A stretch of DNA of 64,000 bases from an uncultured Candidatus Berkelbacteria bacterium. GTDB lineage: Bacteria > Patescibacteriota > UBA1384 > UBA12157. The DNA is taken from the NCBI GenBank assembly GCA_903877885.1, contig CAIRFN010000009.1, positions 8,218 to 72,217 on the forward strand. The letters run 5' to 3'. The translations under genes and the position numbers were made by a program. The notes beneath the pieces were generated by a model. That model saw only the letters and a list, made by a program, of their open reading frames with translations. It did no database searches and was not told where the DNA came from. Every line of letters begins with the position of its first letter. Position 1 is the stretch's first letter. This document shows positions 1 through 64,000 of the stretch, one piece after another.

Positions 1-1113
1 GGCTTTTAGCAATTCTTCTGTTATGGCTTGATGTTTCGAGTTTAAAAATCCAATCTTTTCAAGAAAAAGCTTAATATTTTCTTTGCCAATATGGATTTCA
101 AATAACTGACCATCCAAACGGTAATTTTTTTTGACTCCATTAACGGTTTCATATTCGAAGCCAAATCTTTCTGGACGACTGCGATCATAAATTTTGGATT
201 TAATTCCTAAATTAAGAAGTAATATTTGAACATCTTTCAAAAGATTAATAGATTTGGATGTCAAACGGATAGTGCGACTATTTTTATCTTTCTGCCAGCC
301 AATCGTACCATCAGCGCTAAACAAACCCTTTAAAAATCCAATAACAGCTGATTTAGGAGCGGTAAAAATACTCTTTGGAACTCTTTTTGTCGCGGCATGA
401 TCTGATGTAACGCCAAGTGATAAAAAGAAATCGACAAGATATTGGCTATGATAAGATAAATGGTAAACACTGTCAGATCGTTTTATCGGTGTAATTTTTT
501 TAAGATAAAACTCATTAAGAATTTTCTGCGCCCGCGTCATCATATTCTCATCTTCCGAGCTAAAGGTAATTCCTAAACGGCAATTTTTACCTTGAGAAAT
601 GAGCCAGCCATCGCCAACAATTAATCCAAGAATTTCACCTAGTTCTTCGGACCACTTGTCAGGCAAATTTAAAACATATTTTCGACCGTTTTTACCTGTA
701 AAAGCTTTTTTTACGTCAAACGGTAAATCAAGATTTTGATTAAAATAACCTTCTTCTGGCTGGAGATAGATGGAGTGCGATCCTGGTACGATATCACTCA
801 TTAAAACCCAACCTAAATTAGTGTAGAATTTATGATCAGCAGTCGCGGAGATTTCATAACCTGACTCGGTGGTTAATTTGTATACTTGTTTTTTACCAGT
901 TTTAAAGACTGCGGTAGTTTTATTTAGCGAAAGTTTATGCTTAGTTTTGCCCAAAACTGCGATTGGGCCGTTAAAATAGGAATCAGGCTTAATATTGCCA
1001 AAAACAACTTCATCGGTTAAAATTTTTATTTCATTTTTTGAATAATTTTCTGCCAAATCTTTAATTTGAATTAAGCCGTTTTCTGTTGAAACAAAAGTAT
1101 TTCCGGCCACGCA
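1..1113 (-). mobile_element. Intein (partial, C-terminal splice junction lies outside the window) with a LAGLIDADG homing endonuclease domain, inserted at the NPC/GE active-site motif of NrdJ.
   Basis: After ...EVESTNP the reading frame continues CVAGNTFVSTENGLIQIKDL... for more than 370 aa. It contains two LAGLIDADG-type blocks (LGLIVGDGWL and FLKGLFSADGTI). The insertion is at the RNR site classically occupied by inteins. Confidence 0.7.
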
Positions 1114-2033
1114 CGGGTTGGTCGATTCGACTTCGCCCAAATGTTGAACCGGGCTTAGACGATTTATTTCATCAATAAAGATAATTCCTGGTTCGCCATT
1201 TCGCCAGGCACCTGCGACAATTTTTTCAAAAATATCACGGGCTTTCAAAGTATTTGTCACCGATTTATCGGACGGGTCGATTAAATCAAAATCTGTATCG
1301 TCTTCGACCGCTTTCATAAATTTATCGGTTACAGCTACGGAAATATTAAAATTACTTAAAGCACCTTCAGTTTCTTTGTAGGTGATAAATTCTATAATAT
1401 CCGGATGATCAACTCTTAGCATGCCCATGTTAGCACCGCGGCGGCGTCCACCTTCTTTGATGATGTTACTGGTGTCGTTATACATTTGCATAAAGCCAAG
1501 CGGACCAGAGGCAACGCCGCCGGTTGAACCGACTGGACTGTGATTTGGTCGAAGTCTGGAAAAACTAAAACCAGTACCGCCGCCGGATTTATGAATCAAA
1601 CCCATATCCATTTGGGTCTTTAAAATTGATTTCATATTATCTTCAATTGGCAACACAAAACAAGCCGAAAGTTGGCCGGATTTAGTGCCAGCGCCCCAGA
1701 AAGTCGGACTGTTTGGTAAAAATTCCATTTTGCACATGGTCTGGTAGATTTTATCTTCAAAAGCCTTTACTTCTGTTCCGGTGGCGCCGTATTCCAAATC
1801 AACTTTGGCAATACTGGTGGCTACTCGATGAAACATTTGGGCTGGAGTTTCAAGAAAATTATGATCTTTGTCTTTTTGTAAATAACGCTTTTCGACAACG
1901 CGCAAAGCATTTTCAGTTAGTTCTGGTTCTAATTTTTCTATTTCGTTTTTGCTGGCTAGAATAGTTTTTGATTTTTGCGGTTTCGAAGAAATAGCAAGAG
2001 TTGCTTGCTTTGGAACATTTGTTTCGTCAGGCA
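1..2033 (-). CDS. nrdJ: Class II (adenosylcobalamin-dependent) ribonucleotide reductase NrdJ, 5' part; the gene runs off the window start. N-extein is 1114..2033 and is followed by an intein.
   Basis: Own translation of the minus strand from the ATG at 2033..2031 with an upstream AGGAGG. It reads MPDETNV...FLPNSPTFWGAGT...QLSACFVLPIEDNM...GRRRGANMGML...EVESTNP, then an intein beginning CVAGNTFV. These are typical NrdJ motifs. It is absent from the ORF track only because it is truncated by the window edge. Confidence 0.8.
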
Positions 2034-2138
2034 TTCATCCTCCTTGTGATGAGTGCAAATAACAAACATTAATATAGGAAGGGCATCCTACTAATGTTTA
2101 TTATTCGCGGTTAGGTTTGTTTATAAGACACTTCGGCG

Positions 2139-3368
2139 TTATTTTAATTTTCTTCTAATAAAGGCTGGGACTTCCAATTCGTCGTCCATATTGTCATCAA
2201 CTTGCGGCATTTGTTCAGGCATACTTGGCATAGCAGTGGCTGGTCTTGATGGCGACATTGACGGTAGCCCACCAAAAGATGGTTTATTACCATATGATGG
2301 CATGCCGGTATATGATGGCGCAACGCCGTAACTGGAACGTTGGCTTGGCAAGCCGCCTAAACCAATGCCAGTCCCCATATTCATACCCAGACTTTTAGCT
2401 TTGCTTTCGCGAAAGCGATCCATTTCAAAACCAGTGGCAATCACAGTAATCTTGATTTCGCCAGACATGGCTTCGTCGATAATGGCACCAAAGATGATAT
2501 TAGCATCCGGATCAGCCGCTTCAGTAATAGCTTTAGCCGCTTCATCGATTTCGTACATACCCATATCTGGGCCACCAGTGATATTAAAAAGAATACCTTT
2601 GGCGCCGTCGATTGATAGTTCCAAAAGTGGTGAATCAATCGCTGCGCGCGCCGCTTCAATGGCTCGGTTGTCGCCTGAGGCGCGACCGATACCCATCAAA
2701 GCGGAACCAGCATCTTTCATGATGGTTCGAACATCGGCAAAGTCAACGTTAATAATTCCGTGCAAAGTAATCAAATCGGAAATACCTTGAACACCTTGAC
2801 GCAAAACATCATCAACAATACCAAAAGCATCGAATAATGAAGTTTTTTTATCAATGACTTGAAGTAAACGATCGTTTGGAATAGTGATCAAAGTATCAAC
2901 TTTATCACGAAGCTCTTCCACACCGATTTCTGCCATTTTCATCCGGCGATTACCTTCAAAAGAAAAAGGTTTGGTTACCACTGCCACAGTCAACGCACCA
3001 AGCTCTTTAGCAATCGAAGCTACCAACGGACCAGCACCAGTGCCAGTACCGCCGCCGGCGCCATAAGTCACAAAGACCATATCCGAACCTTTTAAGGCTT
3101 CGTAAATTTCATCTTTGTTTTCTTCGGCTGATTTGCGGCCTAACTCAATATCGCTCCCTGCGCCTAATCCACGAGTAGTTTCTTTGCCAATCTGAATTTT
3201 GATTGGTGCCTGGTTATGGACTAAGGCTTGGGCATCGGTGTTAATGGCAATAAATTCCACACCTTTTAATTTATAAGCAATCATACGATTGATCGCATTG
3301 CCGCCGGAACCACCACAGCCCACGACTCTAATTGTAGCAAATGTTTCGATTTCTGAACCTTTTTCCAT
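2139..3368 (-). CDS. ftsZ: Cell division GTPase FtsZ with a long low-complexity G/P/S/M-rich C-terminal tail.
   Basis: Tubulin signature [11 protein letters not shown]-terminal region [17 protein letters not shown]. Gene order ftsA-ftsZ. Confidence 0.95.
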
Positions 3369-3393
3369 GTTATCCTTCTAATGTGTTTGTATA

Positions 3394-4638
3394 TTACGGT
3401 AAAAACTGTTTAAAAAAGCCTTTGGCTTTATCCAAAATATTACCTGGATCCAAGCCTCGACTGGTTTGGGTATTTTGATTTTCCAAGCTATGTAGAATTA
3501 AACCCGTACTTGTAGAATAAATAGCTGGATCGATTTTGTCAACAAGACCGGCCATTTCAAAGAGTGGCATACCAATTTGTGCCGGAAGTCTTAATTCTTC
3601 TTTCGCTAGCGTGACTAAATCTTCAAGATTTGAACCGCCGCCAGTGAAAATGATTCCTGCTGGTAACATACCATCTTTACCAATCTTGCGCAACTCTTCT
3701 CTAATCATTGCAAAAATTTCCATCAGACGGGCATGAATAATTTCGGCGACATATTTTCGTTCAACTTTTTGCGTATCTTGTGGATCAAAATCAGCTAAAT
3801 CAATCGTTTCATTTTCTGCCACGTTTTCTGGAATAGCCGAACCATAATTAAGCTTAATTTTTTCTGCCACTTCTAAAGATGTTCTAAGGCCAATGGCTAA
3901 ATCGTTGGTAATATTTATAGATCCAACTGGTAAAACAGCGCAATGCAATAAGTCGCCATTTTCAAACACAGCCAGACTGGTTGTGCCGCCACCAATATCT
4001 ACCACAGCCAAACCCAAATCTTTTTGTTTTTTGTTAGTTAAAACATGAGCCGCCGCAATTGGAGCGAAAACCATACCTTCAATTGCAATATTAACTTGTT
4101 GTAGACTTTTAACCAAATTTTTGATCGCACTAGATGCGCCACTAACAACCACGGCCTCGACTTCCAGCCGAATACCGCTCATACCAATCGGATCAGAAAT
4201 TCCTTCTTGACCATCAATAATAAAATATTTTGGTACAACGTGAATAATTTCTCTGTTTGGCGGCAAGGCCACAGTTTGAGCCGCTTCCATGACACGATTA
4301 ACATCTGATGCGCTAATCTCACCATCAGCGCGACTAACAGCCACAACACCTTTGCTTAAGGTGGACATAATATGAGATCCGCCAATACTAATATTGGCGC
4401 TTTGAATTGGCATTCCAGAAATTCGCTCCGCTTCTTCTAAAGCCGAGGTAAGTGCAGAGATCGTATCTTCAGTATCTGTAATAATGCCTTTGCGCATACC
4501 AGCGTTTGGCACGCGACTAAAGCCGATAATATTAATTAAACCTTCATCAACACGACCAACAGTTACAGCCACTTTAGTCGTGCCAATATCAATCCCAACG
4601 AGCGTGTTGTCCTTTGACATATTAACTATTCCCTCCAC
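3394..4638 (-). CDS. ftsA: Cell division protein FtsA (actin-like ATPase).
   Basis: VGIDIGTTKVAVTVG actin-fold phosphate-1 motif. DIGGGTT motif. Immediately upstream of ftsZ. Confidence 0.9.
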   Translation of the reverse strand: MEGIVNMSKDNTLVGIDIGTTKVAVTVGRVDEGLINIIGFSRVPNAGMRKGIITDTEDTISALTSALEEAERISGMPIQSANISIGGSHIMSTLSKGVVAVSRADGEISASDVNRVMEAAQTVALPPNREIIHVVPKYFIIDGQEGISDPIGMSGIRLEVEAVVVSGASSAIKNLVKSLQQVNIAIEGMVFAPIAAAHVLTNKKQKDLGLAVVDIGGGTTSLAVFENGDLLHCAVLPVGSINITNDLAIGLRTSLEVAEKIKLNYGSAIPENVAENETIDLADFDPQDTQKVERKYVAEIIHARLMEIFAMIREELRKIGKDGMLPAGIIFTGGGSNLEDLVTLAKEELRLPAQIGMPLFEMAGLVDKIDPAIYSTSTGLILHSLENQNTQTSRGLDPGNILDKAKGFFKQFLP

Positions 4639-4712
4639 AGTAAATTAGTCTCTACTAAAAATTTCCCCCGCCAATATATTAATAATACCAAAAAAATTGG
4701 AAAAAACCAAAA

Positions 4713-5072
4713 TTAGTCGCCAGGATGATGAATTCCAATCAAGTGAAGAACTGAATGTTCGATTAATTTCAAAATTGGATCCTTGGCCATTTCCGGACAA
4801 AGAATAATATCGCCGAGAAGAATCGGTGCATTCGTATCGGATTCAATTTTGTCATGAATTGGAAAACTTAAAACATCGGTTGGTTTATCTATATCTCGGT
4901 ATTCTTCATTTAAAGCATGGATTTCCTCAACATCAACGATTTTAAGATCCACTTCAAAAATGCCCTCAAGATTATTTTCCTTAAGGACTTTTAAAATCGC
5001 TTCTTCAGCGTCAATAGCAGAAAAAGCGAAATTAATGGTATCATCAATATTTAAGTTAACTTTAAGACTCAT
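4713..5072 (-). CDS. ybeY: rRNA maturation endoribonuclease YbeY.
   Basis: TDVLSFP motif and the zinc-binding motif HSVLHLIGIHH (H..LHL.G..H). Overlaps yqeY by 4 nt. Confidence 0.8.
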   Translation of the reverse strand: MSLKVNLNIDDTINFAFSAIDAEEAILKVLKENNLEGIFEVDLKIVDVEEIHALNEEYRDIDKPTDVLSFPIHDKIESDTNAPILLGDIILCPEMAKDPILKLIEHSVLHLIGIHHPGD

Positions 5073-5512
5073 TTAGACAATTCTTCCTTGACGATTTGGC
5101 TAACTTTTGATGGATCAGCTTTGCCTTTTGTTTCTGGCATGATTTTACCCATCACTTTACCCATATCTTGCATGCCAGTTGCGCCAGTTTCAGCAATCGC
5201 CTTAACGATGATTGCTTCAATATCTTCATCACTCATCTGTTCTGGTAAATAGGCCATTAAAATAGCAATTTCCGCTTCTTCCTTTTGAGCTAATTCCTCG
5301 CGGCCGCCTTGTTTATAAAGTTCAACCGAATCCTTGCGCGATTTAATTTGGCTTTGAATCACGCCTAAAATATCTGATTCATCCAAATCTTTCATTTTCT
5401 GGATTTCAGAGTTTTTAATTGCGCTTTTTAACATTCGTAAAACCGTCAACGCATTTTCATTGTGCGATTTCATCGCTTCGATAATGTCTTTGTCGATTTT
5501 TTCTTTAATCAT
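5069..5512 (-). CDS. yqeY: GatB/YqeY domain protein.
   Basis: N-terminal IKEKIDKDIIEAMKSHNENALTVLRMLKSAIKN is typical of the YqeY family. Lies in an rpsU-yqeY-ybeY arrangement. Confidence 0.65.
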   Translation of the reverse strand: MIKEKIDKDIIEAMKSHNENALTVLRMLKSAIKNSEIQKMKDLDESDILGVIQSQIKSRKDSVELYKQGGREELAQKEEAEIAILMAYLPEQMSDEDIEAIIVKAIAETGATGMQDMGKVMGKIMPETKGKADPSKVSQIVKEELSK

Positions 5513-5520
5513 TTTTTTCC

Positions 5521-5745
5521 TTAATAACCTCGCTTAATGCGACGAATTTCGGTTTTGCGACGAGCGGCAACGCGACGCTTTTCGCGAGAAATTTCCTTAT
5601 CACGGAATCGGCGTTTTTTAATTTCGGTCAAAATACCTGATTGTTGAACATCACGAAAAAAGCGGCGTAAAGTCACTTCAAAATTTTCGCTTCGTTCTGG
5701 CCGTTGGCGATCAGATCTTTCTGACGATCGATTTTGTTCTTCCAA
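5521..5745 (-). CDS. rpsU: 30S ribosomal protein S21.
   Basis: 74 aa, very basic. LRRFFRDVQQSGILTEIKKRRFRDK... matches the S21 pattern. Confidence 0.85.
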   Translation of the reverse strand: MEEQNRSSERSDRQRPERSENFEVTLRRFFRDVQQSGILTEIKKRRFRDKEISREKRRVAARRKTEIRRIKRGY

Positions 5746-5887
5746 GAGAAATCACCTACCTTCCGTTATTTGATATATCAATTGTACCAAAAAACATGTT
5801 AAAAGTCAATTTAAAATTGTTATTAAATGTCATCCCAGACAGGTTGGTAAACCTGATCTGGGATCCAGGATAAATACTAATATTCTA

Positions 5888-5926
5888 GATTCCAGATCCT
5901 GCTTCCAGCCGGTCTGGAATGACAAA
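5888..5926 (+). repeat. First copy of the about 40-bp TTCCAGA...TCTGGAA element, embedded in a hairpin-rich intergenic region.
   Basis: gattccagatcctgcttccagccggtctggaatgacaaa. Adjacent IR cccagacagg-ttggtaaa-cctgatctggg. Confidence 0.55.
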
Positions 5927-5937
5927 GAAACGATTTT

Positions 5938-6282
5938 TTAATCAGTCATCTCACCCAATGGCTCGCCGCCCATCAAATGCAAATGAATATGGTTAACAAC
6001 TTGGCCGGAATGTTTGCCCACATTAAAAACCAGTCTGTAACCATCTTCAGAGATTCCTTTTTTTTCAGCCAAAAGTTTAGCCACCATCACCATTTTGCCA
6101 ATCAATGGTGAATCAATATCTTGAAGGTCGGTAATCGAAGGAATATGTTTTTTGGGTACTATTAGAATATGAACTTCAACTTTTGGTTCAATATCCCAAA
6201 AAGCCATAATTTCTTCATCTTCGTATTCGATATTGGCTGGTGTTTCCTTGGCTACGATCGAGCAAAAAATGCAATCTTCCAA
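5938..6282 (-). CDS. HIT-family (histidine triad) nucleotide hydrolase.
   Basis: C-terminal NHIHLHLMGG histidine triad motif. N-terminal CIFC zinc-binding motif. Confidence 0.85.
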   Translation of the reverse strand: MEDCIFCSIVAKETPANIEYEDEEIMAFWDIEPKVEVHILIVPKKHIPSITDLQDIDSPLIGKMVMVAKLLAEKKGISEDGYRLVFNVGKHSGQVVNHIHLHLMGGEPLGEMTD

Positions 6283-6399
6283 AACTCCTCTTTCTATTTA
6301 TTAATAGATTTTGCCCTCCGAAATCCGCACTATAAGAACAGGATGGAATCCGTTTTATAGTAAGGATTATAGGATGGGCTGATATTCAAATTTATAAAA

Positions 6400-6822
6400 T
6401 TATTTTTCATGTTCTATTAAATATGTTCGCCAATTGGCTTTAACCCATTTTTTTTCGGACCTTAGCAAATCTGCCAATCCTCTGTCAATTAATTCATGAT
6501 TAACAACCCCGCCTTGGTGTGGCTTAGCAAATTTTTGTTCATGCGGACTACAAAATCCTTGGGCGTAATGAGTTAATTCATGAGCCAAAACTGCATCAAC
6601 AACTGACTCTGGAATCATTTCATCCTTAAAATAACCATTGATGGTAATAATTGTGTTTGGATCTTCGGTTTTGCGACCAAATTTGATTGAACCTAATCTT
6701 GTTCGACACGGCCGACCGAATTTCACAAAAACATTATTTGCCACCATAATATCGGGAAAATGCTTAGCCCAGATGGTTTCTAATCTAAATTTTAACCAAT
6801 TGTGATCTCTTTGTATTTGCAT
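6400..6822 (-). CDS. HExxH zinc metallohydrolase, YgjP/DUF45-like or SprT-like.
   Basis: CRTRLGSIKF...VVDAVLAHELTHYAQGF with an HELTH zinc-binding motif. Confidence 0.5.
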   Translation of the reverse strand: MQIQRDHNWLKFRLETIWAKHFPDIMVANNVFVKFGRPCRTRLGSIKFGRKTEDPNTIITINGYFKDEMIPESVVDAVLAHELTHYAQGFCSPHEQKFAKPHQGGVVNHELIDRGLADLLRSEKKWVKANWRTYLIEHEK

Positions 6823-6885
6823 AGTTAAAGTATATCAGAATGAAAAAAAATTACAAAAAACCCGCTAATTAAAGCGGGAGTGAGA

Positions 6886-7545
6886 TCAAGGAATTACATA
6901 GACAATGGAATCAGTCGGCGACCAAGGATGATACCAATCAGCATCCTTATAATACAGTCGGCAGCAACCGTGACTTGAAGGATGTTTGCGCATTTCAGTT
7001 GAGCCATGAAGCGCAACGCAACCATTAAAATAAACCGGATTATACATTGAGCCACCCCAGGGTCTGCCGGTAACTTTATGTTTGCTTTTGATTTTTTTGT
7101 AAACACGGAAGATACCAGGCGGGGTAGAATATCCTTTGCGGCCAGTACAAGTGGCAAAATCGCGAACCATTTTCAAACCTTCAAAAGCGAAAACGCGTTG
7201 CTTGGCTAAACTTACTAGAGTAATTTTTTGATCAATTTTCCAGGTAATATCACCAATAGTTAATGAATTATCGGTTTTGATAATATCCAATTTCAATTTT
7301 TTAGCAATTAATCTAGCAGGAATGAAAGCGATGGTTTTTTTGTGATTTTCGTCTTTTAGTTTAATAGCATTAAATTCCAAAAACAAACTTGGGTTACAGC
7401 TTAAACCTTTGGCAATTTCGTTGCCATTTACATAGGTCGTGCCGTTTATTTCAAACGGCGGGTAGTCGAATTTTTCAAAGTGCTGATCAGCCATGGCGGC
7501 TAGCGATAATAAAATCACTAGTAAACAGAAATACAAGCGGCTCAT
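6886..7545 (-). CDS. L,D-transpeptidase (YkuD family), secreted.
   Basis: Signal peptide. Catalytic motif HGSTEMRKHPSSHGCCRL (SHGC[IC]R). Confidence 0.75.
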   Translation of the reverse strand: MSRLYFCLLVILLSLAAMADQHFEKFDYPPFEINGTTYVNGNEIAKGLSCNPSLFLEFNAIKLKDENHKKTIAFIPARLIAKKLKLDIIKTDNSLTIGDITWKIDQKITLVSLAKQRVFAFEGLKMVRDFATCTGRKGYSTPPGIFRVYKKIKSKHKVTGRPWGGSMYNPVYFNGCVALHGSTEMRKHPSSHGCCRLYYKDADWYHPWSPTDSIVYVIP

Positions 7546-7618
7546 CTGAATTCCTCCTTGCAGATTGACTGGATACCAAAAATTATACCAGATTCAAATC
7601 AGTTATTCAAGAGTTCGA

Positions 7619-8959
7619 TTAGCGTAATTTTTCGGAAGATGCAAAAATCCGGCTAAAAATGGACTCAAATTCAGTTTGATCGGTGACGATTTTTGGTTGG
7701 CAGGCATTATAAATATGAACCGGTACTAGCTCGATTCCAGTGATTTTACCAAGAGTAAGAGTGAAATTTGCCACCAATCCTTGTTCAGTTTCCGTTGACC
7801 AAGGTTGATCAAAAATAAAATTTCCTAAGGAGTAATCGATAAATTTACCCTTATAAAACTCCAGTCCTTGAACTACATGCGGATGATGGCCAATAACCAA
7901 ATCAGCGCCATTATCGATCGCTGTATGAGCAAATTCAATTTGTTTATCGTTAGCATATGGTGTGTATTCGTAACCAGCGTGCATGGAAACAATCACCAAA
8001 TCCGCTTGCTTTTTTGCCTTGGCTAAATCAGTCTTTAAATCATTTAAATCCATCGCATTTGTACCAGCCCGTTGAACGGATGCTAAGTAAGAATCGGGCG
8101 TAACGCTAGTATCGGCGTAGCCTAAAAAAGCGATTTTAAGTCCATTTATTTCTTTAATTAATGGTTTGTGTGATTCAATGCTATTTTTGCCAGCGCCAAA
8201 ATAATCAATTTTGTTTTGATTTAAAAAATCAAAAGTTGTCATCATACCGGTTTGACCCTGATTACCAAAATGATTATTAGCTAAATTTAAAGCATCGAAA
8301 CCAGCGGCAATCAAACCTTGAATAGAAGTTTTTTCCGCGCCAAAAATCATTGGTTGAACCAAAGAATTACCTTCTCTAAACGGTGATTCTAAATTACCAA
8401 AAGTAAAATCGGCATTTTTAGTTAAGTCTAAAGTCTGCTCAAAAGGGTAAATCCGGCTAGTCTTGTCCATTTTCGTATCCACATCGCGGCTTAACATTAT
8501 ATCGCCGACGGTCGTGAGCTTAATACTTTTTGGCTTATTTTGGACAAATGACGTTTTTAAATAATCCATTAATTTTTGTGAATTTGCGGTCGAATCAGAT
8601 GCCAAATATAGAATTAAATCGGAATCAGGAATTTCTCCTTGAAAAAATTTACCTAAACCAATCGGCATTAAATCCAGGTTTTGTGCATAGATAATATCGC
8701 TTTGCCAATCTGTTGGCCAGTCATTATCAAATGTTGTAATTTTAATGTTCGCATTATCATCAAAACTAATATTTTGATCAAAATTCTCTAATCGATTTTT
8801 GATTTCAGATTTAACTTCAGCTTGGACTTCAATTTTAACTGGTGTAATTGTATCGGCTTGAAGTTTAGCTTTGACTTTGGCGAAATAAATTACCAAGGAT
8901 AAGCTAACTAATAAAATCAAACTAATTGTAATAATTATTTTTTTCATTAATTTAATCAT
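7619..8959 (-). CDS. CapA/PGA_cap family metallophosphatase (poly-gamma-glutamate capsule biosynthesis-like). The start was chosen at an internal Met; the track ORF extends to 8983.
   Basis: DLVIVSMHAGYEYTPYANDKQIEFAHTAIDNGADLVIGHHPHVVQG...DYSLGNFIFDQ. N-terminal TM segment. Confidence 0.7.
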   Translation of the reverse strand: MIKLMKKIIITISLILLVSLSLVIYFAKVKAKLQADTITPVKIEVQAEVKSEIKNRLENFDQNISFDDNANIKITTFDNDWPTDWQSDIIYAQNLDLMPIGLGKFFQGEIPDSDLILYLASDSTANSQKLMDYLKTSFVQNKPKSIKLTTVGDIMLSRDVDTKMDKTSRIYPFEQTLDLTKNADFTFGNLESPFREGNSLVQPMIFGAEKTSIQGLIAAGFDALNLANNHFGNQGQTGMMTTFDFLNQNKIDYFGAGKNSIESHKPLIKEINGLKIAFLGYADTSVTPDSYLASVQRAGTNAMDLNDLKTDLAKAKKQADLVIVSMHAGYEYTPYANDKQIEFAHTAIDNGADLVIGHHPHVVQGLEFYKGKFIDYSLGNFIFDQPWSTETEQGLVANFTLTLGKITGIELVPVHIYNACQPKIVTDQTEFESIFSRIFASSEKLR

Positions 8960-8968
8960 ACACCACCC

Positions 8969-8997
8969 TTGACAAAACTGCATAGATCTGGTATTAT
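8969..8997 (+). promoter_or_regulatory. Sigma70-like promoter TTGACA-17-TATTAT for the downstream transglycosylase gene.
   Basis: Consensus -35 and -10 hexamers with 17-nt spacing in the divergent intergenic region. Confidence 0.5.
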
Positions 8998-9096
8998 CTA
9001 ACCTTACTTCTGGTAACCCCAGAAGTTTTTTAAATCTTGAATTAGTCCTTCTGGCTCGCTAATATTGGGTGCGGAAAAGATTAAGCCAAGAAAGAA

Positions 9097-9852
9097 TTGG
9101 TTAACATGATATTTTTAAAAAGCGTGAATCTTGTAGTTATTAGCTTTAAAAAATGGTTTCAACTAAAATTAAATAAATTTGTTTTCAATCTACCAAAGAT
9201 TACTCAACTAGCTACGGCTGGGAAAATGGTAACTCTTTTGATTGTGTTCTCGATCTCTCCAATAGGTTCAATCAAACCTGATTTTACCATCAATTTACCA
9301 AAACACGAAACTTATGAAACAAGACTTGTTTTTGATCAAAACAATGTTTTTGTGTTAGCTGAAAATAAACCAGAAATAATTATTGAACCTGGTGTATCAA
9401 ATTACACTATTAGTCAAAAACCAACGATTGCCACGAGTACTGCAGTTTTATATCCTGATGCTCACGCTCACACTGATCCGGCCGAATTTAGACCGATTTA
9501 TATGGCTGCGGCTAAACAATTTAATATTCCCTGGCAGTTAATCGAAGCTGTCCACTAAGTTGAATCCGGTAAATCTGGTTCAACTAATACTCGTTCCTAT
9601 GCTGGTGCCACCGGACCAATGCAATTTATGCCAGGGACTTGGCGCACTTATGCTATCGACGGTGATGGCGATGGAGTGGCTGACATTACTAATGTCACAG
9701 ACGCAATTTATACAGCGGCTAATTATTTAGCTAAATCCGGTGCCGACGAAGGCCGTTACGACGATGCCATTTTTAACTATAACCATTCCCAAAGTTATGT
9801 GAATTTAGTTAAAGGTATCGCCTGTGAAATTGGTTTGAACCCGAGCGCTTAA
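9097..9852 (+). pseudogene. Lytic transglycosylase (SLT domain) interrupted by one in-frame TAA at 9556-9558. The two track ORFs 9097..9558 and 9619..9852 are in the same frame.
   Basis: ...NIPWQLIEAVH*VESGKSGSTNTRSYAGATGPMQFMPGTW...AIFNYNHSQSYV shows SLT motifs (ES...GAxGxMQ, AYN-like). The stop sits two codons before the catalytic-Glu-containing VESG. The interrupting codon is TAA. Confidence 0.6.
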
Positions 9853-9937
9853 TAACCCTTATACCTTGACATTTTGGTTGAACTATGATATACTTACCGG
9901 TTCTTCCAAAACGGGAGAACTTTTTTAAAGGATAAAA

Positions 9938-10489
9938 ATGAATAAAATATTTAACCTTTCCAAACAATCTATTCTGGCTTTAGTGTTATTTACTATTTTA
10001 ATAGTATTTACTCCGACCCAGTCGGCTAAAGCATATGATGTTAATTCCGTGCTCAGTCTTAATACTGCTCAATACTTCCCTTTTAATATTGCTCCTAAAC
10101 CAGCTGATGTTAAACCGGATGTACCGCAGGTTGATATGAACAAGGTTAACATTGACCATGATCCAGATGCAATTAAGGCTTACATGCAACAAATTGCTCC
10201 TGAATATGGCGTGGACTGGAAATTAGTTTATGCTATTGGTGCTTATGAGTCTGGCTATTACAAGTCAAGTTTAGCCCAATATAGCAATAACTTCTTTGGT
10301 CGCAAGGCCACCTCTACCACTTGGATGAGCTATGCTTCAGCCGAGGAAGGTATTCGAGATCAGTTTCTTTATGTTAAGGAACATTATCTTGATCGAGGTT
10401 TAGATACTCCAGCCAAAATGAACCATATTTATTGTGAGGGTGATACCTGGCAGTACAAGGTTCAGTACATCATGGATAATACGCAGTAA
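9938..10489 (+). CDS. Secreted peptidoglycan hydrolase of the N-acetylglucosaminidase (glucosaminidase/FlgJ-like) domain family.
   Basis: Signal peptide. VDWKLVYAIGAYESGYYKSSLAQYSNNFFGRKA matches the Glucosaminidase-domain core. Confidence 0.6.
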   Translation: MNKIFNLSKQSILALVLFTILIVFTPTQSAKAYDVNSVLSLNTAQYFPFNIAPKPADVKPDVPQVDMNKVNIDHDPDAIKAYMQQIAPEYGVDWKLVYAIGAYESGYYKSSLAQYSNNFFGRKATSTTWMSYASAEEGIRDQFLYVKEHYLDRGLDTPAKMNHIYCEGDTWQYKVQYIMDNTQ

Positions 10490-10564
10490 TGTCGTATTTG
10501 ACAAAAAAAGGGCTTTTGAGCCGCATTTAGCGGTTTCAGGAGCCCTTTTTGTTATCTAAAAACA

Positions 10565-10590
10565 CTAAAAAACCACCCGTAAAGGTGGTT
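10565..10590 (-). terminator. Rho-independent terminator (AACCACC-cgtaaa-GGTGGTT followed by a U-run on the minus strand).
   Basis: 7-bp GC-containing stem followed by T-run on the minus strand. Immediately downstream of the 10603 gene. A near-identical hairpin recurs at 12155..12180. Confidence 0.6.
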
Positions 10591-10602
10591 ATATGGTTAA
10601 GG

Positions 10603-12075
10603 TCAGGGTTGGTAGAGTAATAATCTGGTGTCAATGATAAGCATTAAAAATCCGAAATCCTTACCCAAAAAGCTATTAGGTGGAGTATTTTTTATATCAC
10701 TAATCATTTTTTTGATAAAGTGATTTCGTTGATCGTCAGTGGTATAAAACAGTAAATCTTTTAAGATATCGGTTTCATCATAATTAAGTTTCGCAATATT
10801 CTCATTAGTGATCTGGCCATTGATTAAGTCTTTGAAATAATCATCGTTAATTTTTTTCAAAGAAAATATCAGACTCATTTTAGTATCGTTATCCAATTGA
10901 TTAGTGATAAATGTGTAAATAATGGAATAATTTGATTCCACATCGGAAATTTTATCATTTTTTAAAACAGTAAAGAGTTGGCAGATTTTTGGTAAAAGTT
11001 GCTTAACAGTATTCTGATTCATATCAAACAGGATTTGTCTAAGATTAGTCGCCGGTTTCTGTTGGTAGATAACATCAATATAGAGGTTTAGAAAATCTAA
11101 ACGATCCAGATCTTGATAGCCTAGTTTTGGTTTAGTCTTTAGTTCGGAAATCTTCTTAGAAATTATCGTAGCAAATTCCGGATCAACTGTTTGGAAAAGC
11201 TCAACTGAATCTAAACCAGCGTAAATTCCTTCAATGTTATCGATTTTAGCCAGTTCTGCTTTAGTGTTTGCTAAAATTTGATTCGCTTGTTTAATCAGAT
11301 CTAGATCTTTTGATTGTTTGCAGAAATTAATCAGTTTCTGGATATGCTCCGAATCAAAGGTGTAAGGCATTTGTTGGCCTAATGGCTCTGGTAAATGGGT
11401 ACACCGATTAAAACCGTTAGCGATAGCTAATCGAAGAAGTTGTAATTCCGGTTTATTTACAAATAAAAATTTACTCTTTGAATCTTGTTCAACTTTTGAT
11501 TCGCAATCCTTGATTAAGGCATCAAACTTTTCGTGTTTCAAGATTGCGGCAACGGTAAGTAGGTAAACCTGATCTTCTAATTCAAAATCGAGATTATTCG
11601 AGTCATTCAAAATTCGATTAAAAGCTCTTTCAGCTTCATAGTCACGGTATCTTAAGGTAATCATGGCAATTTTAGCGCGTTGTCTGATCACTGATGAATC
11701 GCTGAAACAACCGTCGTCCCAATTATTTTTTACCTGGCAGACAGCCAAATCGGTCAAGGTTGTCTCCCAGTTATTTTCAATATATTGTTCAGCCCAGTCA
11801 TCGAATTTTTTATTATCAAATAGGTAATCAGCAAAATTTAGTAGTACCACTTTTTTAACCAGCGGCGATTTAATCTTGTTGGCAACTTTGATCGCTTTCG
11901 CTGGATCATAAGCCAACTCATTGATGGCCATTGTGGCCAAAATCTGATCCTTGACCATCGGAGTAATATTTTCCTTTTGGACCTGGATCATCACTTGGTT
12001 GACGATTTGATTGGTAGCATGTGCAAACATTACTCCAATCATAAGGCAGACAGTGAGAAGGGTAAACCGGAACAT
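10603..12075 (-). CDS. Secreted hypothetical protein, paralog of 12190..13710.
   Basis: Signal peptide. Shares blocks with its neighbour (EQYIENNWETTLTDLAV vs KKYIDGNWRTIYQHLAV; NNWDDGCFS vs WNDDYREACS). Confidence 0.6.
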   Translation of the reverse strand: MFRFTLLTVCLMIGVMFAHATNQIVNQVMIQVQKENITPMVKDQILATMAINELAYDPAKAIKVANKIKSPLVKKVVLLNFADYLFDNKKFDDWAEQYIENNWETTLTDLAVCQVKNNWDDGCFSDSSVIRQRAKIAMITLRYRDYEAERAFNRILNDSNNLDFELEDQVYLLTVAAILKHEKFDALIKDCESKVEQDSKSKFLFVNKPELQLLRLAIANGFNRCTHLPEPLGQQMPYTFDSEHIQKLINFCKQSKDLDLIKQANQILANTKAELAKIDNIEGIYAGLDSVELFQTVDPEFATIISKKISELKTKPKLGYQDLDRLDFLNLYIDVIYQQKPATNLRQILFDMNQNTVKQLLPKICQLFTVLKNDKISDVESNYSIIYTFITNQLDNDTKMSLIFSLKKINDDYFKDLINGQITNENIAKLNYDETDILKDLLFYTTDDQRNHFIKKMISDIKNTPPNSFLGKDFGFLMLIIDTRLLLYQP

Positions 12076-12154
12076 GGGCGTTCTCCTTTTTGCGATAGAT
12101 TGTTAAGGTTTGGAACCTTATTTTTTAGTCTATAGAATATCAGGTTAAAAGTCA

Positions 12155-12180
12155 ACAAAAAACCACCTGTAAAGGTGGTG
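12155..12180 (-). terminator. Rho-independent terminator, near-identical copy of 10565..10590.
   Basis: aaaaaaccacctgtaaaggtgg. Hairpin plus U-run on the minus strand, downstream of 12190 gene. Confidence 0.6.
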
Positions 12181-12189
12181 TATGGTTCG

Positions 12190-13710
12190 TTATCTTATAA
12201 ATTTATGGAGATTATGTAAGACTCCTAAGTAGTAATAGTTATTATCAATATCCATACCAAAAATATGTAACTTTGGCCGATGTTTGATGTTGTCAATCAG
12301 ATGCTTTAAATAAATTTTAAAAACATCTTCTTTACTATTGGCGACCAGCTCTTGAAGTAGATCATCACTGTCAATTATTTTGGGATTGACTTGAAGTTCG
12401 AAATACCAATCGTCTATTATTGAAAAATTGTCGTTTTTAGTTAATAAAGAAATAAGCAGTCGGGTTTTAGTGATATCATTACCTTTTTCCATGGCAAAAT
12501 ATCTAATCCCGTCGACTTCCATTGAATTATCGCCATCAACATTTTTAATATCTCTCAGATCTGATTTAGCAATAAAATCGCAAATCATATCCAAATACTC
12601 TTTAGTATTTTCCTCATTCAGATTATAAAGAGCTTGATAAACATCAGTATATGGGACTTTTTCTTTTAAAATTACTTCCTTAATATATTGAATAAAGAAG
12701 CTAAAACTGGCTTGGTCTTGCAAACATAAATTCTTTTGCTCACTTAAAATCTTCACCTGTTCGGCTAAAATTTTTCCCAAACTTGGGTCAAGCGGCGTAA
12801 AGGCCACGGCGGCCTGACAGGCAGTGGGAATATCTTCAGCTTTTTTCAATTGCTTGAATTGAGTTTCAAGCTCCAGCCTGATTTTATCTAATCTCTTGTC
12901 GAATTCTAATTCTGGTTTTTTTGCTGCTTTGATGTAATTTAGGTAACAAGTAATATTATTATCATTAAAAGTGTAGTAAGGATATAAACCCTCGGGATCA
13001 GGTACAATGAAATGTGGATGACCAGCTTGGGCGGCCATAGCATACAATTCAATGCCTGGTTTGTAAAAATACAGAAATTCTTTTGTTTGACTAGCAAACG
13101 GAGAATTCTGGCTATAGCTAACTAGCTCTCGATCAAGATCATCAACACTGATTTGCGATAAAATGGCCAATAAGCCATATTCATTTTCGAAATCTCTTTT
13201 CATATTATTAGAACAATAATACGATTCGGCCATGACTTTTTGCATAATCGAGCAAGCCTCGCGATAATCATCATTCCAACAAATTGCCCAAGCTACCAAA
13301 GCCTTTTGATTAAGGATTTCTCTGTTTGCAGCAAATTCAGAGGCATAAGACTCGTTTTGAGCCTGTTTTACAGCTAAATGCTGGTAAATAGTTCTCCAAT
13401 TTCCATCAATGTATTTTTTTGCCCAATCTCTCTGTGTTCCTTCGCGGAAAAAATAACCGGCTACCAGAAGCGAAGTTAAATCTTTTAATTCCGGATCCTT
13501 AATAGCTTTAATCCTTTTTATTGTCAGATCCGGATTGTTGTCGATTTCGTTTAAAAGAATGTCTAACTTTAATTCGTTGCGAACCGAATCAGACATCTTA
13601 ACTTTTTCTAAACCAGAAAGAATTGTTTTCAGGTTTGTCGATTGGTCGGCCATGACCGCAAAGCAAATCCCTAGCAACAGCGTGATCGCTAGAATACGAC
13701 CTAGTTTCAT
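12190..13710 (-). CDS. Secreted hypothetical protein, paralog of 10603..12075. Start chosen at an internal Met with an AGGAG RBS and a signal peptide; the track ORF extends to 13917.
   Basis: MKLGRILAITLLLGICFAVMA signal peptide preceded by AGGAG. Paralogy blocks with the neighbouring gene. Confidence 0.6.
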   Translation of the reverse strand: MKLGRILAITLLLGICFAVMADQSTNLKTILSGLEKVKMSDSVRNELKLDILLNEIDNNPDLTIKRIKAIKDPELKDLTSLLVAGYFFREGTQRDWAKKYIDGNWRTIYQHLAVKQAQNESYASEFAANREILNQKALVAWAICWNDDYREACSIMQKVMAESYYCSNNMKRDFENEYGLLAILSQISVDDLDRELVSYSQNSPFASQTKEFLYFYKPGIELYAMAAQAGHPHFIVPDPEGLYPYYTFNDNNITCYLNYIKAAKKPELEFDKRLDKIRLELETQFKQLKKAEDIPTACQAAVAFTPLDPSLGKILAEQVKILSEQKNLCLQDQASFSFFIQYIKEVILKEKVPYTDVYQALYNLNEENTKEYLDMICDFIAKSDLRDIKNVDGDNSMEVDGIRYFAMEKGNDITKTRLLISLLTKNDNFSIIDDWYFELQVNPKIIDSDDLLQELVANSKEDVFKIYLKHLIDNIKHRPKLHIFGMDIDNNYYYLGVLHNLHKFIR

Positions 13711-13822
13711 CGGTTTTCTCCTCAAGGTTAAATTGTCCAAGTACAGGACTACTGTTATATTATCAAATAATCTTTTATTGTCAATTATGATTAAAAAACC
13801 GCCGTTTGGCGGTTTTTTCGCG

Positions 13823-14917
13823 TTATTTAATTGTGATTTGTTGGAAAACTTCCGGTGGAGCAATTTCATACCAGAATTGGCCGGGAATAAATTTAATTTC
13901 TGACCCATTTTCATCAAAAAATAAGGTTCGATCGGTTAAACCGGTTTTCTTCCATGTAGCTTTGATTTGTTTTCCATCAATAAAAACTAAAGCATTACCA
14001 GTGCCAATCGTTTTCATTGCAAAGCCTTCTTCGTTAATCGTTGTTGGCGCTGACCAACGTTCCACTTCTTGAATGATCAGGTTTGAAGCGGCCAATTGCG
14101 GACCGCTTAGCTCATCACGATGCGGGCTACCTGCTAAGGTTCTTAAATAGGTATTAGTTTTAGCATCATAATCCCAACGGACCAGGTAAGAACTAGTGGA
14201 AAAATTAATGGTAATAGTCTGGATAGAATCTGGATTTGGCGCTGGTTGACGAAAATTTAAAGCTTGAAAATTACTAGCCTGTGGATAACTTTTGGTTTTT
14301 GCTGCTTGATACAGGTTCGTGGTATTGCTATACATCGTATGTTCAATCGCTTTAGTGGCATCGGCAATTCGATAATAAGTTGGCTCGCCCAAACTGAACT
14401 GGTCTAAATCTAAAATATTATCAGTTTTAATCTGGTCGAGCGCATCTAAATTACCGCCAACATGAGCATAATAAGCATTGTATTCGCTTAACCAATCAAT
14501 AAAGTAAGTTCGAGCTGAGCGAATTGGACCGATCTTTGGTGCGTCAGCTGGGCCAAAAATTGCCATAAATCGAGTAATTCCACCTTCAGTTATTGCTTCG
14601 TAGACAATTGAAGCTTTGCTTAAACCTGATTGTGGCCGGGCATCAGGATGATTTTCGACCATAACGGCCAGAGGATGTCGTTTAGCTAAATCTTCATCAA
14701 CTGTTGTGCCATCAAGTTTACTAACAACTTGAGTTTTAATCTGATTATTATTTGAAAAAATGTTACCAAATGAGTTTCCTTTTAGGAAATAACGGAAGTA
14801 GATAACTGAACCAGTGAAAAAAACTGCCATGACTAGTATAATAATTAAAATCATCACCCATGGATTTTGAGTGTTTGATTCTTGATTATGATAATTTTGG
14901 TTCATTTTTACCTCCAT
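13823..14917 (-). CDS. DUF3048 (YerB-like) domain membrane-anchored protein.
   Basis: N-terminal TM. RPQSGLSKASIVYEAITEGGITRFMAIF block reminiscent of the DUF3048 N-domain. Confidence 0.45.
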   Translation of the reverse strand: MEVKMNQNYHNQESNTQNPWVMILIIILVMAVFFTGSVIYFRYFLKGNSFGNIFSNNNQIKTQVVSKLDGTTVDEDLAKRHPLAVMVENHPDARPQSGLSKASIVYEAITEGGITRFMAIFGPADAPKIGPIRSARTYFIDWLSEYNAYYAHVGGNLDALDQIKTDNILDLDQFSLGEPTYYRIADATKAIEHTMYSNTTNLYQAAKTKSYPQASNFQALNFRQPAPNPDSIQTITINFSTSSYLVRWDYDAKTNTYLRTLAGSPHRDELSGPQLAASNLIIQEVERWSAPTTINEEGFAMKTIGTGNALVFIDGKQIKATWKKTGLTDRTLFFDENGSEIKFIPGQFWYEIAPPEVFQQITIK

Positions 14918-15711
14918 GTAAAAATTTGATCGATTTTGGTCGGATAGTTGTAAATTTTGAATAACCCAGTTTTATTGATATTTATCTTATAGATACCGTC
15001 ATTTTCATGCCAAAACGCGATTTGGTCGCCTTCTGGAGAAAATACGGGGTAGAATGACTGACCGTCGGTGGTTAGCTGAAGTGAACTACCATCTTTAATC
15101 TGACTGACTTGAATATTATTCTCATTGGTTTGATTATTTTTAATCTGCAAAACTACCGAATTAGCGTCTTTAGAAATATTATAATTAGCGATTTCATTCG
15201 GTGTATTTAAGGTTAAAATTGTTTTATTTTGATTTGTACCAAAATCAAATAAATTAAGAATCGACGAAGTTTGATTGTTTGTTAGATAAAAAATTCCGTT
15301 GGTTTGATAATTTAGTTGGCTTACAATATTGTTGGAATCTACTTTAAATAATTGTTCAATTCTATTAGTTTGTAAATCGGTTAAATTTAAATTGGTTGAA
15401 CTATCATCATTTTTCTCTGCTTTAACATTTTTAGTTTTGTCTGGCGAAAGCGTTGGATCGAAAGAAAAATCTGAAGTGGTCAAAGGAGTTGTATTAGTGA
15501 TTAACCGATCAAGAGAATTGTCGGTATTAATGGAAAAAAGTTTGTTTTCGGCTTGAAAATAAAGATTATTTTGACTATTGTTCGATATGATTTGGCTGTC
15601 CTTACTATTATTAATAATTAAAGGATAATAATTTTTATAAGAAAAATAAACGCCAAAAATCAAGATTAAAAAGCCTAAAACAATAAAGATTAAACTGGAG
15701 ATTTTTGTCAT
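14908..15711 (-). CDS. Membrane-anchored hypothetical protein, possibly TolB-like beta-propeller repeats.
   Basis: N-terminal TM. Repetitive S/N/T-rich sequence. Weak PD40-like words (DGQSFYPVFSPEGDQIAF). Confidence 0.35.
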   Translation of the reverse strand: MTKISSLIFIVLGFLILIFGVYFSYKNYYPLIINNSKDSQIISNNSQNNLYFQAENKLFSINTDNSLDRLITNTTPLTTSDFSFDPTLSPDKTKNVKAEKNDDSSTNLNLTDLQTNRIEQLFKVDSNNIVSQLNYQTNGIFYLTNNQTSSILNLFDFGTNQNKTILTLNTPNEIANYNISKDANSVVLQIKNNQTNENNIQVSQIKDGSSLQLTTDGQSFYPVFSPEGDQIAFWHENDGIYKININKTGLFKIYNYPTKIDQIFTWR

Positions 15712-15712
15712 A

Positions 15713-17050
15713 TTACTCCTTAATAAATGGTAGGATCAAAGTAAATTTGCTACCTACATTTTCTTTTGATTCAAAAACAATATCACCGTTCATATGGTTA
15801 GCAATCGTTTTTGATATCCAAAGTCCCAAACCAGTGCCGCTAATGTCGGTGGTTTTTTCATTTTTAATTCGGTAAAATCGTTCAAACAAACGTTTCGAGT
15901 CTTCCACTGACATACCAATTCCAGTGTCTTTAACCGAGATTTTAAGATCACCTTTATCTAGAACATAATCAATGCTGATTTTGCCACTGGGAGTATATTT
16001 AATAGCATTCCCGACCAGATTTTCAACGACTTGGTGAAGTCTATCAGGATCGACAAAAACTGGTGGAAGTTGTTTCGGCACATTATGTTCTAAAGTCAAA
16101 CCTTTGTTTTTCGCCTGGTCGCCAATTTCATTTATGACATTAGCAATTACTTTGGATGCGTCAGCTGGTTGCATATCAAATTGCATTCGTTCTTGTTCTA
16201 ATCTGGAAACATCTAATAATTCGCTCACTAAAATATCTAACCGATTAATATTAGCAGAAATTTTCTGTAAATGTTGGCGGGTATTTTCATCATACTTGCC
16301 TATTAAACCTTGAAACATCATATCCAAATAACCCTTAACTGTCGCTAATGGTGTTTTTACTTCATGGCTAACCATAGAAATAAATTCATCTTTCATCTTA
16401 TCCAATTGTTGGATTTTGCGGAAGTTAACAAAATATTCAAAAAATCTGAAGTAATTAATTAAAAGAAGGAAGACAATGAAAACAGTGAAGACCAATAAAA
16501 CTAAAGATTGAGTGATGGTCGTACGACTTATAGCATCGATTTCATCAGTATTAATTCTTACAGTTAAAATTCCCATTGTACTGCCGTCAGCACTTTTTAC
16601 CGGATTAGCCGCTAGCCAAAAACGTTTCTGGGGTTTTTGACTTTTATCAACATATGATCGAACTAACGGTTGACCAGAAGTATTAATTTTAGCCAGATCA
16701 GCATCAGAAATAATGACACCTTGATTTTCAGAATTTGTAGAATTAGCAATCGAAAAACCAACGTCGCTAGATCTTAAGAAATTGATTTCGTCAATTTCTT
16801 TATTTGCTTGTTTAATGGAAACTAATTTTTGTTGGAGAGTATCGATATTAGTCGAAATATCGCTAATTGAACTAGATAAAATTGCCGCGACAATTTGAGT
16901 TTTATTAGTTAACTCCTGATTCATATTATTTTGATAAACATTAATCCGCCAAAGGCTATTGGCGATAATAAGCACTGGAATTAGAAAAATCAGAAATAAT
17001 GCGTAAAAGCGAGATAATTTTTCCTTGAATAGGATTTTGATTCCGTTCAT
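15713..17050 (-). CDS. Sensor histidine kinase; no adjacent response regulator.
   Basis: HisKA block MVSHEVKTPLATVKGY. HATPase_c blocks DTGIGMSVED and GTGLGLWISK. Two TM segments. Confidence 0.85.
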   Translation of the reverse strand: MNGIKILFKEKLSRFYALFLIFLIPVLIIANSLWRINVYQNNMNQELTNKTQIVAAILSSSISDISTNIDTLQQKLVSIKQANKEIDEINFLRSSDVGFSIANSTNSENQGVIISDADLAKINTSGQPLVRSYVDKSQKPQKRFWLAANPVKSADGSTMGILTVRINTDEIDAISRTTITQSLVLLVFTVFIVFLLLINYFRFFEYFVNFRKIQQLDKMKDEFISMVSHEVKTPLATVKGYLDMMFQGLIGKYDENTRQHLQKISANINRLDILVSELLDVSRLEQERMQFDMQPADASKVIANVINEIGDQAKNKGLTLEHNVPKQLPPVFVDPDRLHQVVENLVGNAIKYTPSGKISIDYVLDKGDLKISVKDTGIGMSVEDSKRLFERFYRIKNEKTTDISGTGLGLWISKTIANHMNGDIVFESKENVGSKFTLILPFIKE

Positions 17051-17058
17051 TTTTCTCC

Positions 17059-17964
17059 TTAATATGTGAAGATTAATTTAAAAATACTTACTAAATTGTG
17101 CCAGAAATTGATCAAAAATTTTTGCCAAGCCGGTTTTGTCATTTTGTTATCATCACTGGTTTTTTGATTAACATCATTATTAGATTTAGCATCTACGCTA
17201 GTAATATCAGTTGTATTAGCTTGGTTAAGATCAGGATTATTTTGAGAAAGTTTAATAGCCTGATTTAGGTTATCGGTTCTGGCTAAATCTGCGGCTGGCC
17301 AATAAAAATTAGCCTTAATATCAAAACTAGGGGTAAAGTTCTGCCAATGCCAGGAAATTTCCTTATCATTTTGTTGACCACCAATCGGTTCGAGTTTAAG
17401 GTCTAGGTCCGGATTAACGGTTTTGTTAAAACTTTCTAAATTAATACCATCCATCAGAACTAAATTAATTTTCAAATCTGTAATTGGCTTAAAAATTTTA
17501 TCTTTAAATATGTAATTAAAAGTTCTCATTCCGCGAATATCTGAACCATTGAGTTGTTGGTAACTTACTTTGATATTAGTAGATTTTTTTGTCGCAATAT
17601 TTGCGCTAAATTCCTGATTAGAATCAAGATTAACAGGTTTATCATCAACAAATATATGGATATTACTGATGCCATTAGGATTGTCACCGGTCAAAAACGA
17701 AAAAACAAATGTAGGGTTCTGATCAGTATTATGATTGTTTGCAAAAACATAATCTTGTTCTATTTCAGTAAATCCAAGATGAAGCTTAATATTTAGATTC
17801 TCGGAAATTATGGTTAAATCACCATTTTTTAGTGTCAAATTACCGCTTTGTCCACCAACGAAATTGTCTTGTGCATATACTCTACCGTAAAAAACTAGTG
17901 TTGCAACTAGCAAAAAAATACCAATAAGAGCGGCTTTTAATTTCATTTCCCTCCAGAGCGTCAT
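17059..17964 (-). CDS. Secreted hypothetical protein.
   Basis: Signal peptide. No recognisable motifs. Confidence 0.45.
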   Translation of the reverse strand: MTLWREMKLKAALIGIFLLVATLVFYGRVYAQDNFVGGQSGNLTLKNGDLTIISENLNIKLHLGFTEIEQDYVFANNHNTDQNPTFVFSFLTGDNPNGISNIHIFVDDKPVNLDSNQEFSANIATKKSTNIKVSYQQLNGSDIRGMRTFNYIFKDKIFKPITDLKINLVLMDGINLESFNKTVNPDLDLKLEPIGGQQNDKEISWHWQNFTPSFDIKANFYWPAADLARTDNLNQAIKLSQNNPDLNQANTTDITSVDAKSNNDVNQKTSDDNKMTKPAWQKFLINFWHNLVSIFKLIFTY

Positions 17965-17984
17965 TTATTTAATTGTAGCGCGTC

Positions 17985-18419
17985 TTAAGCTGATTCACAA
18001 CTAATACCGAGAATCGCATAGGCTTTTCGTAAAATCGGCTGGTTTTGCTCCTTATAACCGACTTTCTCTAAAGCTTCGGCTGGCGAAAACCACTGGGCAT
18101 CTTGAATTTCTTCTTCTTGATGTTTTAAATTATTATTTTCAACCGATTTAATCAGATAGAAATAAACAAATTTATGGATTAAATTGTCTTCCCACTTAAA
18201 CCAGTAATCAGCTTTTTCTAAAAGATCGGCAATCTCTAAATTGGTTAGACCAATTTCTTCTTCAGTTTCACGTAACGCCGCTGCCTCTGGTTTTTCGCCT
18301 TTTTCAATATGGCCCTTGGGGAATGTCCATTGGCTGTTAGTATCTAAAATTAGAGCGATTTTATAATCAGAGCTGACCTTGCAATAAACAATGCCACCAG
18401 CCGAAAATTCCATTTTCAT
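17985..18419 (-). CDS. NUDIX hydrolase.
   Basis: Nudix box GHIEKGEKPEAAALRETEEEIGL. Confidence 0.8.
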   Translation of the reverse strand: MKMEFSAGGIVYCKVSSDYKIALILDTNSQWTFPKGHIEKGEKPEAAALRETEEEIGLTNLEIADLLEKADYWFKWEDNLIHKFVYFYLIKSVENNNLKHQEEEIQDAQWFSPAEALEKVGYKEQNQPILRKAYAILGISCESA

Positions 18420-18420
18420 A

Positions 18421-19530
18421 TTAAAGTAGTTTAATCGAATTAATCATATTTTGGTAAATAACTTTGCCAGTATCAAAAGTCTTGGTTGGTGCGTAATAAG
18501 AAATAATCATAACTTTATTAGCCTGAAAAACATAAGTGTTGATCTGTTTAGTGCTGGCAGTAATAGTCTGTTGATACGCGTCTTTGCCATCAATTTTGAG
18601 TAGGGTTAAATTTGGTGTACCGTAGCCGCCAATTGTGTTGTCATCAGCAATCCAATCTTTGAGTAGTTTGCTATTGGTATTTTGAAAAGAAATTTCAACT
18701 TTGTAGCCATCAGCTGTAGTTGTCGTCGAGGGTTTGATGCTGGTAAAGGTCGCAGTATCGGCTTGGGTATTATCCGTATTTTGGCCAAACCAAGTATCGG
18801 GGAATTTGATAATATATTTATATTTATCATTATTATAATTTGTCCAATTACTAGTTAAATCACCTGAAGCTGAAGGACTGGCAGAAACTGATGGCGAAAT
18901 AGATGGAGAAATTTCTATTAGTGGGGCAATCTGGGCTGGGTTATCTTGGCTAATAGTATCGGCAGAAATAGCATTATTTTTTAATAAATCTGGATAATAT
19001 TTATAGCCGAAAAATCCACTACCTAAACCTAAAACTAAAACAATCATAGAAATGACAGTTGTCACTGCAACTGATCGATTATTATTAAACTGATAATGAT
19101 CGACGACTGGTCTTTGGTTTACTTCTGGCTCGCCGTGATCTTCAGTGTGATTTTCTTTTGAAAGCGGAATATCATATTGTTGAATTTCAATCTGGCCATT
19201 ATTGGTATTCGGGGTATTATTGGCAACTCGTTTAACTGTTTTAGGAAAAATATCATCATCGCCATTATTTGAACCAAAAATTTGTTTAAACGACCGATCT
19301 TTATCGGTAATACGAGGATCTTCTACCGCGGGCATCGTTGGCACATGAATTTCACCGGTGGCTATAGGTTTATTCTCTGGCATCTGATTGTCTGTTTCAA
19401 CCGGTATTTCTTGTGGCTTTAGTTGTGTCAATGAATCAATATTCATATCATCAACTTGACCATTGTTGTGATCGGTTGGCGTTTGAGTTTGGCTAGTTGG
19501 ATCTGGATTTATCATTTGATTATCATCCAT
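18421..19530 (-). CDS. Membrane-anchored hypothetical protein with a low-complexity N-terminal region.
   Basis: Long ORF, one TM segment, S/P-rich linker. No recognisable domain. Confidence 0.45.
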   Translation of the reverse strand: MDDNQMINPDPTSQTQTPTDHNNGQVDDMNIDSLTQLKPQEIPVETDNQMPENKPIATGEIHVPTMPAVEDPRITDKDRSFKQIFGSNNGDDDIFPKTVKRVANNTPNTNNGQIEIQQYDIPLSKENHTEDHGEPEVNQRPVVDHYQFNNNRSVAVTTVISMIVLVLGLGSGFFGYKYYPDLLKNNAISADTISQDNPAQIAPLIEISPSISPSVSASPSASGDLTSNWTNYNNDKYKYIIKFPDTWFGQNTDNTQADTATFTSIKPSTTTTADGYKVEISFQNTNSKLLKDWIADDNTIGGYGTPNLTLLKIDGKDAYQQTITASTKQINTYVFQANKVMIISYYAPTKTFDTGKVIYQNMINSIKLL

Positions 19531-19564
19531 TTGTCCTCCTTAGTTGGTATTTTACATCTTTAGT

Positions 19565-20122
19565 TTAAGGCTTTTGACCAATAATAACAAGAAAATCGTA
19601 GGTATCGCTTAAAGCTTGTGATTCATCTGTATATGGTTGATATGGATCATTAAGCAAGGTTTTGATTTTTAAAGCCGCATCTTTTTGTCCGGATTTGTAA
19701 TAAATAATTGAGCGATCAAACTTATTTGTCACCGTACCGGTTTGCTCAATCGTAAAATTATTGTCAGTCAAGATCTTTTGGAATTTTTCGGTTGCCAGAG
19801 AATCATCAGAAGCATTGATAATTCTAACTCTGGTAGGATTAGTCGAAGTTTGAGTACTTGGTAAAACGCTAGGATTTGGTGGAGGTGGTAAAATCGTGTT
19901 TTGGCTATCATCAAATTGATTAGAAATAAGAGTCAAATTCAAAGGTATTTTAAGGTTAAAAAGATTGTTTTGTAAAGCAATTTGAACAAATAGAATTAGA
20001 ACGAAACAAAATAAAATAATAACAAAAAACCAAGCTAATCGGCTTTTTGCTGAATCATTATTTTTGTGGTTTTTGTTTTTTTGTTTTGATTTTGGTGCGA
20101 TTATGTCGATATACTTTGGCAT
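19565..20122 (-). CDS. Membrane-anchored hypothetical protein, translationally coupled to dinB. Start 6 nt after the dinB stop; the track ORF extends to 20158.
   Basis: ATG immediately downstream of the dinB TAA. TM segment. P/S-rich linker. Confidence 0.45.
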   Translation of the reverse strand: MPKYIDIIAPKSKQKNKNHKNNDSAKSRLAWFFVIILFCFVLILFVQIALQNNLFNLKIPLNLTLISNQFDDSQNTILPPPPNPSVLPSTQTSTNPTRVRIINASDDSLATEKFQKILTDNNFTIEQTGTVTNKFDRSIIYYKSGQKDAALKIKTLLNDPYQPYTDESQALSDTYDFLVIIGQKP

Positions 20123-20129
20123 GCATTTA

Positions 20130-21353
20130 TTATAACATGATTCGCTTATTTCGACCATCGGGAATATTTTGAACCTTGTCTTTGATTTTAGTTAAGCTAG
20201 CTCGGAACAAAGTAAACTCGCCATAGCGGTCATTGATGGCGTCGCTAGCCTTAATAACCTCATTATTTTTAATATCTTCAGGTAAAAGTAAGGCTGGCGT
20301 ATCAACACTGTTTTTAAGATTAGTGATACTGATTCCAACCGCGCGGATTGGTTTGCTAAAATGATATTTAGTAATAATTTTAAGTCCAACTTGATAAATT
20401 TCTAGGCCGTCATTGGTGAAATGTGTCAAAGTGGTTTGCTCACCGTAACTTGTGAAATCGAAAAAACGAATATAAATATGAATTGTCCGACCTAAAACTT
20501 TGGCTTTGCGCAAACGTCTAGCCACTTTTTCCGCTAACTTTAATAGAACCTTGAAAGCTTCCTCTTTCTTGAAAACGTTTTTAGGTAAAGTGTAGGAATG
20601 ACCATATGATTTTTCTAAAGGAAATTGCCAGTAAGGCAAAACCGGTTCATAATCAATGCCTTGCCCCATCATTTTTAAAATCTTGGCTTGGCGGGGATTA
20701 AAAAAATGCGTTAACCGTTGAAGATTGGTTTGAGCTAAATCCTGCATTGATTTAATTCCGAGCGGATATAATCGTTTGGAAAGTCTTGGCCCAATGCCGC
20801 AAACATCTTCGATTGGAGTGGTAGCCAGAATATCATTCAAATTATTTTTGTCGATAATAGTTAGACCATCTGGTTTTTGTTTTTCACTAGCCAATTTTGC
20901 TAATAATTTATTATGGCTAATACCAATTGAACAGGTTAAATAATCGCCGACTTCAGACTTTAATCTGGCCTTAATATCCAAAGCAATATTTTGAGCTTCT
21001 TCGATATTTTTGCAAATTCTGGTCAAATCCACAAAAGCTTCATCAATCGAAAAAATTTCCACATTTGGGCTATAGCTTTCTAAAATAGAAAATAGCTGGC
21101 GACTAATAAATTGATATTTATTAAAATCAGCGGCAACCACAATAATATCAGGACACAGGTTTCGTGCTTCCCAAACCGACATAATACCTTTAACTCCCAT
21201 CTTTTTAGCTTCCACAGAAAGAGCGGCGCAAATAGTGCGTTCACCCGAACCTTTACCCGCAACACAAACAGGTTTGCCACGCAAAAATGGATTAGACTGT
21301 TGCTCGGCTGTGGCAAAATACGAATTCATATCAACATGTAAAATGATTTTCAA
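20130..21353 (-). CDS. dinB: DNA polymerase IV (Y-family, DinB).
   Basis: ILHVDMNSYFATAEQQSNPFLRGKPVCVAG and downstream Y-family blocks. Confidence 0.9.
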   Translation of the reverse strand: MKIILHVDMNSYFATAEQQSNPFLRGKPVCVAGKGSGERTICAALSVEAKKMGVKGIMSVWEARNLCPDIIVVAADFNKYQFISRQLFSILESYSPNVEIFSIDEAFVDLTRICKNIEEAQNIALDIKARLKSEVGDYLTCSIGISHNKLLAKLASEKQKPDGLTIIDKNNLNDILATTPIEDVCGIGPRLSKRLYPLGIKSMQDLAQTNLQRLTHFFNPRQAKILKMMGQGIDYEPVLPYWQFPLEKSYGHSYTLPKNVFKKEEAFKVLLKLAEKVARRLRKAKVLGRTIHIYIRFFDFTSYGEQTTLTHFTNDGLEIYQVGLKIITKYHFSKPIRAVGISITNLKNSVDTPALLLPEDIKNNEVIKASDAINDRYGEFTLFRASLTKIKDKVQNIPDGRNKRIML

Positions 21354-21574
21354 TTATTATCCTCCAAGAACCATTCTAGAGTTTCTGGTTCGAATCTTAA
21401 TTGGTATGAGTTAGCTTCGTCAGACATAAAAAAACGAAAAATGGTTTGGCCGCCCTCTTTAAAATGGTAAACAAGATTAAGTTTGAGGTTTTTATATAAA
21501 CGATCGTTTCGACGAAACGCCAGAGGTTTAATTTTTGGACCATCAAATTGAATTAGAACTTTAATTGGTTGCAT
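21350..21574 (-). CDS. Small hypothetical protein, first gene of the dinB operon (4-nt overlap with dinB).
   Basis: 74-aa ORF overlapping the dinB start. Preceded by the promoter carrying the candidate SOS box. Confidence 0.45.
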   Translation of the reverse strand: MQPIKVLIQFDGPKIKPLAFRRNDRLYKNLKLNLVYHFKEGGQTIFRFFMSDEANSYQLRFEPETLEWFLEDNN

Positions 21575-21580
21575 ATATCT

Positions 21581-21610
21581 ATTCTACACGAACAAAAAGC
21601 GAACGTCAAA
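21581..21610 (-). promoter_or_regulatory. Promoter of the dinB operon (TTTGAC-17-TAGAAT on the minus strand) carrying the direct repeat GTTCGC-N6-GTTCGT in its spacer; candidate LexA operator.
   Basis: Minus-strand read TTTGACGTTCGCTTTTTGTTCGTGTAGAAT. Same architecture as the lexA promoter at 25217..25246. Confidence 0.5.
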
Positions 21611-21664
21611 CTCAATAAAATTAACATCAAAAACCCCGGAAAAAATCCGGGGCGCGAGGGTTGG

Positions 21665-21871
21665 TTAGAATTGTTCGTCGCGCTTGGCGCAGGCGGCAAC
21701 GTTGATCTCATGGGCGATCCGCGGCCAGTCGGTTTCGCGATTGGAAGTAAAGTCTGCTAAGTGAGCCATGACACGGTTAAGTGAGAGAAAGATACCGCGA
21801 CCGGCGAGAATTTGCCGGATGTAAGAAACAGATGTTCGATCGGTTTGATCGAAAGTGATTTGGTTAAGCAT
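21665..21871 (-). CDS. Hypothetical small protein (68 aa) inside the high-GC island.
   Basis: Strong RBS AAGGAGG 8 nt upstream of the ATG at 21871. Followed by terminator hairpin ccccgg-aaaaaat-ccgggg plus U-run (21625-21655). GC-rich codons. Confidence 0.4.
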   Translation of the reverse strand: MLNQITFDQTDRTSVSYIRQILAGRGIFLSLNRVMAHLADFTSNRETDWPRIAHEINVAACAKRDEQF

Positions 21872-22038
21872 ATTCTTAACCTCCTTTGTAGTATTGGGCG
21901 CGATATGAACTAAAAAAGGCCTTTGCGCTGGAAGCGAAAGACCCAATTCTAGTTATTTGTGTGGCAATTAACTAAAACATAAGCCTTTCGCTTGCGCGAA
22001 GGTCTTTATCGTTTTTGCAAATTGACATAAAACAAATA

Positions 22039-22057
22039 GCCATAATCTAATTATGGC
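22039..22057. promoter_or_regulatory. Perfect 8-bp inverted repeat GCCATAATctaATTATGGC in the divergent intergenic region of the high-GC island; candidate operator.
   Basis: Read directly. Sits between the two divergent island genes, about 110 nt upstream of the consensus promoter. Confidence 0.35.
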
Positions 22058-22160
22058 GAGATTCTAAAACTTTGTCAACCCCACACAATTTCTTCCTGTA
22101 AAACGGCTTCCAGCCTGTTCTTACGGGAGCGAAATCTGCGGGGCAAGGTGCGGATGACTC

Positions 22161-22189
22161 TTGACTTTTGGGTGGTTTTGTGGTACAAT
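22161..22189 (+). promoter_or_regulatory. Consensus sigma70 promoter TTGACT-17-TACAAT driving the 22387 gene, with a roughly 190-nt structured leader.
   Basis: ttgacttttgggtggttttgtggtacaat. The leader contains a GCATGC...GCATGC stem and a ctctcaa-gga-ttgagag hairpin. Confidence 0.5.
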
Positions 22190-22386
22190 TTAGTAGTTTC
22201 GAAAATGAAATATGGTTTAAACCTGTTAAAAACTTTCCTTGTTGGAAATCTGGTTGCATGCTTTCCCCTCCTTGCATGCAGCCGGTTTTCTCTCAAGGAT
22301 TGAGAGTCCTTAAAAATCGAATAGCTAATACACGCGTCAAAGCCTCAAAGAGGTGGAGATGAACATTCTCAAAAAGGAGAAGAACG

Positions 22387-22863
22387 ATGAGAATGCATTT
22401 CACGCTGGTCAATGAGTTAAATCCGAATCTGCCTCAAGCAATTCGGGATGTCGTCAGTCAAATGACGGCGCGTCTTGCCCTTCAAGCTCCGGAAGCATTA
22501 GCAAACGGGGTCTACATTGCCAGGCCGATTTCTGATGGTCTAAGTGTCCATATTAAGTCGGACTCGAGTTTCGAATTCGACTATATGGGTCTTGGCGCCG
22601 ATTTCGGTAAGCTGCCTCTCGGGCTCAAAGATGCTGACGTCACAGGTATTTATATCTATGACGAAGGCGCGGAGTGTTGGCCGGTTCTCGGCCGATACAA
22701 AGGCCGTTCGGAAAATGGCGGTGAACTCTGGCGTGCAAGCGTCGGGCAATTCGCCAGCAACAGCCTGCCAATGTGGCGGCTGGAATTAACCGCCGACACA
22801 ATCGATTGGGCAGTCCGTGGCTGGGAGCAAATCCTTAGTCACGAAATCGACCCGATCGTCTAA
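22387..22863 (+). CDS. Hypothetical protein (158 aa) inside the high-GC island.
   Basis: RBS AAAGGAGAAG 5 nt upstream of ATG. GC-rich codon usage unlike neighbouring genes. No recognisable domain. Confidence 0.5.
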   Translation: MRMHFTLVNELNPNLPQAIRDVVSQMTARLALQAPEALANGVYIARPISDGLSVHIKSDSSFEFDYMGLGADFGKLPLGLKDADVTGIYIYDEGAECWPVLGRYKGRSENGGELWRASVGQFASNSLPMWRLELTADTIDWAVRGWEQILSHEIDPIV

Positions 22864-22871
22864 ATTAGGGA
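22852..22871. repeat. Left arm of a 20-bp inverted repeat pair (CCGATCGTCTAAATTAGGGA) flanking the PaaX-like gene; overlaps the stop codon of the 22387 gene.
   Basis: Reverse complement matches 23417..23436 at 19 of 20 positions. Confidence 0.6.
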
Positions 22872-22893
22872 TAGCTTTTAATCAAATAGAAAA

Positions 22894-23406
22894 TTAATCT
22901 TTATCTATATTAAAAAGTCGGCGGAATTTGTTCTCGTCATTTAGCGCCTTACAAATAAAATAATTAACTTCACCCTGAAGGTGTAATAAGTTAATAAGTT
23001 TCTCGATATTTATAGCAATATCATCTGGTGAAATCCAAACAGACTTTTGAATCGGTTTACAATTAAGTTCCGATAATTTAGATCTGAAAACTCGACGACT
23101 TTTGGCATATTTTTCCGGAATATCAAACGCAATAATTCGCCAATAACCGTCCCAATGATTGTTAATATTTGGCTTAATCAATCTGATAGAACCTTTTGTT
23201 GTTAGTTTAAGTTGTTTTCTGTTTTTGTTCTCAATTTCGACCAAAAATCCATGCTTTTTAAGATTGTAGACCGCTTTAGAAAGTTTGTTTGTAGCAACAT
23301 CAAATAAGTTTGGTATCGATTTATATGGATAGAAAATATCGCCGCCAGCTGATAATATCTCTTCGATAACAGACAATACTTTTTTGGTTATATTTTCTTT
23401 TTTCAT
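22894..23406 (-). CDS. PaaX-family-like transcriptional regulator (winged-helix N-terminus plus PaaX_C-like C-terminus).
   Basis: C-terminal block WDGYWRIIAFDIPEKYAKSRRVFRSKLSELNCKPIQKSVWISP resembles the PaaX C-domain (W.G.W.l..f..PE..R..R..L...G...l..gVWisP). Confidence 0.55.
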   Translation of the reverse strand: MKKENITKKVLSVIEEILSAGGDIFYPYKSIPNLFDVATNKLSKAVYNLKKHGFLVEIENKNRKQLKLTTKGSIRLIKPNINNHWDGYWRIIAFDIPEKYAKSRRVFRSKLSELNCKPIQKSVWISPDDIAINIEKLINLLHLQGEVNYFICKALNDENKFRRLFNIDKD

Positions 23407-23416
23407 TGTTTTTTTG

Positions 23417-23436
23417 TCCCTAAATTAGACGATCGG
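23417..23436. repeat. Right arm of the inverted repeat pair (TCCCTAAATTAGACGATCGG), 10 nt upstream of the PaaX-like gene start.
   Basis: 19 of 20 match to the reverse complement of 22852..22871. An additional direct word TAGGGATAG lies at both ends. Confidence 0.6.
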
Positions 23437-23508
23437 ATATTCTAGGGATAGTTAACATTAATTTAATCAGTAAAACGAGTTATGTTTATTATGGTTATGA
23501 TAATATAA

Positions 23509-24135
23509 TTATATCTTTATTTCTTCACCAGTACCGACGAGGTCGATTTTGTTGTTACGGATTAGAAAACCTTGTTGGTCAGTAAGAATCCGGACCGGAT
23601 ATTTAGATCGGTTGGCTTCGTGTTTGATTGTACTGTGCCATTTTGGCGCGTAGTGAACAAAAAGATTAAAAGGCACTAAGTTTAATCCGGTTAAATCCTT
23701 CAAACCGATAACGTTTCGATCAGCGCTTTTCCATAATCCGGTTTCGATAGTTTGGCCACAAACCATACTGCCAGCGCTGACGCCAATATAAATTTTTCCT
23801 TGTGCTATCATATCTTTTACCACTTCATCAAACCCGCTCTCGCGAATAGCATTTAAAAGATAGAAAGTGTTGCCGCCTTGAACATAAATTATATTAATGT
23901 CCTTTAAAAGTCTGAATAATGTTTTTTGGTTTTTGCCTTCAATATCAATTTCTTCAATATTAAATCCCAATTCTTCCATGATTTTGCGATCTTTTTCGAC
24001 AAAGGCTTTATCGGTCGAAGGTTTTGATGCCGTGGTGATATAAGCGACATTGATTTGATTGGCTGGGCGGGGTAGAATCTTTAAGATTTCATCTTTAATA
24101 TCCATACCAGCAGAGGTTAAAAGTATTGTTTTCAA
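23509..24135 (-). CDS. Peptidase E / S51 family (cyanophycinase-like) peptidase.
   Basis: Layout NVAYITTAS...YVQGGNTFYLL...IYIGVSAGSMVCGQTIE is typical of S51 dipeptidase E. Confidence 0.65.
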   Translation of the reverse strand: MKTILLTSAGMDIKDEILKILPRPANQINVAYITTASKPSTDKAFVEKDRKIMEELGFNIEEIDIEGKNQKTLFRLLKDINIIYVQGGNTFYLLNAIRESGFDEVVKDMIAQGKIYIGVSAGSMVCGQTIETGLWKSADRNVIGLKDLTGLNLVPFNLFVHYAPKWHSTIKHEANRSKYPVRILTDQQGFLIRNNKIDLVGTGEEIKI

Positions 24136-24212
24136 TTAAAAAATCTCCTTGTTTTTAGTAGTCCTGATATATTTTACTCGTTGGGGATTTTAAGTCAAGA
24201 GTCCAACTTTTG

Positions 24213-24566
24213 TTATTCCAGCCGATGCTCCTCGAAAGTTACTCGTCGGTCTTTAACAAGTTCGGCGATTCGTTTTTGCTTGTCGCTCATTCGACTAGTG
24301 GCGGTTTTAAATTCAATAAAAACTATTTTATCTTCATCAAATTGAATGCCATCGATCGGACTACCAATAAAACGAAAGTTTTGCGGATCATAGGGAAAGT
24401 CTTTCAAAAATGGCATAAATTGTTCGGTCATTTTACCGTATTTTGAGGAGAGCGATGATTTTTGAAAGGAAATTGCTGCGTGTCTGTCTGATGCTCGGCG
24501 CCATAACCAGAAAAACAACATGGTGAAAAACAGTAAAATCAAAATTGTATAAATTTGCCAAGACAT
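24213..24566 (-). CDS. Membrane-anchored PD-(D/E)XK endonuclease related to archaeal Holliday-junction resolvase (Endonuc_Holl-like), co-transcribed downstream of lexA.
   Basis: N-terminal TM segment. FIGSPIDGIQFDEDKIVFIEFKTATSRMSDKQKRIAELVKDRRVTFEE carries a D...E.K nuclease core. 22-nt gap after lexA. Confidence 0.5.
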   Translation of the reverse strand: MSWQIYTILILLFFTMLFFWLWRRASDRHAAISFQKSSLSSKYGKMTEQFMPFLKDFPYDPQNFRFIGSPIDGIQFDEDKIVFIEFKTATSRMSDKQKRIAELVKDRRVTFEEHRLE

Positions 24567-24588
24567 ATTTTACCTCCTTCTTATATCA

Positions 24589-25185
24589 TTATTTAAATTT
24601 TCTAATTACACCTTTAACGCGGCCTTGGACCATGACTTTATTGGAATAAATTGGTTTAAAATTAGAGTTGGCTGGTTGCAAACGAATGCGGTTTTTTTCT
24701 CTGAAAAAGCGTTTGACCGTGGCATTTTCATTGTCAATTAAAGCCACTACAATTTCGCCATTTCGCGGATTATCGGTTTGTTCGATAATAATATAATCAC
24801 CATCAAAAATGCCATCTTCAATCATCGAATCGCCACGAACTTTGAGCGCAAAAACATTTTTTCCCATCATATCGCGCGGAATATCAATTGTCTCACTAGT
24901 ACGAATCGCTTCAATTGGATAACCAGCGGCAACCAGACCCATCAAAGGAATTTCAAATTTACGCTCATCAAAGCGTGGAGTCAATTGCAGAGAGCGGGCC
25001 AGATTTGGGTCTTTGGTTAAAAAGCCCTTTGTCTCGAGATTTTCGAGATGGTCTGCCACAGTAGCAATTGATCCCAGCTTAAAATTGTCGGCAATCTCAC
25101 GATAAGAAGGGGCGTAATCATGAGACTCGATGAAAGTTTGAACAAAATCCAAGATTTCTTTTTGACGTTTGGTTAATGTTTCCAT
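24589..25185 (-). CDS. lexA: SOS repressor LexA.
   Basis: N-terminal winged helix. S24 peptidase domain with the catalytic Ser (GDSM) and the conserved Lys (VKR). Confidence 0.9.
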   Translation of the reverse strand: METLTKRQKEILDFVQTFIESHDYAPSYREIADNFKLGSIATVADHLENLETKGFLTKDPNLARSLQLTPRFDERKFEIPLMGLVAAGYPIEAIRTSETIDIPRDMMGKNVFALKVRGDSMIEDGIFDGDYIIIEQTDNPRNGEIVVALIDNENATVKRFFREKNRIRLQPANSNFKPIYSNKVMVQGRVKGVIRKFK

Positions 25186-25216
25186 AGCGCAATCCTCACT
25201 TATTTATTACATATTT

Positions 25217-25246
25217 ATCATACCGAACATTGACCGAACATGTCAA
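25217..25246 (-). promoter_or_regulatory. lexA promoter (TTGACA-17-TATGAT on the minus strand) with the direct repeat GTTCGG-N6-GTTCGG in its spacer; candidate LexA operator.
   Basis: Minus-strand read TTGACATGTTCGGTCAATGTTCGGTATGAT. Confidence 0.55.
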
Positions 25247-25279
25247 GTACCAAAGGCTGTGGATATCTTTTTTTTGATC

Positions 25280-26593
25280 CTAAATAGTACGGCCGAATTT
25301 GGTGGCTAGAACGTCATAGAGTTTGGACATTTTAACGGTTTCTTGAGAAGAATCATCCATATCGCGGACAATAACAGAATTATCAAGAACTTCGCGCTGA
25401 CCAATAATCAAAGCAAATTTAGCTCTCATTCGGCTAGCCAACCGTAATTGGCCTTTCAATGATTCTTTGCCTAAAATGCAAGCTGCATCGTAACCTTTTT
25501 CTTCCAATTCAGTTGCCAATGGCAAACATTTTTTCTGAGCTTTTTCACCAATTTGAACAATGCAAATATCGACAGATTTTAATTCTGGGACTTCGATCCC
25601 CTTTTCTTTGATCCGTTCAATCAACCGTTCCATACCGGCGGCAAAACCGATGGCTGGGGTGGCAGGTTGTCCAAACATTTTTAAAAGTCCGTCGTAACGA
25701 CCGCCGCCTAAAAGTGCGGTTTGATGATTAGTATCGCGACTATCGAAAAATTCAAAAACGGTTTTAGTATAATAGTCCAGACCACGAACTAATCTGGAAT
25801 TTAAATTGTAGGGAATTTGCAAATTATCCAAATTTTCCAAAACTGATTTAAAATGGCCTTTGCAATCAGTACATAATAAATCCATTAGTTGCGGCGCGCC
25901 AGCCATAATTCGTTGGCATTTTTCTTCTTTGCAATCTAAGATTCGAAGTGGATTAGTCGCATAGCGACGGTTGCAGTCCGGACACAATGTTGGCAAAAAT
26001 TTTTCAAAATATTCGACTAACTTTTTCTTCATCTTTGGTCGGCAAGATGGACAGCCGACAGAATTAATATCAATTACAATATCTTTACCTAAGCCCAACT
26101 TATTCATAATTTGGTAAGCCAGAAAGATCACTGAAGCATCGGTAAAAGGATCGGAATCGCCAAAAATTTCAATACCAAATTGATTAAATTGGCGAAAGCG
26201 ACCATTTTGCGGTCGATTGTAACGAAATAGTTGGCCCTCGTAATAAAGTTTGACTGGTTGAGGCCAAGCTTTCATCCCGTGTTGAATGTAAGCACGAGCC
26301 ACCGCCGCGGTCATTTCTGGTCGTAAAACCAAAGTCCGTTTTTCTTCCGTTTCTGATTTTTCAGTAGTATTGGAAGTACGGCTAACCTCATACATTTCTT
26401 TAGAAATTATATCGGATTCGTCGCCTAAACTTTTTTTAAAAACTTCGGCGTACTCAAAAGCCGGCGTATCAATTCGACCGCAACCGAAAGATTCACATTT
26501 TTTTTCCACGATTTCACGCAAATAGCGCCAGAACTTTTGATCATCTGGTAAAATATCACGAGTACCACGAACAGTTTGATAAATTTGTTCCAT
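25280..26593 (-). CDS. hisS: Histidine--tRNA ligase; carries an unusual Cys4 insertion.
   Basis: RGTRDILP motif and class II aaRS motifs. Insertion CPSC...CPDC...C. Confidence 0.9.
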   Translation of the reverse strand: MEQIYQTVRGTRDILPDDQKFWRYLREIVEKKCESFGCGRIDTPAFEYAEVFKKSLGDESDIISKEMYEVSRTSNTTEKSETEEKRTLVLRPEMTAAVARAYIQHGMKAWPQPVKLYYEGQLFRYNRPQNGRFRQFNQFGIEIFGDSDPFTDASVIFLAYQIMNKLGLGKDIVIDINSVGCPSCRPKMKKKLVEYFEKFLPTLCPDCNRRYATNPLRILDCKEEKCQRIMAGAPQLMDLLCTDCKGHFKSVLENLDNLQIPYNLNSRLVRGLDYYTKTVFEFFDSRDTNHQTALLGGGRYDGLLKMFGQPATPAIGFAAGMERLIERIKEKGIEVPELKSVDICIVQIGEKAQKKCLPLATELEEKGYDAACILGKESLKGQLRLASRMRAKFALIIGQREVLDNSVIVRDMDDSSQETVKMSKLYDVLATKFGRTI

Positions 26594-26676
26594 ATTGCCT
26601 CCAGTAAAAAATTGATAACAAGATGATTTTACCAGGCAATGAGGATAAATACAAGAGTTGGCAAAAACGATTTTAA

Positions 26677-28161
26677 TTATTTAAGTCGCAGTGAAGCACG
26701 GATTTTACTCTTAGCGCCGGTAGTTTTGACAATTTTGAGCCAATCTTGTTTTGGTTTAGAGTTCTTTTTGGTCAGAATTTCGATAATATCACCGTTTTGC
26801 AAGGAATGCGAAAAGTCGACCATTTTACCATTAATTTTGGCGCCTGTAGTCGCGTTTCCGACATCAGTATGAATAGCGTAAGCAAAATCAATCGGGGTGG
26901 CATTAAAAGGTAAATTATAGACATCGCCTTGAGGTGTGTAAACGAAAATACGTTTGGAGAAAAAATCAGTCGAAAGATCTTTTACCACTTCGTGATCGTC
27001 TTGGATTGCTTCTTGCCAACGAGAAAGTTCATTAACCCAAGCCAAATCTTCGCGTGGCACCGGCCCTTTTTGTTTTATAATAAAGTCTAAGGCATTTTTC
27101 TTTTCCGAATAATGCCAATGAGCGGCGATACCATTTTCCGCTCGATCGTGCATTTCCTTAGTTCGAATCTGAATTTCCACAATTTGACCGCCATCGGCAA
27201 AAACCGTGGTATGAAGCGATTGATAACCGTTTGGTTTTGGTTGAGCGATGTAATCTTTAATCCGACCAACTAGAGGTTTATACATTTCATGAATTATACC
27301 TAAAACTCTGTAACATTGTTCGATATCTGAAACGACGATTCGAAGTGCAACTAAATCGTAAATTTGGCTTAAATCATTATTAAATCTTTGTACCTTGCGC
27401 CAAAGTGAATACCAATGCTTGGCCCGGCCATTGATTTCAGCTCGAATATTATTTTTCGCCAATTTTTTAAGCAAATGTAATTTTAGTTTTTCTAAATATT
27501 TTTCTTTTTCGGCTCGAGGATGAATTACTAATTTAGTTAAATTTTTATATTCTTCCGGGTAAACATAAGGAAAAGCTAAATCTTCCAATTGACCTTTGAG
27601 TTCTCCCATACCTAACCGGTAAGCCAGCGGGGCGTAAATTTCCAAAGTTTCTTTGGCAATCCGATATTGTTTTTTAGAATCAACGGCATCAAGCGTTTTC
27701 ATATTGTGCAATCGATCAGCCAGTTTTATTAAAATAACGCGAATATCGTGAGCCATGGCCACAAACATTTTACGCAGATTTTCCACCTGGCGTTCAAAAT
27801 CTTTCAATTGGCGTTCATCTTTAACAAAAAGCCACTTTCGAACAATTCGAATGTGGCCAAGTTTAGTCACGCCGTCAACCAATTCAGCGATTTTGGGACC
27901 AAAGTTTTTCTTAATATCTAGTTGAGTTGAGTCTGTATCTTCGCAAACGTCGTGTAAAAGCGCGGCGGCGATAGCTTCATAATCAAGCTTTAAATCGGCA
28001 ATAAAAGCGGCGGTTTCTAGTTCGTGAGTAACAAAAGGTTCGCCAGAATGGCGAGTTTGATCCTTGTGAGCTTCCGCAGCAAAATCAAAAGCGCGACGGA
28101 TCACTTTAAGATCTTGTTCTGAAATATAATTAAGTTTTTTTTCAAGGTCATTATATGTCAT
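26677..28161 (-). CDS. rel: Bifunctional (p)ppGpp synthetase/hydrolase (Rel/SpoT homolog, short form). Start set at an internal Met with an AAGGAAAC RBS; the track ORF extends to 28266.
   Basis: HD domain (HDVCEDT). Synthetase block RIKDYIAQPKPNGYQSLHTTV. TGS domain at the C-terminus. Confidence 0.85.
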   Translation of the reverse strand: MTYNDLEKKLNYISEQDLKVIRRAFDFAAEAHKDQTRHSGEPFVTHELETAAFIADLKLDYEAIAAALLHDVCEDTDSTQLDIKKNFGPKIAELVDGVTKLGHIRIVRKWLFVKDERQLKDFERQVENLRKMFVAMAHDIRVILIKLADRLHNMKTLDAVDSKKQYRIAKETLEIYAPLAYRLGMGELKGQLEDLAFPYVYPEEYKNLTKLVIHPRAEKEKYLEKLKLHLLKKLAKNNIRAEINGRAKHWYSLWRKVQRFNNDLSQIYDLVALRIVVSDIEQCYRVLGIIHEMYKPLVGRIKDYIAQPKPNGYQSLHTTVFADGGQIVEIQIRTKEMHDRAENGIAAHWHYSEKKNALDFIIKQKGPVPREDLAWVNELSRWQEAIQDDHEVVKDLSTDFFSKRIFVYTPQGDVYNLPFNATPIDFAYAIHTDVGNATTGAKINGKMVDFSHSLQNGDIIEILTKKNSKPKQDWLKIVKTTGAKSKIRASLRLK

Positions 28162-28275
28162 ATGTTTCCTTGCTTTTGAACTTCTTTTGGTACAACTAAC
28201 CATACCACCAAAATAATAATCGGTCAAGTAAAACAAAAAAGAGCCTGTTTTTAGGCTCTTTTTCATAAATACTTA

Positions 28276-28830
28276 TTATCGAAGAATGCCGAGTCCCATG
28301 TAAAAACCTTGGGGTTTTGTACAAAGCGGGCATTTGTCTGGAGCGGTTTTGCCTTTGTGAACATAACCGCAGTTTAAACATTTCCATTCGATTTCTTCGT
28401 CTTCTTCAAACATCTTGCCGGCCTCCATGCGATCAACTAATTTTTGATAACGTTCGGCATGCTTTTCTTCGGTTTCAGCAATTTCCTGGAAAAGCTTGGT
28501 TGCCGCTTCGTCGCCTTCTTCTTTAGCTTTATCGCGGAAACCTGGATACATAGTGTCGGTTTCATAGCGTTCGCCTTCGACAGCATGTTTTAAATTGGTT
28601 AAAGTATCAGCCAAGGGATCAATCGTATAAGTATTTGTCATCTCGGTTTTTTCTTTGAGTTGTTCCAACTCCTCTTGAGCGTGAGCCCGTTCATTACCAG
28701 CGGTTTCTTCGAAAACCGCGGCCACCCATTCATAACCTTCCTTGCGAGCGATTTCAGCAAAATAAGTGTATTTGTTGCGAGCCATACTTTCGCCAGCAAT
28801 AGCCTTAAGTAAATTTGATGGTGTTTCCAT
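28276..28830 (-). CDS. rbr: Rubrerythrin with a C-terminal rubredoxin-like domain.
   Basis: Di-iron E..H motifs (ETAGNERAHAQE, AETEEKHAERY). C-terminal CxxC...CxxC. Confidence 0.85.
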   Translation of the reverse strand: METPSNLLKAIAGESMARNKYTYFAEIARKEGYEWVAAVFEETAGNERAHAQEELEQLKEKTEMTNTYTIDPLADTLTNLKHAVEGERYETDTMYPGFRDKAKEEGDEAATKLFQEIAETEEKHAERYQKLVDRMEAGKMFEEDEEIEWKCLNCGYVHKGKTAPDKCPLCTKPQGFYMGLGILR

Positions 28831-28971
28831 GTAACTCCTTTCTTTAATTTATTCTATTATACTACAGTCTATGTATATCATCAAATGCTATTGATTTTTT
28901 TATACGACTTTAAATTGATGTTATACTTGAGTAAATTGGACGCAACTTGAAAATTGGACAAGGAGGACGAT

Positions 28972-29766
28972 ATGAGTGCGGACCATAAATGCGGGATTCA
29001 TCTCTATGATAACAGCCAATACTGTTATCTTCATAAAGCAATCGATTTCAATAATCGCGATGTGGTGAATGCAATTTTAGAGACACGCCATAATTGCGTT
29101 AACGCGACTTTGCAAGACGGTCGATCAGCTTTATATGCGGCGGCCTTCCATAAATGTTTAGAGATTGTTCAAACACTCGTCTGGCATGGCGCTAATATCA
29201 ATGCCAGAGATAGTTTTGACAATACGCCATTACTACTTGCGGCTGGTAGCTCAGATATCGAGTTACTAACTTTTCTTATAGATCATGGAGCTGATACTTG
29301 TTGTGAAAATAGAGCCGGTACTAATATTTGCCATCGTCTGGCGCAATTTAGTAATGTTAGTACGGCTCAAAGGCTTTTTGGTTTATACGGTGATATTCAA
29401 TATCAATTATTGAATCGAGCTGACCATTGCGGTCAAATTCCGCTCCATTATGCCGCTATGCTTGGTCATCTCGAATTAGTCAGCTTCTTTATAAACTGCG
29501 GAGCAAATCCCAATTATCGAAATGCAATGGATCAAACGCCGCTACATGTTGCCGCTATCTGGGGCAAAGTGGAAATAATCGAGGCTTTAATTCACTTTGA
29601 AGTGGCTGACGTTAAGGCTAACTCTTGTGGGATAACCTGGACTGCTTGGCAGTATTTTGAGCAAAATTTCCCTGATCATCAGGACAAAGAAAAAGTCAAG
29701 CAATTACTTTGCCCTCAAAAAATCTACATGCCTAATTTTGAACAATCCGTTTTAACCTGCAAATAA
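28972..29766 (+). CDS. Ankyrin-repeat protein. Start set at the ATG with an AGGAGG RBS; the track ORF starts at 28954.
   Basis: At least four ankyrin repeats (e.g. GANINARDSFDNTPLLLAAGSSDIELLTFLIDHGAD, GANPNYRNAMDQTPLHVAA). Confidence 0.8.
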   Translation: MSADHKCGIHLYDNSQYCYLHKAIDFNNRDVVNAILETRHNCVNATLQDGRSALYAAAFHKCLEIVQTLVWHGANINARDSFDNTPLLLAAGSSDIELLTFLIDHGADTCCENRAGTNICHRLAQFSNVSTAQRLFGLYGDIQYQLLNRADHCGQIPLHYAAMLGHLELVSFFINCGANPNYRNAMDQTPLHVAAIWGKVEIIEALIHFEVADVKANSCGITWTAWQYFEQNFPDHQDKEKVKQLLCPQKIYMPNFEQSVLTCK

Positions 29767-29782
29767 TCCATCTCTTACATAT

Positions 29783-29806
29783 CGGCCCTTAATCGGGCCT
29801 TTTTTA
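29783..29806 (+). terminator. Rho-independent terminator (CGGCCC-ttaat-CGGGCC followed by TTTTTT) after the ankyrin gene.
   Basis: Perfect 6-bp GC stem followed by a T6 run, 17 nt after the stop. Confidence 0.7.
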
Positions 29807-29832
29807 ATTAATAAATTTGTTTTAACAATACT

Positions 29833-29852
29833 ACCCTGGAAGTTACCTTCTG
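29833..29852 (+). repeat. Dispersed intergenic repeat copy 1 (core ACCCTGGAAGTTACCTTCTG).
   Basis: Same core at 45846..45866, 61386..61406 and 62003..62023, all in plus orientation. Confidence 0.6.
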
Positions 29853-29937
29853 ATTAAAATAGAACAAAAAATACAAATTATACAAAAATAGTATCTTTTT
29901 TAGTAGATACTATTTTATGTGAATAAAAGTTTTGGAT

Positions 29938-30141
29938 TTAGTTCTTAATTTCTTTTTCTTTGGAAATGACGTAAATGTAAAGAATTTCTAAAATACCAAC
30001 AGTATTAACCACGAACATAATAACAAACCAGACCAAATCCTTCTTGCCGCCGGCCCTCCAGAGGGCTATACCTTTCCAAATCATAGACCAAATCATCGCT
30101 AAGACGAACAGTGACATCATCCCGGGATTAAATGGATACAT
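29938..30141 (-). CDS. Small two-TM membrane protein.
   Basis: 67 aa, two hydrophobic helices. Downstream of the 30154 membrane-protein gene. Confidence 0.4.
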   Translation of the reverse strand: MYPFNPGMMSLFVLAMIWSMIWKGIALWRAGGKKDLVWFVIMFVVNTVGILEILYIYVISKEKEIKN

Positions 30142-30153
30142 TTTACTCCTTTC

Positions 30154-31161
30154 CTAAATATTTTTATTAAAACCTGGTGGAATAATTTCTGGTTCGCGCT
30201 CGGGGATAAAAAAAGAAATAATGACAAGCAGTAGTCCGATGCCAAAACAAATACCCATCGTTTGAGTAAAGCTACTCGTGAATATCTCTACCAAACCACT
30301 TATAATTGGGTAGACAAATTGGCTGACAAGATTATTCATACCGGGGAAATGTGACAAAATAATATTCAAGCCGTCAAAATAAAACAGGCTAAAACAAATC
30401 GTCAAAAGACTGGTGCCTAAGAGGATCGACAAGCCAATCCAGCGAAAAATTGAACGCCAGTCAGGCGTACCCAAGGCGATTAATGACAATGCTGTTCCCA
30501 GCAAGCCCAAGAGTGAAGCCCAGAAAATAAGATTCAACCAAGAATAGTCTTTTTGTAACTGGCTAAAAGACGTTTTATTTTTATTAAAAAAATCATCAAG
30601 CTTAATCTGATCAGGAATATTCTTACTCAATTCGGTTGGATTAGTATTGGCAACAATAGTAGAGATTGCGCTAGACGTTAGATCATCGTGCTTACAATCA
30701 ATCGGTAAAGAATTATTCTGGACAAACTTTTCTTGTTGTTCAGTCGTGCAAGCTGGTAGTTGATCGTAGCTTTCACTGTAAATTTGCGGTGCAGTCGTTG
30801 ACCATTTGGCAACAAAATCAGCCTTGAATTTGGTTAAATCAATTAAAGCAGCCTGATCATATTTTTTTTGCGTTAGATAATTTTGAGTTGTTTTGATTGA
30901 ACTTTCAGTTTGAGCTTGAAGTTCGGCGGGATCTAGGCTTTGAACTAAAATCTTAATAAAGCCCGTATAACCTAAATCAGATTTGATCGTTTTCTGATCA
31001 ATTACCTGACTAGGTATTTTTTGATAGACCTGGGCTTTAGCTAAACTTTTAATAATAAAATCAGATTCTAACCAATATTTAGTCTGACCAGAGATTACAA
31101 ATAGACCAAAAAAGAGAACGAAAAAGAAAACGGCTATTCCAGCTAATGTTTTATAACGCAT
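30154..31161 (-). CDS. Integral membrane hypothetical protein.
   Basis: N-terminal signal/TM segment. Large periplasmic-like region. About four C-terminal TM helices. Confidence 0.5.
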   Translation of the reverse strand: MRYKTLAGIAVFFFVLFFGLFVISGQTKYWLESDFIIKSLAKAQVYQKIPSQVIDQKTIKSDLGYTGFIKILVQSLDPAELQAQTESSIKTTQNYLTQKKYDQAALIDLTKFKADFVAKWSTTAPQIYSESYDQLPACTTEQQEKFVQNNSLPIDCKHDDLTSSAISTIVANTNPTELSKNIPDQIKLDDFFNKNKTSFSQLQKDYSWLNLIFWASLLGLLGTALSLIALGTPDWRSIFRWIGLSILLGTSLLTICFSLFYFDGLNIILSHFPGMNNLVSQFVYPIISGLVEIFTSSFTQTMGICFGIGLLLVIISFFIPEREPEIIPPGFNKNI

Positions 31162-31185
31162 TTATAACCCCTCTAATTTATATAA

Positions 31186-33696
31186 TTACTCTTTAATTTT
31201 GCGCCGAGTTGTGGCTTTTGTAAAGATGATATTATGATCGGAAATTTTAATATTGATTGTATCTCCTGGTTCAAATTTATTATCAAGAATCTGTTCAGAC
31301 AGCGGACTTTCGATATAATCAGCAATCGCTCGTCGAATCGGCCTGGCACCAAACTCTGGTTCGTAGCCACGAATCACTATTTCCGCAATTACCTCTTTCG
31401 AAAATTTGATTTTATAGCCATGTTTATGTAATCGTTCAGCTAATTCTTCGAGATTTAAATTAGCAATTTCGATAATATTATCCATGCTTAATGGTTTAAA
31501 AACCACTGTTTTATCCAGTCGATTTAAAAACTCCGGGCGAAAGTTATCTTTAACTTTCTTTAAAACCTCGTGCTTCATTTTTTCATATTCATTAGCGCGG
31601 TCATCTTCAGCTTTTTTGGTCGTAAAGCCAATCGCCACTTGAGATTTTAATTCTTGCATCCCAATATTGCTGGTCAAAATAATGATTGTATTTTTGAAAC
31701 TCACCTTTCGACCACGACCATCAGTTAATTGACCATCTTCTAAAATCTGAAGTAAGAGATTAAAAACCTCGCGATCAGCTTTTTCAATCTCGTCAAAAAG
31801 AACGATGGAATATGGTTTTTGCCGTACTTCTTCAGTTAACTTTCCGGCATCCTCGTAACCAACATATCCTGGAGGCGCGCCAACAAGCCTGGAAACATTG
31901 TGGTGTTCCATAAATTCTGACATATCAATTTTGATTAAATTAGTACGCGAACCGAACAATTCTTCAGCCAAAACGCGAGAAAGTTCGGTTTTTCCCACTC
32001 CAGTTGGGCCGAGAAATAGAAACGAACCAATTGGCCGATTTGGATCAGATAAACCAGTTTTAGATCGTTTGATGGCTGACGAAATCATTTCCACGGCTTC
32101 ATCTTGACCAATAATTTTCTTTTTTAAATTTTCCGCCAATTTGGCATATTTTTCTTTTTCTTCAATTTTCAAGCTTTCCACTGGAATATTTGTCCAGAGT
32201 GCTAAAACTTTGGCAATATCTTCTCGCGTAATTTCATCTTTAAGAATAGGTTTAGCTTTTTGCAAAACTTGAAGTTCTTCTTCTAAACGGATTTCCAAAG
32301 TCCGTAAATGAGCCGCTTTGGCGAAATTTTCGACTTCGACTTCTTTTTCTTTTTCCAACTTAACCTGATCTAATTGTTTTTGAATTAACTGACGTTGCAA
32401 TTCACCTTTATCTTCATGTTTGATCTGCCAGGCTGAAGCAGCTTCATCAATCAAATCGATTGCCTTATCAGGTAAAAATCGATCGTTAATGTAGCGAACT
32501 GAAAATTCCACTGCTGCTTTTACTGCATCGTCAGAGATTTTCACCCCGTGATGAGCTTCGAAAGCTGGTTTGATGCCTTTGAGAATCTGAACAGTTTCTT
32601 CTTCACTTGGCTCGTTGACCGTAACTTTTTGTAAACGTCGTTCGAGCGCTGAATCTTTTTCAATAAATTTGCGGTATTCGTTAAAAGTCGTTGCCCCAAC
32701 TAATCTTAATTTGCCTTTGCTTAAGGCTGGCTTCAAAATATTGGCAACATCTAATGAACCTTCAGCTGTACCAGCACCAATAATAGTATGAATTTCGTCG
32801 ATAAATAAAATCACATTGCCACGATTAATAATTTCGTCGAGAACTTTTTTGATTCTGTCTTCAAACTGACCGCGATACATTGTTCCAGCAATCAAAAGCG
32901 CCAAATCCAGCATAATCACTTGTTTGTTTAAAAATTTGCCCGGGACATTACCTTCAACAATTCGACGAGCCAAACCTTCAACAATCGCGGTTTTACCGAC
33001 CCCTGGTTCGCCAACTAAAACAGGATTATTCTTAGTTCTTCGACCCAAAATTTGGGTCACACGTTCAATTTCGTGATCGCGGCCAACTACTGGATCAATT
33101 TTCCCTTGTTTAGCTAGTTCCGTTAAATCAGTGGTAAAACTTTCGACATTAACCTTGCTCGCACCTGGAAACATCGGCATTTCAGTTGGCATTTGATTTG
33201 GCGGCATTTGAAAATTGAAAGGCAGATCGCCAATAGCTTTTGGATTATCTTCTAAATCTTCCATTTCTTCAAAAAACCCGCGAATCTGATCAATAATTTG
33301 ATTCGGATCTGAACCAATTCGATCAACCACCTCGGTTGCATGAAATTTTTCTTCGGAAATAATCCCAGCTAATAAATGCTCGGTGTCAATTTGATTATGA
33401 CCATATTCGGCCGCTACTTCAGCCGCCGCTTTGAGTGCGTCTTTGGCTTCAGCGGTCATGCCTGGCGCTGGTTCTTTGGTAAAATGTTGCAACGAAACAA
33501 TCAGTCTAATCTGATCTAGACCAACCATTTGTTCTCGCAAAATACTTTGAGCCAAAGTTTTAGGTGTAATTGCCAGAGCCAACAAAATGTGTTCACTGCC
33601 CAAGGCAGTCCCCATTTGACCGGCAATTTTCTGAGCCGAAATTAAAATTTTGCGAGCGTTTTGGGAAAACTTATCAAAAATCTCATGATCACTCAT
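31186..33696 (-). CDS. clpC: Clp/Hsp100 ATPase ClpC-like (Clp_N repeats, two AAA+ modules, IGF loop).
   Basis: Walker A motifs GEPGVGKT and GPTGVGKT. Clp_N repeats. AIGF motif. Confidence 0.9.
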   Translation of the reverse strand: MSDHEIFDKFSQNARKILISAQKIAGQMGTALGSEHILLALAITPKTLAQSILREQMVGLDQIRLIVSLQHFTKEPAPGMTAEAKDALKAAAEVAAEYGHNQIDTEHLLAGIISEEKFHATEVVDRIGSDPNQIIDQIRGFFEEMEDLEDNPKAIGDLPFNFQMPPNQMPTEMPMFPGASKVNVESFTTDLTELAKQGKIDPVVGRDHEIERVTQILGRRTKNNPVLVGEPGVGKTAIVEGLARRIVEGNVPGKFLNKQVIMLDLALLIAGTMYRGQFEDRIKKVLDEIINRGNVILFIDEIHTIIGAGTAEGSLDVANILKPALSKGKLRLVGATTFNEYRKFIEKDSALERRLQKVTVNEPSEEETVQILKGIKPAFEAHHGVKISDDAVKAAVEFSVRYINDRFLPDKAIDLIDEAASAWQIKHEDKGELQRQLIQKQLDQVKLEKEKEVEVENFAKAAHLRTLEIRLEEELQVLQKAKPILKDEITREDIAKVLALWTNIPVESLKIEEKEKYAKLAENLKKKIIGQDEAVEMISSAIKRSKTGLSDPNRPIGSFLFLGPTGVGKTELSRVLAEELFGSRTNLIKIDMSEFMEHHNVSRLVGAPPGYVGYEDAGKLTEEVRQKPYSIVLFDEIEKADREVFNLLLQILEDGQLTDGRGRKVSFKNTIIILTSNIGMQELKSQVAIGFTTKKAEDDRANEYEKMKHEVLKKVKDNFRPEFLNRLDKTVVFKPLSMDNIIEIANLNLEELAERLHKHGYKIKFSKEVIAEIVIRGYEPEFGARPIRRAIADYIESPLSEQILDNKFEPGDTINIKISDHNIIFTKATTRRKIKE

Positions 33697-33733
33697 ATAT
33701 ATTCAATCCAATTCTAAAATTTAAATCAACAAT

Positions 33734-34969
33734 TTATTCAACAATAGGAGTTTCATCTACGGCTGGTTCTTCAACAGTTTCTTCTACGGCTGGTTCAACA
33801 GTAATAACTTCATCTTGAACATCATCGATTGGTTTTTCAATCGCATCGATATCGATTTCTTTTTTGGCTTTTTTGGCTTTTGTCTTCTTTTCTTCGGCTT
33901 TTTCTTCTTCAGTGCCTTCATTTACCTGTTCCACTTTTTCAAAATCCAAGCTCCAACCAGTTAATTTGGAAGCCAGGCGAACATTTTGACCACCAGTACC
34001 GATAGCCAAGGAGAATTGATCATCTGGAACCATAACTTTCGCCCGTTTTTCGGCTTTATTTAGTTCAACCGAAGCAACTTTTGCCGGGCTCAAAGCATTG
34101 ATAATATATTTCTTGTCATCTTCATTCCAAAGAATAATATCGATTTTTTCCTCGCCAAGTTCAGCTAAAATCGCTTGAATACGGGAACCACGTTGACCAA
34201 CACAACTTCCAACTGGATCAAGACCTTCTTGATCGGTGTAAACTGCGACTTTACTGCGGCTTCCAGCCTCACGTGCAATATCTTTAATAATCACATTGCC
34301 GGCGGCAATTTCCGGCACTTCATTTTCAAACAAACCTTGAACTAAACCTGGTTCGGTACGGCTAACCAAAATCCGCGGGCCGCGACTAGATTCTTCAACG
34401 GCTTTGACATAGACCTTTAAGCGTTGACCGGAATAATAGCGTTCATTTTTAACCTGATCAAATGGCAAAATCACGCCGTTTACTTTACCTAAATCAATCA
34501 CCACATTACCGTTTTCAATCTGTTGAATTACTCCATTGATAAGCTGACCTTCTTTTTCTTTGAATTCCGAAAACAGCATGTCGCGTTCAGTTTCGCGCAG
34601 GCGTTGAGTAATAACTTGTTTAGCGGTTTGAGCCGCAATTCGACCGAATTCCGAGTGAGTTTCGAGTGGAAATTCAACGGCATCGCCGACTTCAGCTTTT
34701 TTGTTAATCTTACGAATTTCGCTCAAGGTTTTTTGTGCTTCTGGTTCTTCAACTTCTTCTAGAGTTTCGACTACATTAAAAACGCGGGCGAATTTTGTTT
34801 CTCCAGTTTCCGGATCAAGTTTAGCAATGATAATTTGGCCTGGTTCACCGTAATCTTTTCGATAAGCGGCAGCTAAAGCGGCTTCGATTGTTTCGATGAC
34901 GGAATCTTTAGAAATTCCTTTTTCATCGCAAATTTGGTTGATCGCGGCGATAAATGGTGATGTAGCCAT
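33734..34969 (-). CDS. nusA: Transcription termination/antitermination factor NusA with an acidic C-terminal tail.
   Basis: N-terminal domain, S1 domain and two KH domains (SLAIGTGGQNVRLASKLTGW). Confidence 0.9.
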   Translation of the reverse strand: MATSPFIAAINQICDEKGISKDSVIETIEAALAAAYRKDYGEPGQIIIAKLDPETGETKFARVFNVVETLEEVEEPEAQKTLSEIRKINKKAEVGDAVEFPLETHSEFGRIAAQTAKQVITQRLRETERDMLFSEFKEKEGQLINGVIQQIENGNVVIDLGKVNGVILPFDQVKNERYYSGQRLKVYVKAVEESSRGPRILVSRTEPGLVQGLFENEVPEIAAGNVIIKDIAREAGSRSKVAVYTDQEGLDPVGSCVGQRGSRIQAILAELGEEKIDIILWNEDDKKYIINALSPAKVASVELNKAEKRAKVMVPDDQFSLAIGTGGQNVRLASKLTGWSLDFEKVEQVNEGTEEEKAEEKKTKAKKAKKEIDIDAIEKPIDDVQDEVITVEPAVEETVEEPAVDETPIVE

Positions 34970-35126
34970 GATTTTTAGTCTCCTGTATGTAAAGAACGCT
35001 TTACATTTCTTAATTTAATTTTATTATTTTTGTAGTTGCATGTCAATAATTAAATTGGCAACAAAAAAAGTAGGTTATCCATAACCTACTTCACTAGTAC
35101 TATTATATAGCAATTTTTTTGTCTTG

Positions 35127-35840
35127 TCAATTTTTTAGTTCTTTAAATACTTCTGGTCTAATTTTAGCGGCGCGGCCAACAAGAACGCCGTCGAGATTAC
35201 CAAGTTTGGTTTTGAGATCTTCGCTGGTTTTAATATCGCCGCTACCTAAAATTATTAAGTCCGGAAAATGCTTTCTAATCTCATGAATTTTTTTATAATC
35301 AGCCTCTCCCCGATATTTTTGGGTTAAAGTGCGGCCGTGGATGGCAACCATTTGGATGCCAGCGCGCTCGGCTCTATTAATAAAATCGATCGTATCACCA
35401 ATATTGTCATTTAAACGGATTTTTATACTCAAAGGCGTAGTTTTAAGAGCAGATTTGACGGCTTTAATAATTTGGATTGCCTTTTTAGTATCACGAAGTA
35501 GTACCGCGCCAAAACCTTGTTTGGTTGCTTTTTGGACCGGACAACCAAAATTAATATCAATGCCGTCAGGTGCATATTCAGTTTCAATAATTTGTGCCGC
35601 TTGTGCCATACTTTCCGGATTTGAACCAAAGATTTGCAAAATCACCGGCCGTTCGGCCTTAGTAAATTCTAACTGCGATAAGACAGCTGGTACTCTTCTA
35701 ATAATTCCTTCAGCAGCCACCATTTCCGAATAAACCAAATCCGCGCCGAAATTTCTGCACTTCAAACGAAATTCACTGTTGGTGAACCCATGCATCGGCG
35801 CCAAGGCAATAATCGGCTTTGGTAAATCTAAATAGGACAT
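35127..35840 (-). CDS. dus: tRNA-dihydrouridine synthase (catalytic TIM-barrel only, short form).
   Basis: IALAPMHGFTNSEFR...DINFGCP...GFGAVLL Dus motifs. Confidence 0.85.
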   Translation of the reverse strand: MSYLDLPKPIIALAPMHGFTNSEFRLKCRNFGADLVYSEMVAAEGIIRRVPAVLSQLEFTKAERPVILQIFGSNPESMAQAAQIIETEYAPDGIDINFGCPVQKATKQGFGAVLLRDTKKAIQIIKAVKSALKTTPLSIKIRLNDNIGDTIDFINRAERAGIQMVAIHGRTLTQKYRGEADYKKIHEIRKHFPDLIILGSGDIKTSEDLKTKLGNLDGVLVGRAAKIRPEVFKELKN

Positions 35841-35880
35841 TGGAATTAGTATACCTTAAAATAGTATTTTTATCAATCGA

Positions 35881-35925
35881 TTCCTAACCGTTCCATACAC
35901 CTCGTAGGTGTATCAATTGGTTTGC
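35881..35925 (+). repeat. REP-like element copy a (TTCCATACACCT-cgt-AGGTGTATCAATTGG hairpin with conserved flanks).
   Basis: 8-bp stem ATACACCT/AGGTGTAT with loop CGT. Same element at 36811..36855 (same orientation) and 37532..37570 (inverted). Confidence 0.65.
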
Positions 35926-35965
35926 TAATCGAGAAATAAAAAAACCTCCCGTAAGGAAGGTTGTA

Positions 35966-36727
35966 CTAATAATGATATAATTCTAGCGGGACTGGAAAAT
36001 TACCAGTCAAATATGCGACAACGGCTCGAGCATGGAGTTCAAATAATTCTGACTCAGTTACATCAATTTGCCAATACTTCGATTTGTCATTGATAACAAT
36101 ATTGTAAGTTGGGAATGAGTTATATCCGTTATACATTGAATCTAGCACTGAAAAGTTGCAAAGATTATTTGTACCCAGATAATAATATTTTGACTTTTGA
36201 TGAAAAAGTCTAAAGCCTAATGATGTATGTAGCCAGAAATTGTCAAAATATGTTTTTTGCAAACTTTCAATTGTTGAATCTTCGTAAATCGCAATTGATG
36301 TGCAAGCAGTAAGAAAAACAACAGCTAACTCGTGAATTTGACTTTCAATATTTATCAGCATTAGTTCTCTAATATTTACACTGAAAATATTATGAAAGTC
36401 ATTATCCGTTTCGGCGCATTCAAATTTAATTAAACTCGGTTGACTGAATTCATAGGGCTTTTGTTTTTTAACTAAACCGCCCAATAAATTGGAAATCATC
36501 TGTAAATTATTTTTTAAAGCCTGGTTTTTGTCATCAACATCAGCTAAATACAAAAAGTATTTTTTAACTTCATTAGGCGGCATTCGATTAAAATGCTTGT
36601 AGTCAGTCTTGGGTATCTCAATTGAAATACCAGGACAAATAATTAGATAAGAATTTTCCAATTCTAAAGTCAGACGATAATAATTGGCGTTTTTAACAAC
36701 GCATTTTGCATAATCACGCAAATCCAT
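35966..36727 (-). CDS. Hypothetical protein lying between two direct REP-like copies next to the RAYT.
   Basis: 253-aa ORF. Own terminator-like hairpin ccttcc-ttac-gggagg plus U6 on the minus strand (35936-35960). No recognisable domain. Confidence 0.5.
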   Translation of the reverse strand: MDLRDYAKCVVKNANYYRLTLELENSYLIICPGISIEIPKTDYKHFNRMPPNEVKKYFLYLADVDDKNQALKNNLQMISNLLGGLVKKQKPYEFSQPSLIKFECAETDNDFHNIFSVNIRELMLINIESQIHELAVVFLTACTSIAIYEDSTIESLQKTYFDNFWLHTSLGFRLFHQKSKYYYLGTNNLCNFSVLDSMYNGYNSFPTYNIVINDKSKYWQIDVTESELFELHARAVVAYLTGNFPVPLELYHY

Positions 36728-36810
36728 CAGAATTCTCCTTTGTTCAGGTTCTGGTGATATTTTAACATAGAATAATTAAATTGTAAACCAGTAAATACTA
36801 TATTCCCCAA

Positions 36811-36855
36811 TTTCTAACCCTTCCATCCACCTCGTAGGTGTATCAATAGGTTAGA
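36811..36855 (+). repeat. REP-like element copy b; overlaps the RAYT stop codon.
   Basis: tttctaacccttccatccacctcgtaggtgtatcaatagg. Confidence 0.65.
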
Positions 36856-37514
36856 TAATCAAGTAAAATCTTTTTAATAATTTTTAGTTCACGTTGATAA
36901 GAAATTCGGTCATCAACAAAATCCTTATATTTTTCTGGTGCAAAATCCATTAAATTATCTAAATTACAAATTTTTCGAGTATATGGCATAATATATTCAT
37001 TATATGACGAGTATTCATAATCTTCTGGTTTATCGACCAAATTGGCCGTGACAGGGTTTAGATGGATATATCGCGTCGTGTGCAACAATTGTTCATCATC
37101 TTCGATATGCTTGTTTTTAAACCGACTTTCCCAAAGAGGACCAATTCTATCGTGTTTAATATTAAAATACCGGCTATAACTATTCAGAACCTTAGACATG
37201 AAATTGGAAATTCCGCCATCTTCAAGTTGCTGTAGTACTAAATGAATATGAGTGGGCATAATACAAAATGCAATGATATCAACCGATCGGTTGCCATTTC
37301 TATGTAATTCATTAATAATTCTTGTTTGAGTCGAAATTGCTAATCGCTTAAACATATGATATTTATAGCAAAAATCCTTGTATTGAAAAAGATTCAGCAT
37401 TTCAACCAATCTTAAATAGTCATAATCATTATTAAATATAATGTACTTAGCGATACTTCGAGTAAAAATATGGTAGCATTCATTAGTTCTTAATGGATCT
37501 GTTCTGTATTGCAT
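36843..37514 (-). CDS. REP-associated tyrosine transposase (RAYT / TnpA_REP, IS200-like Y1 HuH enzyme).
   Basis: Conserved CYHIFTRSI block. HuH motif IMPTHIHLVLQ. Catalytic-Tyr motif TRYIHLNPVTANLV. Flanked by inverted REP-like hairpins. RBS GGAGGGG. Confidence 0.7.
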   Translation of the reverse strand: MQYRTDPLRTNECYHIFTRSIAKYIIFNNDYDYLRLVEMLNLFQYKDFCYKYHMFKRLAISTQTRIINELHRNGNRSVDIIAFCIMPTHIHLVLQQLEDGGISNFMSKVLNSYSRYFNIKHDRIGPLWESRFKNKHIEDDEQLLHTTRYIHLNPVTANLVDKPEDYEYSSYNEYIMPYTRKICNLDNLMDFAPEKYKDFVDDRISYQRELKIIKKILLDYLTY

Positions 37515-37531
37515 TTCCCCTCCTTATCCAA

Positions 37532-37570
37532 CCAATTGATACACCTACGAGGTGTATGGAAAGGTTAAGA
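37532..37570 (-). repeat. REP-like element copy c, inverted relative to copies a and b and immediately upstream of the RAYT start.
   Basis: ccaattgatacacctacgaggtgtatggaaaggttaaga. Reverse complement matches copies a and b including flanks. Confidence 0.65.
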
Positions 37571-37591
37571 AAAAACCACCAATGATGGTGG
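37569..37591 (-). terminator. Rho-independent terminator (CCACCA-tcat-TGGTGG plus U6 on the minus strand) after the Cys-rich gene.
   Basis: Same hairpin family as the terminators at 10565 and 12155. Confidence 0.55.
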
Positions 37592-37608
37592 AGTTTTCTG
37601 TGGACGAA

Positions 37609-37848
37609 TTATTCTTTTTCGTCTTCTTTTTCGTCTTCGTCGTCGTGTTTGTGGCAGGAGGCGCAGCAGCCGGAACAGCCTTCGTCTTCGTTTTCATCGA
37701 GCTCGTTGTCGGCTTCGGCTTTAGCAGTGCAACCGCATTCGCAATCATCATCGCAGTTGCAGCAGTGAATACAAACACCTTTTTCGCACTTGCATTCGGT
37801 TTTTTCATCGAGCGGCATTCCGCACGCACATTTGGTATCGTCAGACAT
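37609..37848 (-). CDS. Cysteine-rich small protein, metallothionein-like (79 aa, about 18 Cys, acidic C-terminal tail).
   Basis: MSDDTKCACGMPLDEKTECKCEKGVCIHCCNCDDDCECGC...GCSGCCASCHKHDDEDEKEDEKE. RBS AAGAAAGGA 5 nt upstream of ATG. Terminator follows. Competing overlapping frames are low-complexity artefacts. Confidence 0.55.
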   Translation of the reverse strand: MSDDTKCACGMPLDEKTECKCEKGVCIHCCNCDDDCECGCTAKAEADNELDENEDEGCSGCCASCHKHDDEDEKEDEKE

Positions 37849-37904
37849 AGTGTCCTTTCTTGTTAATTTTTCGGAATATATAATTCCGTTTATTTTATAT
37901 TAGC

Positions 37905-38333
37905 CTATTTTACTTGATTTTTAAAGACTTCTAAAATTTGTTCTGTCTCAATCCGATCCATTTTCTTAAAAACATTTCGTTGCAACTTTTCATAAGACTG
38001 ATAAATTTCATCATCGAGTGTTCGCGGGATTAAATGAAAATGGATATGATCAACTTTAAGATCGTTTTGTTTTTGAAATGGTCTGTAATTTTCGCGAATA
38101 TCACAACCACCACCAAACATATCAATTAATATATCTTGATATTTTAAAACCGTTTCAAATAGTTCAATTCTTTCTTTGGAAGTTAAATCAGATGGTTTTT
38201 CGATATGGCGCTTAGGAATAACCAATAAATGACCTTTTGTTAAACATGGATTACTTAGTATTACAAAAACCGTTTCACTTTCGTAAATTACTCTGTTTAT
38301 ATCACTATTTAAATTGCAAAACGGACAATCCAT
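37905..38333 (-). CDS. HIT-family protein (second copy in the window).
   Basis: Histidine triad DHIHFHLIP. N-terminal CPFC. Confidence 0.8.
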   Translation of the reverse strand: MDCPFCNLNSDINRVIYESETVFVILSNPCLTKGHLLVIPKRHIEKPSDLTSKERIELFETVLKYQDILIDMFGGGCDIRENYRPFQKQNDLKVDHIHFHLIPRTLDDEIYQSYEKLQRNVFKKMDRIETEQILEVFKNQVK

Positions 38334-38347
38334 TAAACCTTTGCTTA

Positions 38348-39064
38348 TTATTTCTTAAATTTTGAGATCAAAACTAATATTGGAAAGACTATTACCGCTC
38401 TAAAGACCCGTTTCCAGCGGTTTGGTTGGGAAAATAAGCGGTAGAGCCATTCCAGACCAGTATTTCTCATCCACTCTGGCGCATATGGTACAATGCCGGC
38501 GATATAATCAAAAGTACCGCCGACACCCATGGCTAATTTTACTTTCAAAGCGTCTTTATTATCAAAGATGAATTTTTCTTGTTTAGGCGCGCCAAAGGCA
38601 ACGAATAAAATATCGGGATTGGTTTCATTAATTTTTTGCGCTAAGCCTTCTTCATCTGGTGTACCGGAATACGCGCCGGCGATTTTCAAATTGTGATGTA
38701 AAAGTTTGACCCGATTAGCCACTGTTTCGGCCACTCCTTCAGCGGCGCCGAGAAAATAAATTGAATAGCCTCTTTCAGCCGCGATTTTACAAACTTCCCA
38801 AGTTAAATCAACACCGGTAATTCGTTCACCGATTTTTTTGCCTAAGAATTTGGCAGCGCATTGAAGGCCCACGCCATCGGGAACATTAAGAGCGGTTTGA
38901 TTTAAAATTTCTTTAAATTTTTTATCGGTTTGAGCGGCCACCACAAATTCCGGATTAACCGTAGCAATCATATGAAATTCATCAACCATTAAAAACGCCT
39001 GGATTTTAGCCAACGCCTCTGTCCAGGAAACTTGATCAATTCTGATTCCTAGTATTTTAAACAT
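38348..39064 (-). CDS. WecB/TagA/CpsF-family glycosyltransferase. Start set at an internal Met with a GGTGG RBS; the track ORF extends to 39139.
   Basis: ILGIRIDQVSWTEALAKIQAF...ATVNPEFVV...NVPDGVGL...ILFVAFGAPKQEKFI. Confidence 0.75.
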   Translation of the reverse strand: MFKILGIRIDQVSWTEALAKIQAFLMVDEFHMIATVNPEFVVAAQTDKKFKEILNQTALNVPDGVGLQCAAKFLGKKIGERITGVDLTWEVCKIAAERGYSIYFLGAAEGVAETVANRVKLLHHNLKIAGAYSGTPDEEGLAQKINETNPDILFVAFGAPKQEKFIFDNKDALKVKLAMGVGGTFDYIAGIVPYAPEWMRNTGLEWLYRLFSQPNRWKRVFRAVIVFPILVLISKFKK

Positions 39065-40148
39065 TCTTTTCCACCTTTTTAAAAACTTCCAAAGTTTCTT
39101 GGGCCGCTTTGTCCCAAGAAAAAAGTCCGGAGCGGACACGGCCTTTTAGAATCAGGCTTTTTTTAAAACTAGTATCATTAATTAGTTTACTAAGTGCCGC
39201 GGCAATTTCGATTGGTTTTTTCGGATCAATTAGCATGGCGGCGTTTCCAGCGATTTCCGGCATGGAACTCACATTTGAAGTTACGACAGCCGTGCCGCAG
39301 GCAAAAGCTTCGACAATCGGCATACCGAAACCTTCAAAATTGGTTGTAAACAAAAATATATCCGCTTCTTGTAAGCGCTTAACATAATCGCTTTCTGAAA
39401 TATAACCGGTTTCAATAATATCTTTTTGAATTTCGGCTGGTAATTTAGCGATTTCGGCTTTGATTTTATCATAACCAAAACCTGGAGATCCGGCCAAAAC
39501 TAGCTTGTGATTAATCGATTTTTCTTGGCGCAAAAGTCCATAGGCAGAAATCATATTACGAATATTTTTCTTTTCTTCAAGACGACCGATAAACAAAATA
39601 TATGGTTGTTTCTCAACATTCGGATCTGGTTTGAATCTGTCTTTATCAAAACCATGCCAGACAACATGAATTTTGTTTGGCTTTAAATTATAGGTTTTGA
39701 TTAAATCTTGCTTGGTAAATTCCGAGGGCGTAATAATTTCGGCTGAATTATTGGCCGAAAAATTCATTGTCCAATTGTGATAGGCCAGTTCTTCTTGAGA
39801 ATAAAGTTCCGGAAAATGCTTAAAACCCAAATCGTGCAAAGTGACAACCGTATTTTCCGGATGAATTAACGGCACCGTGTGGCTGGGCACAAACAAAACA
39901 TCAGGGCGGTGCCACAACATTTCCCAAGAAAGTCGAACCTGACTCCAAAGTCTGGGAAATGGCATAATTTTAGTTTTGAAATTGCTCGGTAAGTTTCCCA
40001 ACCGTGCCGAAGGATCAGTTTGCGCATACAAAAGATATTGATTTTCTTGATCAATTTTAGCTAAATGTTTAATAATTTCAATCGAATAATATTCAGTACC
40101 AGTTAATTTTGGTTTGGTTGTGCGTGAAGTATCAATTCCTATTATCAT
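39057..40148 (-). CDS. Glycosyltransferase family 1 (GT4-type).
   Basis: FEGFGMPIVEAFACGTAVVTSNVSSMPEIAG E-x7-E region. Confidence 0.85.
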   Translation of the reverse strand: MIIGIDTSRTTKPKLTGTEYYSIEIIKHLAKIDQENQYLLYAQTDPSARLGNLPSNFKTKIMPFPRLWSQVRLSWEMLWHRPDVLFVPSHTVPLIHPENTVVTLHDLGFKHFPELYSQEELAYHNWTMNFSANNSAEIITPSEFTKQDLIKTYNLKPNKIHVVWHGFDKDRFKPDPNVEKQPYILFIGRLEEKKNIRNMISAYGLLRQEKSINHKLVLAGSPGFGYDKIKAEIAKLPAEIQKDIIETGYISESDYVKRLQEADIFLFTTNFEGFGMPIVEAFACGTAVVTSNVSSMPEIAGNAAMLIDPKKPIEIAAALSKLINDTSFKKSLILKGRVRSGLFSWDKAAQETLEVFKKVEKNV

Positions 40149-40209
40149 AATGATTTAATGCAGAATTCAGAATTTATTAATTATGCATTCTGAATTTTAT
40201 AATTAATTT

Positions 40210-41217
40210 TTATTTTGCCCATAAAACTGACTTTTTAAAACTTTCCAGGTTTTCCACCGCAATGCCAGTACCTTTGGCCACACACAAAAGCGGATCTTCG
40301 GCAGTCTGGCATGGTACACCGGTAATTTTAGTTAACATCTGATCAAGCGAACGAAGTTGAGAACCGCCGCCAGTCATAACGATGCCTTTATCCATCACAT
40401 CACTGGCTAGTTCTGGTGGCGTATTTTGTAAGACGGTTTTCACCGCCGCGATAATTTCTTGCAAAACTTCACGAACGCCCAAAACCACATCAGACGAAGA
40501 AATCATAATACTTTCCGGTAGTCCTGTAATTGTATTACTGCCAGAAACTTCCATGGTTAATTCTTTTTTGAGCGGCAAGGCGGCGCCGACTTTGATTTTG
40601 ATTTTTTCGGCCGTGGCCTCGCCCACAACTAAATTATACTTTTTTCGAATGTAACTGGCGATAGCCGCATCCATTTTATTGCCGCCAACTCGGACCGATG
40701 TTGAAGCCACAATGTCGCCAAGAGCGATCACTGCAACTTCAGTTGTGCCGCCACCAATATCAATAATCATGTTACCGGAACTTGAGGCAATCGGAATGCC
40801 AGCGCCGAGTGCGGCCGCAATTGGTTCTTTAATAACGTAGGCATTTTTAGCGCCGGCGGCGATGGCCGCATCGACGACGGCGCGCCGTTCAGTTGATGTT
40901 ACTCCAGCCGGAATCGCCACCATCAAATCTGGCCGAAACAAGCGAATTCGGCCGCCGAGCTTATTAATATAGTACTTCAACATCGCTTTAGTGATATTAA
41001 AATTAGCAATCACCCCGTCTTTCAACGGATGCGCAGCAATAATACTGTCAGGCGTGCGGCCCAACATCTCTTTGGCCTCTTGACCAATCGCCATCACTTG
41101 GTTATTGGAAGCGTCGAGCGCCACAACTGAAGGTTCGTTAACCACAATCCCCTTGTCAGGTAAATAAACCAAAATATTGGTTGTGCCTAAATCAATCCCA
41201 ATCTTCTTTAGTATCAT
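40210..41217 (-). CDS. mreB: Rod-shape-determining protein MreB.
   Basis: IGIDLGTTNILVY and actin-fold motifs. 4-nt overlap with murA. Confidence 0.9.
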   Translation of the reverse strand: MILKKIGIDLGTTNILVYLPDKGIVVNEPSVVALDASNNQVMAIGQEAKEMLGRTPDSIIAAHPLKDGVIANFNITKAMLKYYINKLGGRIRLFRPDLMVAIPAGVTSTERRAVVDAAIAAGAKNAYVIKEPIAAALGAGIPIASSSGNMIIDIGGGTTEVAVIALGDIVASTSVRVGGNKMDAAIASYIRKKYNLVVGEATAEKIKIKVGAALPLKKELTMEVSGSNTITGLPESIMISSSDVVLGVREVLQEIIAAVKTVLQNTPPELASDVMDKGIVMTGGGSQLRSLDQMLTKITGVPCQTAEDPLLCVAKGTGIAVENLESFKKSVLWAK

Positions 41218-42464
41218 GTAATCCTTTTTATTTTGGCGCCGAGTTTAGCCAAACGTTCTTCAATTTTTTCATAACCACGATCAACAATTTCTGCGTTATC
41301 GATGACAGTTTTTCCTTCAGCCATAAGTCCAGCCAAAATCAAAGTGGCGCCGGCGCGCAAATCTAAACTTTCAATATGCGCGCCATGGAGTTTAGTTGGA
41401 CCTGTAATTTGGGCAGTATGATTATCTAAAATTTCAATTTTTGCACCCATTTTTTCCAACTCTTTTAGATAGCCTAATCTGTTTTCAAATAGTTTTTCGG
41501 AAATTTTACTTTCGCCATTTGCTTGAGTTAAAACCAAACTCGTTTGCGATTGCATATCGGTCGAAAATTCCGGATAAAATCCAGTAGTAATATCTGTTGC
41601 TTTCAAATTATTTGCCGATTTTACTTCCACAAAATCTTGGCCGAGCACAAATTCCACGCCGATTTCTTGCAGTTTATCCAAAAATGGATAAAGATGATCT
41701 GGATTACAATTGGTAATTTTAAAATGACTATTCGTCGCCGCGGCTAGACAGATAAAAGTGCAAGCTTCAAATGGATCAGGCATCACTTTATAGGTTAAAC
41801 CGTGGAGCGCATCCACACCTTCAATATCAATTGTATCGGTGCCGGCACCAGTGATTTTCGCTCCCGCTTCGTTTAGAAAATTAGCTAAATCAGCAATTTG
41901 CGGTTCGCAGGCAACATCAGTGATTTTAGTTTGACCCGTTGCTAGTACTTGAGTCATAATCATATTTTCTGTGGCAGTAACTGATGGGCAAAGCTTAATT
42001 TGGCGACCTTCAATTTTTTCGCGCTTAAAATGGTAAATGGCATCGATTTTTTCAAAATTAGTATCGACTTGCTTAAAACCGTTCAAATGATCATCAATTG
42101 GTCGACTACCAATAGCACAACCACCAGGTTGCGGAATATTAACTTTGCCGAATCTCGCCAAATATGGCCCGGCTAAAACAATCGAACCGCGAAATTTTCG
42201 CACCAAATCGGCATCCGGATCATCATTTGTTAAATTAGTGGTATCAATCGTTAAAGTATGTTGATCACGACTAATTTGAGCGCCGTTTTTAGTTAAAATA
42301 TTAATTAAAGTTTCGATATCAGAAATATCGGGCACATTTTCCAAAATCACTTTATCTTTAATCAAAACTGTGGCGGCAATAAGTTTTAGAGCCGAATTTT
42401 TCGCACCTAAAACCGGAATTTCACCGCTTAATTTTGATAAACCTTCAATTTCGAATTTACTCAC
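41214..42464 (-). CDS. murA: UDP-N-acetylglucosamine 1-carboxyvinyltransferase MurA. GTG start with a GAAAGG RBS chosen by homology; the track ORF extends to 42545.
   Basis: VSKFEIEGLSKLSGEIPVLGAKNSALK N-terminus. Active-site region CAIGSRPID. C-terminal DLRAGATLILAGL. Confidence 0.85.
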   Translation of the reverse strand: MSKFEIEGLSKLSGEIPVLGAKNSALKLIAATVLIKDKVILENVPDISDIETLINILTKNGAQISRDQHTLTIDTTNLTNDDPDADLVRKFRGSIVLAGPYLARFGKVNIPQPGGCAIGSRPIDDHLNGFKQVDTNFEKIDAIYHFKREKIEGRQIKLCPSVTATENMIMTQVLATGQTKITDVACEPQIADLANFLNEAGAKITGAGTDTIDIEGVDALHGLTYKVMPDPFEACTFICLAAATNSHFKITNCNPDHLYPFLDKLQEIGVEFVLGQDFVEVKSANNLKATDITTGFYPEFSTDMQSQTSLVLTQANGESKISEKLFENRLGYLKELEKMGAKIEILDNHTAQITGPTKLHGAHIESLDLRAGATLILAGLMAEGKTVIDNAEIVDRGYEKIEERLAKLGAKIKRIT

Positions 42465-42523
42465 AATTACCTTTCTACTTGCTTTTGTTACGTTTATTGT
42501 ATTATGATTGATAGTAGAAAGCA

Positions 42524-43222
42524 ATGAAGAAAAAACTAAAAACAAGAATATTATTTATCTTACTCTGGATCTTTTTGATCAGCTCATTTTCGCTACTGGC
42601 AATTTTTGTGTTGTACGAGGCCAATGGTTATCGGCTCAATAAAACCACCTTGCGTTTAGAACAAGCTGGACTAATTTCCCTCGATGGACAGCCGAAGCAA
42701 TCATATATTACAATAAATGGAAAAGTTTCAGCCAGCAGTTTACCGGTCAGATTTCAAAAGATTTTCCCTGGCCAATATACTATTTTAGTTAGCCATGATG
42801 GTTACAATTCATGGGCTAAGACTGTTAAAATTGAAGGCGGCCAAGCCTATGAAAACAAAAAAGTTTATTTGTATTTAAGTAATATTACAGCCGCAGAAAC
42901 CACTCGCAATATTACTTTGGAAAATATCACTAATGATGCGCAAAGCCAGAAATCATCGGTTCAGATTCTAAATAATGAAATTTGGTACAAAGAAAAATTA
43001 GTGACCAGATTTGGCTTATCACCAGCCGAAGCCATTTTAACTGATGACCACACTCATATTATGTTTCAACTTGGCCAAGAATTACGAGTGATGGATTTAG
43101 ACGGTACCAACAATATCAAGCTATTGGATTTTTCTAGTAGCGATAGTCATATTTTTGCACTGGACAGTACTAATGTTTTGTTTTCCGATAATGGTAAAAT
43201 TATGGAGGCAAGAATCCGTTAG
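42524..43222 (+). CDS. Membrane-anchored PEGA-domain protein.
   Basis: N-terminal TM segment. LPVRFQKIFPGQYTILVSHDGYNSWAKTVKIEGGQA resembles a PEGA repeat. Confidence 0.5.
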   Translation: MKKKLKTRILFILLWIFLISSFSLLAIFVLYEANGYRLNKTTLRLEQAGLISLDGQPKQSYITINGKVSASSLPVRFQKIFPGQYTILVSHDGYNSWAKTVKIEGGQAYENKKVYLYLSNITAAETTRNITLENITNDAQSQKSSVQILNNEIWYKEKLVTRFGLSPAEAILTDDHTHIMFQLGQELRVMDLDGTNNIKLLDFSSSDSHIFALDSTNVLFSDNGKIMEARIR

Positions 43223-43238
43223 ATTTTAAATATTTTAT

Positions 43239-43850
43239 TTAGTTCTCAACCTGATTAGCCGTTACAACTAATCTTTTTAAACTTGTACCAACCGGCACGC
43301 AAGTCATCAAAGTTAGAGTTTTAGTTGGAGTTTGTGCCAGAACGGAAATATCATTAGGATAAATCACTTTTTTATTATTTATAACGTAGGTATAAACCTT
43401 ATTTTGATAAGAAATATAGATTTTATCGCCAACTTGGACTTGATCTAAATTTGCGAAAATCTCTTTATAAAGACCTTTGTTCCACCAATAATTTGAAGAG
43501 TGACCAAAAACAAAAACATTCCCGATTTGACCAGGCAAAGCTGTACCGGCGTAATGCGCTAGTCCTTTTTCTAAAGGTTTATCGATTTCATTTTCAACGA
43601 TATTCCAAGAAATCGGCGCCACCAGTGCTAGTTTTGGAATAAATAAATGATTATCATCTCGAGCCATATTATCGAGCATCGAATTTGTAGTGATGATATT
43701 AGCCGGATGTTTAGCCAGTAAATACCTTGCTTTTGACCAATAAGCCGGAAAATTGATCGTCAAAAAAGTAATGATAAAAATGCCAGCAAAAACTAACACG
43801 ATTTTCACGCCTTCTAAAACATTTTGCCAAAATTTATGTCGATGATGCAT
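43239..43850 (-). CDS. Sortase (transpeptidase).
   Basis: N-terminal TM segment. Catalytic His region VFVFGHSS. TLTLMTCVP (TLxTC) motif. Confidence 0.7.
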   Translation of the reverse strand: MHHRHKFWQNVLEGVKIVLVFAGIFIITFLTINFPAYWSKARYLLAKHPANIITTNSMLDNMARDDNHLFIPKLALVAPISWNIVENEIDKPLEKGLAHYAGTALPGQIGNVFVFGHSSNYWWNKGLYKEIFANLDQVQVGDKIYISYQNKVYTYVINNKKVIYPNDISVLAQTPTKTLTLMTCVPVGTSLKRLVVTANQVEN

Positions 43851-43922
43851 TTTACCTCAATTAAATTGTAACATATTTTTATAACTTGCGTTAGATATTT
43901 TTTATGTTAAACTTAATCTACA

Positions 43923-44354
43923 ATGTATAATCAAATTTCAAAATTAAAATTCAAAAAACTGCGACATCTTCTAGCTATGCCATTTATTATTGGAATGGCA
44001 ATTCCGATTGTGGTGTTGGATTTTATGATTGAAATTTACCATCATGTGGCTTTCCCGCTTTATGGCCTACCAATTAATAAACGCGGAAATTATATTCGGA
44101 TTGACCGCCAAAAATTATCTTACCTTAAACCAATTGATAAGGTTTGGTGTATGTATTGCGGTTATGCCAATGGTTTTTTGGCTTATGCGGTTAAAATCGC
44201 CGGCGACACAGAAAAATATTGGTGTGGGATTAAACATCATGACGGCGACAATTTTATCCCTCAACCGCATCAGGCTGATTTTTTACCTTACAACGACGAG
44301 CAAGCTTATAAAGATTTTGTTAACCAAAAAACCTGCGATTTAGAGAAAAAGTAG
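43923..44354 (+). CDS. Hypothetical protein with an N-terminal TM segment and Cys/His motifs (CMYCGY, YWCGIKHHDGD).
   Basis: ORF only. No recognisable domain. Lies in a tRNA-adjacent region of hypothetical genes. Confidence 0.4.
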   Translation: MYNQISKLKFKKLRHLLAMPFIIGMAIPIVVLDFMIEIYHHVAFPLYGLPINKRGNYIRIDRQKLSYLKPIDKVWCMYCGYANGFLAYAVKIAGDTEKYWCGIKHHDGDNFIPQPHQADFLPYNDEQAYKDFVNQKTCDLEKK

Positions 44355-44390
44355 CGAACTTTTTGTACTCAATGTTATAATAAAAATATC

Positions 44391-45071
44391 ATGTTTGATC
44401 AACTTTCTCAGCCAAATAAATCGAAAGCAATTTTTTCCACTCTTGTTTTAATTATTGCCAATTTATATCCAATTATTGGTATTGCCTTTTTGCATTGGGA
44501 TGTTCTGTCGATCGGTTTGATTTATTCAGCTGAAGGTTTAATTTTTATCGCTATAAGTTGTATTAAAACTTTGATTATCGGCACCTATTTTTATAAACAT
44601 CAACCGGAGACCAAAACCAAACTTTTCTTTCAACTTTTTTGGTCATATCTATTTATTACCATTACTTATCTATTTCTCTTGATTAGTGCCTATGCTATTT
44701 TGTATTTATATTTTTATGATTTTATGCCTAGCGTCCTTGCCGGAAGCCAATATCTTAATTCACTCCAAACCACTTCCTGGCAAATGGATTTTAGAATCGT
44801 CTCCTATCCAATTCTAGCGCTCTTACTATCGCATCTCGTATCCTTTTTTCTTAACTTTATTGGTAAAAAGGAATATTCTAAAGTTCAAAAATTCAGTCTG
44901 TGGGGCATTTTTGTCAGCCGCTATTTGTATGCATTTATCATCATTCTTCCTTTTACTTTTCTCTTTGATGAAATTACCACCGCCCAAAATCCAAATTTTT
45001 GGATTTCAATCTTTATTTGTTTTAAAATTATTTTTGATATTTTCAGACACATCCTCGAACATAATCGGTAA
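44391..45071 (+). CDS. Integral membrane hypothetical protein (about six TM helices).
   Basis: Hydrophobicity pattern only. Confidence 0.4.
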   Translation: MFDQLSQPNKSKAIFSTLVLIIANLYPIIGIAFLHWDVLSIGLIYSAEGLIFIAISCIKTLIIGTYFYKHQPETKTKLFFQLFWSYLFITITYLFLLISAYAILYLYFYDFMPSVLAGSQYLNSLQTTSWQMDFRIVSYPILALLLSHLVSFFLNFIGKKEYSKVQKFSLWGIFVSRYLYAFIIILPFTFLFDEITTAQNPNFWISIFICFKIIFDIFRHILEHNR

Positions 45072-45163
45072 ATATATTGCATAAACTAAAACTAACCAAC
45101 CTTGACCGGCTAGTTGTTTTATGATATAAATTAACCAGACTTCACTATCTGGAGGGCACCTTA

Positions 45164-45805
45164 ATGAGCAATCGGAACCATTACGTTGATTTTGAAAAAT
45201 TTGGCAAATTAGCCAAAGTATTGAGCGATCACCTAAACTATCTTCAGAATCATTGTTCAGAAATTGATTTTCCGGCTGAAAAATGGAAGGTTGTAAAATT
45301 GTTTAAATTACGACCAATGACGCCGGAATCGGATACACGTTTTATTTTTTCTTTTGCCATGCGTGTCGCATTAAGCTATTCGCCGGAGAAAATTCAACGA
45401 ATCATCAATCAAATCGCCAAGTATCACTCGATTCTTGCCGATCATCATTTTGGTAAGGGTGAGTACATTGAGCGAATCAAACCAATTGGACCGCGTATCG
45501 ACAGGATCTTGGATAATAAATATCTCCAGATTTTTAAAACTAAAATGAATCCTTGGAGTCCTAGCTGGAATAACGAGAGCTATGAATATCATTACCAAAT
45601 GATTGCCATCTCGATTATATTCAGAGGCGAAACATATGTTTTGTGTGATGGCCCAGATTACAGTGATGGTACTCGTTGGGAAACTCTCGAATACGTTGGC
45701 CTTAATCCGCAACACATTTCCTGGCAATTCGCTCATAATTTTGAACAGATCGAAAAAACCAAAAACAATCGAAACAAAGCAAACTTTAAATTAACATTTT
45801 TTTAG
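45164..45805 (+). CDS. Hypothetical protein.
   Basis: RBS GGAGGG. Followed by terminator agctgaaat-tatcat-atttcagct plus T6 (45803-45835). Confidence 0.45.
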   Translation: MSNRNHYVDFEKFGKLAKVLSDHLNYLQNHCSEIDFPAEKWKVVKLFKLRPMTPESDTRFIFSFAMRVALSYSPEKIQRIINQIAKYHSILADHHFGKGEYIERIKPIGPRIDRILDNKYLQIFKTKMNPWSPSWNNESYEYHYQMIAISIIFRGETYVLCDGPDYSDGTRWETLEYVGLNPQHISWQFAHNFEQIEKTKNNRNKANFKLTFF

Positions 45806-45838
45806 CTGAAATTATCATATTTCAGCTTTTTTATATCT

Positions 45839-45884
45839 AAATACAACCCTGGAAGTTACCTTCTGGTTTAAATCGGAAGTTTTT
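45839..45884 (+). repeat. Dispersed intergenic repeat copy 2 (AATACAACCCTGGAAGTTACCTTCTGGTTTAAATCGGAAGTTTTT).
   Basis: About 45-bp near-identity with the copy at 61378..61425. Confidence 0.6.
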
Positions 45885-45916
45885 AAAAAAGACCAACAAC
45901 TGTTGTTCTTTTTTTG

Positions 45917-46046
45917 GACCTGGCGAGAAACTTTATGACGCAACGCGTCTGGTTACCTGAAGGCGGACTCGAGCGTTATAAATATAATTTGGACCTGGCG
46001 AGAAGCTATAACCTAAAGGCGGACTCGCGCGTTATCAATATAATTT
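45917..46046. repeat. Two tandem direct repeats (about 74 bp and 56 bp) abutting the 3' end of tRNA-Ala. Each begins TGGACCT, identical to the tRNA 3' acceptor end, and ends GGCGGACTCG[AC]GCGTTAT[AC]AATATAATT.
   Basis: Read directly. Repeat 1 equals repeat 2 plus an about 18-nt insertion containing hairpin GACGC-aac-GCGTC. Repeat 2 also contains ACCTAAAG, identical to the tRNA T-arm junction. Confidence 0.6.
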
Positions 46047-46119
46047 TGGACCTAAAGAGATTCGAACTCTCTACCTCTTCAATGCGAATGAAGCGCTCTA
46101 CCAACTGAGCTATAGGCCC
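46047..46119 (-). tRNA. tRNA-Ala (anticodon CGC); CCA not encoded.
   Basis: Minus-strand sequence GGGCCTATAGCTCAGTTGGTAGAGCGCTTCATTCGCATTGAAGAGGTAGAGAGTTCGAATCTCTTTAGGTCCA. Cloverleaf with G3:U70. Anticodon loop TTCGCAT. Confidence 0.8.
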
Positions 46120-46266
46120 AAAATTATATCGACAATGCGAATGTGGTGTTGTGCCACTTAACCACAGGCCCAGATATATCTTTACAACCCCATCTTACCA
46201 CTTTCTTCCCTTGAATTCAATTAAGAAATCGATTATAATAGTATTAAGGTAATTGGATTATCATTT

Positions 46267-46352
46267 GCCCGGGTGATGGAACGGTAGACATGTAGGTCTC
46301 AAAAACCTATGAGCGCAAGCTCATGCGAGTTCGATTCTCGCCCCGGGCACCA
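46267..46352 (+). tRNA. tRNA-Leu (anticodon CAA), type II with a long variable arm; CCA encoded.
   Basis: GCCCGGG...TAGGT-CTCAAAA-ACCTA-TGAGCGCAAGCTCA-...CCCGGGCACCA. 7-bp acceptor stem. Variable-arm hairpin. Confidence 0.85.
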
Positions 46353-46365
46353 AATTTGATTCTGG

Positions 46366-46405
46366 ATTCCAGATCCTGCTTTCAGCCGGTCTGGAATGAC
46401 AAAAG
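46366..46405 (+). repeat. About 40-bp element GATTCCAGATCCTGCTT[TC]CAGCCGGTCTGGAATGACAAA, second copy at 5888..5926; contains 7-bp inverted repeat TTCCAGA/TCTGGAA.
   Basis: 38 of 39 identity between the two copies. Here it lies between tRNA-Leu and the histidine-kinase start. The other copy lies between the HIT gene and rpsU. Confidence 0.55.
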
Positions 46406-46414
46406 AGAGGGGTT

Positions 46415-47971
46415 ATGACAGCTCATACAATTATTCATTTGTTACTTATTGTTAGTGCGCTCTTCGGTTTATTTTTTATTTTTCTTGTTCTCAAAGCAGA
46501 GTCAAAAAATTGGCTCAATCGATTTTTGGCAATTATTATTTTTTTGGCGGAAATTTGGGATCTTTCCATTTACGCCAGTCTAAAATTTAATCTAACGGCA
46601 TTGGCTCCATTCGCCTTTTTTGCTACCTGTTGGATTAGCGTTGTTGGTATCTTAATGTTCTTTTATTTACGCCAGAAGTTAACCCGAACCACTGGGATTT
46701 TATTGACTCTGCCTGGCGCCGTTATGTCGATATTTACTCTTTTGCCTGGTTTGATCATCAAACAATCGATCATTCAACATGATTACATTCAGGTTGTCGC
46801 CACTGGCCCGCTTTTTTATGTTTTTTTCTGTTTAATTATTGGTTATGTCCTGCTCTTAATTTTCAACGCATTCAAGGCGTTTTATGAAACTGAAGAAGCT
46901 CGTCGATTGCAAATCGCTTACATTATTATTGGTTTTACCATGGCCGCGGTTTTGGGTATAATTTTTAACCTAATTTTACCAGCTATCGGCGATTTCCAAT
47001 TTAACGCGCTTGGCCCGGTTTTTATGCTCTTCCTCTTCGGCGGCGCCGCCTATGTCGCGGTCAAACATTATATCTACGATTATCAAGTCGCGCTTTCGGA
47101 ACTTTGGGCCTTTTTGCTGATTATGATCGGTATTATTTGGCTGGTTAATAATTTAACAGTTTTTAACGTGATTTTGTTTAGCCTTTTATTTAGTATCTGT
47201 TTTCTCTTTATTCGCACCACGGTTAGCGAGGCAGACAAAAAAATCCAATTACAAAAAGATAAAGAATCACTCCAAAAACTTGATCAACTGAAAGATGAAT
47301 TTTTGGAAATGACCGAGCATGAGCTGAATACACCAATTGCCATTATTGAAGGCAAACTTTCGATGATTCTTGATGATAATATTGGCAGTTTCAATGACAA
47401 ACAAAAAAAATTTTTAAAACCAATTTTTAAAGATGCTAAACGCTTAGCCAATCTATCGCGCGATTTAAACGAGGTTTCGCAAATCGATCTTGGTGAAATG
47501 GAAATCTTTGCGGAAAAAATTAATATTTTAGATTTGATTAGTCAAACGGTGACTGAAAAACGACCAGAAGCCCAAACTAAAGGTTTAAAAATCGAAATTG
47601 TCGCGCAAGAAGATTTACCAAAAATTAGAATCGATCGTCACAAAATTAAACGTGTTTTGGATAATTTGACTAGTAATGCGATTAAATTTACTAAAACCGG
47701 TCTGATTCGAATTTCAGCGGAACGCAAGAAAAATGAACTGGTTGTTTCAATTAGCGATACTGGCGTGGGAATTCAAAAAGAAGAACAAGAATTGATTTTT
47801 GGTAAGTTTTACCAAGCTAATCGGTTTGCCGAAATTCCAATGGAACAACAAGGCACTGGTTTAAATTTATATATTACCAAAAATTTAGTTAAACTTCATG
47901 GCGGCCGCATTTGGGTTGAGTCCACTCCTGGCCACGGCAGCACTTTTTCCTTTACCATACCCATCAGCTAA
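46415..47971 (+). CDS. Sensor histidine kinase with a polytopic (about 7-TM) N-terminal domain; no adjacent response regulator.
   Basis: HisKA block LKDEFLEMTEHELNTPIAIIEG. HATPase_c blocks DTGVGIQKEE and GTGLNLYITKNLVKLHGGRIWVES. Confidence 0.85.
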   Translation: MTAHTIIHLLLIVSALFGLFFIFLVLKAESKNWLNRFLAIIIFLAEIWDLSIYASLKFNLTALAPFAFFATCWISVVGILMFFYLRQKLTRTTGILLTLPGAVMSIFTLLPGLIIKQSIIQHDYIQVVATGPLFYVFFCLIIGYVLLLIFNAFKAFYETEEARRLQIAYIIIGFTMAAVLGIIFNLILPAIGDFQFNALGPVFMLFLFGGAAYVAVKHYIYDYQVALSELWAFLLIMIGIIWLVNNLTVFNVILFSLLFSICFLFIRTTVSEADKKIQLQKDKESLQKLDQLKDEFLEMTEHELNTPIAIIEGKLSMILDDNIGSFNDKQKKFLKPIFKDAKRLANLSRDLNEVSQIDLGEMEIFAEKINILDLISQTVTEKRPEAQTKGLKIEIVAQEDLPKIRIDRHKIKRVLDNLTSNAIKFTKTGLIRISAERKKNELVVSISDTGVGIQKEEQELIFGKFYQANRFAEIPMEQQGTGLNLYITKNLVKLHGGRIWVESTPGHGSTFSFTIPIS

Positions 47972-48052
47972 CCCTTGCGCCGATGCTCTCTAATTGATAT
48001 ATTTAATATGTAGAAGTCGAATCGACCAATTTTTAAGTAAAAGATATTTAAT

Positions 48053-49138
48053 TTGCCAGGAGGCGGCATGACCAACAATCTCGATAATTTAAACACAATC
48101 TCTAAGCTCGACGAAGCAGACATTTTAAAAACTATTCGTGATCTGCCCGCTCAAATCGAGCGTTGTTGGAGCGATTGGCAAAGAATTGCTATTCCATCAC
48201 ACTACATCACCTGTAAAAACGTTTTAATTTTAGGTATGGGCGGTTCTGGTGTGGCCGGCGCTTTAGTTAGCTCACTTGCTCGCTACGAATGCAAATTACC
48301 GGTTGAAGTTTGCCGTGATTATAATATCCCAACCTGGGTTGATAAAAATACTTTGGTTATTGCCATTTCTTTTTCTGGTGAAACCGAAGAAACTTTGGAG
48401 GCATTTCGACAAGCCGCTACTAAAACCGAAAAACTAATTACCATTTCCACCGGTGGCAGTCTAGCCTCAATTGGTAGTAATAATAAAGCTTTAAAATATC
48501 AATATGAATATTCGTCTCAACCACGAGCCGCAATTGGTTTTTCTTTAACCGCTGTTTTAGCCATTTTTGCTAAGCTTCACTTGATTGAAATTCGAAGCCA
48601 AGATATGGCTGAAGTAGTGGAACTATTACAAGGTTTACTCAAACAAATTGACAGTGATGTTCAACACTATCGAAACCCGGCCAAATTATTGGCGCAAAAG
48701 ATTTATGGTAAAATTCCAGTGATTTTAGCCAGCGGTAGTCTGGTTGAAGTCGCTCGACGTTGGAAAGGTGATTTCAACGAAAACGCCAAAAACCAGGCCT
48801 ATTTTGAAGAAATTCCCGAGATGAATCACAATGCCCTGGTCGGTTTAGAGCGACCGGAAGATCTGGCGAAAAAAGTATTTTTTATTATTTTAGAATCAAA
48901 CTATAACTTGGAACGCAATAAATTACGCCAGAATATTGTCGGACAAATTTTAACTAAACAAAAAATCGGTTATGAAAATGTGGTCATGGATCCGACCGGT
49001 TCAGTTCTAGCTGAAATGTTTCAAATGATTTTATATGGTAGCTATGTTTCTTATTATTTGGCAATTCTAAACAATGTTGCGCCAGAACCAGTAAAAATGA
49101 TTTCATTTCTCAAAGAAAAATTGGCTGAAAAAAGCTAA
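48053..49138 (+). CDS. pgi: Bifunctional phosphoglucose/phosphomannose isomerase (SIS domain, archaeal-type PGI/PMI family).
   Basis: ILGMGGSGVAGALV SIS P-loop. Overall length and architecture. Confidence 0.7.
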   Translation: MPGGGMTNNLDNLNTISKLDEADILKTIRDLPAQIERCWSDWQRIAIPSHYITCKNVLILGMGGSGVAGALVSSLARYECKLPVEVCRDYNIPTWVDKNTLVIAISFSGETEETLEAFRQAATKTEKLITISTGGSLASIGSNNKALKYQYEYSSQPRAAIGFSLTAVLAIFAKLHLIEIRSQDMAEVVELLQGLLKQIDSDVQHYRNPAKLLAQKIYGKIPVILASGSLVEVARRWKGDFNENAKNQAYFEEIPEMNHNALVGLERPEDLAKKVFFIILESNYNLERNKLRQNIVGQILTKQKIGYENVVMDPTGSVLAEMFQMILYGSYVSYYLAILNNVAPEPVKMISFLKEKLAEKS

Positions 49139-49159
49139 TTTAGAATATATTGGAGGGGT

Positions 49160-50338
49160 TTGATGAGTACAATCAAAGACATCGAGGCACGAAAAATTTT
49201 AGATTCTCGCGGCGTGGAAACAGTTGAAGTCAGAATTTCGACTGATTCTGGGATTATTGTGACTGATTCAGTGCCGTCAGGAACTTCTACTGGCAGTATG
49301 GAAGCAGTCGTTGTCGCGCCGGAAGTAGCCATTAATAATGTTAATGATATTATTAAGCCTAAACTGGTCGGTTTAAACCCGGCTGAACAAGGCAAAATCG
49401 ATCAGATTATGTTGGAACTCGATGGTACACCCGATAAATCCAAACTTGGTGCCAACGCTATTTTAGGTGTTTCGCTGGCAGTTTCTAGAGCGGCCGCCGC
49501 CGCGGCTAAAATGCCGCTTTATCGTTATTTAAATTCTTTATTTAATCTGGTTTCTGGACTCGATATTAAACCGGCAATTCCTACGCCAATGATGGTTATG
49601 ATTGAAGGCGGCAAACACGCTTCGGAAGGCCAAAACTGCATTCAGGAATTTCTCTGTATAACCAGTTTGGAAAACGGCGGCAAAATTTGGAACCGTTTAA
49701 AAAGGAATTTAACTCGCGAAAATTTAGGTGTAACGCTGGGACTTGAAGGCGGTTTTACACCAAAACTTGAATACGATGAAGATGCCCTGCGTTTAATTAT
49801 GGAAGCCATCAATGAGGAAGGTTTGGTTATCAATGAAAATGTCAAACTTGGGTTAGATATTGCCGGTAATCATTGCCAAATGTCACACGATGATGTTTTG
49901 TCAATGGCCGAACGTTACCCGATTTATTCGCTTGAAGATCCGTTTGCAGAAAACGAATGGCAAACTTGGGGTCAATTGAAAAATTCCTTGGACCAATTAC
50001 ATCGGGAATATTTATTGATTGGCGATGATCTTTTTACTACCAATTTGCAACGTTTTGAAAAAGGCGCGGACAATTTTGACGCCAATGGTATTATTATTAA
50101 GGTAAACCAAGTCGGAACTTTGACCGAAACATTAACAGTTATTGCTAAAGCGGTTAAATCCAATTTTACTCATGTTGTTTCACACCGATCAGGTGAAACT
50201 ATGGATACTTATATTTCCGATTTAGCTGTGGCCACAGCCAGTAAGTTTTTAAAATCTGGCGCGCCATTTGCGACCGAACGGGTCATTAAATATAATCGAC
50301 TTCGAGAAATTGCGCAAGAATTAGGTAAAAATACATAA
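49160..50338 (+). CDS. eno: Enolase (short form).
   Basis: N-terminus IEARKILDSRGVETVEV. C-terminal block SHRSGETMDTYISDLAVA...RVIKYNRLREI. Confidence 0.85.
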   Translation: MMSTIKDIEARKILDSRGVETVEVRISTDSGIIVTDSVPSGTSTGSMEAVVVAPEVAINNVNDIIKPKLVGLNPAEQGKIDQIMLELDGTPDKSKLGANAILGVSLAVSRAAAAAAKMPLYRYLNSLFNLVSGLDIKPAIPTPMMVMIEGGKHASEGQNCIQEFLCITSLENGGKIWNRLKRNLTRENLGVTLGLEGGFTPKLEYDEDALRLIMEAINEEGLVINENVKLGLDIAGNHCQMSHDDVLSMAERYPIYSLEDPFAENEWQTWGQLKNSLDQLHREYLLIGDDLFTTNLQRFEKGADNFDANGIIIKVNQVGTLTETLTVIAKAVKSNFTHVVSHRSGETMDTYISDLAVATASKFLKSGAPFATERVIKYNRLREIAQELGKNT

Positions 50339-50344
50339 TTAAAA

Positions 50345-51895
50345 TTGGGAGGGGTTTTGCGACCATTAGTTTTGGTAATTTTAGATGGCTGGGGTTTGAG
50401 TCCGGAAACCGAGGGAAATTCAATTTTGACTGTACCCACGCCAACGATGGATAAATTAATTTCCATGTACCCATTTGCCTCTTTACACGCTTCTGGCGAA
50501 GAAGTTGGTTTAAGTTGGGGTGAAATGGGAAACTCGGAAGTCGGCCATTTGAATTTGGGCACCGGCCGAGTCGTCATGCAAGATTTATCGCGCATCAATA
50601 AAACCGTTGATGACGGCACTTTCTTAAACAATACGATTTTACTCCAAACTTTCGATTACACTGAAACCCAAAATAAAAATTTACATTTGATTGGACTCTT
50701 TTCCGCCGGCGGCGTTCATTCGCACATGGACCATCTTTTTTCTTTGCTAAAAATGGCCAAACTTAAAAATTTCACTCGAGTTTTTATTCATTTAATTAGC
50801 GATGGTCGAGATACGGCGCCAAAAGTTATTTTACAAGATTTAACTAAATTAAATAAATTAATTGCCGAACTAAAAATCGGTCAAATTTCCTCGGTCATGG
50901 GTCGGTTTTATGGCATGGATCGCGACAAACATTGGGAACGAACTGATTTGGCTTACAATTGTTTAATCGGTAAAAATACACCGGAAGCCGCCACTGCCGA
51001 GGAAGCCATCAATCAAGCCTACCAAAAAAACCTGACCGACGAATTTATTGTGCCAACAATGATTACTGGTGGTGGTCGAGTTGCGGCTGGTGATGCCGTT
51101 ATTTTCTACAATTTCCGTGCAGATAGGTCTAAACAATTATCGCAGAAACTGATTGAATCTGACGATCTTTATTTTACTTCTTTCACTAGTTACGGTTATG
51201 AACCAACGCCTAAAGTTAAAGTGGCTTTTTTAACGCCAAAAATTAGTAATCAGTTGAGTATGATTTTGGAAAAAAATAGTTTTAGCCAATTGCATATGGC
51301 GGAAACCGAAAAATACGCTCACGTGACTTACTTTTTCAATGGTGGTTGGGAAAATCCTTTTGATAATGAAAAAAGGATTCTTGTTCCCTCGCCTCGAGTT
51401 GAAACTTACGATTTAAAGCCGGAGATGTCGGCTACTGAACTAACCGATAAGTTTATTCAAGCTTTTAAAACAGATAAACCTGGCTTTACGGTTTTAAATT
51501 ATGCCAATGCGGATATGGTCGGCCATACCGGAAATTTTGCGGCCGCTCAATTAGCGATTAAAACTGTTGATGAAAATTTGGGTCGATTAGCTACGGCGGT
51601 TTTTGACGCTGGCGCCGATTTAATTGTCACCGCTGATCACGGTAATGCTGAACAGATGATTAATCCCCAAACTCATGAGGTTGACAAAGAACATACCACT
51701 AATCCCGTACCCTTGATTTTAGGTTTTCAAGATCATGCACACACTAGTCTTTTACCGAGTTTAGAAACAAAAATTGCTTGGTCAGTTCAACCGCCAATTG
51801 GCGTGTTAGCTGATGTCGCCGCCTCAATTCTTAAACGGATTCAATTAAATCAACCAGCCGAAGTCACCGGTCAAAGTTTAACGGAGGTAATGTGA
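50345..51895 (+). CDS. gpmI: 2,3-bisphosphoglycerate-independent phosphoglycerate mutase, copy 1.
   Basis: ILDGWG, MGNSEVGHLN, SDGRDT, ADMVGHTGN, TADHGNAEQM motifs. Confidence 0.85.
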   Translation: MGGVLRPLVLVILDGWGLSPETEGNSILTVPTPTMDKLISMYPFASLHASGEEVGLSWGEMGNSEVGHLNLGTGRVVMQDLSRINKTVDDGTFLNNTILLQTFDYTETQNKNLHLIGLFSAGGVHSHMDHLFSLLKMAKLKNFTRVFIHLISDGRDTAPKVILQDLTKLNKLIAELKIGQISSVMGRFYGMDRDKHWERTDLAYNCLIGKNTPEAATAEEAINQAYQKNLTDEFIVPTMITGGGRVAAGDAVIFYNFRADRSKQLSQKLIESDDLYFTSFTSYGYEPTPKVKVAFLTPKISNQLSMILEKNSFSQLHMAETEKYAHVTYFFNGGWENPFDNEKRILVPSPRVETYDLKPEMSATELTDKFIQAFKTDKPGFTVLNYANADMVGHTGNFAAAQLAIKTVDENLGRLATAVFDAGADLIVTADHGNAEQMINPQTHEVDKEHTTNPVPLILGFQDHAHTSLLPSLETKIAWSVQPPIGVLADVAASILKRIQLNQPAEVTGQSLTEVM

Positions 51896-53460
51896 ACGAA
51901 ACTCAAGAAAAAGTTATTTTACTGATTATGGATGGTTGGGGCTTGGCGCCAGCCTGGGGTGGCAATGCGATTGAAATGGCTCAAACCCCAAATATCGATC
52001 AGCTCTGGCGTAAGTATCCGCATACCGAACTTAAAGCGGCCGAGGAAGCCGTCGGCTTGCCAATTCATGAAATGGGAAACTCGGAAGTCGGCCATTTAAA
52101 TTTAGGTTCTGGCCAGATTGCTTTCCAAAACTTAACTGGCATAAATTCGATGATTGACGACGGTACATTTAGCAAAAATGAGATTTTAATTAACGCTTGC
52201 AACCATGTCAAAAAAAATAATTCCTGTTTAAATCTTTTAGGTCTTGTCTCTGATGGTGGCATTCATTCGCATATCAATCATCTTTTTGCTTTATTAAAAT
52301 TAGCTAAAGACCAAGGTGTAACCAGTGTTCAAATTCATATGATTACTGACGGCCGCGACACTGATCCGATGAGCGCCTACAATTATGTTGCCAGTTTAAA
52401 AAGTAAAATTGCGGAATTAGGCTTAGGCAAAATTGTGACGATTATGGGTCGATATTTTGCCATGGACCGCGACAAACATTGGGATCGAATTAAATTGGCT
52501 TATGATTGTATGGTTAAAGCCGTGGCGCCAGTGGCCGAAAGCGCGGAAATAGCGATTGCGGAAAACTACCGCCAAAATCATACTGATGAATTTATCACAC
52601 CGACCATTATTCAGACTAAACAAGATCCTTTTAAACCAATTTCCGATAACGACGCGATTATATTTTTCAATTTCCGGGCTGATCGAGTCAGAGAAATTAC
52701 TGACGCTTTGGCGGGAACTAATTTCCGCGGTTTTGAACAGAAAAAATTTCAGAATTTATATTTTGCTACTTTTTCCTTTTTGGAAGAATATGCTCAAAGT
52801 ACTAATATCAAACCTGTTTTTCAAAGTCGCGATATTAAATTTCCTTTAGCGCGAGTTTTGTCTGACGCCGGTCTAACTCAATTTCATATTGCTGAAACGG
52901 AAAAATACGCCCATGTTACTTTCTTTTTTAACGGCGGTACCGAAACACTTTTCCCGGGCGAAGTCCATTTTCTGGTTCAATCACCAAAGGTGCCAACTTT
53001 TGATTTAAAACCGGAAATGTCTGCGCCAGAAATTACCAAAAAAGTGATTGATGATTTTTCTAAATATGATTTTACAGTTTGTAACTTTGCCAACGCTGAT
53101 ATGGTTGGCCACACTGGCAATATTAAAGCCACGATTGCCGCTTGTGAGGCTGTGGATAAGTGCGTTGGTGAAGTAGTTAAGACAGCCTTAAGTAAAAACG
53201 CCACTGTGATGATTACGGCTGACCATGGCAATGCTGAACAAAAACTTAATCCTAATAATGGCGAAGCCTATACGGAACACACCACTAATTTAGTGCCATT
53301 TATTTTATGTTCCAACAATCCTAAATTTGAGCGCCCCTTGCGCAATTCCGGCGGTAAATTCGGACCGGTTTTGTCTGATGTGGCGCCAACGATTTTAGAT
53401 ATTTTTAAGATTCAAAAACCAGAGGAAATGACTGGCACAAGTTTAATTATCAATGCCTAG
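51892..53460 (+). CDS. gpmI: iPGM paralog, copy 2 (4-nt overlap with copy 1).
   Basis: IMDGWG, MGNSEVGHLN, TDGRDT, ADMVGHTGN, TADHGNAEQK motifs all intact. Confidence 0.85.
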   Translation: MNETQEKVILLIMDGWGLAPAWGGNAIEMAQTPNIDQLWRKYPHTELKAAEEAVGLPIHEMGNSEVGHLNLGSGQIAFQNLTGINSMIDDGTFSKNEILINACNHVKKNNSCLNLLGLVSDGGIHSHINHLFALLKLAKDQGVTSVQIHMITDGRDTDPMSAYNYVASLKSKIAELGLGKIVTIMGRYFAMDRDKHWDRIKLAYDCMVKAVAPVAESAEIAIAENYRQNHTDEFITPTIIQTKQDPFKPISDNDAIIFFNFRADRVREITDALAGTNFRGFEQKKFQNLYFATFSFLEEYAQSTNIKPVFQSRDIKFPLARVLSDAGLTQFHIAETEKYAHVTFFFNGGTETLFPGEVHFLVQSPKVPTFDLKPEMSAPEITKKVIDDFSKYDFTVCNFANADMVGHTGNIKATIAACEAVDKCVGEVVKTALSKNATVMITADHGNAEQKLNPNNGEAYTEHTTNLVPFILCSNNPKFERPLRNSGGKFGPVLSDVAPTILDIFKIQKPEEMTGTSLIINA

Positions 53461-53487
53461 CGATGTTCGCCAAAATGAAAGGAAAAA

Positions 53488-55086
53488 ATGCAATTTAGAC
53501 CAATCGTATTAATTATTCTCGACGGCTGGGGTTTGTCACCATCCTGGGGCGGCAATGCTCTAACCATGAATAATCCGAAAAATATCGATAATTTGTGGCG
53601 AAATTACCCACATAAGGTTTTGCAAGCTTTGAGTACTATTGTCACTGACGAAATTGTTGGCGATTCCAGATTGGGCCACACTTTAATCGGCGCCGGCAGA
53701 CCGATAAAAAGTAACTTTGCGATTATTTCCGAATCAATCAAAAAGCGCGATTTTTACCGAAACGATACTTTGCTTGGCGCCATCAACTGGGCTAAGAAAA
53801 ATAATTCAAATTTGCATTTGATGGGACTGGTTTCTGATGGCGGCGTCCACGCCCACATTAATCACCTTTTAGGTTTATTACAGTTGGCTCATGAAAAAAA
53901 CTTTGATCGGGTTTTTATTGATATGATTTGTGACGGCACTGATTCGGCCGCGACTGATGCTTTGCGTTATATTGAAAAAATTGAAAATAAGATCGAAGAA
54001 TTAGGTATTGGTAAATTTAGCTCGATTGGCGGCCGTCATTTTGCCATGGATCGCGACAAACATTGGGAACGAATCAGTAATTATTATAAAACTCTGACTG
54101 GTAAAGGAAACATTATTTATCCTTCGATTCGCAAAGCAGTGACGACTAATTATACCAATGGTCTGAATGATGAATTTATTAAACCAGGCCTAATTGCCGA
54201 TGAGAGTAAAAAGGTTTATCCAATTAAAGAAAACGATGCTGTGATTTTCTTTAATTTTCGTGAGGATCGCGCTCGCGAGTTAACTCAAGTTTTTGTTGAT
54301 TCCAAATTTAGAAATGGTCTTTGGAAACCCAAAAAAATCGATGATTTGTATTTTGCCACTTTTATTAATTATCGAAAAGACTTGCCGGCCAAGGTCGTTT
54401 TTCCCGATATGAATTATTCAAATACGCTTTCGGAAACTATTTCTAAAAATTATTTTAAACAACTGAAGGTAGCGGAATCGCAAAAAGCCGCTCACGTTTC
54501 TTATTTCTTCAATGGCGGAACCGAGGAACCATTTGTCGGTGAAAATCAAAAAATTATTCCATCACTTGATATTACTTCGTATGATCAACGCCCAGAAATG
54601 TCGGCCGAGGCTATTTGCGAAACTGTCATCAAGGCAATTAATAACAAACATCACGAATTAATCGTAGTTAATTTTGCCAATGTGGATATGGTAGCGCACA
54701 CCGGCAATATTGTGGCTACCGGTCAGGCTGTTCAAGTTCTTGATCGGTTAGTTAAAAAAATCGTCGACGAAAACTTAAAAAACAATGGCGCAACCATTAT
54801 TACGGCCGACCATGGTAATGCTGAACAAATGGTTCAGTTAAAACAAAGCTTAGTTGGTGAAAAAGAATCGCTCCACACCTTAAACCCCGTGCCTTTTATT
54901 TTAGTCACACCAAAAAATCAAAAACATTTATTCCACAGCGCGATTGGCCATAGCGCTAATTCGCTCGGGAAAATTATGACTGCCAAGAGCACTTTGGCTG
55001 ATGTCGCCCCAACCATTTTGGAATTAATGGGTATTGGCAAACCAAAAGAAATGACCGGTCATTCATTATTAAATAAACTGGAGTAA
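53488..55086 (+). CDS. iPGM paralog, copy 3, the most diverged (MGNSEVGH becomes VGDSRLGH; DGRD becomes DGTD).
   Basis: ILDGWG, VDMVAHTGN, TADHGNAEQM retained. Substrate-phosphate-binding Arg of the DGRD motif replaced by Thr. Confidence 0.75.
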   Translation: MQFRPIVLIILDGWGLSPSWGGNALTMNNPKNIDNLWRNYPHKVLQALSTIVTDEIVGDSRLGHTLIGAGRPIKSNFAIISESIKKRDFYRNDTLLGAINWAKKNNSNLHLMGLVSDGGVHAHINHLLGLLQLAHEKNFDRVFIDMICDGTDSAATDALRYIEKIENKIEELGIGKFSSIGGRHFAMDRDKHWERISNYYKTLTGKGNIIYPSIRKAVTTNYTNGLNDEFIKPGLIADESKKVYPIKENDAVIFFNFREDRARELTQVFVDSKFRNGLWKPKKIDDLYFATFINYRKDLPAKVVFPDMNYSNTLSETISKNYFKQLKVAESQKAAHVSYFFNGGTEEPFVGENQKIIPSLDITSYDQRPEMSAEAICETVIKAINNKHHELIVVNFANVDMVAHTGNIVATGQAVQVLDRLVKKIVDENLKNNGATIITADHGNAEQMVQLKQSLVGEKESLHTLNPVPFILVTPKNQKHLFHSAIGHSANSLGKIMTAKSTLADVAPTILELMGIGKPKEMTGHSLLNKLE

Positions 55087-55090
55087 GATT

Positions 55091-57070
55091 ATGGAAAAAC
55101 TTTTTGACCCGCAATCAATTGCCATTATTGGCGCTTCACGCGACGTTAATAAATTAGGTTATCAAATTCTGAATGTTTTAATTAAAAATGGCTATAAAGG
55201 CAAAATTTTTCCGGTCAATCCTGAAGCGACGGAAATTTTAAATTTACAATGTTTTAAAAAAATCACTGATATTGATGAGGCAATTGACTTGGCAATTATT
55301 GTTGTGCCAGCGGCAATTGTGCCAACGGTCTTAAATGATTGCGTTTCCAAAAATGTCAGTTTCTCAGTCATTATTTCTTCTGGTTTTTCCGAAGTTGGCG
55401 AAGCCGGAAAATTACTTCAAAATCAAATTAAAGAAATACTAAAAACGACAACCATGCGAATTGTTGGACCGAATTGCTTGGGTGTTTTTAATACGGCTAC
55501 TAATTTTGATGCTACTTTTGCGGCACCAAAAATTACTCAAGGCGGCGTTGGCGCCATTTTCCAATCCGGCGCTTTGGGCGTGGCACTACTTGATTGGGCC
55601 GACCAATATCATTTCGGTTTTTCCAAATTTGTGAGTTTGGGTAACAAAGTCGATATTGAAGAATCAGAACTGATTGATTATTTGGCTGATGATCCGGACA
55701 CTAAAATCATTGCTTTGTATTTGGAAGATGTAGCCAACCCAATTAAATTTTTGGAAGTTTGCCGTCGGGCCACCGAAAAAAAGCCGGTCATTATTTTGAA
55801 AGGTGGTATGACCAATTTAGGTGCCAAGGCTGCTTTTAGCCATACCGCCGCCATGGTCACGTCGAGCTTGACCACTAAGGCCATTTTTCATCAAGCTAAT
55901 TTACTGATTGCTCAAAGCATTGAAGATATGCTTAATATGATTCAAATTTTAACTTCTGAACCGCAGATTATTTCCAAGCAAATGTGTATTATTACCAATG
56001 CCGGCGGCCCTGGAATTCTGGCTACCGATATGGTTGACCGAATGGGCATGAGTTTACCAGCAATTGACGAAAATAGCGCCGAAAGTTTAAAAAAATTATT
56101 GTTACCGGCTGCCTCGATTCATAATCCGCTAGATTTAACTGGTGAGGCTAAAGCTAGCCACTATGAAGCGGCTTTAAAATACGCTATTTCCCGCGATGAA
56201 TTTTCTTCAATTTTGGTTTTATTAACGCCGCAAACCGCGACTGAAATTAGCGAAACAGCCAATATTTTAGCCAGTCTTTCCAAAAATCCTAAACCAATCA
56301 TTGCTTCCTTTTTAGGTGATAAAGCCATTGCCAAAGGAATTGATATTCTGAACGAATATAAAGTCCCCCATTTTACTGATCCCGAAATTGCCGTTTACAC
56401 CATTCATAAGATTGCTAAATATTGGGAAAATGTCTGGAAGAAGAAATATCCAATTGATTTTGAATCTAATGGCGCCAATATTGCGGCGCTTGGCGATCCA
56501 ATTCAATTAGTCCAAAGCTATAATATTCCAGTGCCACCAAGCGGTCTGGCGACCACCTTGGAGGTGGCCTTACAGGTTGTTAAACGAATCGGTTATCCGG
56601 TCGCCGTTAAAAATGTGGGTAAATTCGGCGAGCATAAATTTAAGGCTGGCAAAGTTAAATTAAATATTGAAAGTGAACAAGCGCTGGAGAACGCGATCAA
56701 AGCTGTTCAATTCCCGGTCTTAATTCAAAAAATGGTCGACTTACCATTCGAAGTGATTGTCGGCGCCAAACGTGATCCCAAATTAGGCATTGTTTTAACC
56801 TTTGGTTGGGGCGGTGTTTATGTTGAAGATTTGGGTGATTTGTCGGCGCGGATTTTGCCATTGACAGAATCAGACTTAGACGAGATGATACAAGAGACGA
56901 AAATCGGCAAAGTTTTAATTCGCGAACACGTTGATCTTTCTGGAATTAAAAATATTTTAGTGGCCGTTGGTCAGATTATGACTGATTACAGTCAAATCAC
57001 TGAAATCGATTTAAATCCAATTAAGGTTTCAGCCGATCGCGCCATTTGCGTTGATGCGCGTTACAAATAA
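55091..57070 (+). CDS. acd: ADP-forming acetyl-CoA synthetase (NDP-forming acyl-CoA synthetase, fused alpha/beta).
   Basis: CoA-binding N-domain (FDPQSIAIIGASRDVNKLGY...FPVNP). Succinyl-CoA-synthetase-like domain. C-terminal ATP-grasp domain. Confidence 0.8.
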   Translation: MEKLFDPQSIAIIGASRDVNKLGYQILNVLIKNGYKGKIFPVNPEATEILNLQCFKKITDIDEAIDLAIIVVPAAIVPTVLNDCVSKNVSFSVIISSGFSEVGEAGKLLQNQIKEILKTTTMRIVGPNCLGVFNTATNFDATFAAPKITQGGVGAIFQSGALGVALLDWADQYHFGFSKFVSLGNKVDIEESELIDYLADDPDTKIIALYLEDVANPIKFLEVCRRATEKKPVIILKGGMTNLGAKAAFSHTAAMVTSSLTTKAIFHQANLLIAQSIEDMLNMIQILTSEPQIISKQMCIITNAGGPGILATDMVDRMGMSLPAIDENSAESLKKLLLPAASIHNPLDLTGEAKASHYEAALKYAISRDEFSSILVLLTPQTATEISETANILASLSKNPKPIIASFLGDKAIAKGIDILNEYKVPHFTDPEIAVYTIHKIAKYWENVWKKKYPIDFESNGANIAALGDPIQLVQSYNIPVPPSGLATTLEVALQVVKRIGYPVAVKNVGKFGEHKFKAGKVKLNIESEQALENAIKAVQFPVLIQKMVDLPFEVIVGAKRDPKLGIVLTFGWGGVYVEDLGDLSARILPLTESDLDEMIQETKIGKVLIREHVDLSGIKNILVAVGQIMTDYSQITEIDLNPIKVSADRAICVDARYK

Positions 57071-57096
57071 ATGATATAAGAAAGCCGAAGGATATT

Positions 57097-58161
57097 ATGA
57101 AAAAAGAATTTTTAACTGGCAATGAAGCGGTGGTTCGCGGCGCGTTGGCCGCTGGCGCAAAGATGCTGACTGGCTATCCAATCACTCCAACCACCGAAAT
57201 AATGCATTATTGGTCAAGAGAACAAGCCGACCCGATGAACTTAGATCGCGGAATTAAATTTCTGCAAACCGAAGATGAAATGGCGGCTGGTTTTGCCATG
57301 ATCGGCGGCGTTCTAGCTGGCGTCAAAGCATATACTGCCACGGCCGGCCCGGGAAATGTCTTAATGCAAGACGCTTTTTCCATGGCTGAAAACTTACGAC
57401 TGCCAACTGTCGCCTTTATCAACCAGCGGGGTGGGCCTTCAACTGGCACAGTCATTTATAGTCAACAAGAAGTTAATTTAACTTGTTTTGGCGGCAATGG
57501 CGAAGGTTTGCGCATTGTTTATTCGGCCAGCTCTGTTCAGGAAATGTTTGATTTTGCCATTCGCGCCTTTAATACTGCCTGGAAATATCGCTTTCCGACT
57601 TTTGTTTTGTCTGACGGCTACACGGCTAAAACCGAAATCGAAATTGAAACATATGAACCAAAAGAAAAAAATATTGATTTGATTGATATCAAACCTTATC
57701 TTTGTGGTAATACTTCTCAAAATTCGGTTAATATTCGAAATTGCTATAATTTAGAAACTGAATTAAACGAAATTGTCACCGCCAACAAACATGCCTTTGA
57801 CGCGATTAAAGCCGAAATTGTCGATTTTGAAGATTATAAAACTGAAGATGCCGATATTATAATTATGGCTCATGGCATTGTCGGCGCCGCCGCTAAAATG
57901 GCTGTCAATCTTTTGCGCGATGATAATATCAAAGCCGGCCTATTTCGACCAATTACCTTAAATCCGTTTCCAGCTGAAGCGGCAAAACAGGCCGCGGAAA
58001 ACGTAAAAGCCATTCTGATTGCCGAATCTTCTTTGGGCCAGTTTGAAAGTATGGTAAAAAATAATTTGTATGGGCAGACTGTGCCGATTGAGGCGCTACT
58101 ATCACCAGCCAAAGGTATTAGCGTTGAAGAAATCGTAGCTAAAGTTAAGGAGATGATATGA
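57097..58161 (+). CDS. porA: 2-oxoacid:ferredoxin oxidoreductase (pyruvate/2-ketoisovalerate type) alpha subunit.
   Basis: GNEAVVRGALAAGAKMLTGYPITPTTEI N-terminal signature. Confidence 0.8.
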   Translation: MKKEFLTGNEAVVRGALAAGAKMLTGYPITPTTEIMHYWSREQADPMNLDRGIKFLQTEDEMAAGFAMIGGVLAGVKAYTATAGPGNVLMQDAFSMAENLRLPTVAFINQRGGPSTGTVIYSQQEVNLTCFGGNGEGLRIVYSASSVQEMFDFAIRAFNTAWKYRFPTFVLSDGYTAKTEIEIETYEPKEKNIDLIDIKPYLCGNTSQNSVNIRNCYNLETELNEIVTANKHAFDAIKAEIVDFEDYKTEDADIIIMAHGIVGAAAKMAVNLLRDDNIKAGLFRPITLNPFPAEAAKQAAENVKAILIAESSLGQFESMVKNNLYGQTVPIEALLSPAKGISVEEIVAKVKEMI

Positions 58162-58889
58162 CCGAACCAGTTTTTCCTAAATCCTGGAAAAAAGAAAGCA
58201 AACCGCATAAATTCTGCCCTGGCTGCGGCCAAGCTTTAGCCTTAAAAATTCTAGGCTATGCCATTGACGAATTAGATATCGCTAAAAAATTGGTCTATGG
58301 TTGCGACATTGGTTGCTCGCTTTTAACCTGGGATATGTTTAATGTCGATACGATTCAAACCCATCACGGCCGAGTTATTCCAACAATGGTTGGTTTTAAA
58401 TTAGCCAAGCCAGAAGCGATTACGATTGCCTTTTTGGGTGACGGTGGTGGTTATGCTATCGGTGCGCAACATTTGGTTAATGCCGCCATGCGTAATGATA
58501 AAATTACTGTAATCTTGATCAATAATGCCAATTATGCCATGACCGGCGGCCAACTAGCACCAACGACTTTAGTTGGTCAGAAAACCGATACCACGCCTAA
58601 TGGCCGCGATGAAGCAGTTTTTGGTAATCCGATTCACGGCCCAGAAATGATTGCCGCCATTGCCGCACCCGGCGCTTACATCGCCCGAACCACATCGAAT
58701 AATTTTGAAGATTGCAAAGATAAAATCAAAAAAGCCTTGCAAAATCAGATTGATGGCAAGGGCTTTAGTTTTGTGGAAATTTTGAGCATGTGTCCGGTTA
58801 ACTGGAAAACAAATACGGTTGAATCACTCGAGTATGTGGATAAAAACATGGCCAATATTTTTCCACTGGGAGAAATAAAAAATGATTAA
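58158..58889 (+). CDS. porB: 2-oxoacid:ferredoxin oxidoreductase beta subunit (TPP-binding).
   Basis: FCPGCGQ...GCS Cys motif. TPP motif FLGDGGGYAIGAQHLVNA...NNANYAMTGGQ. Confidence 0.85.
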   Translation: MTEPVFPKSWKKESKPHKFCPGCGQALALKILGYAIDELDIAKKLVYGCDIGCSLLTWDMFNVDTIQTHHGRVIPTMVGFKLAKPEAITIAFLGDGGGYAIGAQHLVNAAMRNDKITVILINNANYAMTGGQLAPTTLVGQKTDTTPNGRDEAVFGNPIHGPEMIAAIAAPGAYIARTTSNNFEDCKDKIKKALQNQIDGKGFSFVEILSMCPVNWKTNTVESLEYVDKNMANIFPLGEIKND

Positions 58890-59700
58890 AATATTATTAG
58901 CTGGCGAAGGCGGCCAAGGCGTTCAAACCGTAGCCAAGATTATCACTGAAGCGGCTCAAGCTAGAAATGAAAAAACCAGTTTTATTCCGTCGTTTGGTGT
59001 CGAGCAACGCGGCGGAGTAAGTCTTGCTTACATTCAAATCGCCGAGGAAAATATTCCTTATCCTCGCTTTGAAACAGCCGATATTATTGTCGCTTTTTGT
59101 AACCGCGCTATTAAAGCAATCGAAAATTATATTACCGATCAGACGATTTTTATTTATGATAGTTCAGCTATCAGTGACGACTTTCTTGAGCCGATAAAAT
59201 CCAAGGTAAAAATCCATATTGGCATTCCAGCTCAAAAAATCGCTAAAGAAAAATATTCAACCAAAATTTTGAATATGATTTTGCTGGGAGCGCTCGCCCA
59301 TCAATTAAAATTTAATCTTGAAGAAGTTAAATCAGCCACTCACAAAACCTTGGGCGATAAGTTTAAAACCGAAGAAGTCGAAAAAATGAACCTGGATGCA
59401 CTAGCCGAAGGCCTGACGCTATCCGAGAATTTTGATTCTAAATCCGAATTTGTCGGTAGTGGAAAACCGGAAATTAAACTGGAATTTTCTGATGACAAGA
59501 AAACTTGGACTAGATTTCCCGAGCATTGCAAAGGCTGCGGCCTCTGTGTTTTTCGTTGTCCAGTCAAAGCCATTCAATTTAAAAAAGAAGTTGGTTTTTT
59601 GGGCAATCCCCTGCCAGAAGTTGATATTGAAAAATGCATCGCCTGCGGTATGTGTCAGCGAACATGTCCAGATGGAGCGATAAGACTGGAAAAGAAATAA
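58882..59700 (+). CDS. porGD: Fused gamma-delta subunit of 2-oxoacid:ferredoxin oxidoreductase (PorG domain plus 2x[4Fe-4S] ferredoxin).
   Basis: N-terminal LLAGEGGQGVQT (gamma). C-terminal CKGCGLCVFRCP and CIACGMCQRTCP (two ferredoxin-type clusters). Confidence 0.8.
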   Translation: MIKILLAGEGGQGVQTVAKIITEAAQARNEKTSFIPSFGVEQRGGVSLAYIQIAEENIPYPRFETADIIVAFCNRAIKAIENYITDQTIFIYDSSAISDDFLEPIKSKVKIHIGIPAQKIAKEKYSTKILNMILLGALAHQLKFNLEEVKSATHKTLGDKFKTEEVEKMNLDALAEGLTLSENFDSKSEFVGSGKPEIKLEFSDDKKTWTRFPEHCKGCGLCVFRCPVKAIQFKKEVGFLGNPLPEVDIEKCIACGMCQRTCPDGAIRLEKK

Positions 59701-60623
59701 TGGATAAACTAAAAATCGGTTTAATTTATGGCGGCGCTTCGCCAGAACATGAAGTTTCAATTTCAACGGCTAAATCAATTCGCGAAAATATCGATCGCGA
59801 TAGATTTGATGTTGTGGATATTTTTATTGATAAAGACGGCAAATTAAATGAAAACCTTTTAGATAATATCGATGTCGCTTTTCTAGCTGTTCATGGACCA
59901 AATTGTGAAGATGGAAAACTGCAACAATATCTCGAAGATCGAAAAATCAAATATACAGGTTCAGGCGTTAAGGCAAGCCAAATTAATATGGATAAGATTT
60001 TAATGCACGATGCTTTTAAAGCTGCTGGATTGCCAGTCGTCGAATACAAAGGTTTTGATAAAAATAATATCGATCATATAAAAAATTATGTCGAGGAAAT
60101 TGATTGTCCAGTTTTTATCAAACCAAACAATGGCGGTTCGTCAATTGGTATGACAAAAGTTGATTCAATCGACGACCTTGAAAAGGCCATTCAAGAAGCA
60201 TTTAAATTTGATGACAAAATTATAGTTGAGAAAGCGGTTGTAAAACCAAGAGAAATCGAACTGGCTGTTTTAGGCAACAATGATTTGATTATTTCCGAGC
60301 CAGGCGAAATTAATTACCAAGAAGAATTTTATGATTACAATGCTAAATATTTTAATCAAGATACCAGTGTTTTGTTTGACACTTTAGATGAAAATATGAA
60401 TAAAAAGATAAAAGAAATGACATCAAAAGCATATTTAGGTACTGGTTGCAAAGGATACGCCAGAGTAGATTTTCTGATTGATAAAAACGAAAATATTTTT
60501 ATTAATGAAATAAATACACTTCCAGGATGCACAGCAACAAGCATGTTTCCGAAATTAATGGCCAAAAGCGGTATTGGTTACAAAGAGCTCATTTCTCGAA
60601 TAATAAATCTCGCGCTCGAATAA
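59701..60623 (+). CDS. ddl: D-alanine--D-alanine ligase. Start set at the ATG immediately after the por stop; the track ORF starts at 59634 inside porGD.
   Basis: KIGLIYGGASPEHEVSISTAKSI N-terminus. ATP-grasp motifs. Confidence 0.85.
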
Positions 60624-60625
60624 AA

Positions 60626-61243
60626 TTATTCTTTATTTTCGGATTTGAATTTAGGTACTAAACTTTTATAATGTTCGGGATTATTATCGCCTCTAAAAGT
60701 TAGAAAATGCAGATGATCTCTATCTGTCCAACCGGTTTTTCCAGTTGTAGCGATAACTTGACCTTCCTTAACTTTTTTATTGGTTAGAATTTCTTGTGGA
60801 ATAGAATTTTTGGCTAAGTGAGCATATTGTGTAAATTCTACCGTGCCATCTTCGTTTGTATGCCTAATTGTCAAATAATTTAGTTCATCGGCAAAGTCTG
60901 AACTCGGACCCCATTTCTCATGACTGACATCGTAGGCTACGATTAAACCATCTCGTGATGCTAAAACAGGTGTCCCGTCAGGCACTAAAAAATCGATTGC
61001 TTGTTTTTGTACTCCCTGATGCGATTCCGGGCTTCGTGATATTATGAACGGTCCAATCTTTTCTGTAACTTGTTCTGGCGGATCTTGATCAGCAATTTGT
61101 TGACCAAGATCTGTCGCATTTTCAATAATTGGGATCGGAAAGCTGTAATCGCCTTTGGCGACTTCCCCATCTTCTAATGGATCGATTAACTCTGCGTGTT
61201 CAATATTATTTCCGGTTGGTTTTAATGGTTCTGACATATTCAC
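60626..61243 (-). CDS. M23-family peptidase (LytM domain).
   Basis: DFLVPDGTPVLASRDGLIV block. Zinc-ligand block GKTGWTDRDHLHFLTFR. Confidence 0.75.
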   Translation of the reverse strand: MNMSEPLKPTGNNIEHAELIDPLEDGEVAKGDYSFPIPIIENATDLGQQIADQDPPEQVTEKIGPFIISRSPESHQGVQKQAIDFLVPDGTPVLASRDGLIVAYDVSHEKWGPSSDFADELNYLTIRHTNEDGTVEFTQYAHLAKNSIPQEILTNKKVKEGQVIATTGKTGWTDRDHLHFLTFRGDNNPEHYKSLVPKFKSENKE

Positions 61244-61377
61244 CTCATTTATTATCTTTATTCAAAGTTTTCTTTAACCACTCGTCAAATTCATTTTCTT
61301 TTCTTTTATTTTCCGCCATGATTTTGGCGATTTGTTGATTTTGAGAGATCAAACCTTGCTCGCCCACCATTGACTCA

Positions 61378-61425
61378 ACAATACAACCCTGGAAGTTACC
61401 TTCTGGTTTAATTCGAAAGTTTTTG
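61378..61425 (+). repeat. Dispersed intergenic repeat copy 3.
   Basis: caacaatacaaccctggaagttaccttctggtttaattcgaaagttttt. Confidence 0.6.
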
Positions 61426-61430
61426 TTATT

Positions 61431-61931
61431 TTACCAAACTTTAATTTTGTAATCCTCAATTTTTTGGTCTTTGGTAAACGCAAATTCAGCGCGGACGATT
61501 TTATTGGCTAAAACATGCGGTAGCCAAATCCAATCATCAGCCCACATTTTTGCAAATGGCAATTTAGTTTTATTAAACCATTTTGGCTTCATTTCTTCAG
61601 TTTCAATGGGTTTTCCATCCCAACTTTCGGCAATGTAAACCAAGACTTGTTGATTCCAATCTTCCTTTAAATCGACATGTGGAAAGTAAAAATCCAATAC
61701 CGCGACTTTCTTTGGCTTAAGTATTTTAACGCCGATTTCCTCTTCGACCTCACGAATCGCACACTTTAAAATCGATTCATCTTTTTCCGGCTTACCACCA
61801 ACTCCATTAAACCGATCTTTACCAAAACCCCGCTTTTTCATAGCCAGCAAAATCTTATCGTCTTTAACCAGAAAACAAAGTGTAGTCTGTCGCAACGGTT
61901 TTTCAATTTTATTTTTAAATTCATTTATCAT
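61431..61931 (-). CDS. NUDIX hydrolase (MutT-like), flanked by two copies of the dispersed 45-bp repeat.
   Basis: Nudix box GGKPEKDESILKCAIREVEEEIGV. Confidence 0.8.
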   Translation of the reverse strand: MINEFKNKIEKPLRQTTLCFLVKDDKILLAMKKRGFGKDRFNGVGGKPEKDESILKCAIREVEEEIGVKILKPKKVAVLDFYFPHVDLKEDWNQQVLVYIAESWDGKPIETEEMKPKWFNKTKLPFAKMWADDWIWLPHVLANKIVRAEFAFTKDQKIEDYKIKVW

Positions 61932-62002
61932 AATTCTAGTTTAATATTATCTACGCTTTTTTGCAAAATATCGTCTCATTTAGCAATCATCCCCACAGCC
62001 CT

Positions 62003-62023
62003 ACCCTGGAAGTTACCTTCTGG
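62003..62023 (+). repeat. Dispersed intergenic repeat copy 4 (CTACCCTGGAAGTTACCTTCTGG).
   Basis: Core identical. Flank CTACC shared with copy 1. Confidence 0.6.
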
Positions 62024-62335
62024 TCAAATTGAAGTCTAAATTGAAAGTTATTATTATTTTTGCGAAAATTTGGCACAAAAAAGGATCGTGAGATCCTTAA
62101 GATTGAATTAAAATATTTTAGTCATCGCCCTGTGGATAACTTGTGATTTGTTGATCAGTAAATGAAAATGATGCGATCGATGCTTGAGGCGCCGGTCGAG
62201 GATTTTGACGCAATTCTTCAGCAATCGCTTCTTGAACCGAAACCGGTTCTTGATCATTGTAAGGAATGCAAGTGGCAGCCAGTGGCTGACCGGTAAATAC
62301 TTCTCTGTCATTGCCCCATCCTCCTCGTCAAAATA

Positions 62336-62488
62336 TCAACGTTTTGCCATTTTTTTCAACCGTTGATTAAGATCCTTCAGCGCTTGAAGCAATATTTCTG
62401 CTTCGATCTGCTCCTGGCTTTTCCCACGATTACGACGACGGTCCCTGGCCGCACCAGAAGTATCAAAACAATCATCGAAGAAACCCAT
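62336..62488 (-). CDS. Possible small basic protein (50 aa).
   Basis: Strong RBS AAAGGAG 6 nt upstream of ATG. MGFFDDCFDTSGAARDRRRNRGKSQEQIEAEILLQALKDLNQRLKKMAKR. No homology recognised. Confidence 0.3.
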   Translation of the reverse strand: MGFFDDCFDTSGAARDRRRNRGKSQEQIEAEILLQALKDLNQRLKKMAKR

Positions 62489-62559
62489 TTCAGTCTCCTT
62501 TAACAGAAAAGATAGACTAATTATAACGAAATATTTAAATAATGTCAATGCATAGACTA

Positions 62560-62590
62560 AAAAAACAGGCATAAGCCTGATTTTTCGTGG
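62560..62590 (-). terminator. Hairpin plus U7 terminator (CAGGC-ataa-GCCTG) downstream of the 62750 gene; a related copy lies at 63966..64000.
   Basis: Minus strand reads ccacgaaaaatcaggcttatgcctgttttttt. Second copy acaggcctaaacctgatatttttcttgg at the window end. Confidence 0.45.
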
Positions 62591-62749
62591 TGGACCAGAG
62601 CCTAAAAACTTGGAACACTTTCTTTGAGATAGCTATCGACTGGGCACCGAAGTTGAAAAAAATCTACAACTACATTGATGGTCATGCAATAAAACGACTT
62701 CTCTGATAGCACTTTGACAATTGAATAAATTAGATTGCCTTCTAAACTA

Positions 62750-63865
62750 TTACTCGACTTTAATTTTAGTATTTTTATCTTTAATCCAAAATTGCAATGC
62801 TATGAATTTTGCCATTTTTTTGCCTACAAACTTGGCAAAGTCGATCCACTTCTGATCTTTTTCAAACGCTTCTAAATCATCGCCGCGATGATTTATTGAT
62901 ATTCTGTGCCTTTCTTCATCTAGTTTCATTGGTCTGTGATATATTGGAGTATCAGAACTATTTACCCTAATATCTGATCTAGTTATGCGTAAATCAGGAA
63001 GTTCTTGAGTTGCCTCATCAATGATCGAATTAAGTGAACGCCGAGTTACACCTTCATTGATCGCCTCGTCATAACAAGATATCGTAATTTGCCCCGGATG
63101 AGTCTCTGAATACGACTTTATAGTTTCCGTTGATTCATCAATCAAATCAAACATATCCATAATTTGTGTTCTAAACGCTGCTAGCGTTTGTTCGTTTAGT
63201 TCTTTATACTTATGACTACCGGTCGTCAATGATAGATCTGCTCGAATTTGATTTAGATCTTCAGGCACAGACTCCCTGTTTGGATATTTTTCTAGAATTT
63301 GCCAAATCCCTATGTAATTGAATTGTCCGCCGTAAATATAATTTTTTTCTGTATAAGGCATATTATATTTTGCAAATGATTTATTATGCGGGAAAAAGAA
63401 AAATGGTTTCCTAAATCCCTGATTCCATTTTGAGAAATTATAATTTTTCTCTAACTCTTCACAGCAAGCGCTTGCAGCAAATGCCGGCATAAATGCACCT
63501 GTAGGTGCAATATAAATCATATCAGGATTATCCTTGATTAGACCATACATTAAATCAAAAGTATTATGACTTAGATCACCTACAATTTCTTCACATAAAT
63601 GAACGCTACGTTCGGGAGCGATCCTTTCAGCCTCTTTTAGGAGCGTATCTTGGTTATCTTCATATACTTTATCCCATTCAACATCTAGCGGAGATCTGTT
63701 CGCTTCCCCTTCTGTAACCAAGGGGATACTCTTTAACCAGCTAAGGCCTTCTGGGTCTTTTTCTATCTCGGGCTGTGCAACGTTTTCATTATTATGACCT
63801 AAATTAAGACTGCGATCATTTTCAGATATTATTGTGCTTGGATCTATAGGTTGAGATTCATACAT
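62750..63865 (-). CDS. Hypothetical protein (371 aa), flanked by two related terminator-like elements.
   Basis: Long ORF with acidic N-terminal region. No recognisable domain. Confidence 0.5.
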   Translation of the reverse strand: MYESQPIDPSTIISENDRSLNLGHNNENVAQPEIEKDPEGLSWLKSIPLVTEGEANRSPLDVEWDKVYEDNQDTLLKEAERIAPERSVHLCEEIVGDLSHNTFDLMYGLIKDNPDMIYIAPTGAFMPAFAASACCEELEKNYNFSKWNQGFRKPFFFFPHNKSFAKYNMPYTEKNYIYGGQFNYIGIWQILEKYPNRESVPEDLNQIRADLSLTTGSHKYKELNEQTLAAFRTQIMDMFDLIDESTETIKSYSETHPGQITISCYDEAINEGVTRRSLNSIIDEATQELPDLRITRSDIRVNSSDTPIYHRPMKLDEERHRISINHRGDDLEAFEKDQKWIDFAKFVGKKMAKFIALQFWIKDKNTKIKVE

Positions 63866-64000
63866 ATTTACTCCTTAATTTTATTTTATCATCCTAAGTA
63901 TAAAAAGCAACGCAGAAATCCTATCAACTACATCATATAGTTCCAAACTCCGTTGACCTATATACAAAAAATACAGGCCTAAACCTGATATTTTTCTTGG

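Follow-up and report, generated by a model that had tools for sequence, protein, structure and literature searches.

What interrupts the ribonucleotide reductase (RNR) gene at the edge of this DNA, and would the interrupting element be able to splice and to move? In the window, by which we mean the whole 64-kb stretch of DNA analyzed here, the minus strand translates from position 2034 to position 1 through 678 stop-free codons. They open as the reductase gene nrdJ at an ATG (2034-2032), run to ...LGEVESTNP and pass directly into CVAGNTFVSTENG. The boundary between the N-extein and the insert falls between bases 1114 and 1113; the sequence around it reads ...INRLSPVQHLGEVESTNP/CVAGNTFVSTENGL..., where here and below a slash marks the insertion point. 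The locus is laid out as follows.

2139 to 3368, minus strand: ftsZ, upstream of nrdJ, with domains PF00091 and PF12327; it anchors the synteny with L081, the contig of a close relative described below.
2045 to 2039, minus strand: a Shine-Dalgarno-like AAGGAGG, 4 nt 5' of the nrdJ ATG, as seen in the sequence itself.
1114 to 2034, minus strand: the nrdJ N-extein, residues 1-307, ending in ...GEVESTNP, recognized by profiles, by PDB entry 1xje and by intein-less relatives.
1 to 1113, minus strand: the visible part of the intein, residues 308-678, recognized by TIGR01445, PF14890, PF14528, a structure model and fold matches.

The initial annotation of this DNA had described a clean NrdJ N-terminus through ...GEVESTNP, followed by a stop-free insert of more than 370 residues that starts with Cys and sits exactly at the NPCGE point, in a frame that leaves the window and puts the C-terminal splice junction outside it. 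Translation and comparison bear this out: residues 1-307 match NrdJ models and 1xje, Cys308 is the first of 371 intein residues visible in the window, intein-less orthologs are continuous between NP and CGE, and the frame does run off at the window's end. The range given for the feature, 1-2033, was right as to the frame and one base short at its end, the start ATG reaching 2034. An open stretch of 371 codons in DNA of 34% GC has a chance of ~2.4e-13 from base composition alone, and the other two minus-strand frames hold 23 and 44 stops. As had also been remarked, the gene is absent from the mechanical list of open reading frames; this is because its frame continues past the window edge. At a contig edge, gene callers will miss the gene.

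The N-extein consists of the all-alpha domain of RNR (PF00317, 2.2e-19) followed by the barrel's first half (PF02867, 1.3e-55, matched over positions 1-213 of that domain). B12-dependent reductases account for all of its best NCBIfam models (NF006417, 3.2e-127; NF005010; TIGR02504, NrdJ_Z, 4.9e-91), whose scores lie under the full-length cut-offs solely because the protein is cut short. In the PDB it is closest to NrdJ of Thermotoga maritima (1xje, 2.6e-51), and the alignment reaches exactly to ...STNPC. Judged by its sequence, the host gene is a class II (adenosylcobalamin/B12-dependent) ribonucleotide reductase, NrdJ. The genes ftsA (3394-4638) and ftsZ (2139-3368) lie directly upstream on the same, minus strand. 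Upstream of nrdJ, an Rfam search found neither a riboswitch nor any other RNA. In the whole 64 kb, Rfam and ARAGORN match only two divergent tRNA genes, tRNA-Ala(CGC) and tRNA-Leu(CAA), at 46046-46352. No further intein or LAGLIDADG copy was found elsewhere in the window. No Pfam domain matches three other minus-strand open reading frames at E <= 1e-5 (10603-12075, 12190-13917 and 18421-19530; 490, 575 and 369 aa); their neighbors are genes for an L,D-transpeptidase, a PGA_cap protein, a DUF3048 protein and a histidine kinase.

The uninterrupted form of the gene is found in close relatives. In a homolog search that covered 5.8 billion proteins, the most similar exteins were those of three intein-less proteins of 810-817 aa (P0082-84), 84-87% identical over the N-extein, which read ...ESTNP/CGEQPLLPYESCNLGS... 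across the site. The contig that encodes the first of them, L081, shares the window's ftsZ-nrdJ order, with FtsZ 88% identical and the N-extein DNA 79% identical. Its empty nrdJ site reads ...AACCCT/TGCGGTGAG..., after which nrdJ continues with CGEQ... and a TSCPD domain; next comes a gene for cob(I)alamin adenosyltransferase. The candidate endonuclease target at this site is ...GTCGAATCGACTAACCCT/TGCGGTGAGCAGCCC..., also given as ...GTCGAATCGACTAACCCT/TGCGGTGAGCAGCCCTTACTTCC.... Intein-less STNP/CGEQ sites were recovered from P0082-84, from L081 and from ~65 loci. The comparison with intein-less nrdJ alleles that had been proposed at the outset thus has a clear result, P0082-84 and L081 both reading STNP/CGEQ without an insert. 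The closest N-exteins in GTDB representative genomes are 57-67% identical and come from seven Patescibacteria, Berkelbacteria and Saccharibacteria among them; the intein is present in only one of these seven, a Saccharibacteria metagenome-assembled genome (MAG), L002. The residue after the insertion point is the Cys of CGE in every homolog, intein-bearing or not. The point directly N-terminal to this thiyl-radical cysteine is the commonest insertion site of contiguous RNR inteins (Dassa et al., PMC2677866).

The insert itself carries the conserved blocks of an intein with an embedded endonuclease. They are listed below with their conservation in an alignment of 45 family members, the conserved positions being given in intein numbering.

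1113 to 1075, minus strand: block A with the Cys1 nucleophile, CVAGNTFVSTENG; C1, G13 and L14 are invariant.
861 to 820, minus strand: block B, GYEISATADHKFYT, residues 392-405 of the frame, with Thr B:7 at residue 398 and His B:10 at residue 401.
642 to 601, minus strand: first LAGLIDADG motif (block C), LGEILGLIVGDGWL, with the catalytic Asp475 in LIVGDG; matched by PF14528.
387 to 364, minus strand: block D, KRVPKSIF, with its Lys at residue 550; K243, V245 and P246 are nearly invariant.
345 to 301, minus strand: second LAGLIDADG motif (block E), VIGFLKGLFSADGTI, with the catalytic Asp575 in LFSADG; D268 is nearly invariant.
222 to 187, minus strand: block H, LLLNLGIKSKIY; L298 and I304 are nearly invariant, L299 and G303 invariant.

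Intein profiles, a check that the initial annotation had suggested, match the insert on both its splicing and its endonuclease parts: TIGR01445 (intein_Nterm) at 3e-15, with 57 bits against a cut-off of 24.5, PF14890 as well, and PF14528 (LAGLIDADG_3) at 8.6e-25 in two stretches, the better of which covers residues 564-662. The two LAGLIDADG-like blocks that it had quoted stand as written, LGLIVGDGWL at residues 469-478 and FLKGLFSADGTI at residues 567-578. The Thr and His of block B, which activate the N-terminal splice site in inteins (PMC4031507), correspond to T91 and H94 and are invariant across the 45 sequences, and the Asp of the first LAGLIDADG motif, D168, is nearly so. The window intein retains all of the invariant and nearly invariant positions of this alignment, including C1, T91, H94, D168, K243 and D268, and nothing in its visible part looks degenerate. 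By sequence, its matches in the PDB are the V-ATPase inteins 7qsu and 7qss (~6e-14), PI-PkoII and PI-PfuI.

An AlphaFold model of the 371-residue intein fragment, computed with the 45-sequence alignment as input, reached a pLDDT of 91 and a pTM of 0.90, and its sole disordered part is a variable loop at residues 41-57. The first LAGLIDADG motif is predicted to form a helix at intein residues 156-168. From there to residue 353, the model shows the duplicated alpha-beta-beta-alpha-beta-beta-alpha fold of a LAGLIDADG endonuclease, in a full-size domain modeled with a pLDDT above 90. The top Foldseek matches in the PDB are intein endonucleases, TliVMA (2.4e-17) and then PhoVMA, PI-PfuI, PI-PkoII and PI-SceI; of these, PI-PfuI comes from a Pyrococcus RNR gene. 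Monomeric two-motif LAGLIDADG enzymes come next (I-DmoI, I-Tsp061I; TM 0.67-0.74 on target length). A HINT fold is present too: the N-terminal beta-strand region and the endonuclease together align to solved inteins over 371-493 columns, with TM ~0.5-0.58, the C-terminal HINT strands lying outside the modeled fragment.

Could the insert instead be a permanent part of the protein, a domain insertion or a HINT-like fusion of the BIL type that never splices? We give this next to no credence. The insert lies between the Pro and the catalytic Cys of the active-site loop; its retention would be incompatible with catalysis. It also carries the intein-specific blocks A and B and belongs to an allelic family with canonical C-terminal junctions. 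The insert is a genuine intein, a new and divergent member (<=54% identity) of a well-known kind.

That allelic family is large and widespread. We found 110 NrdJ proteins with an insert of 361-415 aa at the identical point, reading STNP/C.../CGEQ with the insert between the slashes. Their hosts include Omnitrophota, Bacillota, Bathyarchaeia, Aenigmatarchaeota, Thermoplasmatota, Promethearchaeota and others, among them cultured Bacillota (Clostridia, Halanaerobiales) of the genera Iocasia, Aceticella, Caminicella, Caloramator and Thermotalea. Identity to the window intein ranges from 33 to 54% across the family, the best matches being L002 (54.0%) and P0001 (53.5%). A neighbor-joining tree places the window intein beside L002, with long branches; L002 is also the only other complete Patescibacteria intein that was recovered. 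A protein search with the intein alone gave 25 matches, none above ~55% identity and all in RNR genes except P0144, P0139, P0131 and P0123. A further entry, P0143, is annotated as a partial LAGLIDADG endonuclease of a Patescibacteria group bacterium.

What lies beyond the window can be approached through these relatives. Pairwise alignments to the nearest homologs stop 41-45 residues short of their C-termini, suggesting that the intein would go on for ~41-45 residues (blocks F and G) beyond window position 1, where its terminal residue, the +1 Cys and a C-extein of ~500 residues would also lie. Because blocks F and G and the C-extein fall there, the completeness and the splicing competence of the window intein are read from its relatives only. 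All 110 complete allelic homologs end in Asn, Asp or Gln, with the terminal dipeptides HN (51), LD (17), HQ (17), SN (14), RQ (6), RD (4) and AQ (1). The penultimate His is absent from 59 of the 110, and 45 of them end in Asp (21) or Gln (24). These dipeptide types cluster by clade in the neighbor-joining tree of the allelic NrdJ inteins, and the ten inteins most identical to the window intein, together with L002, all have no penultimate His and end in SN, RD, RQ or LD. The initial annotation had proposed that a true continuation should show a terminal HN followed by the resumed reductase; as a test this is too strict, as 59 of the 110 genuine family members would fail it. A genuine continuation may lack HN because the nearest inteins end in SN, RD, RQ or LD. 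Splicing with a C-terminal Asp or Gln, or without the penultimate His, is documented in the passages of PMC4031507 that cite Amitai et al. 2004 and Chen et al. 2000.

The same hidden stretch leaves room for another reading, a broken or pseudogenized nrdJ whose truncation, frameshift or assembly break lies beyond the window, in a cell that uses another reductase. The C-terminal ~45 intein and ~500 C-extein residues are indeed outside the window, and an exact 32-mer from the window edge had no match in the genome-contig or metagenome-contig collections; a protein-level scan of metagenome contigs with the intein as query likewise gave no relative. We nevertheless consider a broken gene very unlikely: the frame stays open over 678 codons although the DNA is AT-rich (for just the part in the intein, the chance is ~2e-13), no family-conserved residue has been lost, and the end of the window, an arbitrary cut, is no evidence of truncation.

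Our preferred reading is that of a full-size class 1 intein with a monomeric two-motif LAGLIDADG homing endonuclease, lying in frame in a Patescibacteria-like nrdJ, directly N-terminal to the thiyl-radical Cys of NPCGE, which would splice and home. We put the probability of this reading at roughly 90%. By the standard class 1 pathway (PMC4031507), a precursor of ~1,200 aa would be translated and Cys1 would undergo an N-S acyl shift. The resulting thioester would be attacked by the +1 Cys, which is to become the thiyl-radical cysteine in the NPCGE loop. Cyclization of the C-terminal Asn, Asp or Gln would then release the intein, and an S-N shift would join the exteins into ...STNPCGEQ..., giving active enzyme. 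According to the classical homing model, the freed endonuclease would cut intein-less nrdJ at the conserved ESTNP/CGEQ coding sequence, and repair from the intein-bearing allele would copy the element into the cut gene. We propose homing as the explanation for the patchy distribution among close relatives; such patchiness, together with an allelic family that crosses from bacteria into archaea, is the signature expected of a homing element.

When the intein arrived is a separate matter. With a GC content of 34% and a GC3 of 27%, it is within ~1 SD of the window's genes and is no visibly recent arrival; as a signal of foreign DNA, composition is uninformative for this intein. Recent homing is not demonstrable because no intein in the databases is closer than 54% identity. 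Near the junction we saw no signal of co-conversion: the last 45 nt of the N-extein differ from L081 to about the same degree as the full N-extein does (79% identity). For a phage vector we searched 50,697 phage records by tblastn and obtained only distant inteins, <=26% identical, in terminase, helicase and polymerase genes.

Some of these results would also suit a splicing intein whose endonuclease is inactive, a long-resident, vertically inherited element late in its homing cycle that is kept solely because precise deletion is rare. The absence of any close intein relative (<=54% identity), the host-gene-like composition and the position next to L002 on long branches are all in keeping with it. 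Both LAGLIDADG Asp residues, the Lys of block D and all family-conserved endonuclease residues are retained, however, in a full-size endonuclease domain with pLDDT above 90, and the closest extein relatives are intein-less, which suits gain or loss rather than fixation. We regard an inactive endonuclease as unlikely.

Among known systems, the window intein is most reminiscent of the contiguous RNR inteins (InBase RIR1) of class I/II reductases, with which it shares the host family, the STNP/CGE insertion point, Cys1 and an embedded LAGLIDADG endonuclease. In RIR1 inteins the +1 Cys is the radical cysteine, and homologs suggest that the +1 Cys of the window intein would be so too. The window intein differs from its RIR1 alleles in being only 33-54% identical to them and in having a Patescibacteria-like host. 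RNR is the second commonest bacterial intein host, with 211 inteins, and Patescibacteria are absent from the phylum list of that 2015 survey (PMC4760082); L002 and P0143 are Patescibacteria inteins of this kind that are already in public assemblies.

The solved intein endonucleases TliVMA and PhoVMA (7qss, 7qsu, 7qst), PI-PfuI (1dq3), PI-PkoII (2cw7) and PI-SceI (1lws, 1vde) share with the window intein a HINT domain interrupted by a double-motif LAGLIDADG enzyme. Foldseek matches them over nearly the whole fragment at 2.4e-17 to 6e-09, whereas their sequence identity to it is 10-21%, and several of them differ from it in host protein (V-ATPase, DNA polymerase) and in target site. Inteins with atypical Gln or Asp ends, such as the CIV RNR intein (Amitai et al. 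2004, as presented in passages of PMC4031507), resemble the allelic family in its ends; SN or RD stands at the ends of the inteins nearest to that of the window. The split inteins NrdJ-1 and NrdJ-2 (Dassa et al. 2009) have in common with the window intein the host enzyme class and the active-site loop. They are split, with a free-standing endonuclease gene between the halves, and sit one residue further C-terminal (PMC2677866), whereas the window intein is contiguous over at least 371 residues and has its endonuclease in frame.

A more adventurous idea concerns regulation. A disulfide between Cys1 and the +1 Cys, or a slow C-terminus of the Asp or Gln type, could make splicing conditional on redox state and so gate dNTP synthesis post-translationally in a Patescibacteria symbiont with a reduced genome. 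We offer this as speculation and think it highly improbable. If it were true, the intein would be more than a passenger, its +1 nucleophile being the thiyl-radical cysteine itself, with Cys1 adjoining.

For annotation, the gene should be recorded as an nrdJ with an intein; neither "fusion protein" nor a separate "LAGLIDADG endonuclease" would be the right label. One divergent sequence (<=54% identity) is added to the largest allelic class of RNR inteins, and beyond annotation and one more data point on intein distribution its importance is small. Of practical value for intein-detection rules are the counts of 59/110 family members without a penultimate His and 45/110 ending in Asp or Gln, and the allelic NrdJ family constitutes a large natural set of such inteins. 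The Patescibacteria intein and the syntenic, intein-less close relative L081 form a usable pair for testing homing.

A few sequences met along the way merit mention in their own right. P0144, a stand-alone open reading frame of 371 aa, is 27% identical to the intein fragment over 99% of its length. It has a 7-residue leader, a Cys-LVVTENG start, both LAGLIDADG motifs and the end ...ANGILVR, with no C-extein, and may be a free-standing intein-like HINT and endonuclease protein. In P0142, from a Fervidobacterium MAG, the N-terminus of a polyprenyl synthetase runs directly into an allelic intein's second half and the NrdJ C-extein, probably through misassembly or a rearrangement inside the intein. 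Finally, a Nanoarchaeia MAG (L054) and an uncultured archaeon (L058) each have two separate intein-less nrdJ frames within ~10 kb, and these copies carry the motif ESTNP or EATNP directly before CGEQ.

Follow-up and report, generated by a model that had tools for sequence, protein, structure and literature searches.

Two divergent small genes and a conserved, structured leader in a GC-rich patch of an uncultured Patescibacteria genome

The window analysed here is a stretch of 64,000 nucleotides from the genome of an uncultured Candidatus Berkelbacteria bacterium (Patescibacteria). It contains a GC-rich patch, referred to as the island, which adjoins a synteny break and carries two small divergently transcribed genes, ORF A and ORF B. 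The features of the locus are given below in order of position. L085 is the corresponding locus in a related Patescibacteria genome, and z values compare folding with that of shuffled sequences.

21633..21653, minus strand: intrinsic terminator of the ORF A unit, an 8-bp stem with 6 G-C pairs followed by a U-run
21665-21871, minus strand: ORF A, 68 aa, GC3 0.55
21880..21886, minus strand: Shine-Dalgarno sequence AAGGAGG of ORF A, 8 nt before the ATG, read from the sequence
21912..22007, minus strand: long imperfect hairpin of ~95 nt followed by U6 in the ORF A 5' leader, z = -7.0
22039-22057, no strand: perfect palindrome GCCATAATctaATTATGGC, composed of GCCATAAT-cta-ATTATGGC, which overlaps both the -10 box of the ORF A promoter and its predicted start
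22050..22078, minus strand: ORF A promoter TTGACA-17-CATAAT, sigma-70-type, 11/12 matches
22161-22189, plus strand: promoter of the leader and ORF B, TTGACT-17-TACAAT with a TGn extension (TTGACA-17-TACAAT in L085)
22234..22364, plus strand: conserved leader core, 92% identical to L085
22236..22299, plus strand: main leader hairpin, 6 + 5 + 12 bp (23 bp)
22290..22313, plus strand: alternative hairpin CUCUCAA-gga-UUGAGAG with a GGA loop, then UCCUU; precludes the base of the main hairpin
22335..22361, plus strand: two-tier hairpin CGUC-AAA-GCCUC..GAGGU-GGA-GAUG
22364..22395, plus strand: start-codon hairpin CAUUCUCA / UGAGAAUG (AUG and codons 2-3), with the Shine-Dalgarno sequence AAGGAG in its loop
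22374-22379, plus strand: Shine-Dalgarno sequence AAGGAG of ORF B, 7 nt before the ATG
22387-22863, plus strand: ORF B, 158 aa, GC3 0.55, pI 4.8
22852..22871 and 23417-23436, no strand: left and right arms of a 20-nt inverted repeat bracketing a PaaX-like gene

An earlier sequence-only reading of this DNA had described the two genes with their ribosome-binding sites, a terminator, a promoter, the palindrome and the leader stems, and all were recovered at the same positions. At its left edge the island ends close to the dinB operon, with 24 nt between the end of the ORF A terminator and the -35 box of the operon promoter. At its right edge the left arm of the inverted repeat contributes the final four ORF B codons together with the stop codon.

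The high-GC island that had been claimed is evident in GC windows of 200 and 300 nt and in codon usage. In 200-nt windows GC is 0.33 in the left flank, reaches 0.515 at 21600-21799, lies at 0.50-0.565 over 22400-22899 and falls to 0.315-0.355 past 22900. The island spans two GC peaks, over ORF A and over ORF B, with values of 0.375-0.445 between them. Measured in 300-nt windows, the mean of the window is 0.376 (sd 0.046), and the island maximum of 0.54 is equalled within it only at mreB, near 40650. An outlier check on GC and codon usage (GC3) found that both ORFs deviate from the window ORFs, with GC3 of 0.547 for ORF B and 0.551 for ORF A compared with 0.326 +/- 0.054 for 56 window ORFs, and the value of ORF B was the top one in this comparison.

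ORF B encodes an acidic protein in which no signal peptide was seen, and its length was reached by only 2 of 1000 shuffles (0.2%), which is beyond chance. A word-indexed protein search with ORF B returned the self-match alone, and an exhaustive HMMER scan was required to find two distant homologues of 151 and 158 aa (E = 2e-7). A profile search added none beyond these, so that the family has three members among ~15 billion proteins. A fourth match in the HMMER scan (P0005) was discarded as a low-complexity LysM-repeat protein. The statement that neither protein belongs to a recognised family held up, as searches of Pfam, NCBIfam, PHROGs, PADLOC and PDB sequences with ORF A and ORF B gave nothing significant. 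Nucleotide identity in the ORF B comparison was 0.48, 0.57 and 0.31 at the three codon positions, a coding signature, and the alignment gaps are whole codons. On these comparative grounds ORF B is a real protein-coding gene, given its protein-level homologues, the codon-position pattern and an ORF length rarely reached by shuffles.

One of the homologues (P0003) occupies the same locus in L085, where it precedes genes for an S51 peptidase, a resolvase-like nuclease (Endonuc_Holl), lexA, hisS, relA, rubrerythrin, DUF5652 and clpB. The comparators were one comparable genome, represented by L085 and the 100% identical L086, and L087, a fragment of 1.4 kb. Most neighbouring proteins are 54-92% identical between the window and L085 (LexA 92%, DUF5652 45%), and ORF B is 30% identical there, within an overall range of 30-33%. 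By this measure ORF B evolves much faster than its syntenic neighbours. The L085 genome is low in GC, but its ORF B homologue is GC-rich (GC3 0.54 against 0.40 in the neighbours) and carries the same leader upstream. Clusters of the LexA and resolvase proteins have members from this lineage only. The best DinB match among GTDB species representatives was 45% identical, and without a close relative by DinB an empty-site comparison is not possible.

The ORF A unit has a promoter, Shine-Dalgarno sequence, ORF and terminator in proper order and orientation. Its strong promoter, with a -10 box that lies within the palindrome, is an addition to the features described earlier, as is the long hairpin of its leader. 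No second copy comparable to the palindrome occurs in the window, and the palindrome is likely a candidate operator of the ORF A promoter, a role that we infer from the sequence. The leader of ORF A contains the long hairpin followed by U6, which is terminator- or attenuator-like in its predicted fold, and a fold into three hairpins is possible as an alternative. An Rfam match to a PyrR attenuator in this leader was weak (E = 4.1) and was rejected as not significant. The length of ORF A was reached by 16% of shuffles, and by itself is not beyond chance. A word-indexed search of 5.8 billion protein clusters found only ORF A itself. Over residues 17-53 there is a weak similarity to the first half of the HTH_36-type winged helix found in coliphage O-family proteins, three of which were matched by tblastn, each at E~0.05 at the database level. 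The resemblance to the DnaD-like N-terminus of these proteins includes 16 of 37 residues identical to residues 8-44 of coliphage LLS gp44, among them the LADF and WP.IA motifs, and a weak match to PHROG 11896 agrees with the N-terminus of a phage replication initiator. Against this likeness, Pfam HTH_36 gave no match to ORF A even at E <= 10, and ORF A terminates where the recognition helix would be expected to begin. ORF A may derive from a winged-helix protein of which the N-terminus remains, cut before the recognition helix. The ORF A half of the island (21633-22100) is missing from L085, and in this comparison with one genome the ORF A unit is lineage-specific.

The island had been proposed to be horizontally acquired, for example as a phage or plasmid remnant. 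In support of recent import of the whole 1.2 kb from a GC-richer donor, both ORFs have a GC3 of 0.55 in a genome at 0.33, both proteins are orphans, the related locus lacks ORF A, which weakly resembles the N-terminus of coliphage O-family proteins, and the window lineage has other extra genes relative to L085. Horizontally acquired islets with orphan genes resemble the island in being GC and GC3 outliers with family-less proteins and an adjoining synteny break. They differ from it in that a diverged relative also carries ORF B at this locus. For ORF B, the larger half, the same high-GC gene, which the sequence-only reading had named as an argument against recent acquisition, does stand at this locus in a related low-GC genome, together with its leader; housekeeping genes of the two genomes differ by ~20-28% at the DNA level. 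The GC anomaly of ORF B persists even though synonymous sites between the window and L085 are saturated. Neither a tRNA, an integrase nor boundary direct repeats were found around the island, and collections of phages, plasmids and viral contigs showed no homology apart from the three tblastn matches of ORF A, so that the suggested phage or plasmid origin found no backing. Since L085 has a GC-rich homologue at this position, the evidence makes ORF B and its leader older than the split from L085 and no recent import. The acquisition proposal fails for the ORF B half, and a later arrival is conceivable at most for the ORF A half, which is absent from L085, has the phage likeness and may be foreign; a foreign remnant is possible there. 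The composition of ORF B might also go back to an ancient transfer from a GC-rich donor, with amelioration still incomplete. As an account of the whole 1.2 kb, we consider a recent foreign origin unlikely.

The leader of ORF B is ~190 nt long, with a conserved core of ~130 nt. Identity between the window and L085 is 92% in the core, 56-57% in the flanking leader and 44-58% at third codon positions of housekeeping genes. Ten differences occur in the core; two of them form a compensatory pair (G-C to A-U), one changes G-U to G-C and seven are unpaired, including two 1-nt indels, and none of the ten breaks a helix. The 1-nt indels mark the core as non-coding. The leader is a conserved non-coding sequence above neutral expectation with structure-preserving changes, in a small sample in which the covariation evidence comes from two to four sequences. 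Covariance models of Rfam (15, 4227 families) gave no match at E <= 1 in 20000-25000, only chance-level matches at E <= 10 in 21860-22400, and no match in L086 or L087. A metagenome scan with a two-anchor leader pattern returned six matches, all six of them chance, scans of viral contigs with leader, tail and protein patterns found nothing, and nhmmer with leader and tail against 1.16 Mb of CPR loci found no further copies.

Folding of the leader is far stronger than that of shuffles: z is -4.0 over its full length and -7.3 in the main hairpin. The same minimum-energy main hairpin is predicted for both leaders (z of -7.3 in the window and -6.1 in L085) and is stable on the plus strand only, with an energy of -35.7 kcal/mol compared with -22.7 for the opposite strand. 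Its invariant 12-nt loop UUUCCCCUCCUU (22262-22273) contains CCUCC and is anti-Shine-Dalgarno-like; the pairing of the loop with AAGGAG has an energy of -8.8 kcal/mol. The inner 12-bp stem is followed by UUUUCUCU (22286-22293), and in this predicted fold the hairpin is terminator-like, with only 4 consecutive U and a 12-nt loop that is large for a terminator. The fold with the alternative hairpin lies +3 to +4.4 kcal/mol from the best fold. Conservation extends 70 nt beyond the main hairpin. The two-tier architecture recurs with other stem sequences in L085 and L087, ahead of the ORF B homologue in each and also ahead of a second L087 gene, and the start-codon hairpin is preserved by compensatory changes, its arms reading AGUCUCA/UGAGACU in L085 and CUUUCA/UGAAAG in L087. 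Both of these hairpins are present in three lineages with differing stem sequences, and the AUG is predicted to be paired in the leaders of the window and of L085. A nearly unchanged leader before a fast-evolving protein points to an undescribed RNA control element in this uncultured Patescibacteria lineage.

On balance, we lean with moderate confidence towards reading the island as made up of two small units, independent of each other and divergently transcribed, in the genome of an uncultured member of the Patescibacteria (CPR), with no recently imported block. The same reading takes the ORF B protein, which represents a new family, as cytoplasmic, and high GC as a long-standing property of ORF B that goes with unusually strong self-complementarity of its mRNA. 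Unit 1 (22161-22863) would be old and comprise the strong promoter, the leader and ORF B. The leader would act in cis as an RNA control element read by a conserved cellular partner, for which the ribosome, RNA polymerase, an RNA-binding protein or a small molecule are candidates; ORF B itself is an unlikely partner because it changes too fast. Transcripts from a putative start at ~22196 would reach the long hairpin, and part of them would stop after ~95 nt, as the sequence and its folding suggest. In read-through transcripts ORF B would be translationally silent, with its AUG paired in the conserved hairpin. Three UCCUU/CCUCC elements could pair with AGGA/GGAG elements, the Shine-Dalgarno sequence included, and access to the ribosome-binding site would depend on a switch between the extended hairpin and a three-hairpin alternative, which differ by 3-4 kcal/mol. 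The leader would control the expression of ORF B through this predicted occlusion of AUG and Shine-Dalgarno sequence. Unit 2 (21633-22078) would be lineage-specific and consist of the promoter with its -10 box in the palindrome, the attenuator-like leader hairpin with U6, ORF A and the terminator.

The strong promoter and long structured 5' leader of Unit 1 are like those of riboswitch expression platforms and of leaders that sequester the Shine-Dalgarno sequence, such as RNA thermometers. With leaders that work by attenuation or occlusion it shares, in its predicted folds, a GC-rich hairpin followed by a U-tract, mutually exclusive pairings close in energy, a paired start codon and UCCUU/CCUCC elements facing SD-like AGGA/GGAG. 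It differs from them in matching none of the 4227 Rfam families, in lacking a recognisable ligand- or tRNA-binding core and in having a large, invariant loop of 12 nt, and both termination and switching are predicted here.

Another reading takes the hairpin mainly as a stand-alone sRNA of ~95 nt that would bind the Shine-Dalgarno sequences of other mRNAs through its CCUCC loop, with ORF B merely located downstream. The sRNAs of the RsaE/RoxS type in Firmicutes have C-rich loops which pair with Shine-Dalgarno sequences, and the element resembles them in an invariant unpaired CCCCUCC in a hairpin loop by a terminator-like stem, complementary to AAGGAGG. It differs from that type in lying inside the 5' leader of a gene and in having no sequence or Rfam similarity. 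The strong, conserved promoter, the terminator-like hairpin, the energy of the pairing between its C-rich loop and AAGGAG and a conservation far exceeding that of the ORF B protein all agree with an sRNA. However, conservation continues past the hairpin across the two-tier hairpin, and the start-codon hairpin is maintained by compensatory changes, both of which argue for cis control of ORF B, and we regard a mainly stand-alone role as quite unlikely. The two roles are compatible with each other.

A two-gene regulatory or toxin-like module had also been suggested. ORF A and ORF B are adjacent, share an unusual composition and have the palindrome in their common intergenic region, and ORF A has a helix-turn-helix-like segment, as would suit a functional pair of regulator and effector or of toxin and antitoxin. 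The suggestion was not supported, as the genes are divergent and not co-transcribed, with separate promoters and terminators, and both L085 and L087 have ORF B without ORF A. Models of toxins, antitoxins and defence systems in PADLOC and Pfam found no match, and the palindrome sits at ORF A's own promoter, ~105 nt from the -35 box of ORF B. The gene arrangement and the lack of Pfam or PADLOC matches led to rejection of a type II toxin-antitoxin system. A type III system of the ToxIN kind, in which promoter, RNA and terminator precede a protein of ~170 aa, is similar in the order of its parts, here followed by the 158-aa ORF B. It was rejected as well, as ORF B is acidic and has no ToxN/AbiQ match in PADLOC or Pfam, and the tandem RNA repeats that type III systems need are absent. 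Moreover, conservation of the leader RNA greatly exceeds that of the ORF B protein, the reverse of what an RNA and a toxin that co-evolve would show. A functional module of the two genes is improbable.

GC islands of AT-rich genomes often are structured non-coding RNA genes, and the folding of the ORF B region could suggest one here in place of a protein gene. Its z is -5.2 (-5.1 in a second run), the ORF B mRNA is the most self-complementary of the 56 window ORFs, the L085 homologue has z of -3.2/-3.6, and relatives of normal GC also fold unusually well. Strong folding is not unique to ORF B, as z falls below -3 in five of the other 55 ORFs of the window. The coding alignment holds no convincing positionally conserved RNA structure (SCI 0.22, z -2.8 against column shuffles), Rfam has no match, the homologues of ORF B are detectable at the protein level only, and the gaps in whole codons, the random identity at third codon positions and the strongest conservation at second positions are those of a protein gene, which makes a non-coding RNA gene very improbable.

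The GC-rich patch is real and assembled correctly; although the composition jump alone would speak for a chimera of DNA from two organisms, as had been cautioned earlier, this is practically dismissed by contigs from at least four ENA assemblies (ERZ18624736, ERZ18625109, ERZ27313079 and ERZ27313089), in two naming styles which suggest different assemblers, that are 100% identical over 2.5 kb around the island in the same context, both junctions included, and by the related genome, in which ORF B joins its right-hand neighbours in the same way.

In the relatives a conserved two-hairpin 3' tail follows the ORF B homologue, and in L087 the leader and tail modules are repeated before two unrelated genes; the second of these was rejected as an ORF B paralogue (hhalign probability 0.5%). 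As a speculation, to which we give little weight, leader, ORF B and (in relatives) the tail might together make up a new kind of cassette under RNA control, self-contained and heavily folded, that belongs to CPR bacteria or to mobile elements of theirs. On this view the leader would represent a new regulatory RNA class, either responding to some conserved signal of the cell or working in trans via the anti-Shine-Dalgarno loop, and the modules of L087 would be portable regulatory cassettes before fast-evolving accessory genes.

The locus cautions that orphan genes in a GC-rich island of a low-GC genome do not prove recent transfer, as a single syntenic relative was enough to discard that view for the greater part of this one. 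To our knowledge, almost nothing is known about RNA-based gene regulation in the uncultured, genome-reduced CPR/Patescibacteria. This locus offers a concrete candidate, with a ~130-nt leader under a constraint much above that of any neighbouring coding DNA, a clear structural model, and behind it a gene that evolves faster than any syntenic neighbour. If the leader does act as a sensor, or as an sRNA that titrates ribosome-binding sites, it would represent a new RNA class in a poorly explored phylum.

The GC-rich patch at about 21625-22875 is a composite of two halves. The larger is an inherited, lineage-restricted plus-strand gene (ORF B, 158 aa) with a strongly constrained, undescribed leader RNA, and the smaller is a lineage-specific small unit around a divergent 68-aa gene (ORF A), which may be a remnant. 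All features listed in the sequence-only reading are present, so that its observation is confirmed; its interpretation is partly supported. The main features are as follows.

21633-21653 (-): terminator of ORF A
21665-21871 (-): ORF A, with AAGGAGG 8 nt upstream
21912-22007 (-): hairpin of ~95 nt, then U6; z = -7.0
22039-22057: perfect palindrome overlapping the -10 box of the ORF A promoter and its predicted start
22078..22050 (-): strong promoter TTGACA-17-CATAAT, its -10 box inside the palindrome
22161-22189 (+): promoter TTGACT-17-TACAAT of the ORF B unit
22335-22361 (+): two-tier hairpin, downstream of a 23-bp hairpin
22364-22395 (+): start-codon hairpin, in which the AUG and the codons after it pair with a segment upstream and the loop holds the SD
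22387-22863 (+): ORF B, with AAGGAG 7 nt upstream
22894-23406 (-): PaaX-like gene with a Cas2-like PaaX_M domain

GC in 200-nt windows is 0.33 in the left flank and 0.515 at 21600-21799. Between the genes it drops to 0.375-0.445, over 22400-22899 it stands at 0.50-0.565, and past 22900 it is down to ~0.32. The jump in composition reported earlier is real, and as GC is high over each ORF and lower between them, the "island" resolves into two peaks, one per ORF. In 300-nt windows (mean for the whole window 0.376, sd 0.046), its maximum of 0.54 has a similar value only at mreB (40210-41217, minus strand; peak 0.54, GC3 0.45), an ordinary conserved housekeeping gene and not an island. GC3 sets the island apart more sharply than windowed GC does: ORF B, at 0.547, ranks top among the window ORFs and ORF A has 0.551, compared with 0.326 +/- 0.054 for 56 window ORFs.

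Chimeric assembly, raised in the sequence-only reading, is ruled out by the 2.5 kb at 21000-23500, which is 100% identical across all fetched loci, and by constant gene order across contigs of several assemblies. The exact ORF B protein is present on 18 contigs with identical gene order throughout, among them contigs of ENA assemblies ERZ18624736, ERZ18625109, ERZ27313079 and ERZ27313089, which are named in two styles; the PaaX-like neighbour gave the same outcome. The flanking genes encode DinB, LexA, HisRS, RelA/SpoT, ClpB, DUF5652 and similar proteins. When DinB is compared with GTDB species representatives, the top matches come from Patescibacteria and have identities of 45% at most, so the host is a CPR bacterium with no close sequenced relative in that set.

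For ORF B and its leader recent acquisition is refuted by the kind of evidence that the sequence-only reading had itself named: a GC-rich homologue with the leader occupies the same locus in a 20-kb JGI contig (L085; an identical Logan contig is L086). There the gene for the homologue P0003 directly precedes S51 peptidase, Endonuc_Holl, lexA, hisS, relA, rubrerythrin, DUF5652 and clpB, matching the window in neighbourhood and orientation, and its GC is 0.555-0.565 against ~0.40, with GC3 of 0.54 against 0.40 +/- 0.06. This refutation does not extend to ORF A and the PaaX-like gene, which are absent from L085; an asparaginase gene lies upstream of the L085 leader instead. At the DNA level, housekeeping genes of the two genomes are 72-81% identical, and protein identity falls from LexA (92%) through rubrerythrin (87%), NusA (86%), RelA (81%), a resolvase-like nuclease (79%), HisRS (77%) and ClpB (75%) to S51 peptidase (54%), DUF5652 (45%) and ORF B (30%). 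Compared with L085, the window lineage has two extra genes between rubrerythrin and clpB (16586-18775 of the fetched locus L001), encoding a 264-aa ankyrin-repeat protein (28972-29766) and a 335-aa orphan (about 30140-31150), so several small insertions or deletions separate the two within a 15-kb stretch. HisRS, a single 437-aa protein in the window, was called in two pieces (54 and 367 aa) at L085 3366-4636, which may reflect a frameshift, a pseudogene or an error in the sequencing of that contig.

ORF B is protein-coding, because aligned codons are 0.48, 0.57 and 0.31 identical at positions 1, 2 and 3, alignment gaps are whole codons, and an ORF as long occurs in just 0.2% of shuffles. As supposed from the sequence, neither ORF matches a known family in Pfam, NCBIfam, PHROGs, PADLOC or PDB sequences, and a word-indexed search of 5.8 billion protein clusters returned each ORF's self-match only. 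An exhaustive HMMER scan of 1.84 billion representatives found two real homologues of ORF B, P0003 (158 aa) and P0004 (151 aa, encoded on the 1.4-kb contig L087), at E = 2e-7 and ~33% identity; a fourth match was rejected as a LysM-repeat artefact, and a profile search for further members found none. The three proteins have the motifs LP.GL, YDEG, P..G and VGQ in common and constitute a new small protein family, of which ORF B is acidic (pI 4.8).

The leader, the 5' RNA between the plus-strand promoter and ORF B, has a 131-nt core (22234-22364) that is 92% identical between the window and L085, compared with 44-58% at the third codon positions of four genes (LexA, RelA, resolvase and rubrerythrin). 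Outside the core, identity is 56% over the initial ~40 nt of the transcript and 57% in the final stretch before the AUG; the promoter hexamers are retained in an alignment of the upstream regions. Seven of the ten core differences, two 1-nt indels included, are at unpaired positions, and the ten also comprise a compensatory pair (G-C to A-U) in the GCAUGC stem and one G-U to G-C change. The indels exclude a coding role, and a 70-aa antisense ORF opposite the leader (22047-22259, minus strand), which was called by gene finders, overlaps the conserved core and has no such call in L085, is probably spurious.

One 23-bp hairpin, UCCUUG..GGAAA.CUGGUUGCAUGC[UUUCCCCUCCUU]GCAUGCAGCCGG.UUUUC..CAAGGA, is predicted for both leaders (z = -7.3 and -6.1). 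Its stability is far greater for the plus strand, at -35.7 kcal/mol, than for the minus strand, at -22.7, in agreement with the direction of transcription. Its inner 12-bp stem followed by UUUUCUCU resembles an intrinsic terminator, and its invariant 12-nt loop is complementary to AAGGAG(G). At the hairpin base, the 3' strand (CUCUCAAGGA) has an alternative partner, UUGAGAG, and the three-hairpin state with this pairing lies just 3.0-4.4 kcal/mol over the minimum in both genomes. The two-tier and start-codon hairpins recur in L085 and before both L087 genes with different stem sequences (start-codon stems CAUUCUCA/UGAGAAUG, AGUCUCA/UGAGACU and CUUUCA/UGAAAG), and folding predicts a paired AUG for the window and L085 leaders. 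No family match was found in Rfam at permissive thresholds, no second copy in the window plus 1.16 Mb of other CPR loci, and no relative by a metagenome pattern scan and viral scans. In L087, a ~24-nt repeat (ATTAACAATTGAATAATA[C/A]GC) with a two-tier hairpin (12-66 and 650-712) precedes both the P0004 gene and an unrelated 167-aa orphan gene without a Pfam, PHROG, phage or viral match, an arrangement that suggests a portable leader module.

In L085 (1239-1330) and L087 (563-680), the stop codon of the ORF B homologue is followed by a 3' tail of two hairpins, which is conserved between them (nhmmer E = 7e-5; z = -6.2 and -7.2) and has compensatory stems. Its first hairpin has the same shape in wholly different sequence, and the L085 tail ends in U6. 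The tail is missing from the window, where the PaaX-like gene is bounded by inverted repeats, as had been described: a 20-nt repeat (22852-22871 and 23417-23436, matching at 19 of 20 positions) that occurs nowhere else in the window. The left arm supplies the stop codon and last four codons of ORF B, whose C-terminus, SHEIDPIV*, is 7-8 residues shorter than that of P0004 (SHEIKPETYHQEKIK*). The right arm forms one half of a longer palindrome, TCCCTAaattagaCGATCGgatattcTAGGGA, which lies immediately before the PaaX-like start and may be the operator of that gene. The PaaX-like gene and its repeats (within 22852-23451) resemble a small cassette that has been inserted or inverted. In the simplest reading, the window lineage would have received this cassette within the 3' end of the ORF B unit or in place of it.

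ORF A is matched in length in 16% of shuffles, which is not significant alone; despite this, the ordered minus-strand signals (promoter, palindrome, ~95-nt hairpin with U6, AAGGAGG, ORF A, terminator) argue that the transcription unit is real. Nothing comparable to the palindrome occurs elsewhere in the window. Residues 17-53 resemble the HTH_36-type winged-helix start of coliphage O-family/"primosomal" proteins (16/37 identical; tblastn E = 0.05; PHROG 11896 E = 0.052), Pfam HTH_36 gave no match, and ORF A ends where the recognition helix would start. This hints weakly that ORF A is what remains of a truncated DNA-binding protein, possibly one derived from a mobile element.

GTTC-N7-GTTC occurs just twice in the 64-kb window, at 21590-21604 and 25225-25239 (both minus strand), each in the -35/-10 spacer of an SOS-gene promoter.

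TTGACG..TAGAAT: promoter of a 74-aa ORF and the dinB operon
TTGACA..TATGAT: promoter of lexA

L085 has one copy upstream of lexA (3279-3293, minus strand). The motif is that of the direct-repeat LexA box described for Alphaproteobacteria (as cited in PMC8565304), which occurs here in a Patescibacteria lineage. No LexA box was found near the ORF A or ORF B promoters. The 74-aa ORF (21350-21574, minus strand) overlaps the dinB start by 4 nt and has the LexA-box promoter in common with it; it has no family match in Pfam, PHROGs, PADLOC or NCBIfam and may assist the Y-family polymerase as an accessory factor.

ORF B GC3 of ~0.54 persists in the window and L085 lineages despite saturated synonymous sites. 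One candidate explanation is that the gene was acquired long ago from a donor of very high GC and has ameliorated only in part; another is selection for mRNA folding. Against dinucleotide shuffles, the coding regions of three ORF B family members and the gene beside P0004 fold with z of -5.2, -3.2, -4.7 and -4.2, better than shuffled on both strands, and among the 56 window ORFs none is as extreme as ORF B (others: mean -0.83, sd 1.27); ORF A is not unusual (z = -0.9). Such folding is notable, not unique, as five other window ORFs have z < -3 and no structure conserved by position was found in the ORF B coding alignment (SCI 0.22). ORF B mRNA folding may contribute to the high GC. The five other ORFs (z -3.2 to -4.8) are at 2139-3368 (-), 9938-10489 (+), 28972-29766 (+), 35966-36727 (-) and 48068-49138 (+).

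As the ORF B protein changes fast and its leader hardly at all, the leader probably has a conserved component of the cell, and not ORF B itself, as its partner. In the proposed control, a strong promoter would be followed by the terminator-like hairpin, near-isoenergetic pairings would set three UCCUU/CCUCC against three AGGA/GGAG elements, and the paired AUG would provide translational occlusion. We infer from this four-part arrangement an attenuator combined with translational occlusion; a stand-alone RNA of ~95 nt with an anti-SD loop would be a compatible additional role. The leader would then be a structured cis-regulatory leader/attenuator, itself previously undescribed. Such a contrast between a leader and the coding region behind it is unusual and lends itself to testing, although the comparative sample is very small.

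Follow-up and report, generated by a model that had tools for sequence, protein, structure and literature searches.

A regulator gene between inverted repeats

Why should the gene of a small regulator lie tightly enclosed between two inverted copies of one sequence? The question is raised by a stretch of 64,000 nt, one strand, from an uncultured Candidatus Berkelbacteria bacterium (GCA_903877885.1, CAIRFN010000009.1:8218-72217), the whole of which we call the window and in which the following features meet:

22387-22863, plus strand, convergent gene, 158 aa, GC 0.52, GC3 0.55, with almost no relatives
22852-22871, left arm of the inverted repeat, CCGATCGTCTAAATTAGGGA
22894-23406, minus strand, PaaX-like gene, 170 aa, winged helix and PaaX_M (Cas2-like) domain
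23417-23436, right arm of the inverted repeat, TCCCTAAATTAGACGATCGG

The inverted repeat is real. Its arms are complementary at 19 of 20 positions (95%), are separated by 545 nt and enclose the PaaX-like gene with gaps of 22 nt on the left and 10 nt on the right, just as an earlier note on this DNA had described. Two further observations of that note held as well, namely that the left arm covers the final 12 nt of the convergent ORF, its stop codon TAA included, and that the word TAGGGATAG stands on both sides of the gene, at 22866 and 23443 and nowhere else in the 64 kb. The window contains two 20-nt inverted repeats with at most one mismatch and a spacing of 50-1000 nt, where 200 simulated sequences (first-order Markov) average 0.005, and the second of the two, at 36821-36852 and 37530-37561, encloses another gene. 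The earlier note had also proposed a search for additional copies of the arm. None with up to three mismatches occurs elsewhere in the window (0.02 expected), and a scan of JGI metagenomes returned a single match, which we attribute to chance; it falls within a histidine kinase gene of cyanobacterial type that contains HIP1 sites.

The enclosed gene encodes a short PaaX-like protein

The PaaX_M domain was recognised at residues 83-156 of the 170-aa product (Pfam PF20803, E=2.2e-19), and a family profile built from 32 homologues matched the winged-helix regulators 6jbx and 1tbx over residues 23-81, a weak match with E about 0.01. The AlphaFold2 model of the protein (mean pLDDT 79) has a helix-helix-strand-strand topology at residues 6-68, and a Foldseek search with this model returned E. 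coli PaaX (8a39, 17% identity) as the top PDB match, followed by Cas2 structures. The protein stops at residue 170 and gave no match to the PaaX_C domain (PF08223), which longer relatives from Verrucomicrobiota do carry. The motif FDI, in the first strand of the Cas2-like domain, is invariant in the family and presumably resembles the YDI motif of Cas2; a comparison by sequence with solved Cas2 chains, made for the catalytic Asp, gave no usable alignment.

We found 36 homologues, the closest non-identical one at 51% identity, and the relatives belong to Patescibacteria. The genes around the locus are relA/spoT, hisS, lexA, an Endonuc_Holl gene, an S51 peptidase gene and dinB, and gene calls over about 12 kb around the PaaX-like gene include no paa genes. 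An origin from a phage or plasmid was considered and set aside, since a search for viral relatives of the protein found none and plasmids appeared only with distant full-length PaaX regulators of actinomycetes.

A two-part palindrome upstream and half of one downstream

Closer reading of the arms resolves them into parts of a larger element:

22852-22874, downstream half-site CGATCG-N7-TAGGGATAG, with its core at 22853-22858 and its box at 22866-22874
23417-23448 (with TAG to 23451), upstream site, a 32-bp quasi-palindrome, symmetric at 14 of 22 arm positions
23417-23422, upstream outer box TCCCTA
23430-23435, upstream core CGATCG
23443-23448, upstream outer box TAGGGA

The upstream site reads TCCCTA AATTAGA CGATCG GATATTC TAGGGA, that is, TCCCTA-N7-CGATCG-N7-TAGGGA or, with the core left out, TCCCTA-N20-TAGGGA, and the start codon ATG (23406) follows 10 nt beyond its end. 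The right arm is the gene-proximal half of this quasi-palindrome together with the core, and because it is only half of the whole, the left arm is a half-site too: on the downstream side the distal half of the palindrome is absent, with symmetry at 8 of 22 positions, the background level. The left arm matches the upstream site in two ways, its gene-proximal half in inverted orientation (19/20) and its distal half directly (17/22), and all five differences between the direct copies fall within the 7-nt linker, leaving core and outer box identical at 15 of 15 positions. CGATCG occurs 19 times in the window, and the extended palindrome is present at one of these occurrences only, the upstream site. 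As a candidate for the missing downstream half we considered the palindrome AAACGATCGTTT (12 bp, 21498-21509) at the far end of the GC-rich segment, which was rejected because it is part of an ORF and lacks an outer box.

The same bracket in relatives

Relatives were scanned with one genome per species, which yielded 80 loci from Patescibacteria, Verrucomicrobiota and Kiritimatiellota, and palindrome statistics were computed on 81 loci having both flanks. Palindromes that bracket the gene are common to PaaX-like relatives across several bacterial phyla. For perfect palindromes of 20 bp or more, the density within about 120 nt of the gene ends is 95 times that in the flanks beyond 300 nt (39 vs 5; 81 loci), and with a limit of 30 bp the same comparison gives a factor of 378. 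A perfect palindrome of at least 12 bp stands near the start in 42 of the 81 loci, near the stop in 39 and at both ends in 25.

In the close relatives (loci L008, L011-L013, L015-L019, L099 and L100) a CGATCG-centred palindrome precedes the start codon in every case, at a distance of 19-108 nt (19-42 nt in all but L017), and its centre usually lies within CGCGATCGCG. The geometry of these sites equals that of the upstream site in the window, where the outer box begins 11 nt off centre, as it does in L015 and L100. In many close relatives the palindrome takes the -35 position of a TATAAT-like -10 element, with a Shine-Dalgarno sequence next. Most of them have a second copy 3' of the stop codon, often with the same -10-like flank, so that the two sites of a locus are direct copies of one asymmetric module made of the site and the -10-like element; the gene behind this second copy is argS, dnaG, pgk or an asparaginase gene.

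More distant relatives have palindromes mostly centred on CGATCG and otherwise on CATATG, CTATAG, CCATGG or CAATTG, and some of these are strikingly long:

L074, perfect palindromes of 68 bp upstream and 48 bp downstream
L029, perfect palindromes of 48 bp upstream and 40 bp downstream
L035, perfect palindromes of 40 bp upstream and 32 bp downstream
L072, perfect palindromes of 32 bp upstream and 40 bp downstream

Several diverged copies of the gene can be present in one genome, and such paralogues (28-73% identity) have palindromes unlike each other, while the upstream and downstream sites of any one locus match. Syntenic orthologous loci retain their sites at 68-77% nucleotide identity. A full downstream palindrome in relatives lies 0-120 nt past the stop codon, and the neighbour behind it is convergent in 13 cases and co-directional in 14 (by crude ORF calls), which argues that the downstream site is not simply an operator of the neighbour and belongs to the gene unit.

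The symmetry resembles that of a protein-binding site

To characterise the family sites we used a symmetry profile seeded on the 8-bp core only, in which flank controls stayed flat at 0.27. Symmetry peaks over core positions 1-6 (about 0.67 at positions 5-6), dips to about 0.55 at positions 7-11, rises again over an outer box at positions 12-18 (up to 0.74) and reaches background by about position 25, so that the outer boxes of a site are spaced about 27-30 bp, centre to centre. The orthologous Pontiella loci agree with this profile: the core CCACGATCGTGG and the outer box TATATCATCTA are conserved, mismatches gather in the linker, and the linker of 3-4 nt is often asymmetric. The mismatches of imperfect palindromes are not biased towards G-T on either strand (5, 5 and 6). 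This pattern of symmetry and mismatches fits a two-part protein-binding site better than a hairpin. Differences between upstream and downstream sites that are compensated within the palindrome (44 vs 7) were discounted as independent evidence, because the sites had been selected for being palindromic.

Candidate operators of an autoregulated repressor

The association of the sites with the family, their two-part geometry, their retention among orthologues and their absence from a relative that also lacks the gene (L096, which is without both sites) led us to read the arms as candidate operators of an autoregulated PaaX-like repressor encoded between them, the downstream one truncated. We give this reading, which the earlier note did not propose, a probability of about 0.6. 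With 10 nt between the upstream site (23417-23448) and the start codon, the site would overlie the core promoter or a very short leader, and a repressor dimer bound there would shut off its own synthesis. The downstream site (22852-22874) would then represent the second operator that is usual behind genes of this family, of which the gene-proximal half is left, the distal half having probably been lost in a rearrangement that set the unit against the 3' end of the 158-aa gene. The remaining half-site could be a relic, an auxiliary half-operator that loops with the upstream site, or a block on convergent transcription. It is from the anatomy of the sites, the domains of the protein and the family-wide association and geometry described above that we infer binding of the protein, repression and a role for the downstream copy.

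Several observations weigh against the operator reading. The core in the window is degenerate, with CGATCG only compared with CGCGATCGCG in the relatives, and at the upstream site a consensus scan of the gene's strand found nothing resembling a sigma-70 promoter. The perfect symmetry of 40-68 bp in several relatives exceeds the needs of ordinary operators, a second operator behind the gene is unusual, and as no further sites occur in the 64 kb, no regulon is visible. Moreover, the presence, absence and relocation of the unit among relatives, together with a break at the palindrome centre, hint that the sites may also act in recombination.

The unit varies on a conserved backbone

The 158-aa gene that converges on the PaaX-like gene takes its last two codons and its stop codon from the half-site. 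Its product has three weak relatives, two of them informative on context, with syntenic homologues in L096/L097 and L098. In L096/L097 the order RelA/SpoT-HisRS-LexA-Endonuc_Holl-S51 is followed directly by the convergent homologue of the 158-aa gene; there is no PaaX-like gene, and the spacer of 85 nt holds a terminator hairpin. Amino-acid identity between L096/L097 and the window is 92% for LexA, 77% for HisRS, 54% for S51 and 30% for the 158-aa protein. The terminator hairpin after the 158-aa homologue is common to L098 and L096 and is missing in the window. The earlier note had referred to the 158-aa gene as an island gene, and the idea that the GC-rich island is a foreign insert was rejected: the syntenic homologue in L096/L097 is equally GC-rich, and the gene is therefore no recent foreign insert. 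RNA-like hairpins native to this bacterial group lie in the GC-rich segment as well.

The three homologous proteins align up to an invariant Pro156 (codon CCG, 22852-22854). Beyond it the relatives continue for nine residues, whereas the window protein has only two more, which are encoded by the arm, as is the stop codon; the palindrome centre (22855|22856) is thus no more than 1 nt from the point where homology ends. L100 offers a further arrangement, in which Holl-S51 is followed by a conserved hairpin, a PaaX-like gene with three full sites (TTCCCAAA…CGATCG…TTTGGGAA) and an asparaginase gene; in L096 the same conserved hairpin is followed directly by the asparaginase gene. The PaaX-like proteins of L100 and the window are 48% identical, their LexA proteins 85%. 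One backbone thus presents three states, with the unit absent (L096), in the gap between S51 and the 158-aa gene (window) or in the gap between hairpin and asparaginase gene (L100), for which either relocation of the unit or differential loss of two old paralogues would account.

We also weighed the possibility that site, gene and site form a relocatable module. Breakage or recombination at the palindrome centres would move it, or would account for its gain and loss. The arms would be the ends of this module, with or instead of a role as operators, and the movement could be due to host processing of cruciforms or hairpins or to the Cas2-like domain of the product. The three states on one conserved backbone are compatible with this, as are the end of the 158-aa homology 1 nt from the palindrome centre with a tail supplied by the arm, and the missing terminator hairpin. 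When the two CGATCG cores are joined on paper, the 158-aa protein obtains a tail of seven residues, compared with nine in its relatives. The unit stands beside unrelated housekeeping genes according to lineage (argS, dnaG, pgk, cca or an asparaginase gene), its downstream palindrome is present irrespective of the orientation of the neighbour, diverged copies are found several to a genome, and the Cas2-like domain retains an invariant FDI motif. On the other side, the paralogues are old and the orthologous loci stably syntenic, the window holds no second copy of the arm, neither viral nor short-form plasmid relatives were found, and 18 assemblies have the unit in a single orientation and at a single position. 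Differential loss of two ancient paralogues would explain the three states without any movement, as the low identity of the window and L100 proteins beside their well-conserved LexA would lead one to expect, the right-hand boundary of the unit is not definable, and a nuclease activity of the product is pure inference. On balance a relocatable module, the main rival of the operator reading, seems to us unlikely. The proposal of the earlier note that the gene is a mobilised cassette thus stands in part: the unit is missing in one relative and placed elsewhere in another, with a break close to a palindrome centre, and the character of a MITE or IS element that was also suggested did not hold up. 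For reference, the empty junction that excision of the unit would leave is written …GACCCGATCGGATATTC….

In its most far-reaching form the idea would be that PaaX_M genes and their two cognate palindromes are autonomous relocating cassettes, whose palindromes serve both as operators and as break-and-join sites at CGATCG-type centres, with the Cas2-like domain or host cruciform processing taking part. We consider this a rather improbable proposal. If true, Patescibacteria and Verrucomicrobiota would harbour a novel type of minimal module, selfish or regulatory.

Less probable explanations of the arms

Both arms might act in the mRNA of the regulator, either by pairing with each other or by folding locally, so that a 20-bp stem would stabilise the message or mask AGGGA. 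Such an element would be in keeping with arms that lie on one strand, 10 nt ahead of the start codon and 22 nt beyond the stop codon, with AGGGA in the upstream arm 9 nt ahead of the ATG, and with palindromes that end 4-9 nt before the start in some distant relatives. In many close relatives, however (L008, L015, L016, L099), the palindrome lies 5' of the -10-like element and therefore would not be transcribed; mismatches have no G-U bias on either strand, the dip in the linker followed by a rise at the outer box is unexpected for a continuous stem, and a search of 21400-23600 against Rfam gave no match at the gathering or E-value threshold. The types of mismatch and the dip also disfavour a hairpin in RNA or single-stranded DNA more generally, and we regard an RNA element as very unlikely.

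Hardly more can be said for a fortuitous repeat, or for an inert remnant of a local duplication without function, although the downstream copy is a half-site only and no more copies are seen in the window. The expectation by chance is 0.005 per window, the differences between the direct copies are confined to the 7-nt linker with core and outer box intact, and dozens of unrelated loci have a bracket of the same kind, so that the comparative data have largely refuted this explanation.

Neither an IS element nor a MITE is supported. The product is a winged helix with a Cas2-like domain and no transposase, the window has two arms only, identity between paralogues of one genome is no higher than 28-73%, and no viral relatives were found. 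A target-site duplication outside the arms was not seen on reading the sequence, the 22-nt direct repeat being the site itself, and the fold of the product is of the regulator type.

The other idea of the earlier note, that a site-specific recombinase flips the 545-bp piece between the arms as a phase-variable segment, draws on the 19/20 inverted repeats around a whole gene and comes out as the least credible of all, since the piece has one orientation relative to its neighbours in 18 of 18 assembled contigs from several samples (consensus sequences of the assemblies), gene calls reaching about 6 kb to each side include no tyrosine or serine recombinase domain (the earlier note was right that none is near), flipping a whole gene with its own upstream site would bring no obvious change, the family sites are palindromic with direct asymmetric flanks in close relatives, and the loci remain syntenic at the nucleotide identities given above.

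Likenesses to known systems

E. coli PaaX recognises TGATTC(N27)GAATCA and acts as a repressor of its own promoter Px, and its PaaX_C domain has been assigned to the binding of the effector phenylacetyl-CoA (PMC9493321). The window protein shares with E. coli PaaX, which has operators at Pa, Pz and Px, the winged-helix N-terminus and the central Cas2-like PaaX_M domain, and its sites share the long operator of widely spaced inverted boxes, a likeness of geometry only, with binding here being predicted. It differs in being 170 aa long without PaaX_C, in having no paa genes in about 12 kb, in a site of the form TCCCTA-N20-TAGGGA with a CGATCG core as opposed to TGATTC-N27-GAATCA, and in the second site behind the gene.

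A repressor gene with operators on both sides is familiar from phage lambda, where cI lies between OR and OL and palindromic operators on either side are brought together by DNA looping, each operator having three sub-sites and the loop measuring 2.4 kb. The resemblance lies in the putative operators on both sides, full upstream and half downstream in the window and both full in many relatives; the three sub-sites per operator, the 2.4-kb loop and the unrelated helix-turn-helix protein set lambda apart. Invertible segments of the fimS and hin type likewise have short inverted repeats a few hundred base pairs apart, but they need a nearby tyrosine or serine recombinase and occur in both orientations, neither of which is seen here. 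The pdif sites of Acinetobacter plasmids have an 11-6-11 layout with conserved XerC/XerD arms. Modules between dif or pdif sites are similar in that a gene-sized piece lies between inverted arm-core-arm sites with a 6-bp centre and is present or absent among relatives, and they differ in that the sites described here are 13-6-13 or longer, vary with lineage and track the encoded regulator.

We found no description of palindromes bracketing PaaX-like genes in the searchable literature. To our knowledge recognisable transcription factors are very scarce in Patescibacteria (the candidate phyla radiation), and gene regulation in these bacteria is almost unknown. The locus suggests that a small PaaX-like protein without the C-terminal domain has its own long two-part palindromes on both sides of its gene, and among the close relatives the promoter region of housekeeping genes such as argS, dnaG, pgk and an asparaginase gene has a copy of the site too. 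For organisms that are hard to grow this provides a concrete, testable pair of protein and DNA, and it raises the questions of why a second operator should lie behind a repressor gene and why the presence and position of the unit differ among close relatives.

RAYT genes and their REP sequences also present a single gene between inverted copies of a palindrome that its product is thought to recognise. The RAYT proteins, however, belong to the HUH/Y1 transposases, and REPs are numerous and scattered, whereas the PaaX-like protein of the window has no Y1_Tnp domain and its palindromes are essentially confined to the ends of their own gene. The window does contain a candidate of the RAYT/REP type, a Y1_Tnp gene at 36843-37514 with inverted arms at 36821-36852 and 37530-37561, which is likely to be such a unit and whose hairpin occurs three times.

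GC-rich genes near the PaaX-like unit and the conserved leader of one of them

Two genes lying near the PaaX-like unit (the 170-aa winged-helix gene with its flanking palindromic sites) have a GC content of 0.50-0.52 and a GC3 of 0.55, against a GC3 of about 0.3 for the genes of this genome:

22387-22863 (+), GC-rich gene with a 158-aa product
21665-21871 (-), GC-rich gene

Only three weak relatives of the 158-aa protein were found among 1.8 billion representative proteins. Its homologue in L096, a relative that lacks the PaaX-like gene, is both syntenic and GC-rich, which marks the elevated GC as a lasting feature of the 158-aa gene rather than a sign of recent transfer. The stretch of some 230 nt that precedes the 158-aa gene has 77% identity between the window and L096, a much higher degree of conservation than that of the coding sequence. 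The window, L096 and L100 share a hairpin of about 65 nt that is very conserved, L100 being a relative that carries the PaaX-like unit at another position:

22236-22300, the hairpin in the window
about 605-670, in L096
about 1640-1700 (reverse strand), in L100

The loop of this hairpin reads CCCCUCCUU on one strand and, on the other, AAGGAGGGG followed by AUG, at which a short ORF begins with the N-terminus MQP(D/G)F.

Another conserved hairpin, also of about 65 nt, was found in four genomes, with 7 base pairs preserved despite changes on both sides:

22078-22147, in the window
2017-2086, in L016
1162-1223, in L017
8117-8188, in L013

In L016 and L017 it immediately precedes the start codon of dnaG, and no Rfam family matched the window hairpin.

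Motif and palindromes in relatives

In the close relatives L015-L019, L099 and L013, the modules made of a site plus a promoter are accompanied by a recurring motif, (A/T)TAACAGGTTT, which lies upstream of the palindromes at a distance of about 20-25 nt. The same motif is present in the window at 22218-22232 (-), within the leader that precedes the 158-aa gene.

In some relatives, namely L074 (2956-3780), L029, L058, L072, L085, L090 and others, the palindromes are 40-68 bp long and perfectly symmetric throughout, linker included. Such symmetry exceeds the length that a protein-binding site should need, and it could be maintained by template switching during replication, which would correct near-palindromes.

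Endonuc_Holl and Y1_Tnp genes

About 0.8 kb from the palindromes of the PaaX-like unit, and flanked by lexA and an S51 peptidase gene, lies a gene whose family has the archaeal Holliday-junction resolvase as a relative:

24213-24566 (-), Endonuc_Holl family gene, 117 aa

It is conserved in L100 and also in L096, the latter a genome that lacks the PaaX-like unit.

The window holds a second strong inverted repeat, with arms of about 32 nt, which brackets an IS200-like, possibly RAYT-like, gene:

36821-36852 and 37530-37561, arms
36843..37514 (-), Y1_Tnp gene, 223 aa

Both arms contain the hairpin ATACACCTACGAGGTGTAT, which occurs in three copies within 1.7 kb:

35895-35913, first copy
36825-36843, second copy
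37539-37557, third copy

Follow-up and report, generated by a model that had tools for sequence, protein, structure and literature searches.

An intergenic repeat with an invariant core marks accessory-gene junctions in a CPR genome and is possibly a non-autonomous DNA element

A repeat of 45–55 nt, built around a 20-nt core that does not vary, occupies four intergenic sites in a 64,000-nt stretch of DNA from an uncultured, Berkelbacteria-like CPR (Patescibacteria) bacterium (hereafter the window); it is absent from the closest available relatives, and the three loci at which it occurs are all accessory or variable contexts. We tentatively read it as a young, lineage-specific, non-autonomous DNA repeat, putatively recognised by an enzyme encoded elsewhere, and give this reading a probability of about 40%. 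CPR bacteria have tiny, gene-dense genomes (the coding fraction here is 92%); little is understood of the way in which they gain accessory genes, and there are hardly any descriptions of dispersed repeats in them. With its copies at three separate junctions of accessory genes, the repeat would offer a handle on gene acquisition in these organisms, and it explains why contigs of this one break recurrently in k = 31 assemblies.

The repeat core, ACCCTGGAAGTTACCTTCTGG, is found at 29833, 45846, 61386 and 62003, on the + strand in all four cases, and the preliminary description was correct on positions, strand and intergenic status alike. Copy 1 (29827..29871, core 29833–29853) has a single mismatch to this core, its last base being A, and the 20-nt core ACCCTGGAAGTTACCTTCTG is identical in 4/4 copies, with divergence in the flanks; the conserved block as a whole extends over about 30 bp. 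Copy 2, taken as the reference copy (45840..45884, core 45846–45866), and copy 3 (61380..61432, core 61386–61406) had been described as having about 45 bp in common and are indeed 96% identical over 45 nt, 32 nt of which match exactly. Copy 4 (61997..62060, core 62003–62023) contains an internal 12-nt duplication (AAATTGAAGTCT / AAATTGAAAGTT); its core is identical to that of copy 3 at 21/21 positions in direct orientation, and outside the core 61410–61432 in copy 3 and 62039–62060 in copy 4 match at 87%. The same copies are present in independent assemblies from several samples and several assemblers, and the repeat is therefore not an assembly artefact.

Core matches expected by chance numbered 0 in 100 shuffles. 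No diverged copies were detected in the window, where the next-best match differs at more than 6 positions and nhmmer returned nothing further at E<1, and a search of the window for partial copies or complementary targets gave only AT-rich low-complexity k-mers. That the copies are near-identical, with no intermediates, fits recent spread and not ancient conservation. Non-coding DNA makes up 7.8% of the window, and all four copies fall within it (P ~4e-5 for random placement); their common orientation, taken alone, has P=0.125. Across the four copies 0/20 core positions are variable vs 19/25 flank positions, and in a conservative set (copies 1–3, 34 nt) the figures are 0/20 vs 4/14 (P=0.02), a contrast that is partly one of ascertainment, since invariance among n=4 copies was itself the criterion that delimited the core. 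The core contains an imperfect 7-bp dyad of weak symmetry, CTGGAAG-TTAC-CTTCTGG.

Copy 1 belongs to a lineage-specific 1.1-kb block (28831..29937) between the rubrerythrin and DUF5652 genes, which holds a promoter region, a non-orthologous ankyrin gene (28972–29766, + strand), a + strand terminator, copy 1 and a − strand terminator. The block is missing from relatives' loci L048 and L050, where the flanking genes are only 16–31 nt apart and the gap between them contains no core. The ankyrin-gene intrinsic terminator (29784..29806, + strand) ends 20 nt upstream of copy 1, and to its right lies the terminator of the DUF5652 operon (29882..29920, − strand), an AT-rich hairpin with a U-run (−13 kcal/mol, z=−3.9). 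Copy 2 is similarly enclosed by convergent terminators, that of a 213-aa gene 6 nt upstream (45804..45833, + strand) and, abutting its right end, the terminator hairpin that closes a tRNA-Ala array (45885..45914, − strand; −9.4 kcal/mol, z=−2.1). The tRNA-Ala fragments of this array, which copy 2 precedes and abuts, are typical of integration scars.

Copies 3 and 4 bracket a NUDIX hydrolase gene (61431..61931, − strand; Pfam NUDIX E=1.6e-15), with which they form a 617-bp unit. The first fills the 60-nt gap from the NUDIX stop codon to a 41-aa ORF and is upstream of the − strand 41-aa ORF and M23 peptidase genes, and the second lies 72–92 nt upstream of the NUDIX start codon and downstream of the terminator of the preceding 78-aa gene (62081..62098, − strand), which is 20 nt to its right. 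The placements of copy 1 after the ankyrin terminator, of copy 2 before the tRNA-Ala fragments and of the NUDIX ORF between two cores all agree with the preliminary description. Neither the ankyrin nor the NUDIX gene shows a compositional anomaly.

When the exact 18-mer was searched for in 185,579 GTDB species representatives, JGI metagenomes and IMG/VR, the only matches were chance ones, in unrelated organisms and within coding DNA. Nor does the motif occur in 42 kb from the closest relatives available (ClpB 75% identical), the syntenic region included, and loci L042–L051, from distant and closer relatives, were negative both with nhmmer and when up to 6 mismatches were allowed. Strains were compared using the NUDIX, M23, 371-aa, 213-aa and 170-aa proteins as queries, and the roughly 15–19 contigs per locus, from several samples, showed no presence/absence polymorphism. 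It had been suggested that the boundaries of the NUDIX locus be compared across strains; the arrangement was always identical, and the gene was flanked by copies 3 and 4 in every assembly inspected.

We propose that a sequence-specific DNA enzyme, a transposase or recombinase whose gene lies elsewhere in the genome, may recognise the ~30-bp block, and above all its 20-bp imperfect-dyad core. New copies would come in together with freshly acquired intergenic DNA, or insert into it, at places that are transcriptionally silent, and recombination or co-insertion at a copy could leave a cargo gene between direct repeats, as may have happened with NUDIX. Excision of this gene would be predicted to join the left flank of copy 3 to the right flank of copy 4 (...GACTCAACAATACA-ACCCTGGAAGTTACCTTCTGG-TCAAATTGAAGTC...), and the corresponding circle would carry the junction ...CCCCACAGCCCT-ACCCTGGAAGTTACCTTCTGG-TTTAATTCGAAAG.... 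The position of copies 1 and 2, each enclosed by terminators that converge on it, favours a role at the level of DNA over one at the level of RNA, and such a gap is a classic neutral landing site. The preliminary description had raised both a mobile or recombination-linked repeat and a NUDIX 'cassette'; synteny speaks for this, copy 1 being in DNA missing from two relatives, and the lack of a recombinase nearby speaks against it. A parallel in the same genome is a 253-aa gene, missing in L048, that sits between direct copies of a hairpin repeat which also flanks a RAYT-like gene.

Several observations count against mobility. No Pfam match to an integrase, resolvase or second transposase occurs in the gene tables of the window and its flanks (~75 kb), the population is without polymorphism, and the RAYT-like gene has a different palindrome on either side. 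The repeat also has no terminal inverted repeats or target-site duplications, and the plasmid-like island beside copy 4 ends at a tRNA-3'-end-like fragment. Because this fragment, and not the motif, forms its edge, the island probably integrates at a tRNA-type att site. A plasmid or phage origin was considered for this right-hand island and set aside, since neither IMG/VR nor PLSDB yielded relatives, and its edge has no significant similarity to the tRNA-Ala scar. A bolder version, which we regard as a long shot, is that the core would be the site of an undescribed CPR insertion system that delivers single-gene cassettes (NUDIX, ankyrin) to terminator-insulated pockets, an integron-like outcome without attC or IntI, driven perhaps by an HUH- or IS110-type enzyme elsewhere.

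When compared with known classes of element, the repeat fails the defining tests for MITE, REP and attC. Like the MITEs Correia, RUP and ERIC it is small, non-coding, AT-flanked, dispersed and intergenic and has no transposase of its own, but with 45–55 bp it lies at the small end of the MITE size range or beneath it. By inspection, the ends AATACAACC... and ...GGAAGTTTTT do not form an inverted repeat (6/10 matches), and the check for target-site duplications proposed in the preliminary description found no direct repeat common to the boundaries of any copy, so that the suggestion of a MITE, in the strict sense, finds no support. REP palindromes are preceded directly by a conserved 5' GT(A/G)G head, and inverted copies of the same REP stand on the two sides of the RAYT gene (PMC2817692). 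The repeat resembles REP/REPIN elements, whose palindromes measure about 20–40 nt, as a short, extragenic, species-specific imperfect palindrome that favours convergent-gene gaps in a window that also encodes a RAYT-like protein. However, the dyad has no GTAG/GTGG before it on the + strand (a − strand GTAG lies downstream of it in copies 1 and 4 only), the RAYT-like gene is flanked by another hairpin with CCTCGTAGG at its centre, and the dyad hairpin is thermodynamically marginal. REP/REPIN elements are numerous and occur as inverted pairs (REPIN/BIME); the ~75 kb covered here holds four singletons in one orientation, a low number for that length.

The identical 21-bp direct repeats around an inserted-looking gene (NUDIX), near a tRNA integration hot spot and a plasmid-like island, recall the att sites of integrative elements and cis-mobilisable elements (CIMEs). 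In contrast to these, the 75 kb contain no integrase, a chimeric attL/attR pattern is lacking in the DNA that flanks copies 3 and 4, the copy-1 locus in relatives has no empty site bearing a single core, and the local island edge is tRNA-3'-end-like instead. Integron attC sites likewise place one gene between same-orientation imperfect palindromic sites with strand-specific pairing, but inspection of the 45-nt element revealed no R''/R' (RYYYAAC / GTTRRRY) sites, there is no IntI, and attC conserves structure over sequence, the opposite of what is seen here.

The alternative that survives best, although we think it unlikely, is that the repeat is a passive relic, a flanking piece of formerly integrated or duplicated DNA that was recently copied, has no present function and owes the identity of its cores to youth only. 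There are only four copies, all of them very similar and all beside accessory DNA or integration scars, and the missing cognate enzyme and invariant population would be accounted for equally. This reading does not readily explain why 20 contiguous core bases are unchanged in 4/4 copies while the flanks differ by 10–35%, or why the boundaries of the repeat are sharp within unrelated flanking DNA. Should the repeat be only a four-copy relic, it would be an ordinary species-specific repeat.

It is less probable that the repeat is an operator at which a regulator binds the imperfect dyad and controls − strand promoters, namely those of NUDIX and of the 41-aa ORF with the M23 peptidase gene. The weak dyad symmetry and the positions of copies 3 and 4 upstream of these genes are consistent with such control. 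Between the convergent terminators at copies 1 and 2, however, there is no gene to control; the site is not conserved in relatives, and an asymmetric invariant block of 20–30 bp would be unusual for an operator.

We also considered, and find improbable, a recognition sequence acting at the level of the genome, either a sequence for DNA uptake by the competence machinery or a polar site of chromosome organisation or replication arrest of the Ter/matS kind. CPR bacteria depend on DNA uptake, and the invariant asymmetric core has the look of a lineage-specific 'dialect', intergenic, beside terminators, in one orientation and clustered in 32 kb. DUS/USS and Ter sites share the lineage specificity, the invariant core and the frequent proximity to terminators, and Ter sites are in addition asymmetric, about 23 bp long and orientation-fixed. 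Yet the cores of DUS/USS are 9–12 nt long, far exceeded by the 20 bp found here, and they are met with roughly once in every kb, on both strands and in coding DNA as well; the repeat has a density of ~1 per 19 kb over ~75 kb, with no copy in coding DNA or in the other ~43 kb examined. The 4/4 orientation is not significant, we identified neither a Tus/RTP-like factor nor a signal of a terminus, and GC skew here follows the coding strand, with no terminus evident.

An RNA-level element, whether a + strand hairpin, a weak terminator or attenuator, or a small RNA, is the reading we find hardest to credit. The core hairpin proposed in the preliminary description can be drawn on the + strand (7 bp, two G-U pairs) and segments 1:2 and 2:3 have alternative pairing potential, but its stability is no better than that of shuffled sequence. 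Minimum free energies of the copies range from −3.2 to −8.2 kcal/mol (z −0.6 to +1.05 vs shuffles), and folding energy is at the shuffled level on either strand; the neighbouring terminators are clearly stable. The predicted fold varies from copy to copy, downstream pairing is disrupted in copy 3 (C-G to C-A), and 20 invariant bases are not needed for structure alone. An intrinsic terminator combines a stable GC-rich stem with a U tract behind it; a terminator scan flags copy 2 (45860–45879, CTTCTGG..CGGAAG + T5) and the core hairpin of copy 3, again with shuffle-like energies. Rfam gave no match at the copies, two tRNAs alone passing the gathering threshold, and no score better than E=0.3 in 61250–62150. 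The + strand is antisense to genes at copies 3 and 4 and downstream of strong terminators at copies 1 and 2, and since the latter pair lie between convergent terminators little transcription is expected there. The idea of an RNA-level regulatory motif, put forward earlier, thus has no support from the thermodynamics, from Rfam or from the placement of copies 1 and 2. The 'related' hairpin in the leader of the lytic transglycosylase gene does exist (9006–9026) but has only CTTCTGG in common with the repeat, a 7-mer that occurs 22 times in the window.

Three further identities were considered and rejected. The − strand of the repeat reads (F/I)KPEGNFQG, in frame with NUDIX and the 41-aa ORF at copy 3, but in copies 1 and 4 stop codons lie directly against the motif and a stop also closes copy 2, so that a coding relic is ruled out; a six-frame peptide query found no protein among 5.8 billion with three 5-mers in common. 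Inspection for sigma-54, ECF and sigma-70 promoters revealed no −10/−35 or −12/−24 pattern common to the copies, and the motif is unlike known dif consensus sequences, which argues against a dif/Xer site.

The sole transposase-like gene in the tables, encoding the RAYT-like (HUH) protein, lies at 36843–37514. It is flanked by conserved hairpin repeats (...ATACACCTCGTAGGTGTAT...) with no similarity to the motif, and this RAYT-like transposase with its conserved flanking hairpins is a separate find.

The 21-mer ACCCTGGAAGTTACCTTCTGG occurs at 29833 (where its final base is A), 45846, 61386 and 62003, in 4/4 cases on the plus strand, against 0 expected by chance in dinucleotide-preserving shuffles, which confirms the four-copy, plus-strand, intergenic repeat of the preliminary description. 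A repeat finder delimited each copy as a 45-nt plus-strand unit, spanning 29827–29871 (copy 1), 45840–45884 (copy 2), 61380–61424 (copy 3) and 61997–62041 (copy 4). Copies 2 and 3, previously reported to be alike over about 45 bp, are indeed 96% identical, with 32 nt exactly in common. Pairwise BLAST showed that similarity between the four loci stops at the element edges and that the right arm of copy 3 (61410–61432) matches 62039–62060 of copy 4, indicating an element of 45–55 nt with sharp boundaries; copy 4 also contains an internal 12-nt duplication. Neither a scan allowing up to six mismatches nor an nhmmer profile of the four copies detected further copies on either strand of the window, and it therefore holds no decayed members. 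Identical copies are present in several independent assemblies, and Logan k=31 contigs break precisely within copies 2 and 3, as expected from a 32-nt exact repeat.

Twenty consecutive positions, the core, are invariant in all four copies, whereas 19 of the 25 flanking positions in the 45-nt register vary. When only copies 1–3 and their 34 clearly homologous positions are considered, 0/20 core and 4/14 flank positions are variable (P=0.02), a post hoc comparison since the core had been defined by its invariance. Conservation runs slightly past the core (C at −2, T22, A25, A26 and T28) to give a block of ~30 bp, and the core itself is an imperfect dyad, CTGGAAG-TTAC-CTTCTGG.

Genes, assigned from gene tables via exact-protein look-ups, make up 92% of the window, and all four copies fall in the non-coding 7.8% (P about 4e-5). 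Copy 1 lies between the plus-strand terminator of the ankyrin gene (29784–29806), which it had been said to follow, and an AT-rich minus-strand terminator of the DUF5652 operon (29882–29920). Similarly, copy 2 is located between the terminator of a 213-aa gene (45804–45833) and the one closing the tRNA-Ala array (45885–45914), in agreement with its reported position just before the tRNA-Ala repeats. Because terminators flank both copies, little transcription is expected there from either strand, and this favours a DNA-level role. Copy 3 occupies the 60-nt gap between the stop codon of the minus-strand NUDIX gene (61431–61931) and a 41-aa ORF that precedes the M23 peptidase gene, and copy 4 lies between the NUDIX start and the terminator of a 78-aa gene (62081–62098). 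The bracketing of the NUDIX gene is thus as described, and the suggestion that it forms a cassette is plausible, if unproven; for the comparison of locus boundaries across strains proposed there, all contigs carrying window proteins have a single arrangement, with no strain polymorphism seen. On the minus strand of 61245–61931 the NUDIX ORF, its TAA stop, copy 3 and the 41-aa ORF share one frame with no further stop, such that reading through the single stop would yield a fusion protein; the common frame is probably a coincidence.

The host is a Berkelbacteria-like CPR bacterium, its FtsZ clustering at ≥90% with a Candidatus Berkelbacteria MAG; the best ClpB matches are 75–77% identical, one of them named Berkelbacteria, and there are no M23 peptidase relatives above 54%. 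Two loci from the closest available relatives, L048 and L050 (ClpB 75%), share the gene order of the window across the stretch between WecG and peptidase S51. DUF5652 and rubrerythrin are 16–31 nt apart in both, versus 1.1 kb in the window, where the intervening block comprises a terminator, copy 1, a second terminator, the opposite-strand ankyrin gene and a new rubrerythrin promoter, assigned by reading the sequence (TTGATG-17-TATAAT). The ankyrin proteins of the window and of L048, where the gene is located elsewhere in the genome, share only 29% identity. The block has no counterpart in the relatives, nor is there any motif-like sequence in their 42 kb, and on this sequence comparison copy 1 is assigned to lineage-specific inserted DNA. 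Another such insertion, with no repeat at its borders, is a 335-aa ORF without a family match (30154–31161), which lies between ClpB and DUF5652 and is missing from both relatives. To the left of the window (L026, 11335–15033), an intein containing a LAGLIDADG endonuclease domain is present in the gene for the large subunit of ribonucleotide reductase. Searches for the exact 18-mer in GTDB representative genomes, JGI metagenomes and IMG/VR returned only scattered single matches in unrelated coding DNA.

Copy 2 adjoins a tRNA-Ala(CGC) locus (45890–46180) in which a pseudo 5' half precedes the intact gene and two ~56-nt tandem units with tRNA-3'-like ends follow it. Fragments arranged in this way typically result from successive rounds of integration and excision, and the locus looks like an integration site that has been used repeatedly. 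To the right of copy 4, the 78-aa gene and a 371-aa gene are followed by a minus-strand tRNA-3'-end-like fragment at about 63997–64027, GTTCGAGCCCCAGCGAGAACACACCACCA, where three Logan contigs break (~63997–64000). Beyond it, in the roughly 3.4 kb that L038 adds past the right end of the window, are G-rich TTCGGGCG repeats, a Replic_Relax protein (34 bits), DUF3768 and, at the contig end, a reverse transcriptase (LGNLTSQ...YADD) that looks DGR-like. This region is probably an integrated plasmid-like island. Its edge is the tRNA-3'-end-like fragment and not the motif. This suggests a tRNA-type att site and weakens the idea of the motif as the island's attachment site.

Taken together, the near identity of the copies with no intermediates, their absence from relatives, their confinement to non-coding pockets and their association with inserted or accessory DNA at all three loci suggest, with a probability of roughly 0.4, a young lineage-specific repeat family that would have been dispersed by, or together with, mobile DNA, its invariant core being a candidate protein recognition sequence. 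A passive leftover from a small number of recent duplications would account for the missing enzyme and missing polymorphism but leaves the core–flank contrast unexplained, and we consider it the somewhat doubtful alternative. That the motif is an operator is unlikely: such a role would suit copies 3 and 4, whereas copies 1 and 2 do not fit it. A signal for DNA uptake or chromosome organisation, which would need many more copies or polarity in the rest of the genome, is quite improbable, and it would be a similarly long shot for the 20-bp core to serve CPR bacteria as an integron-like site for loading cassettes.

The motif works most like a REP, small MITE or att-type repeat, yet it lacks the features that define them. 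REP sequences have a GT(A/G)G head and flank a RAYT gene (Nunvar et al., PMC2817692); the motif has no such head and does not flank the RAYT-like gene of the window. It has no terminal inverted repeats, the target-site duplications sought around it as for a MITE were not found, and it has no attC core sites. There is no integrase within 75 kb and no empty site in relatives at the copy-1 locus, as an att-type repeat would require. Among species-specific short dispersed intergenic repeats, which form a broad class, the motif is best treated as a new family.

The RAYT-like ORF (36843–37514, minus strand), a Y1 (HUH) transposase-like gene in the region 35880–37571, matches the NCBIfam REP-associated tyrosine transposase (REP_Tyr_transpos) at 74 bits, below the cutoff of 80, and 4ER8 (E. 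coli TnpA-REP) is its sole relative in the PDB. Inverted 55-nt repeats with a hairpin, ATACACCT-CGT-AGGTGTAT, lie on either side of the gene. An orthologue (61% identity) and its hairpins are kept in synteny in both relatives (L048 4927–5684; L050 2713–3448), where the CCTCGTAGG centre is conserved and the stems covary. In the window, a 253-aa gene (35966–36727) that is missing from L048 lies between two direct copies of the hairpin repeat, the same architecture as at NUDIX. Since the two families have no common sequence, the motif cannot be assigned to the RAYT-like enzyme. A second dispersed 45-nt repeat (5882–5926 and 46359–46403, 96% identical) with a TTCCAGA...TCTGGAA hairpin is found once upstream of the S21 gene and once immediately after tRNA-Leu. 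At 50345–55086, three tandem iPGM (cofactor-independent phosphoglycerate mutase) paralogues of ~520 aa each, 60–80% identical in DNA blocks, adjoin the genes for enolase, PGI and ADP-forming acetyl-CoA synthetase and a PFOR operon.

The interpretation offered in the preliminary description is partly supported: of its MITE, recombination-site and RNA options, a DNA-level repeat stands and the RNA hairpin does not. Plus-strand RNA of each copy with flanks folds at −3.2 to −8.2 kcal/mol (z=−0.13, +0.36, −0.59 and +1.05) into structures that are not alike from copy to copy, the minus strand gives no improvement, and the 25-nt core as ssDNA reaches −3.2 kcal/mol (z=−0.86). In contrast, the terminators beside the copies score z=−2.1 and −3.9, and the hairpins beside the RAYT-like gene −3.9 to −4.9. 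No Rfam family matches the motif. The hairpin at 9006–9026, upstream of the hydrolase gene, is real, being a leader terminator downstream of a consensus promoter, but its supposed kinship with the motif comes down to CTTCTGG, their only common sequence. These results leave the RNA-hairpin reading unsupported, and action at the RNA level, for which there is no thermodynamic, covariation or positional support, is very improbable. The window contains 22 occurrences of CTTCTGG versus 4 expected, probably due to the favoured codon pair CCA-GAA.

The 8971–9054 region has the promoter TTGACA-17-TATTAT and, at ~+5, a perfect 8-bp hairpin plus U6 (9006–9031), with a second CTTCTGG at 9048 as a possible alternative pairing partner; it looks like a leader attenuator of a cell-wall hydrolase operon. 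In L050, the Dus and DUF5652 genes (7982–8001 and 12725–12744) both terminate in ...AAACCAGAAGTTTAA (KPEV*), 10 nt of which are identical to the minus strand of the motif, likely through chance or a codon-pair effect.
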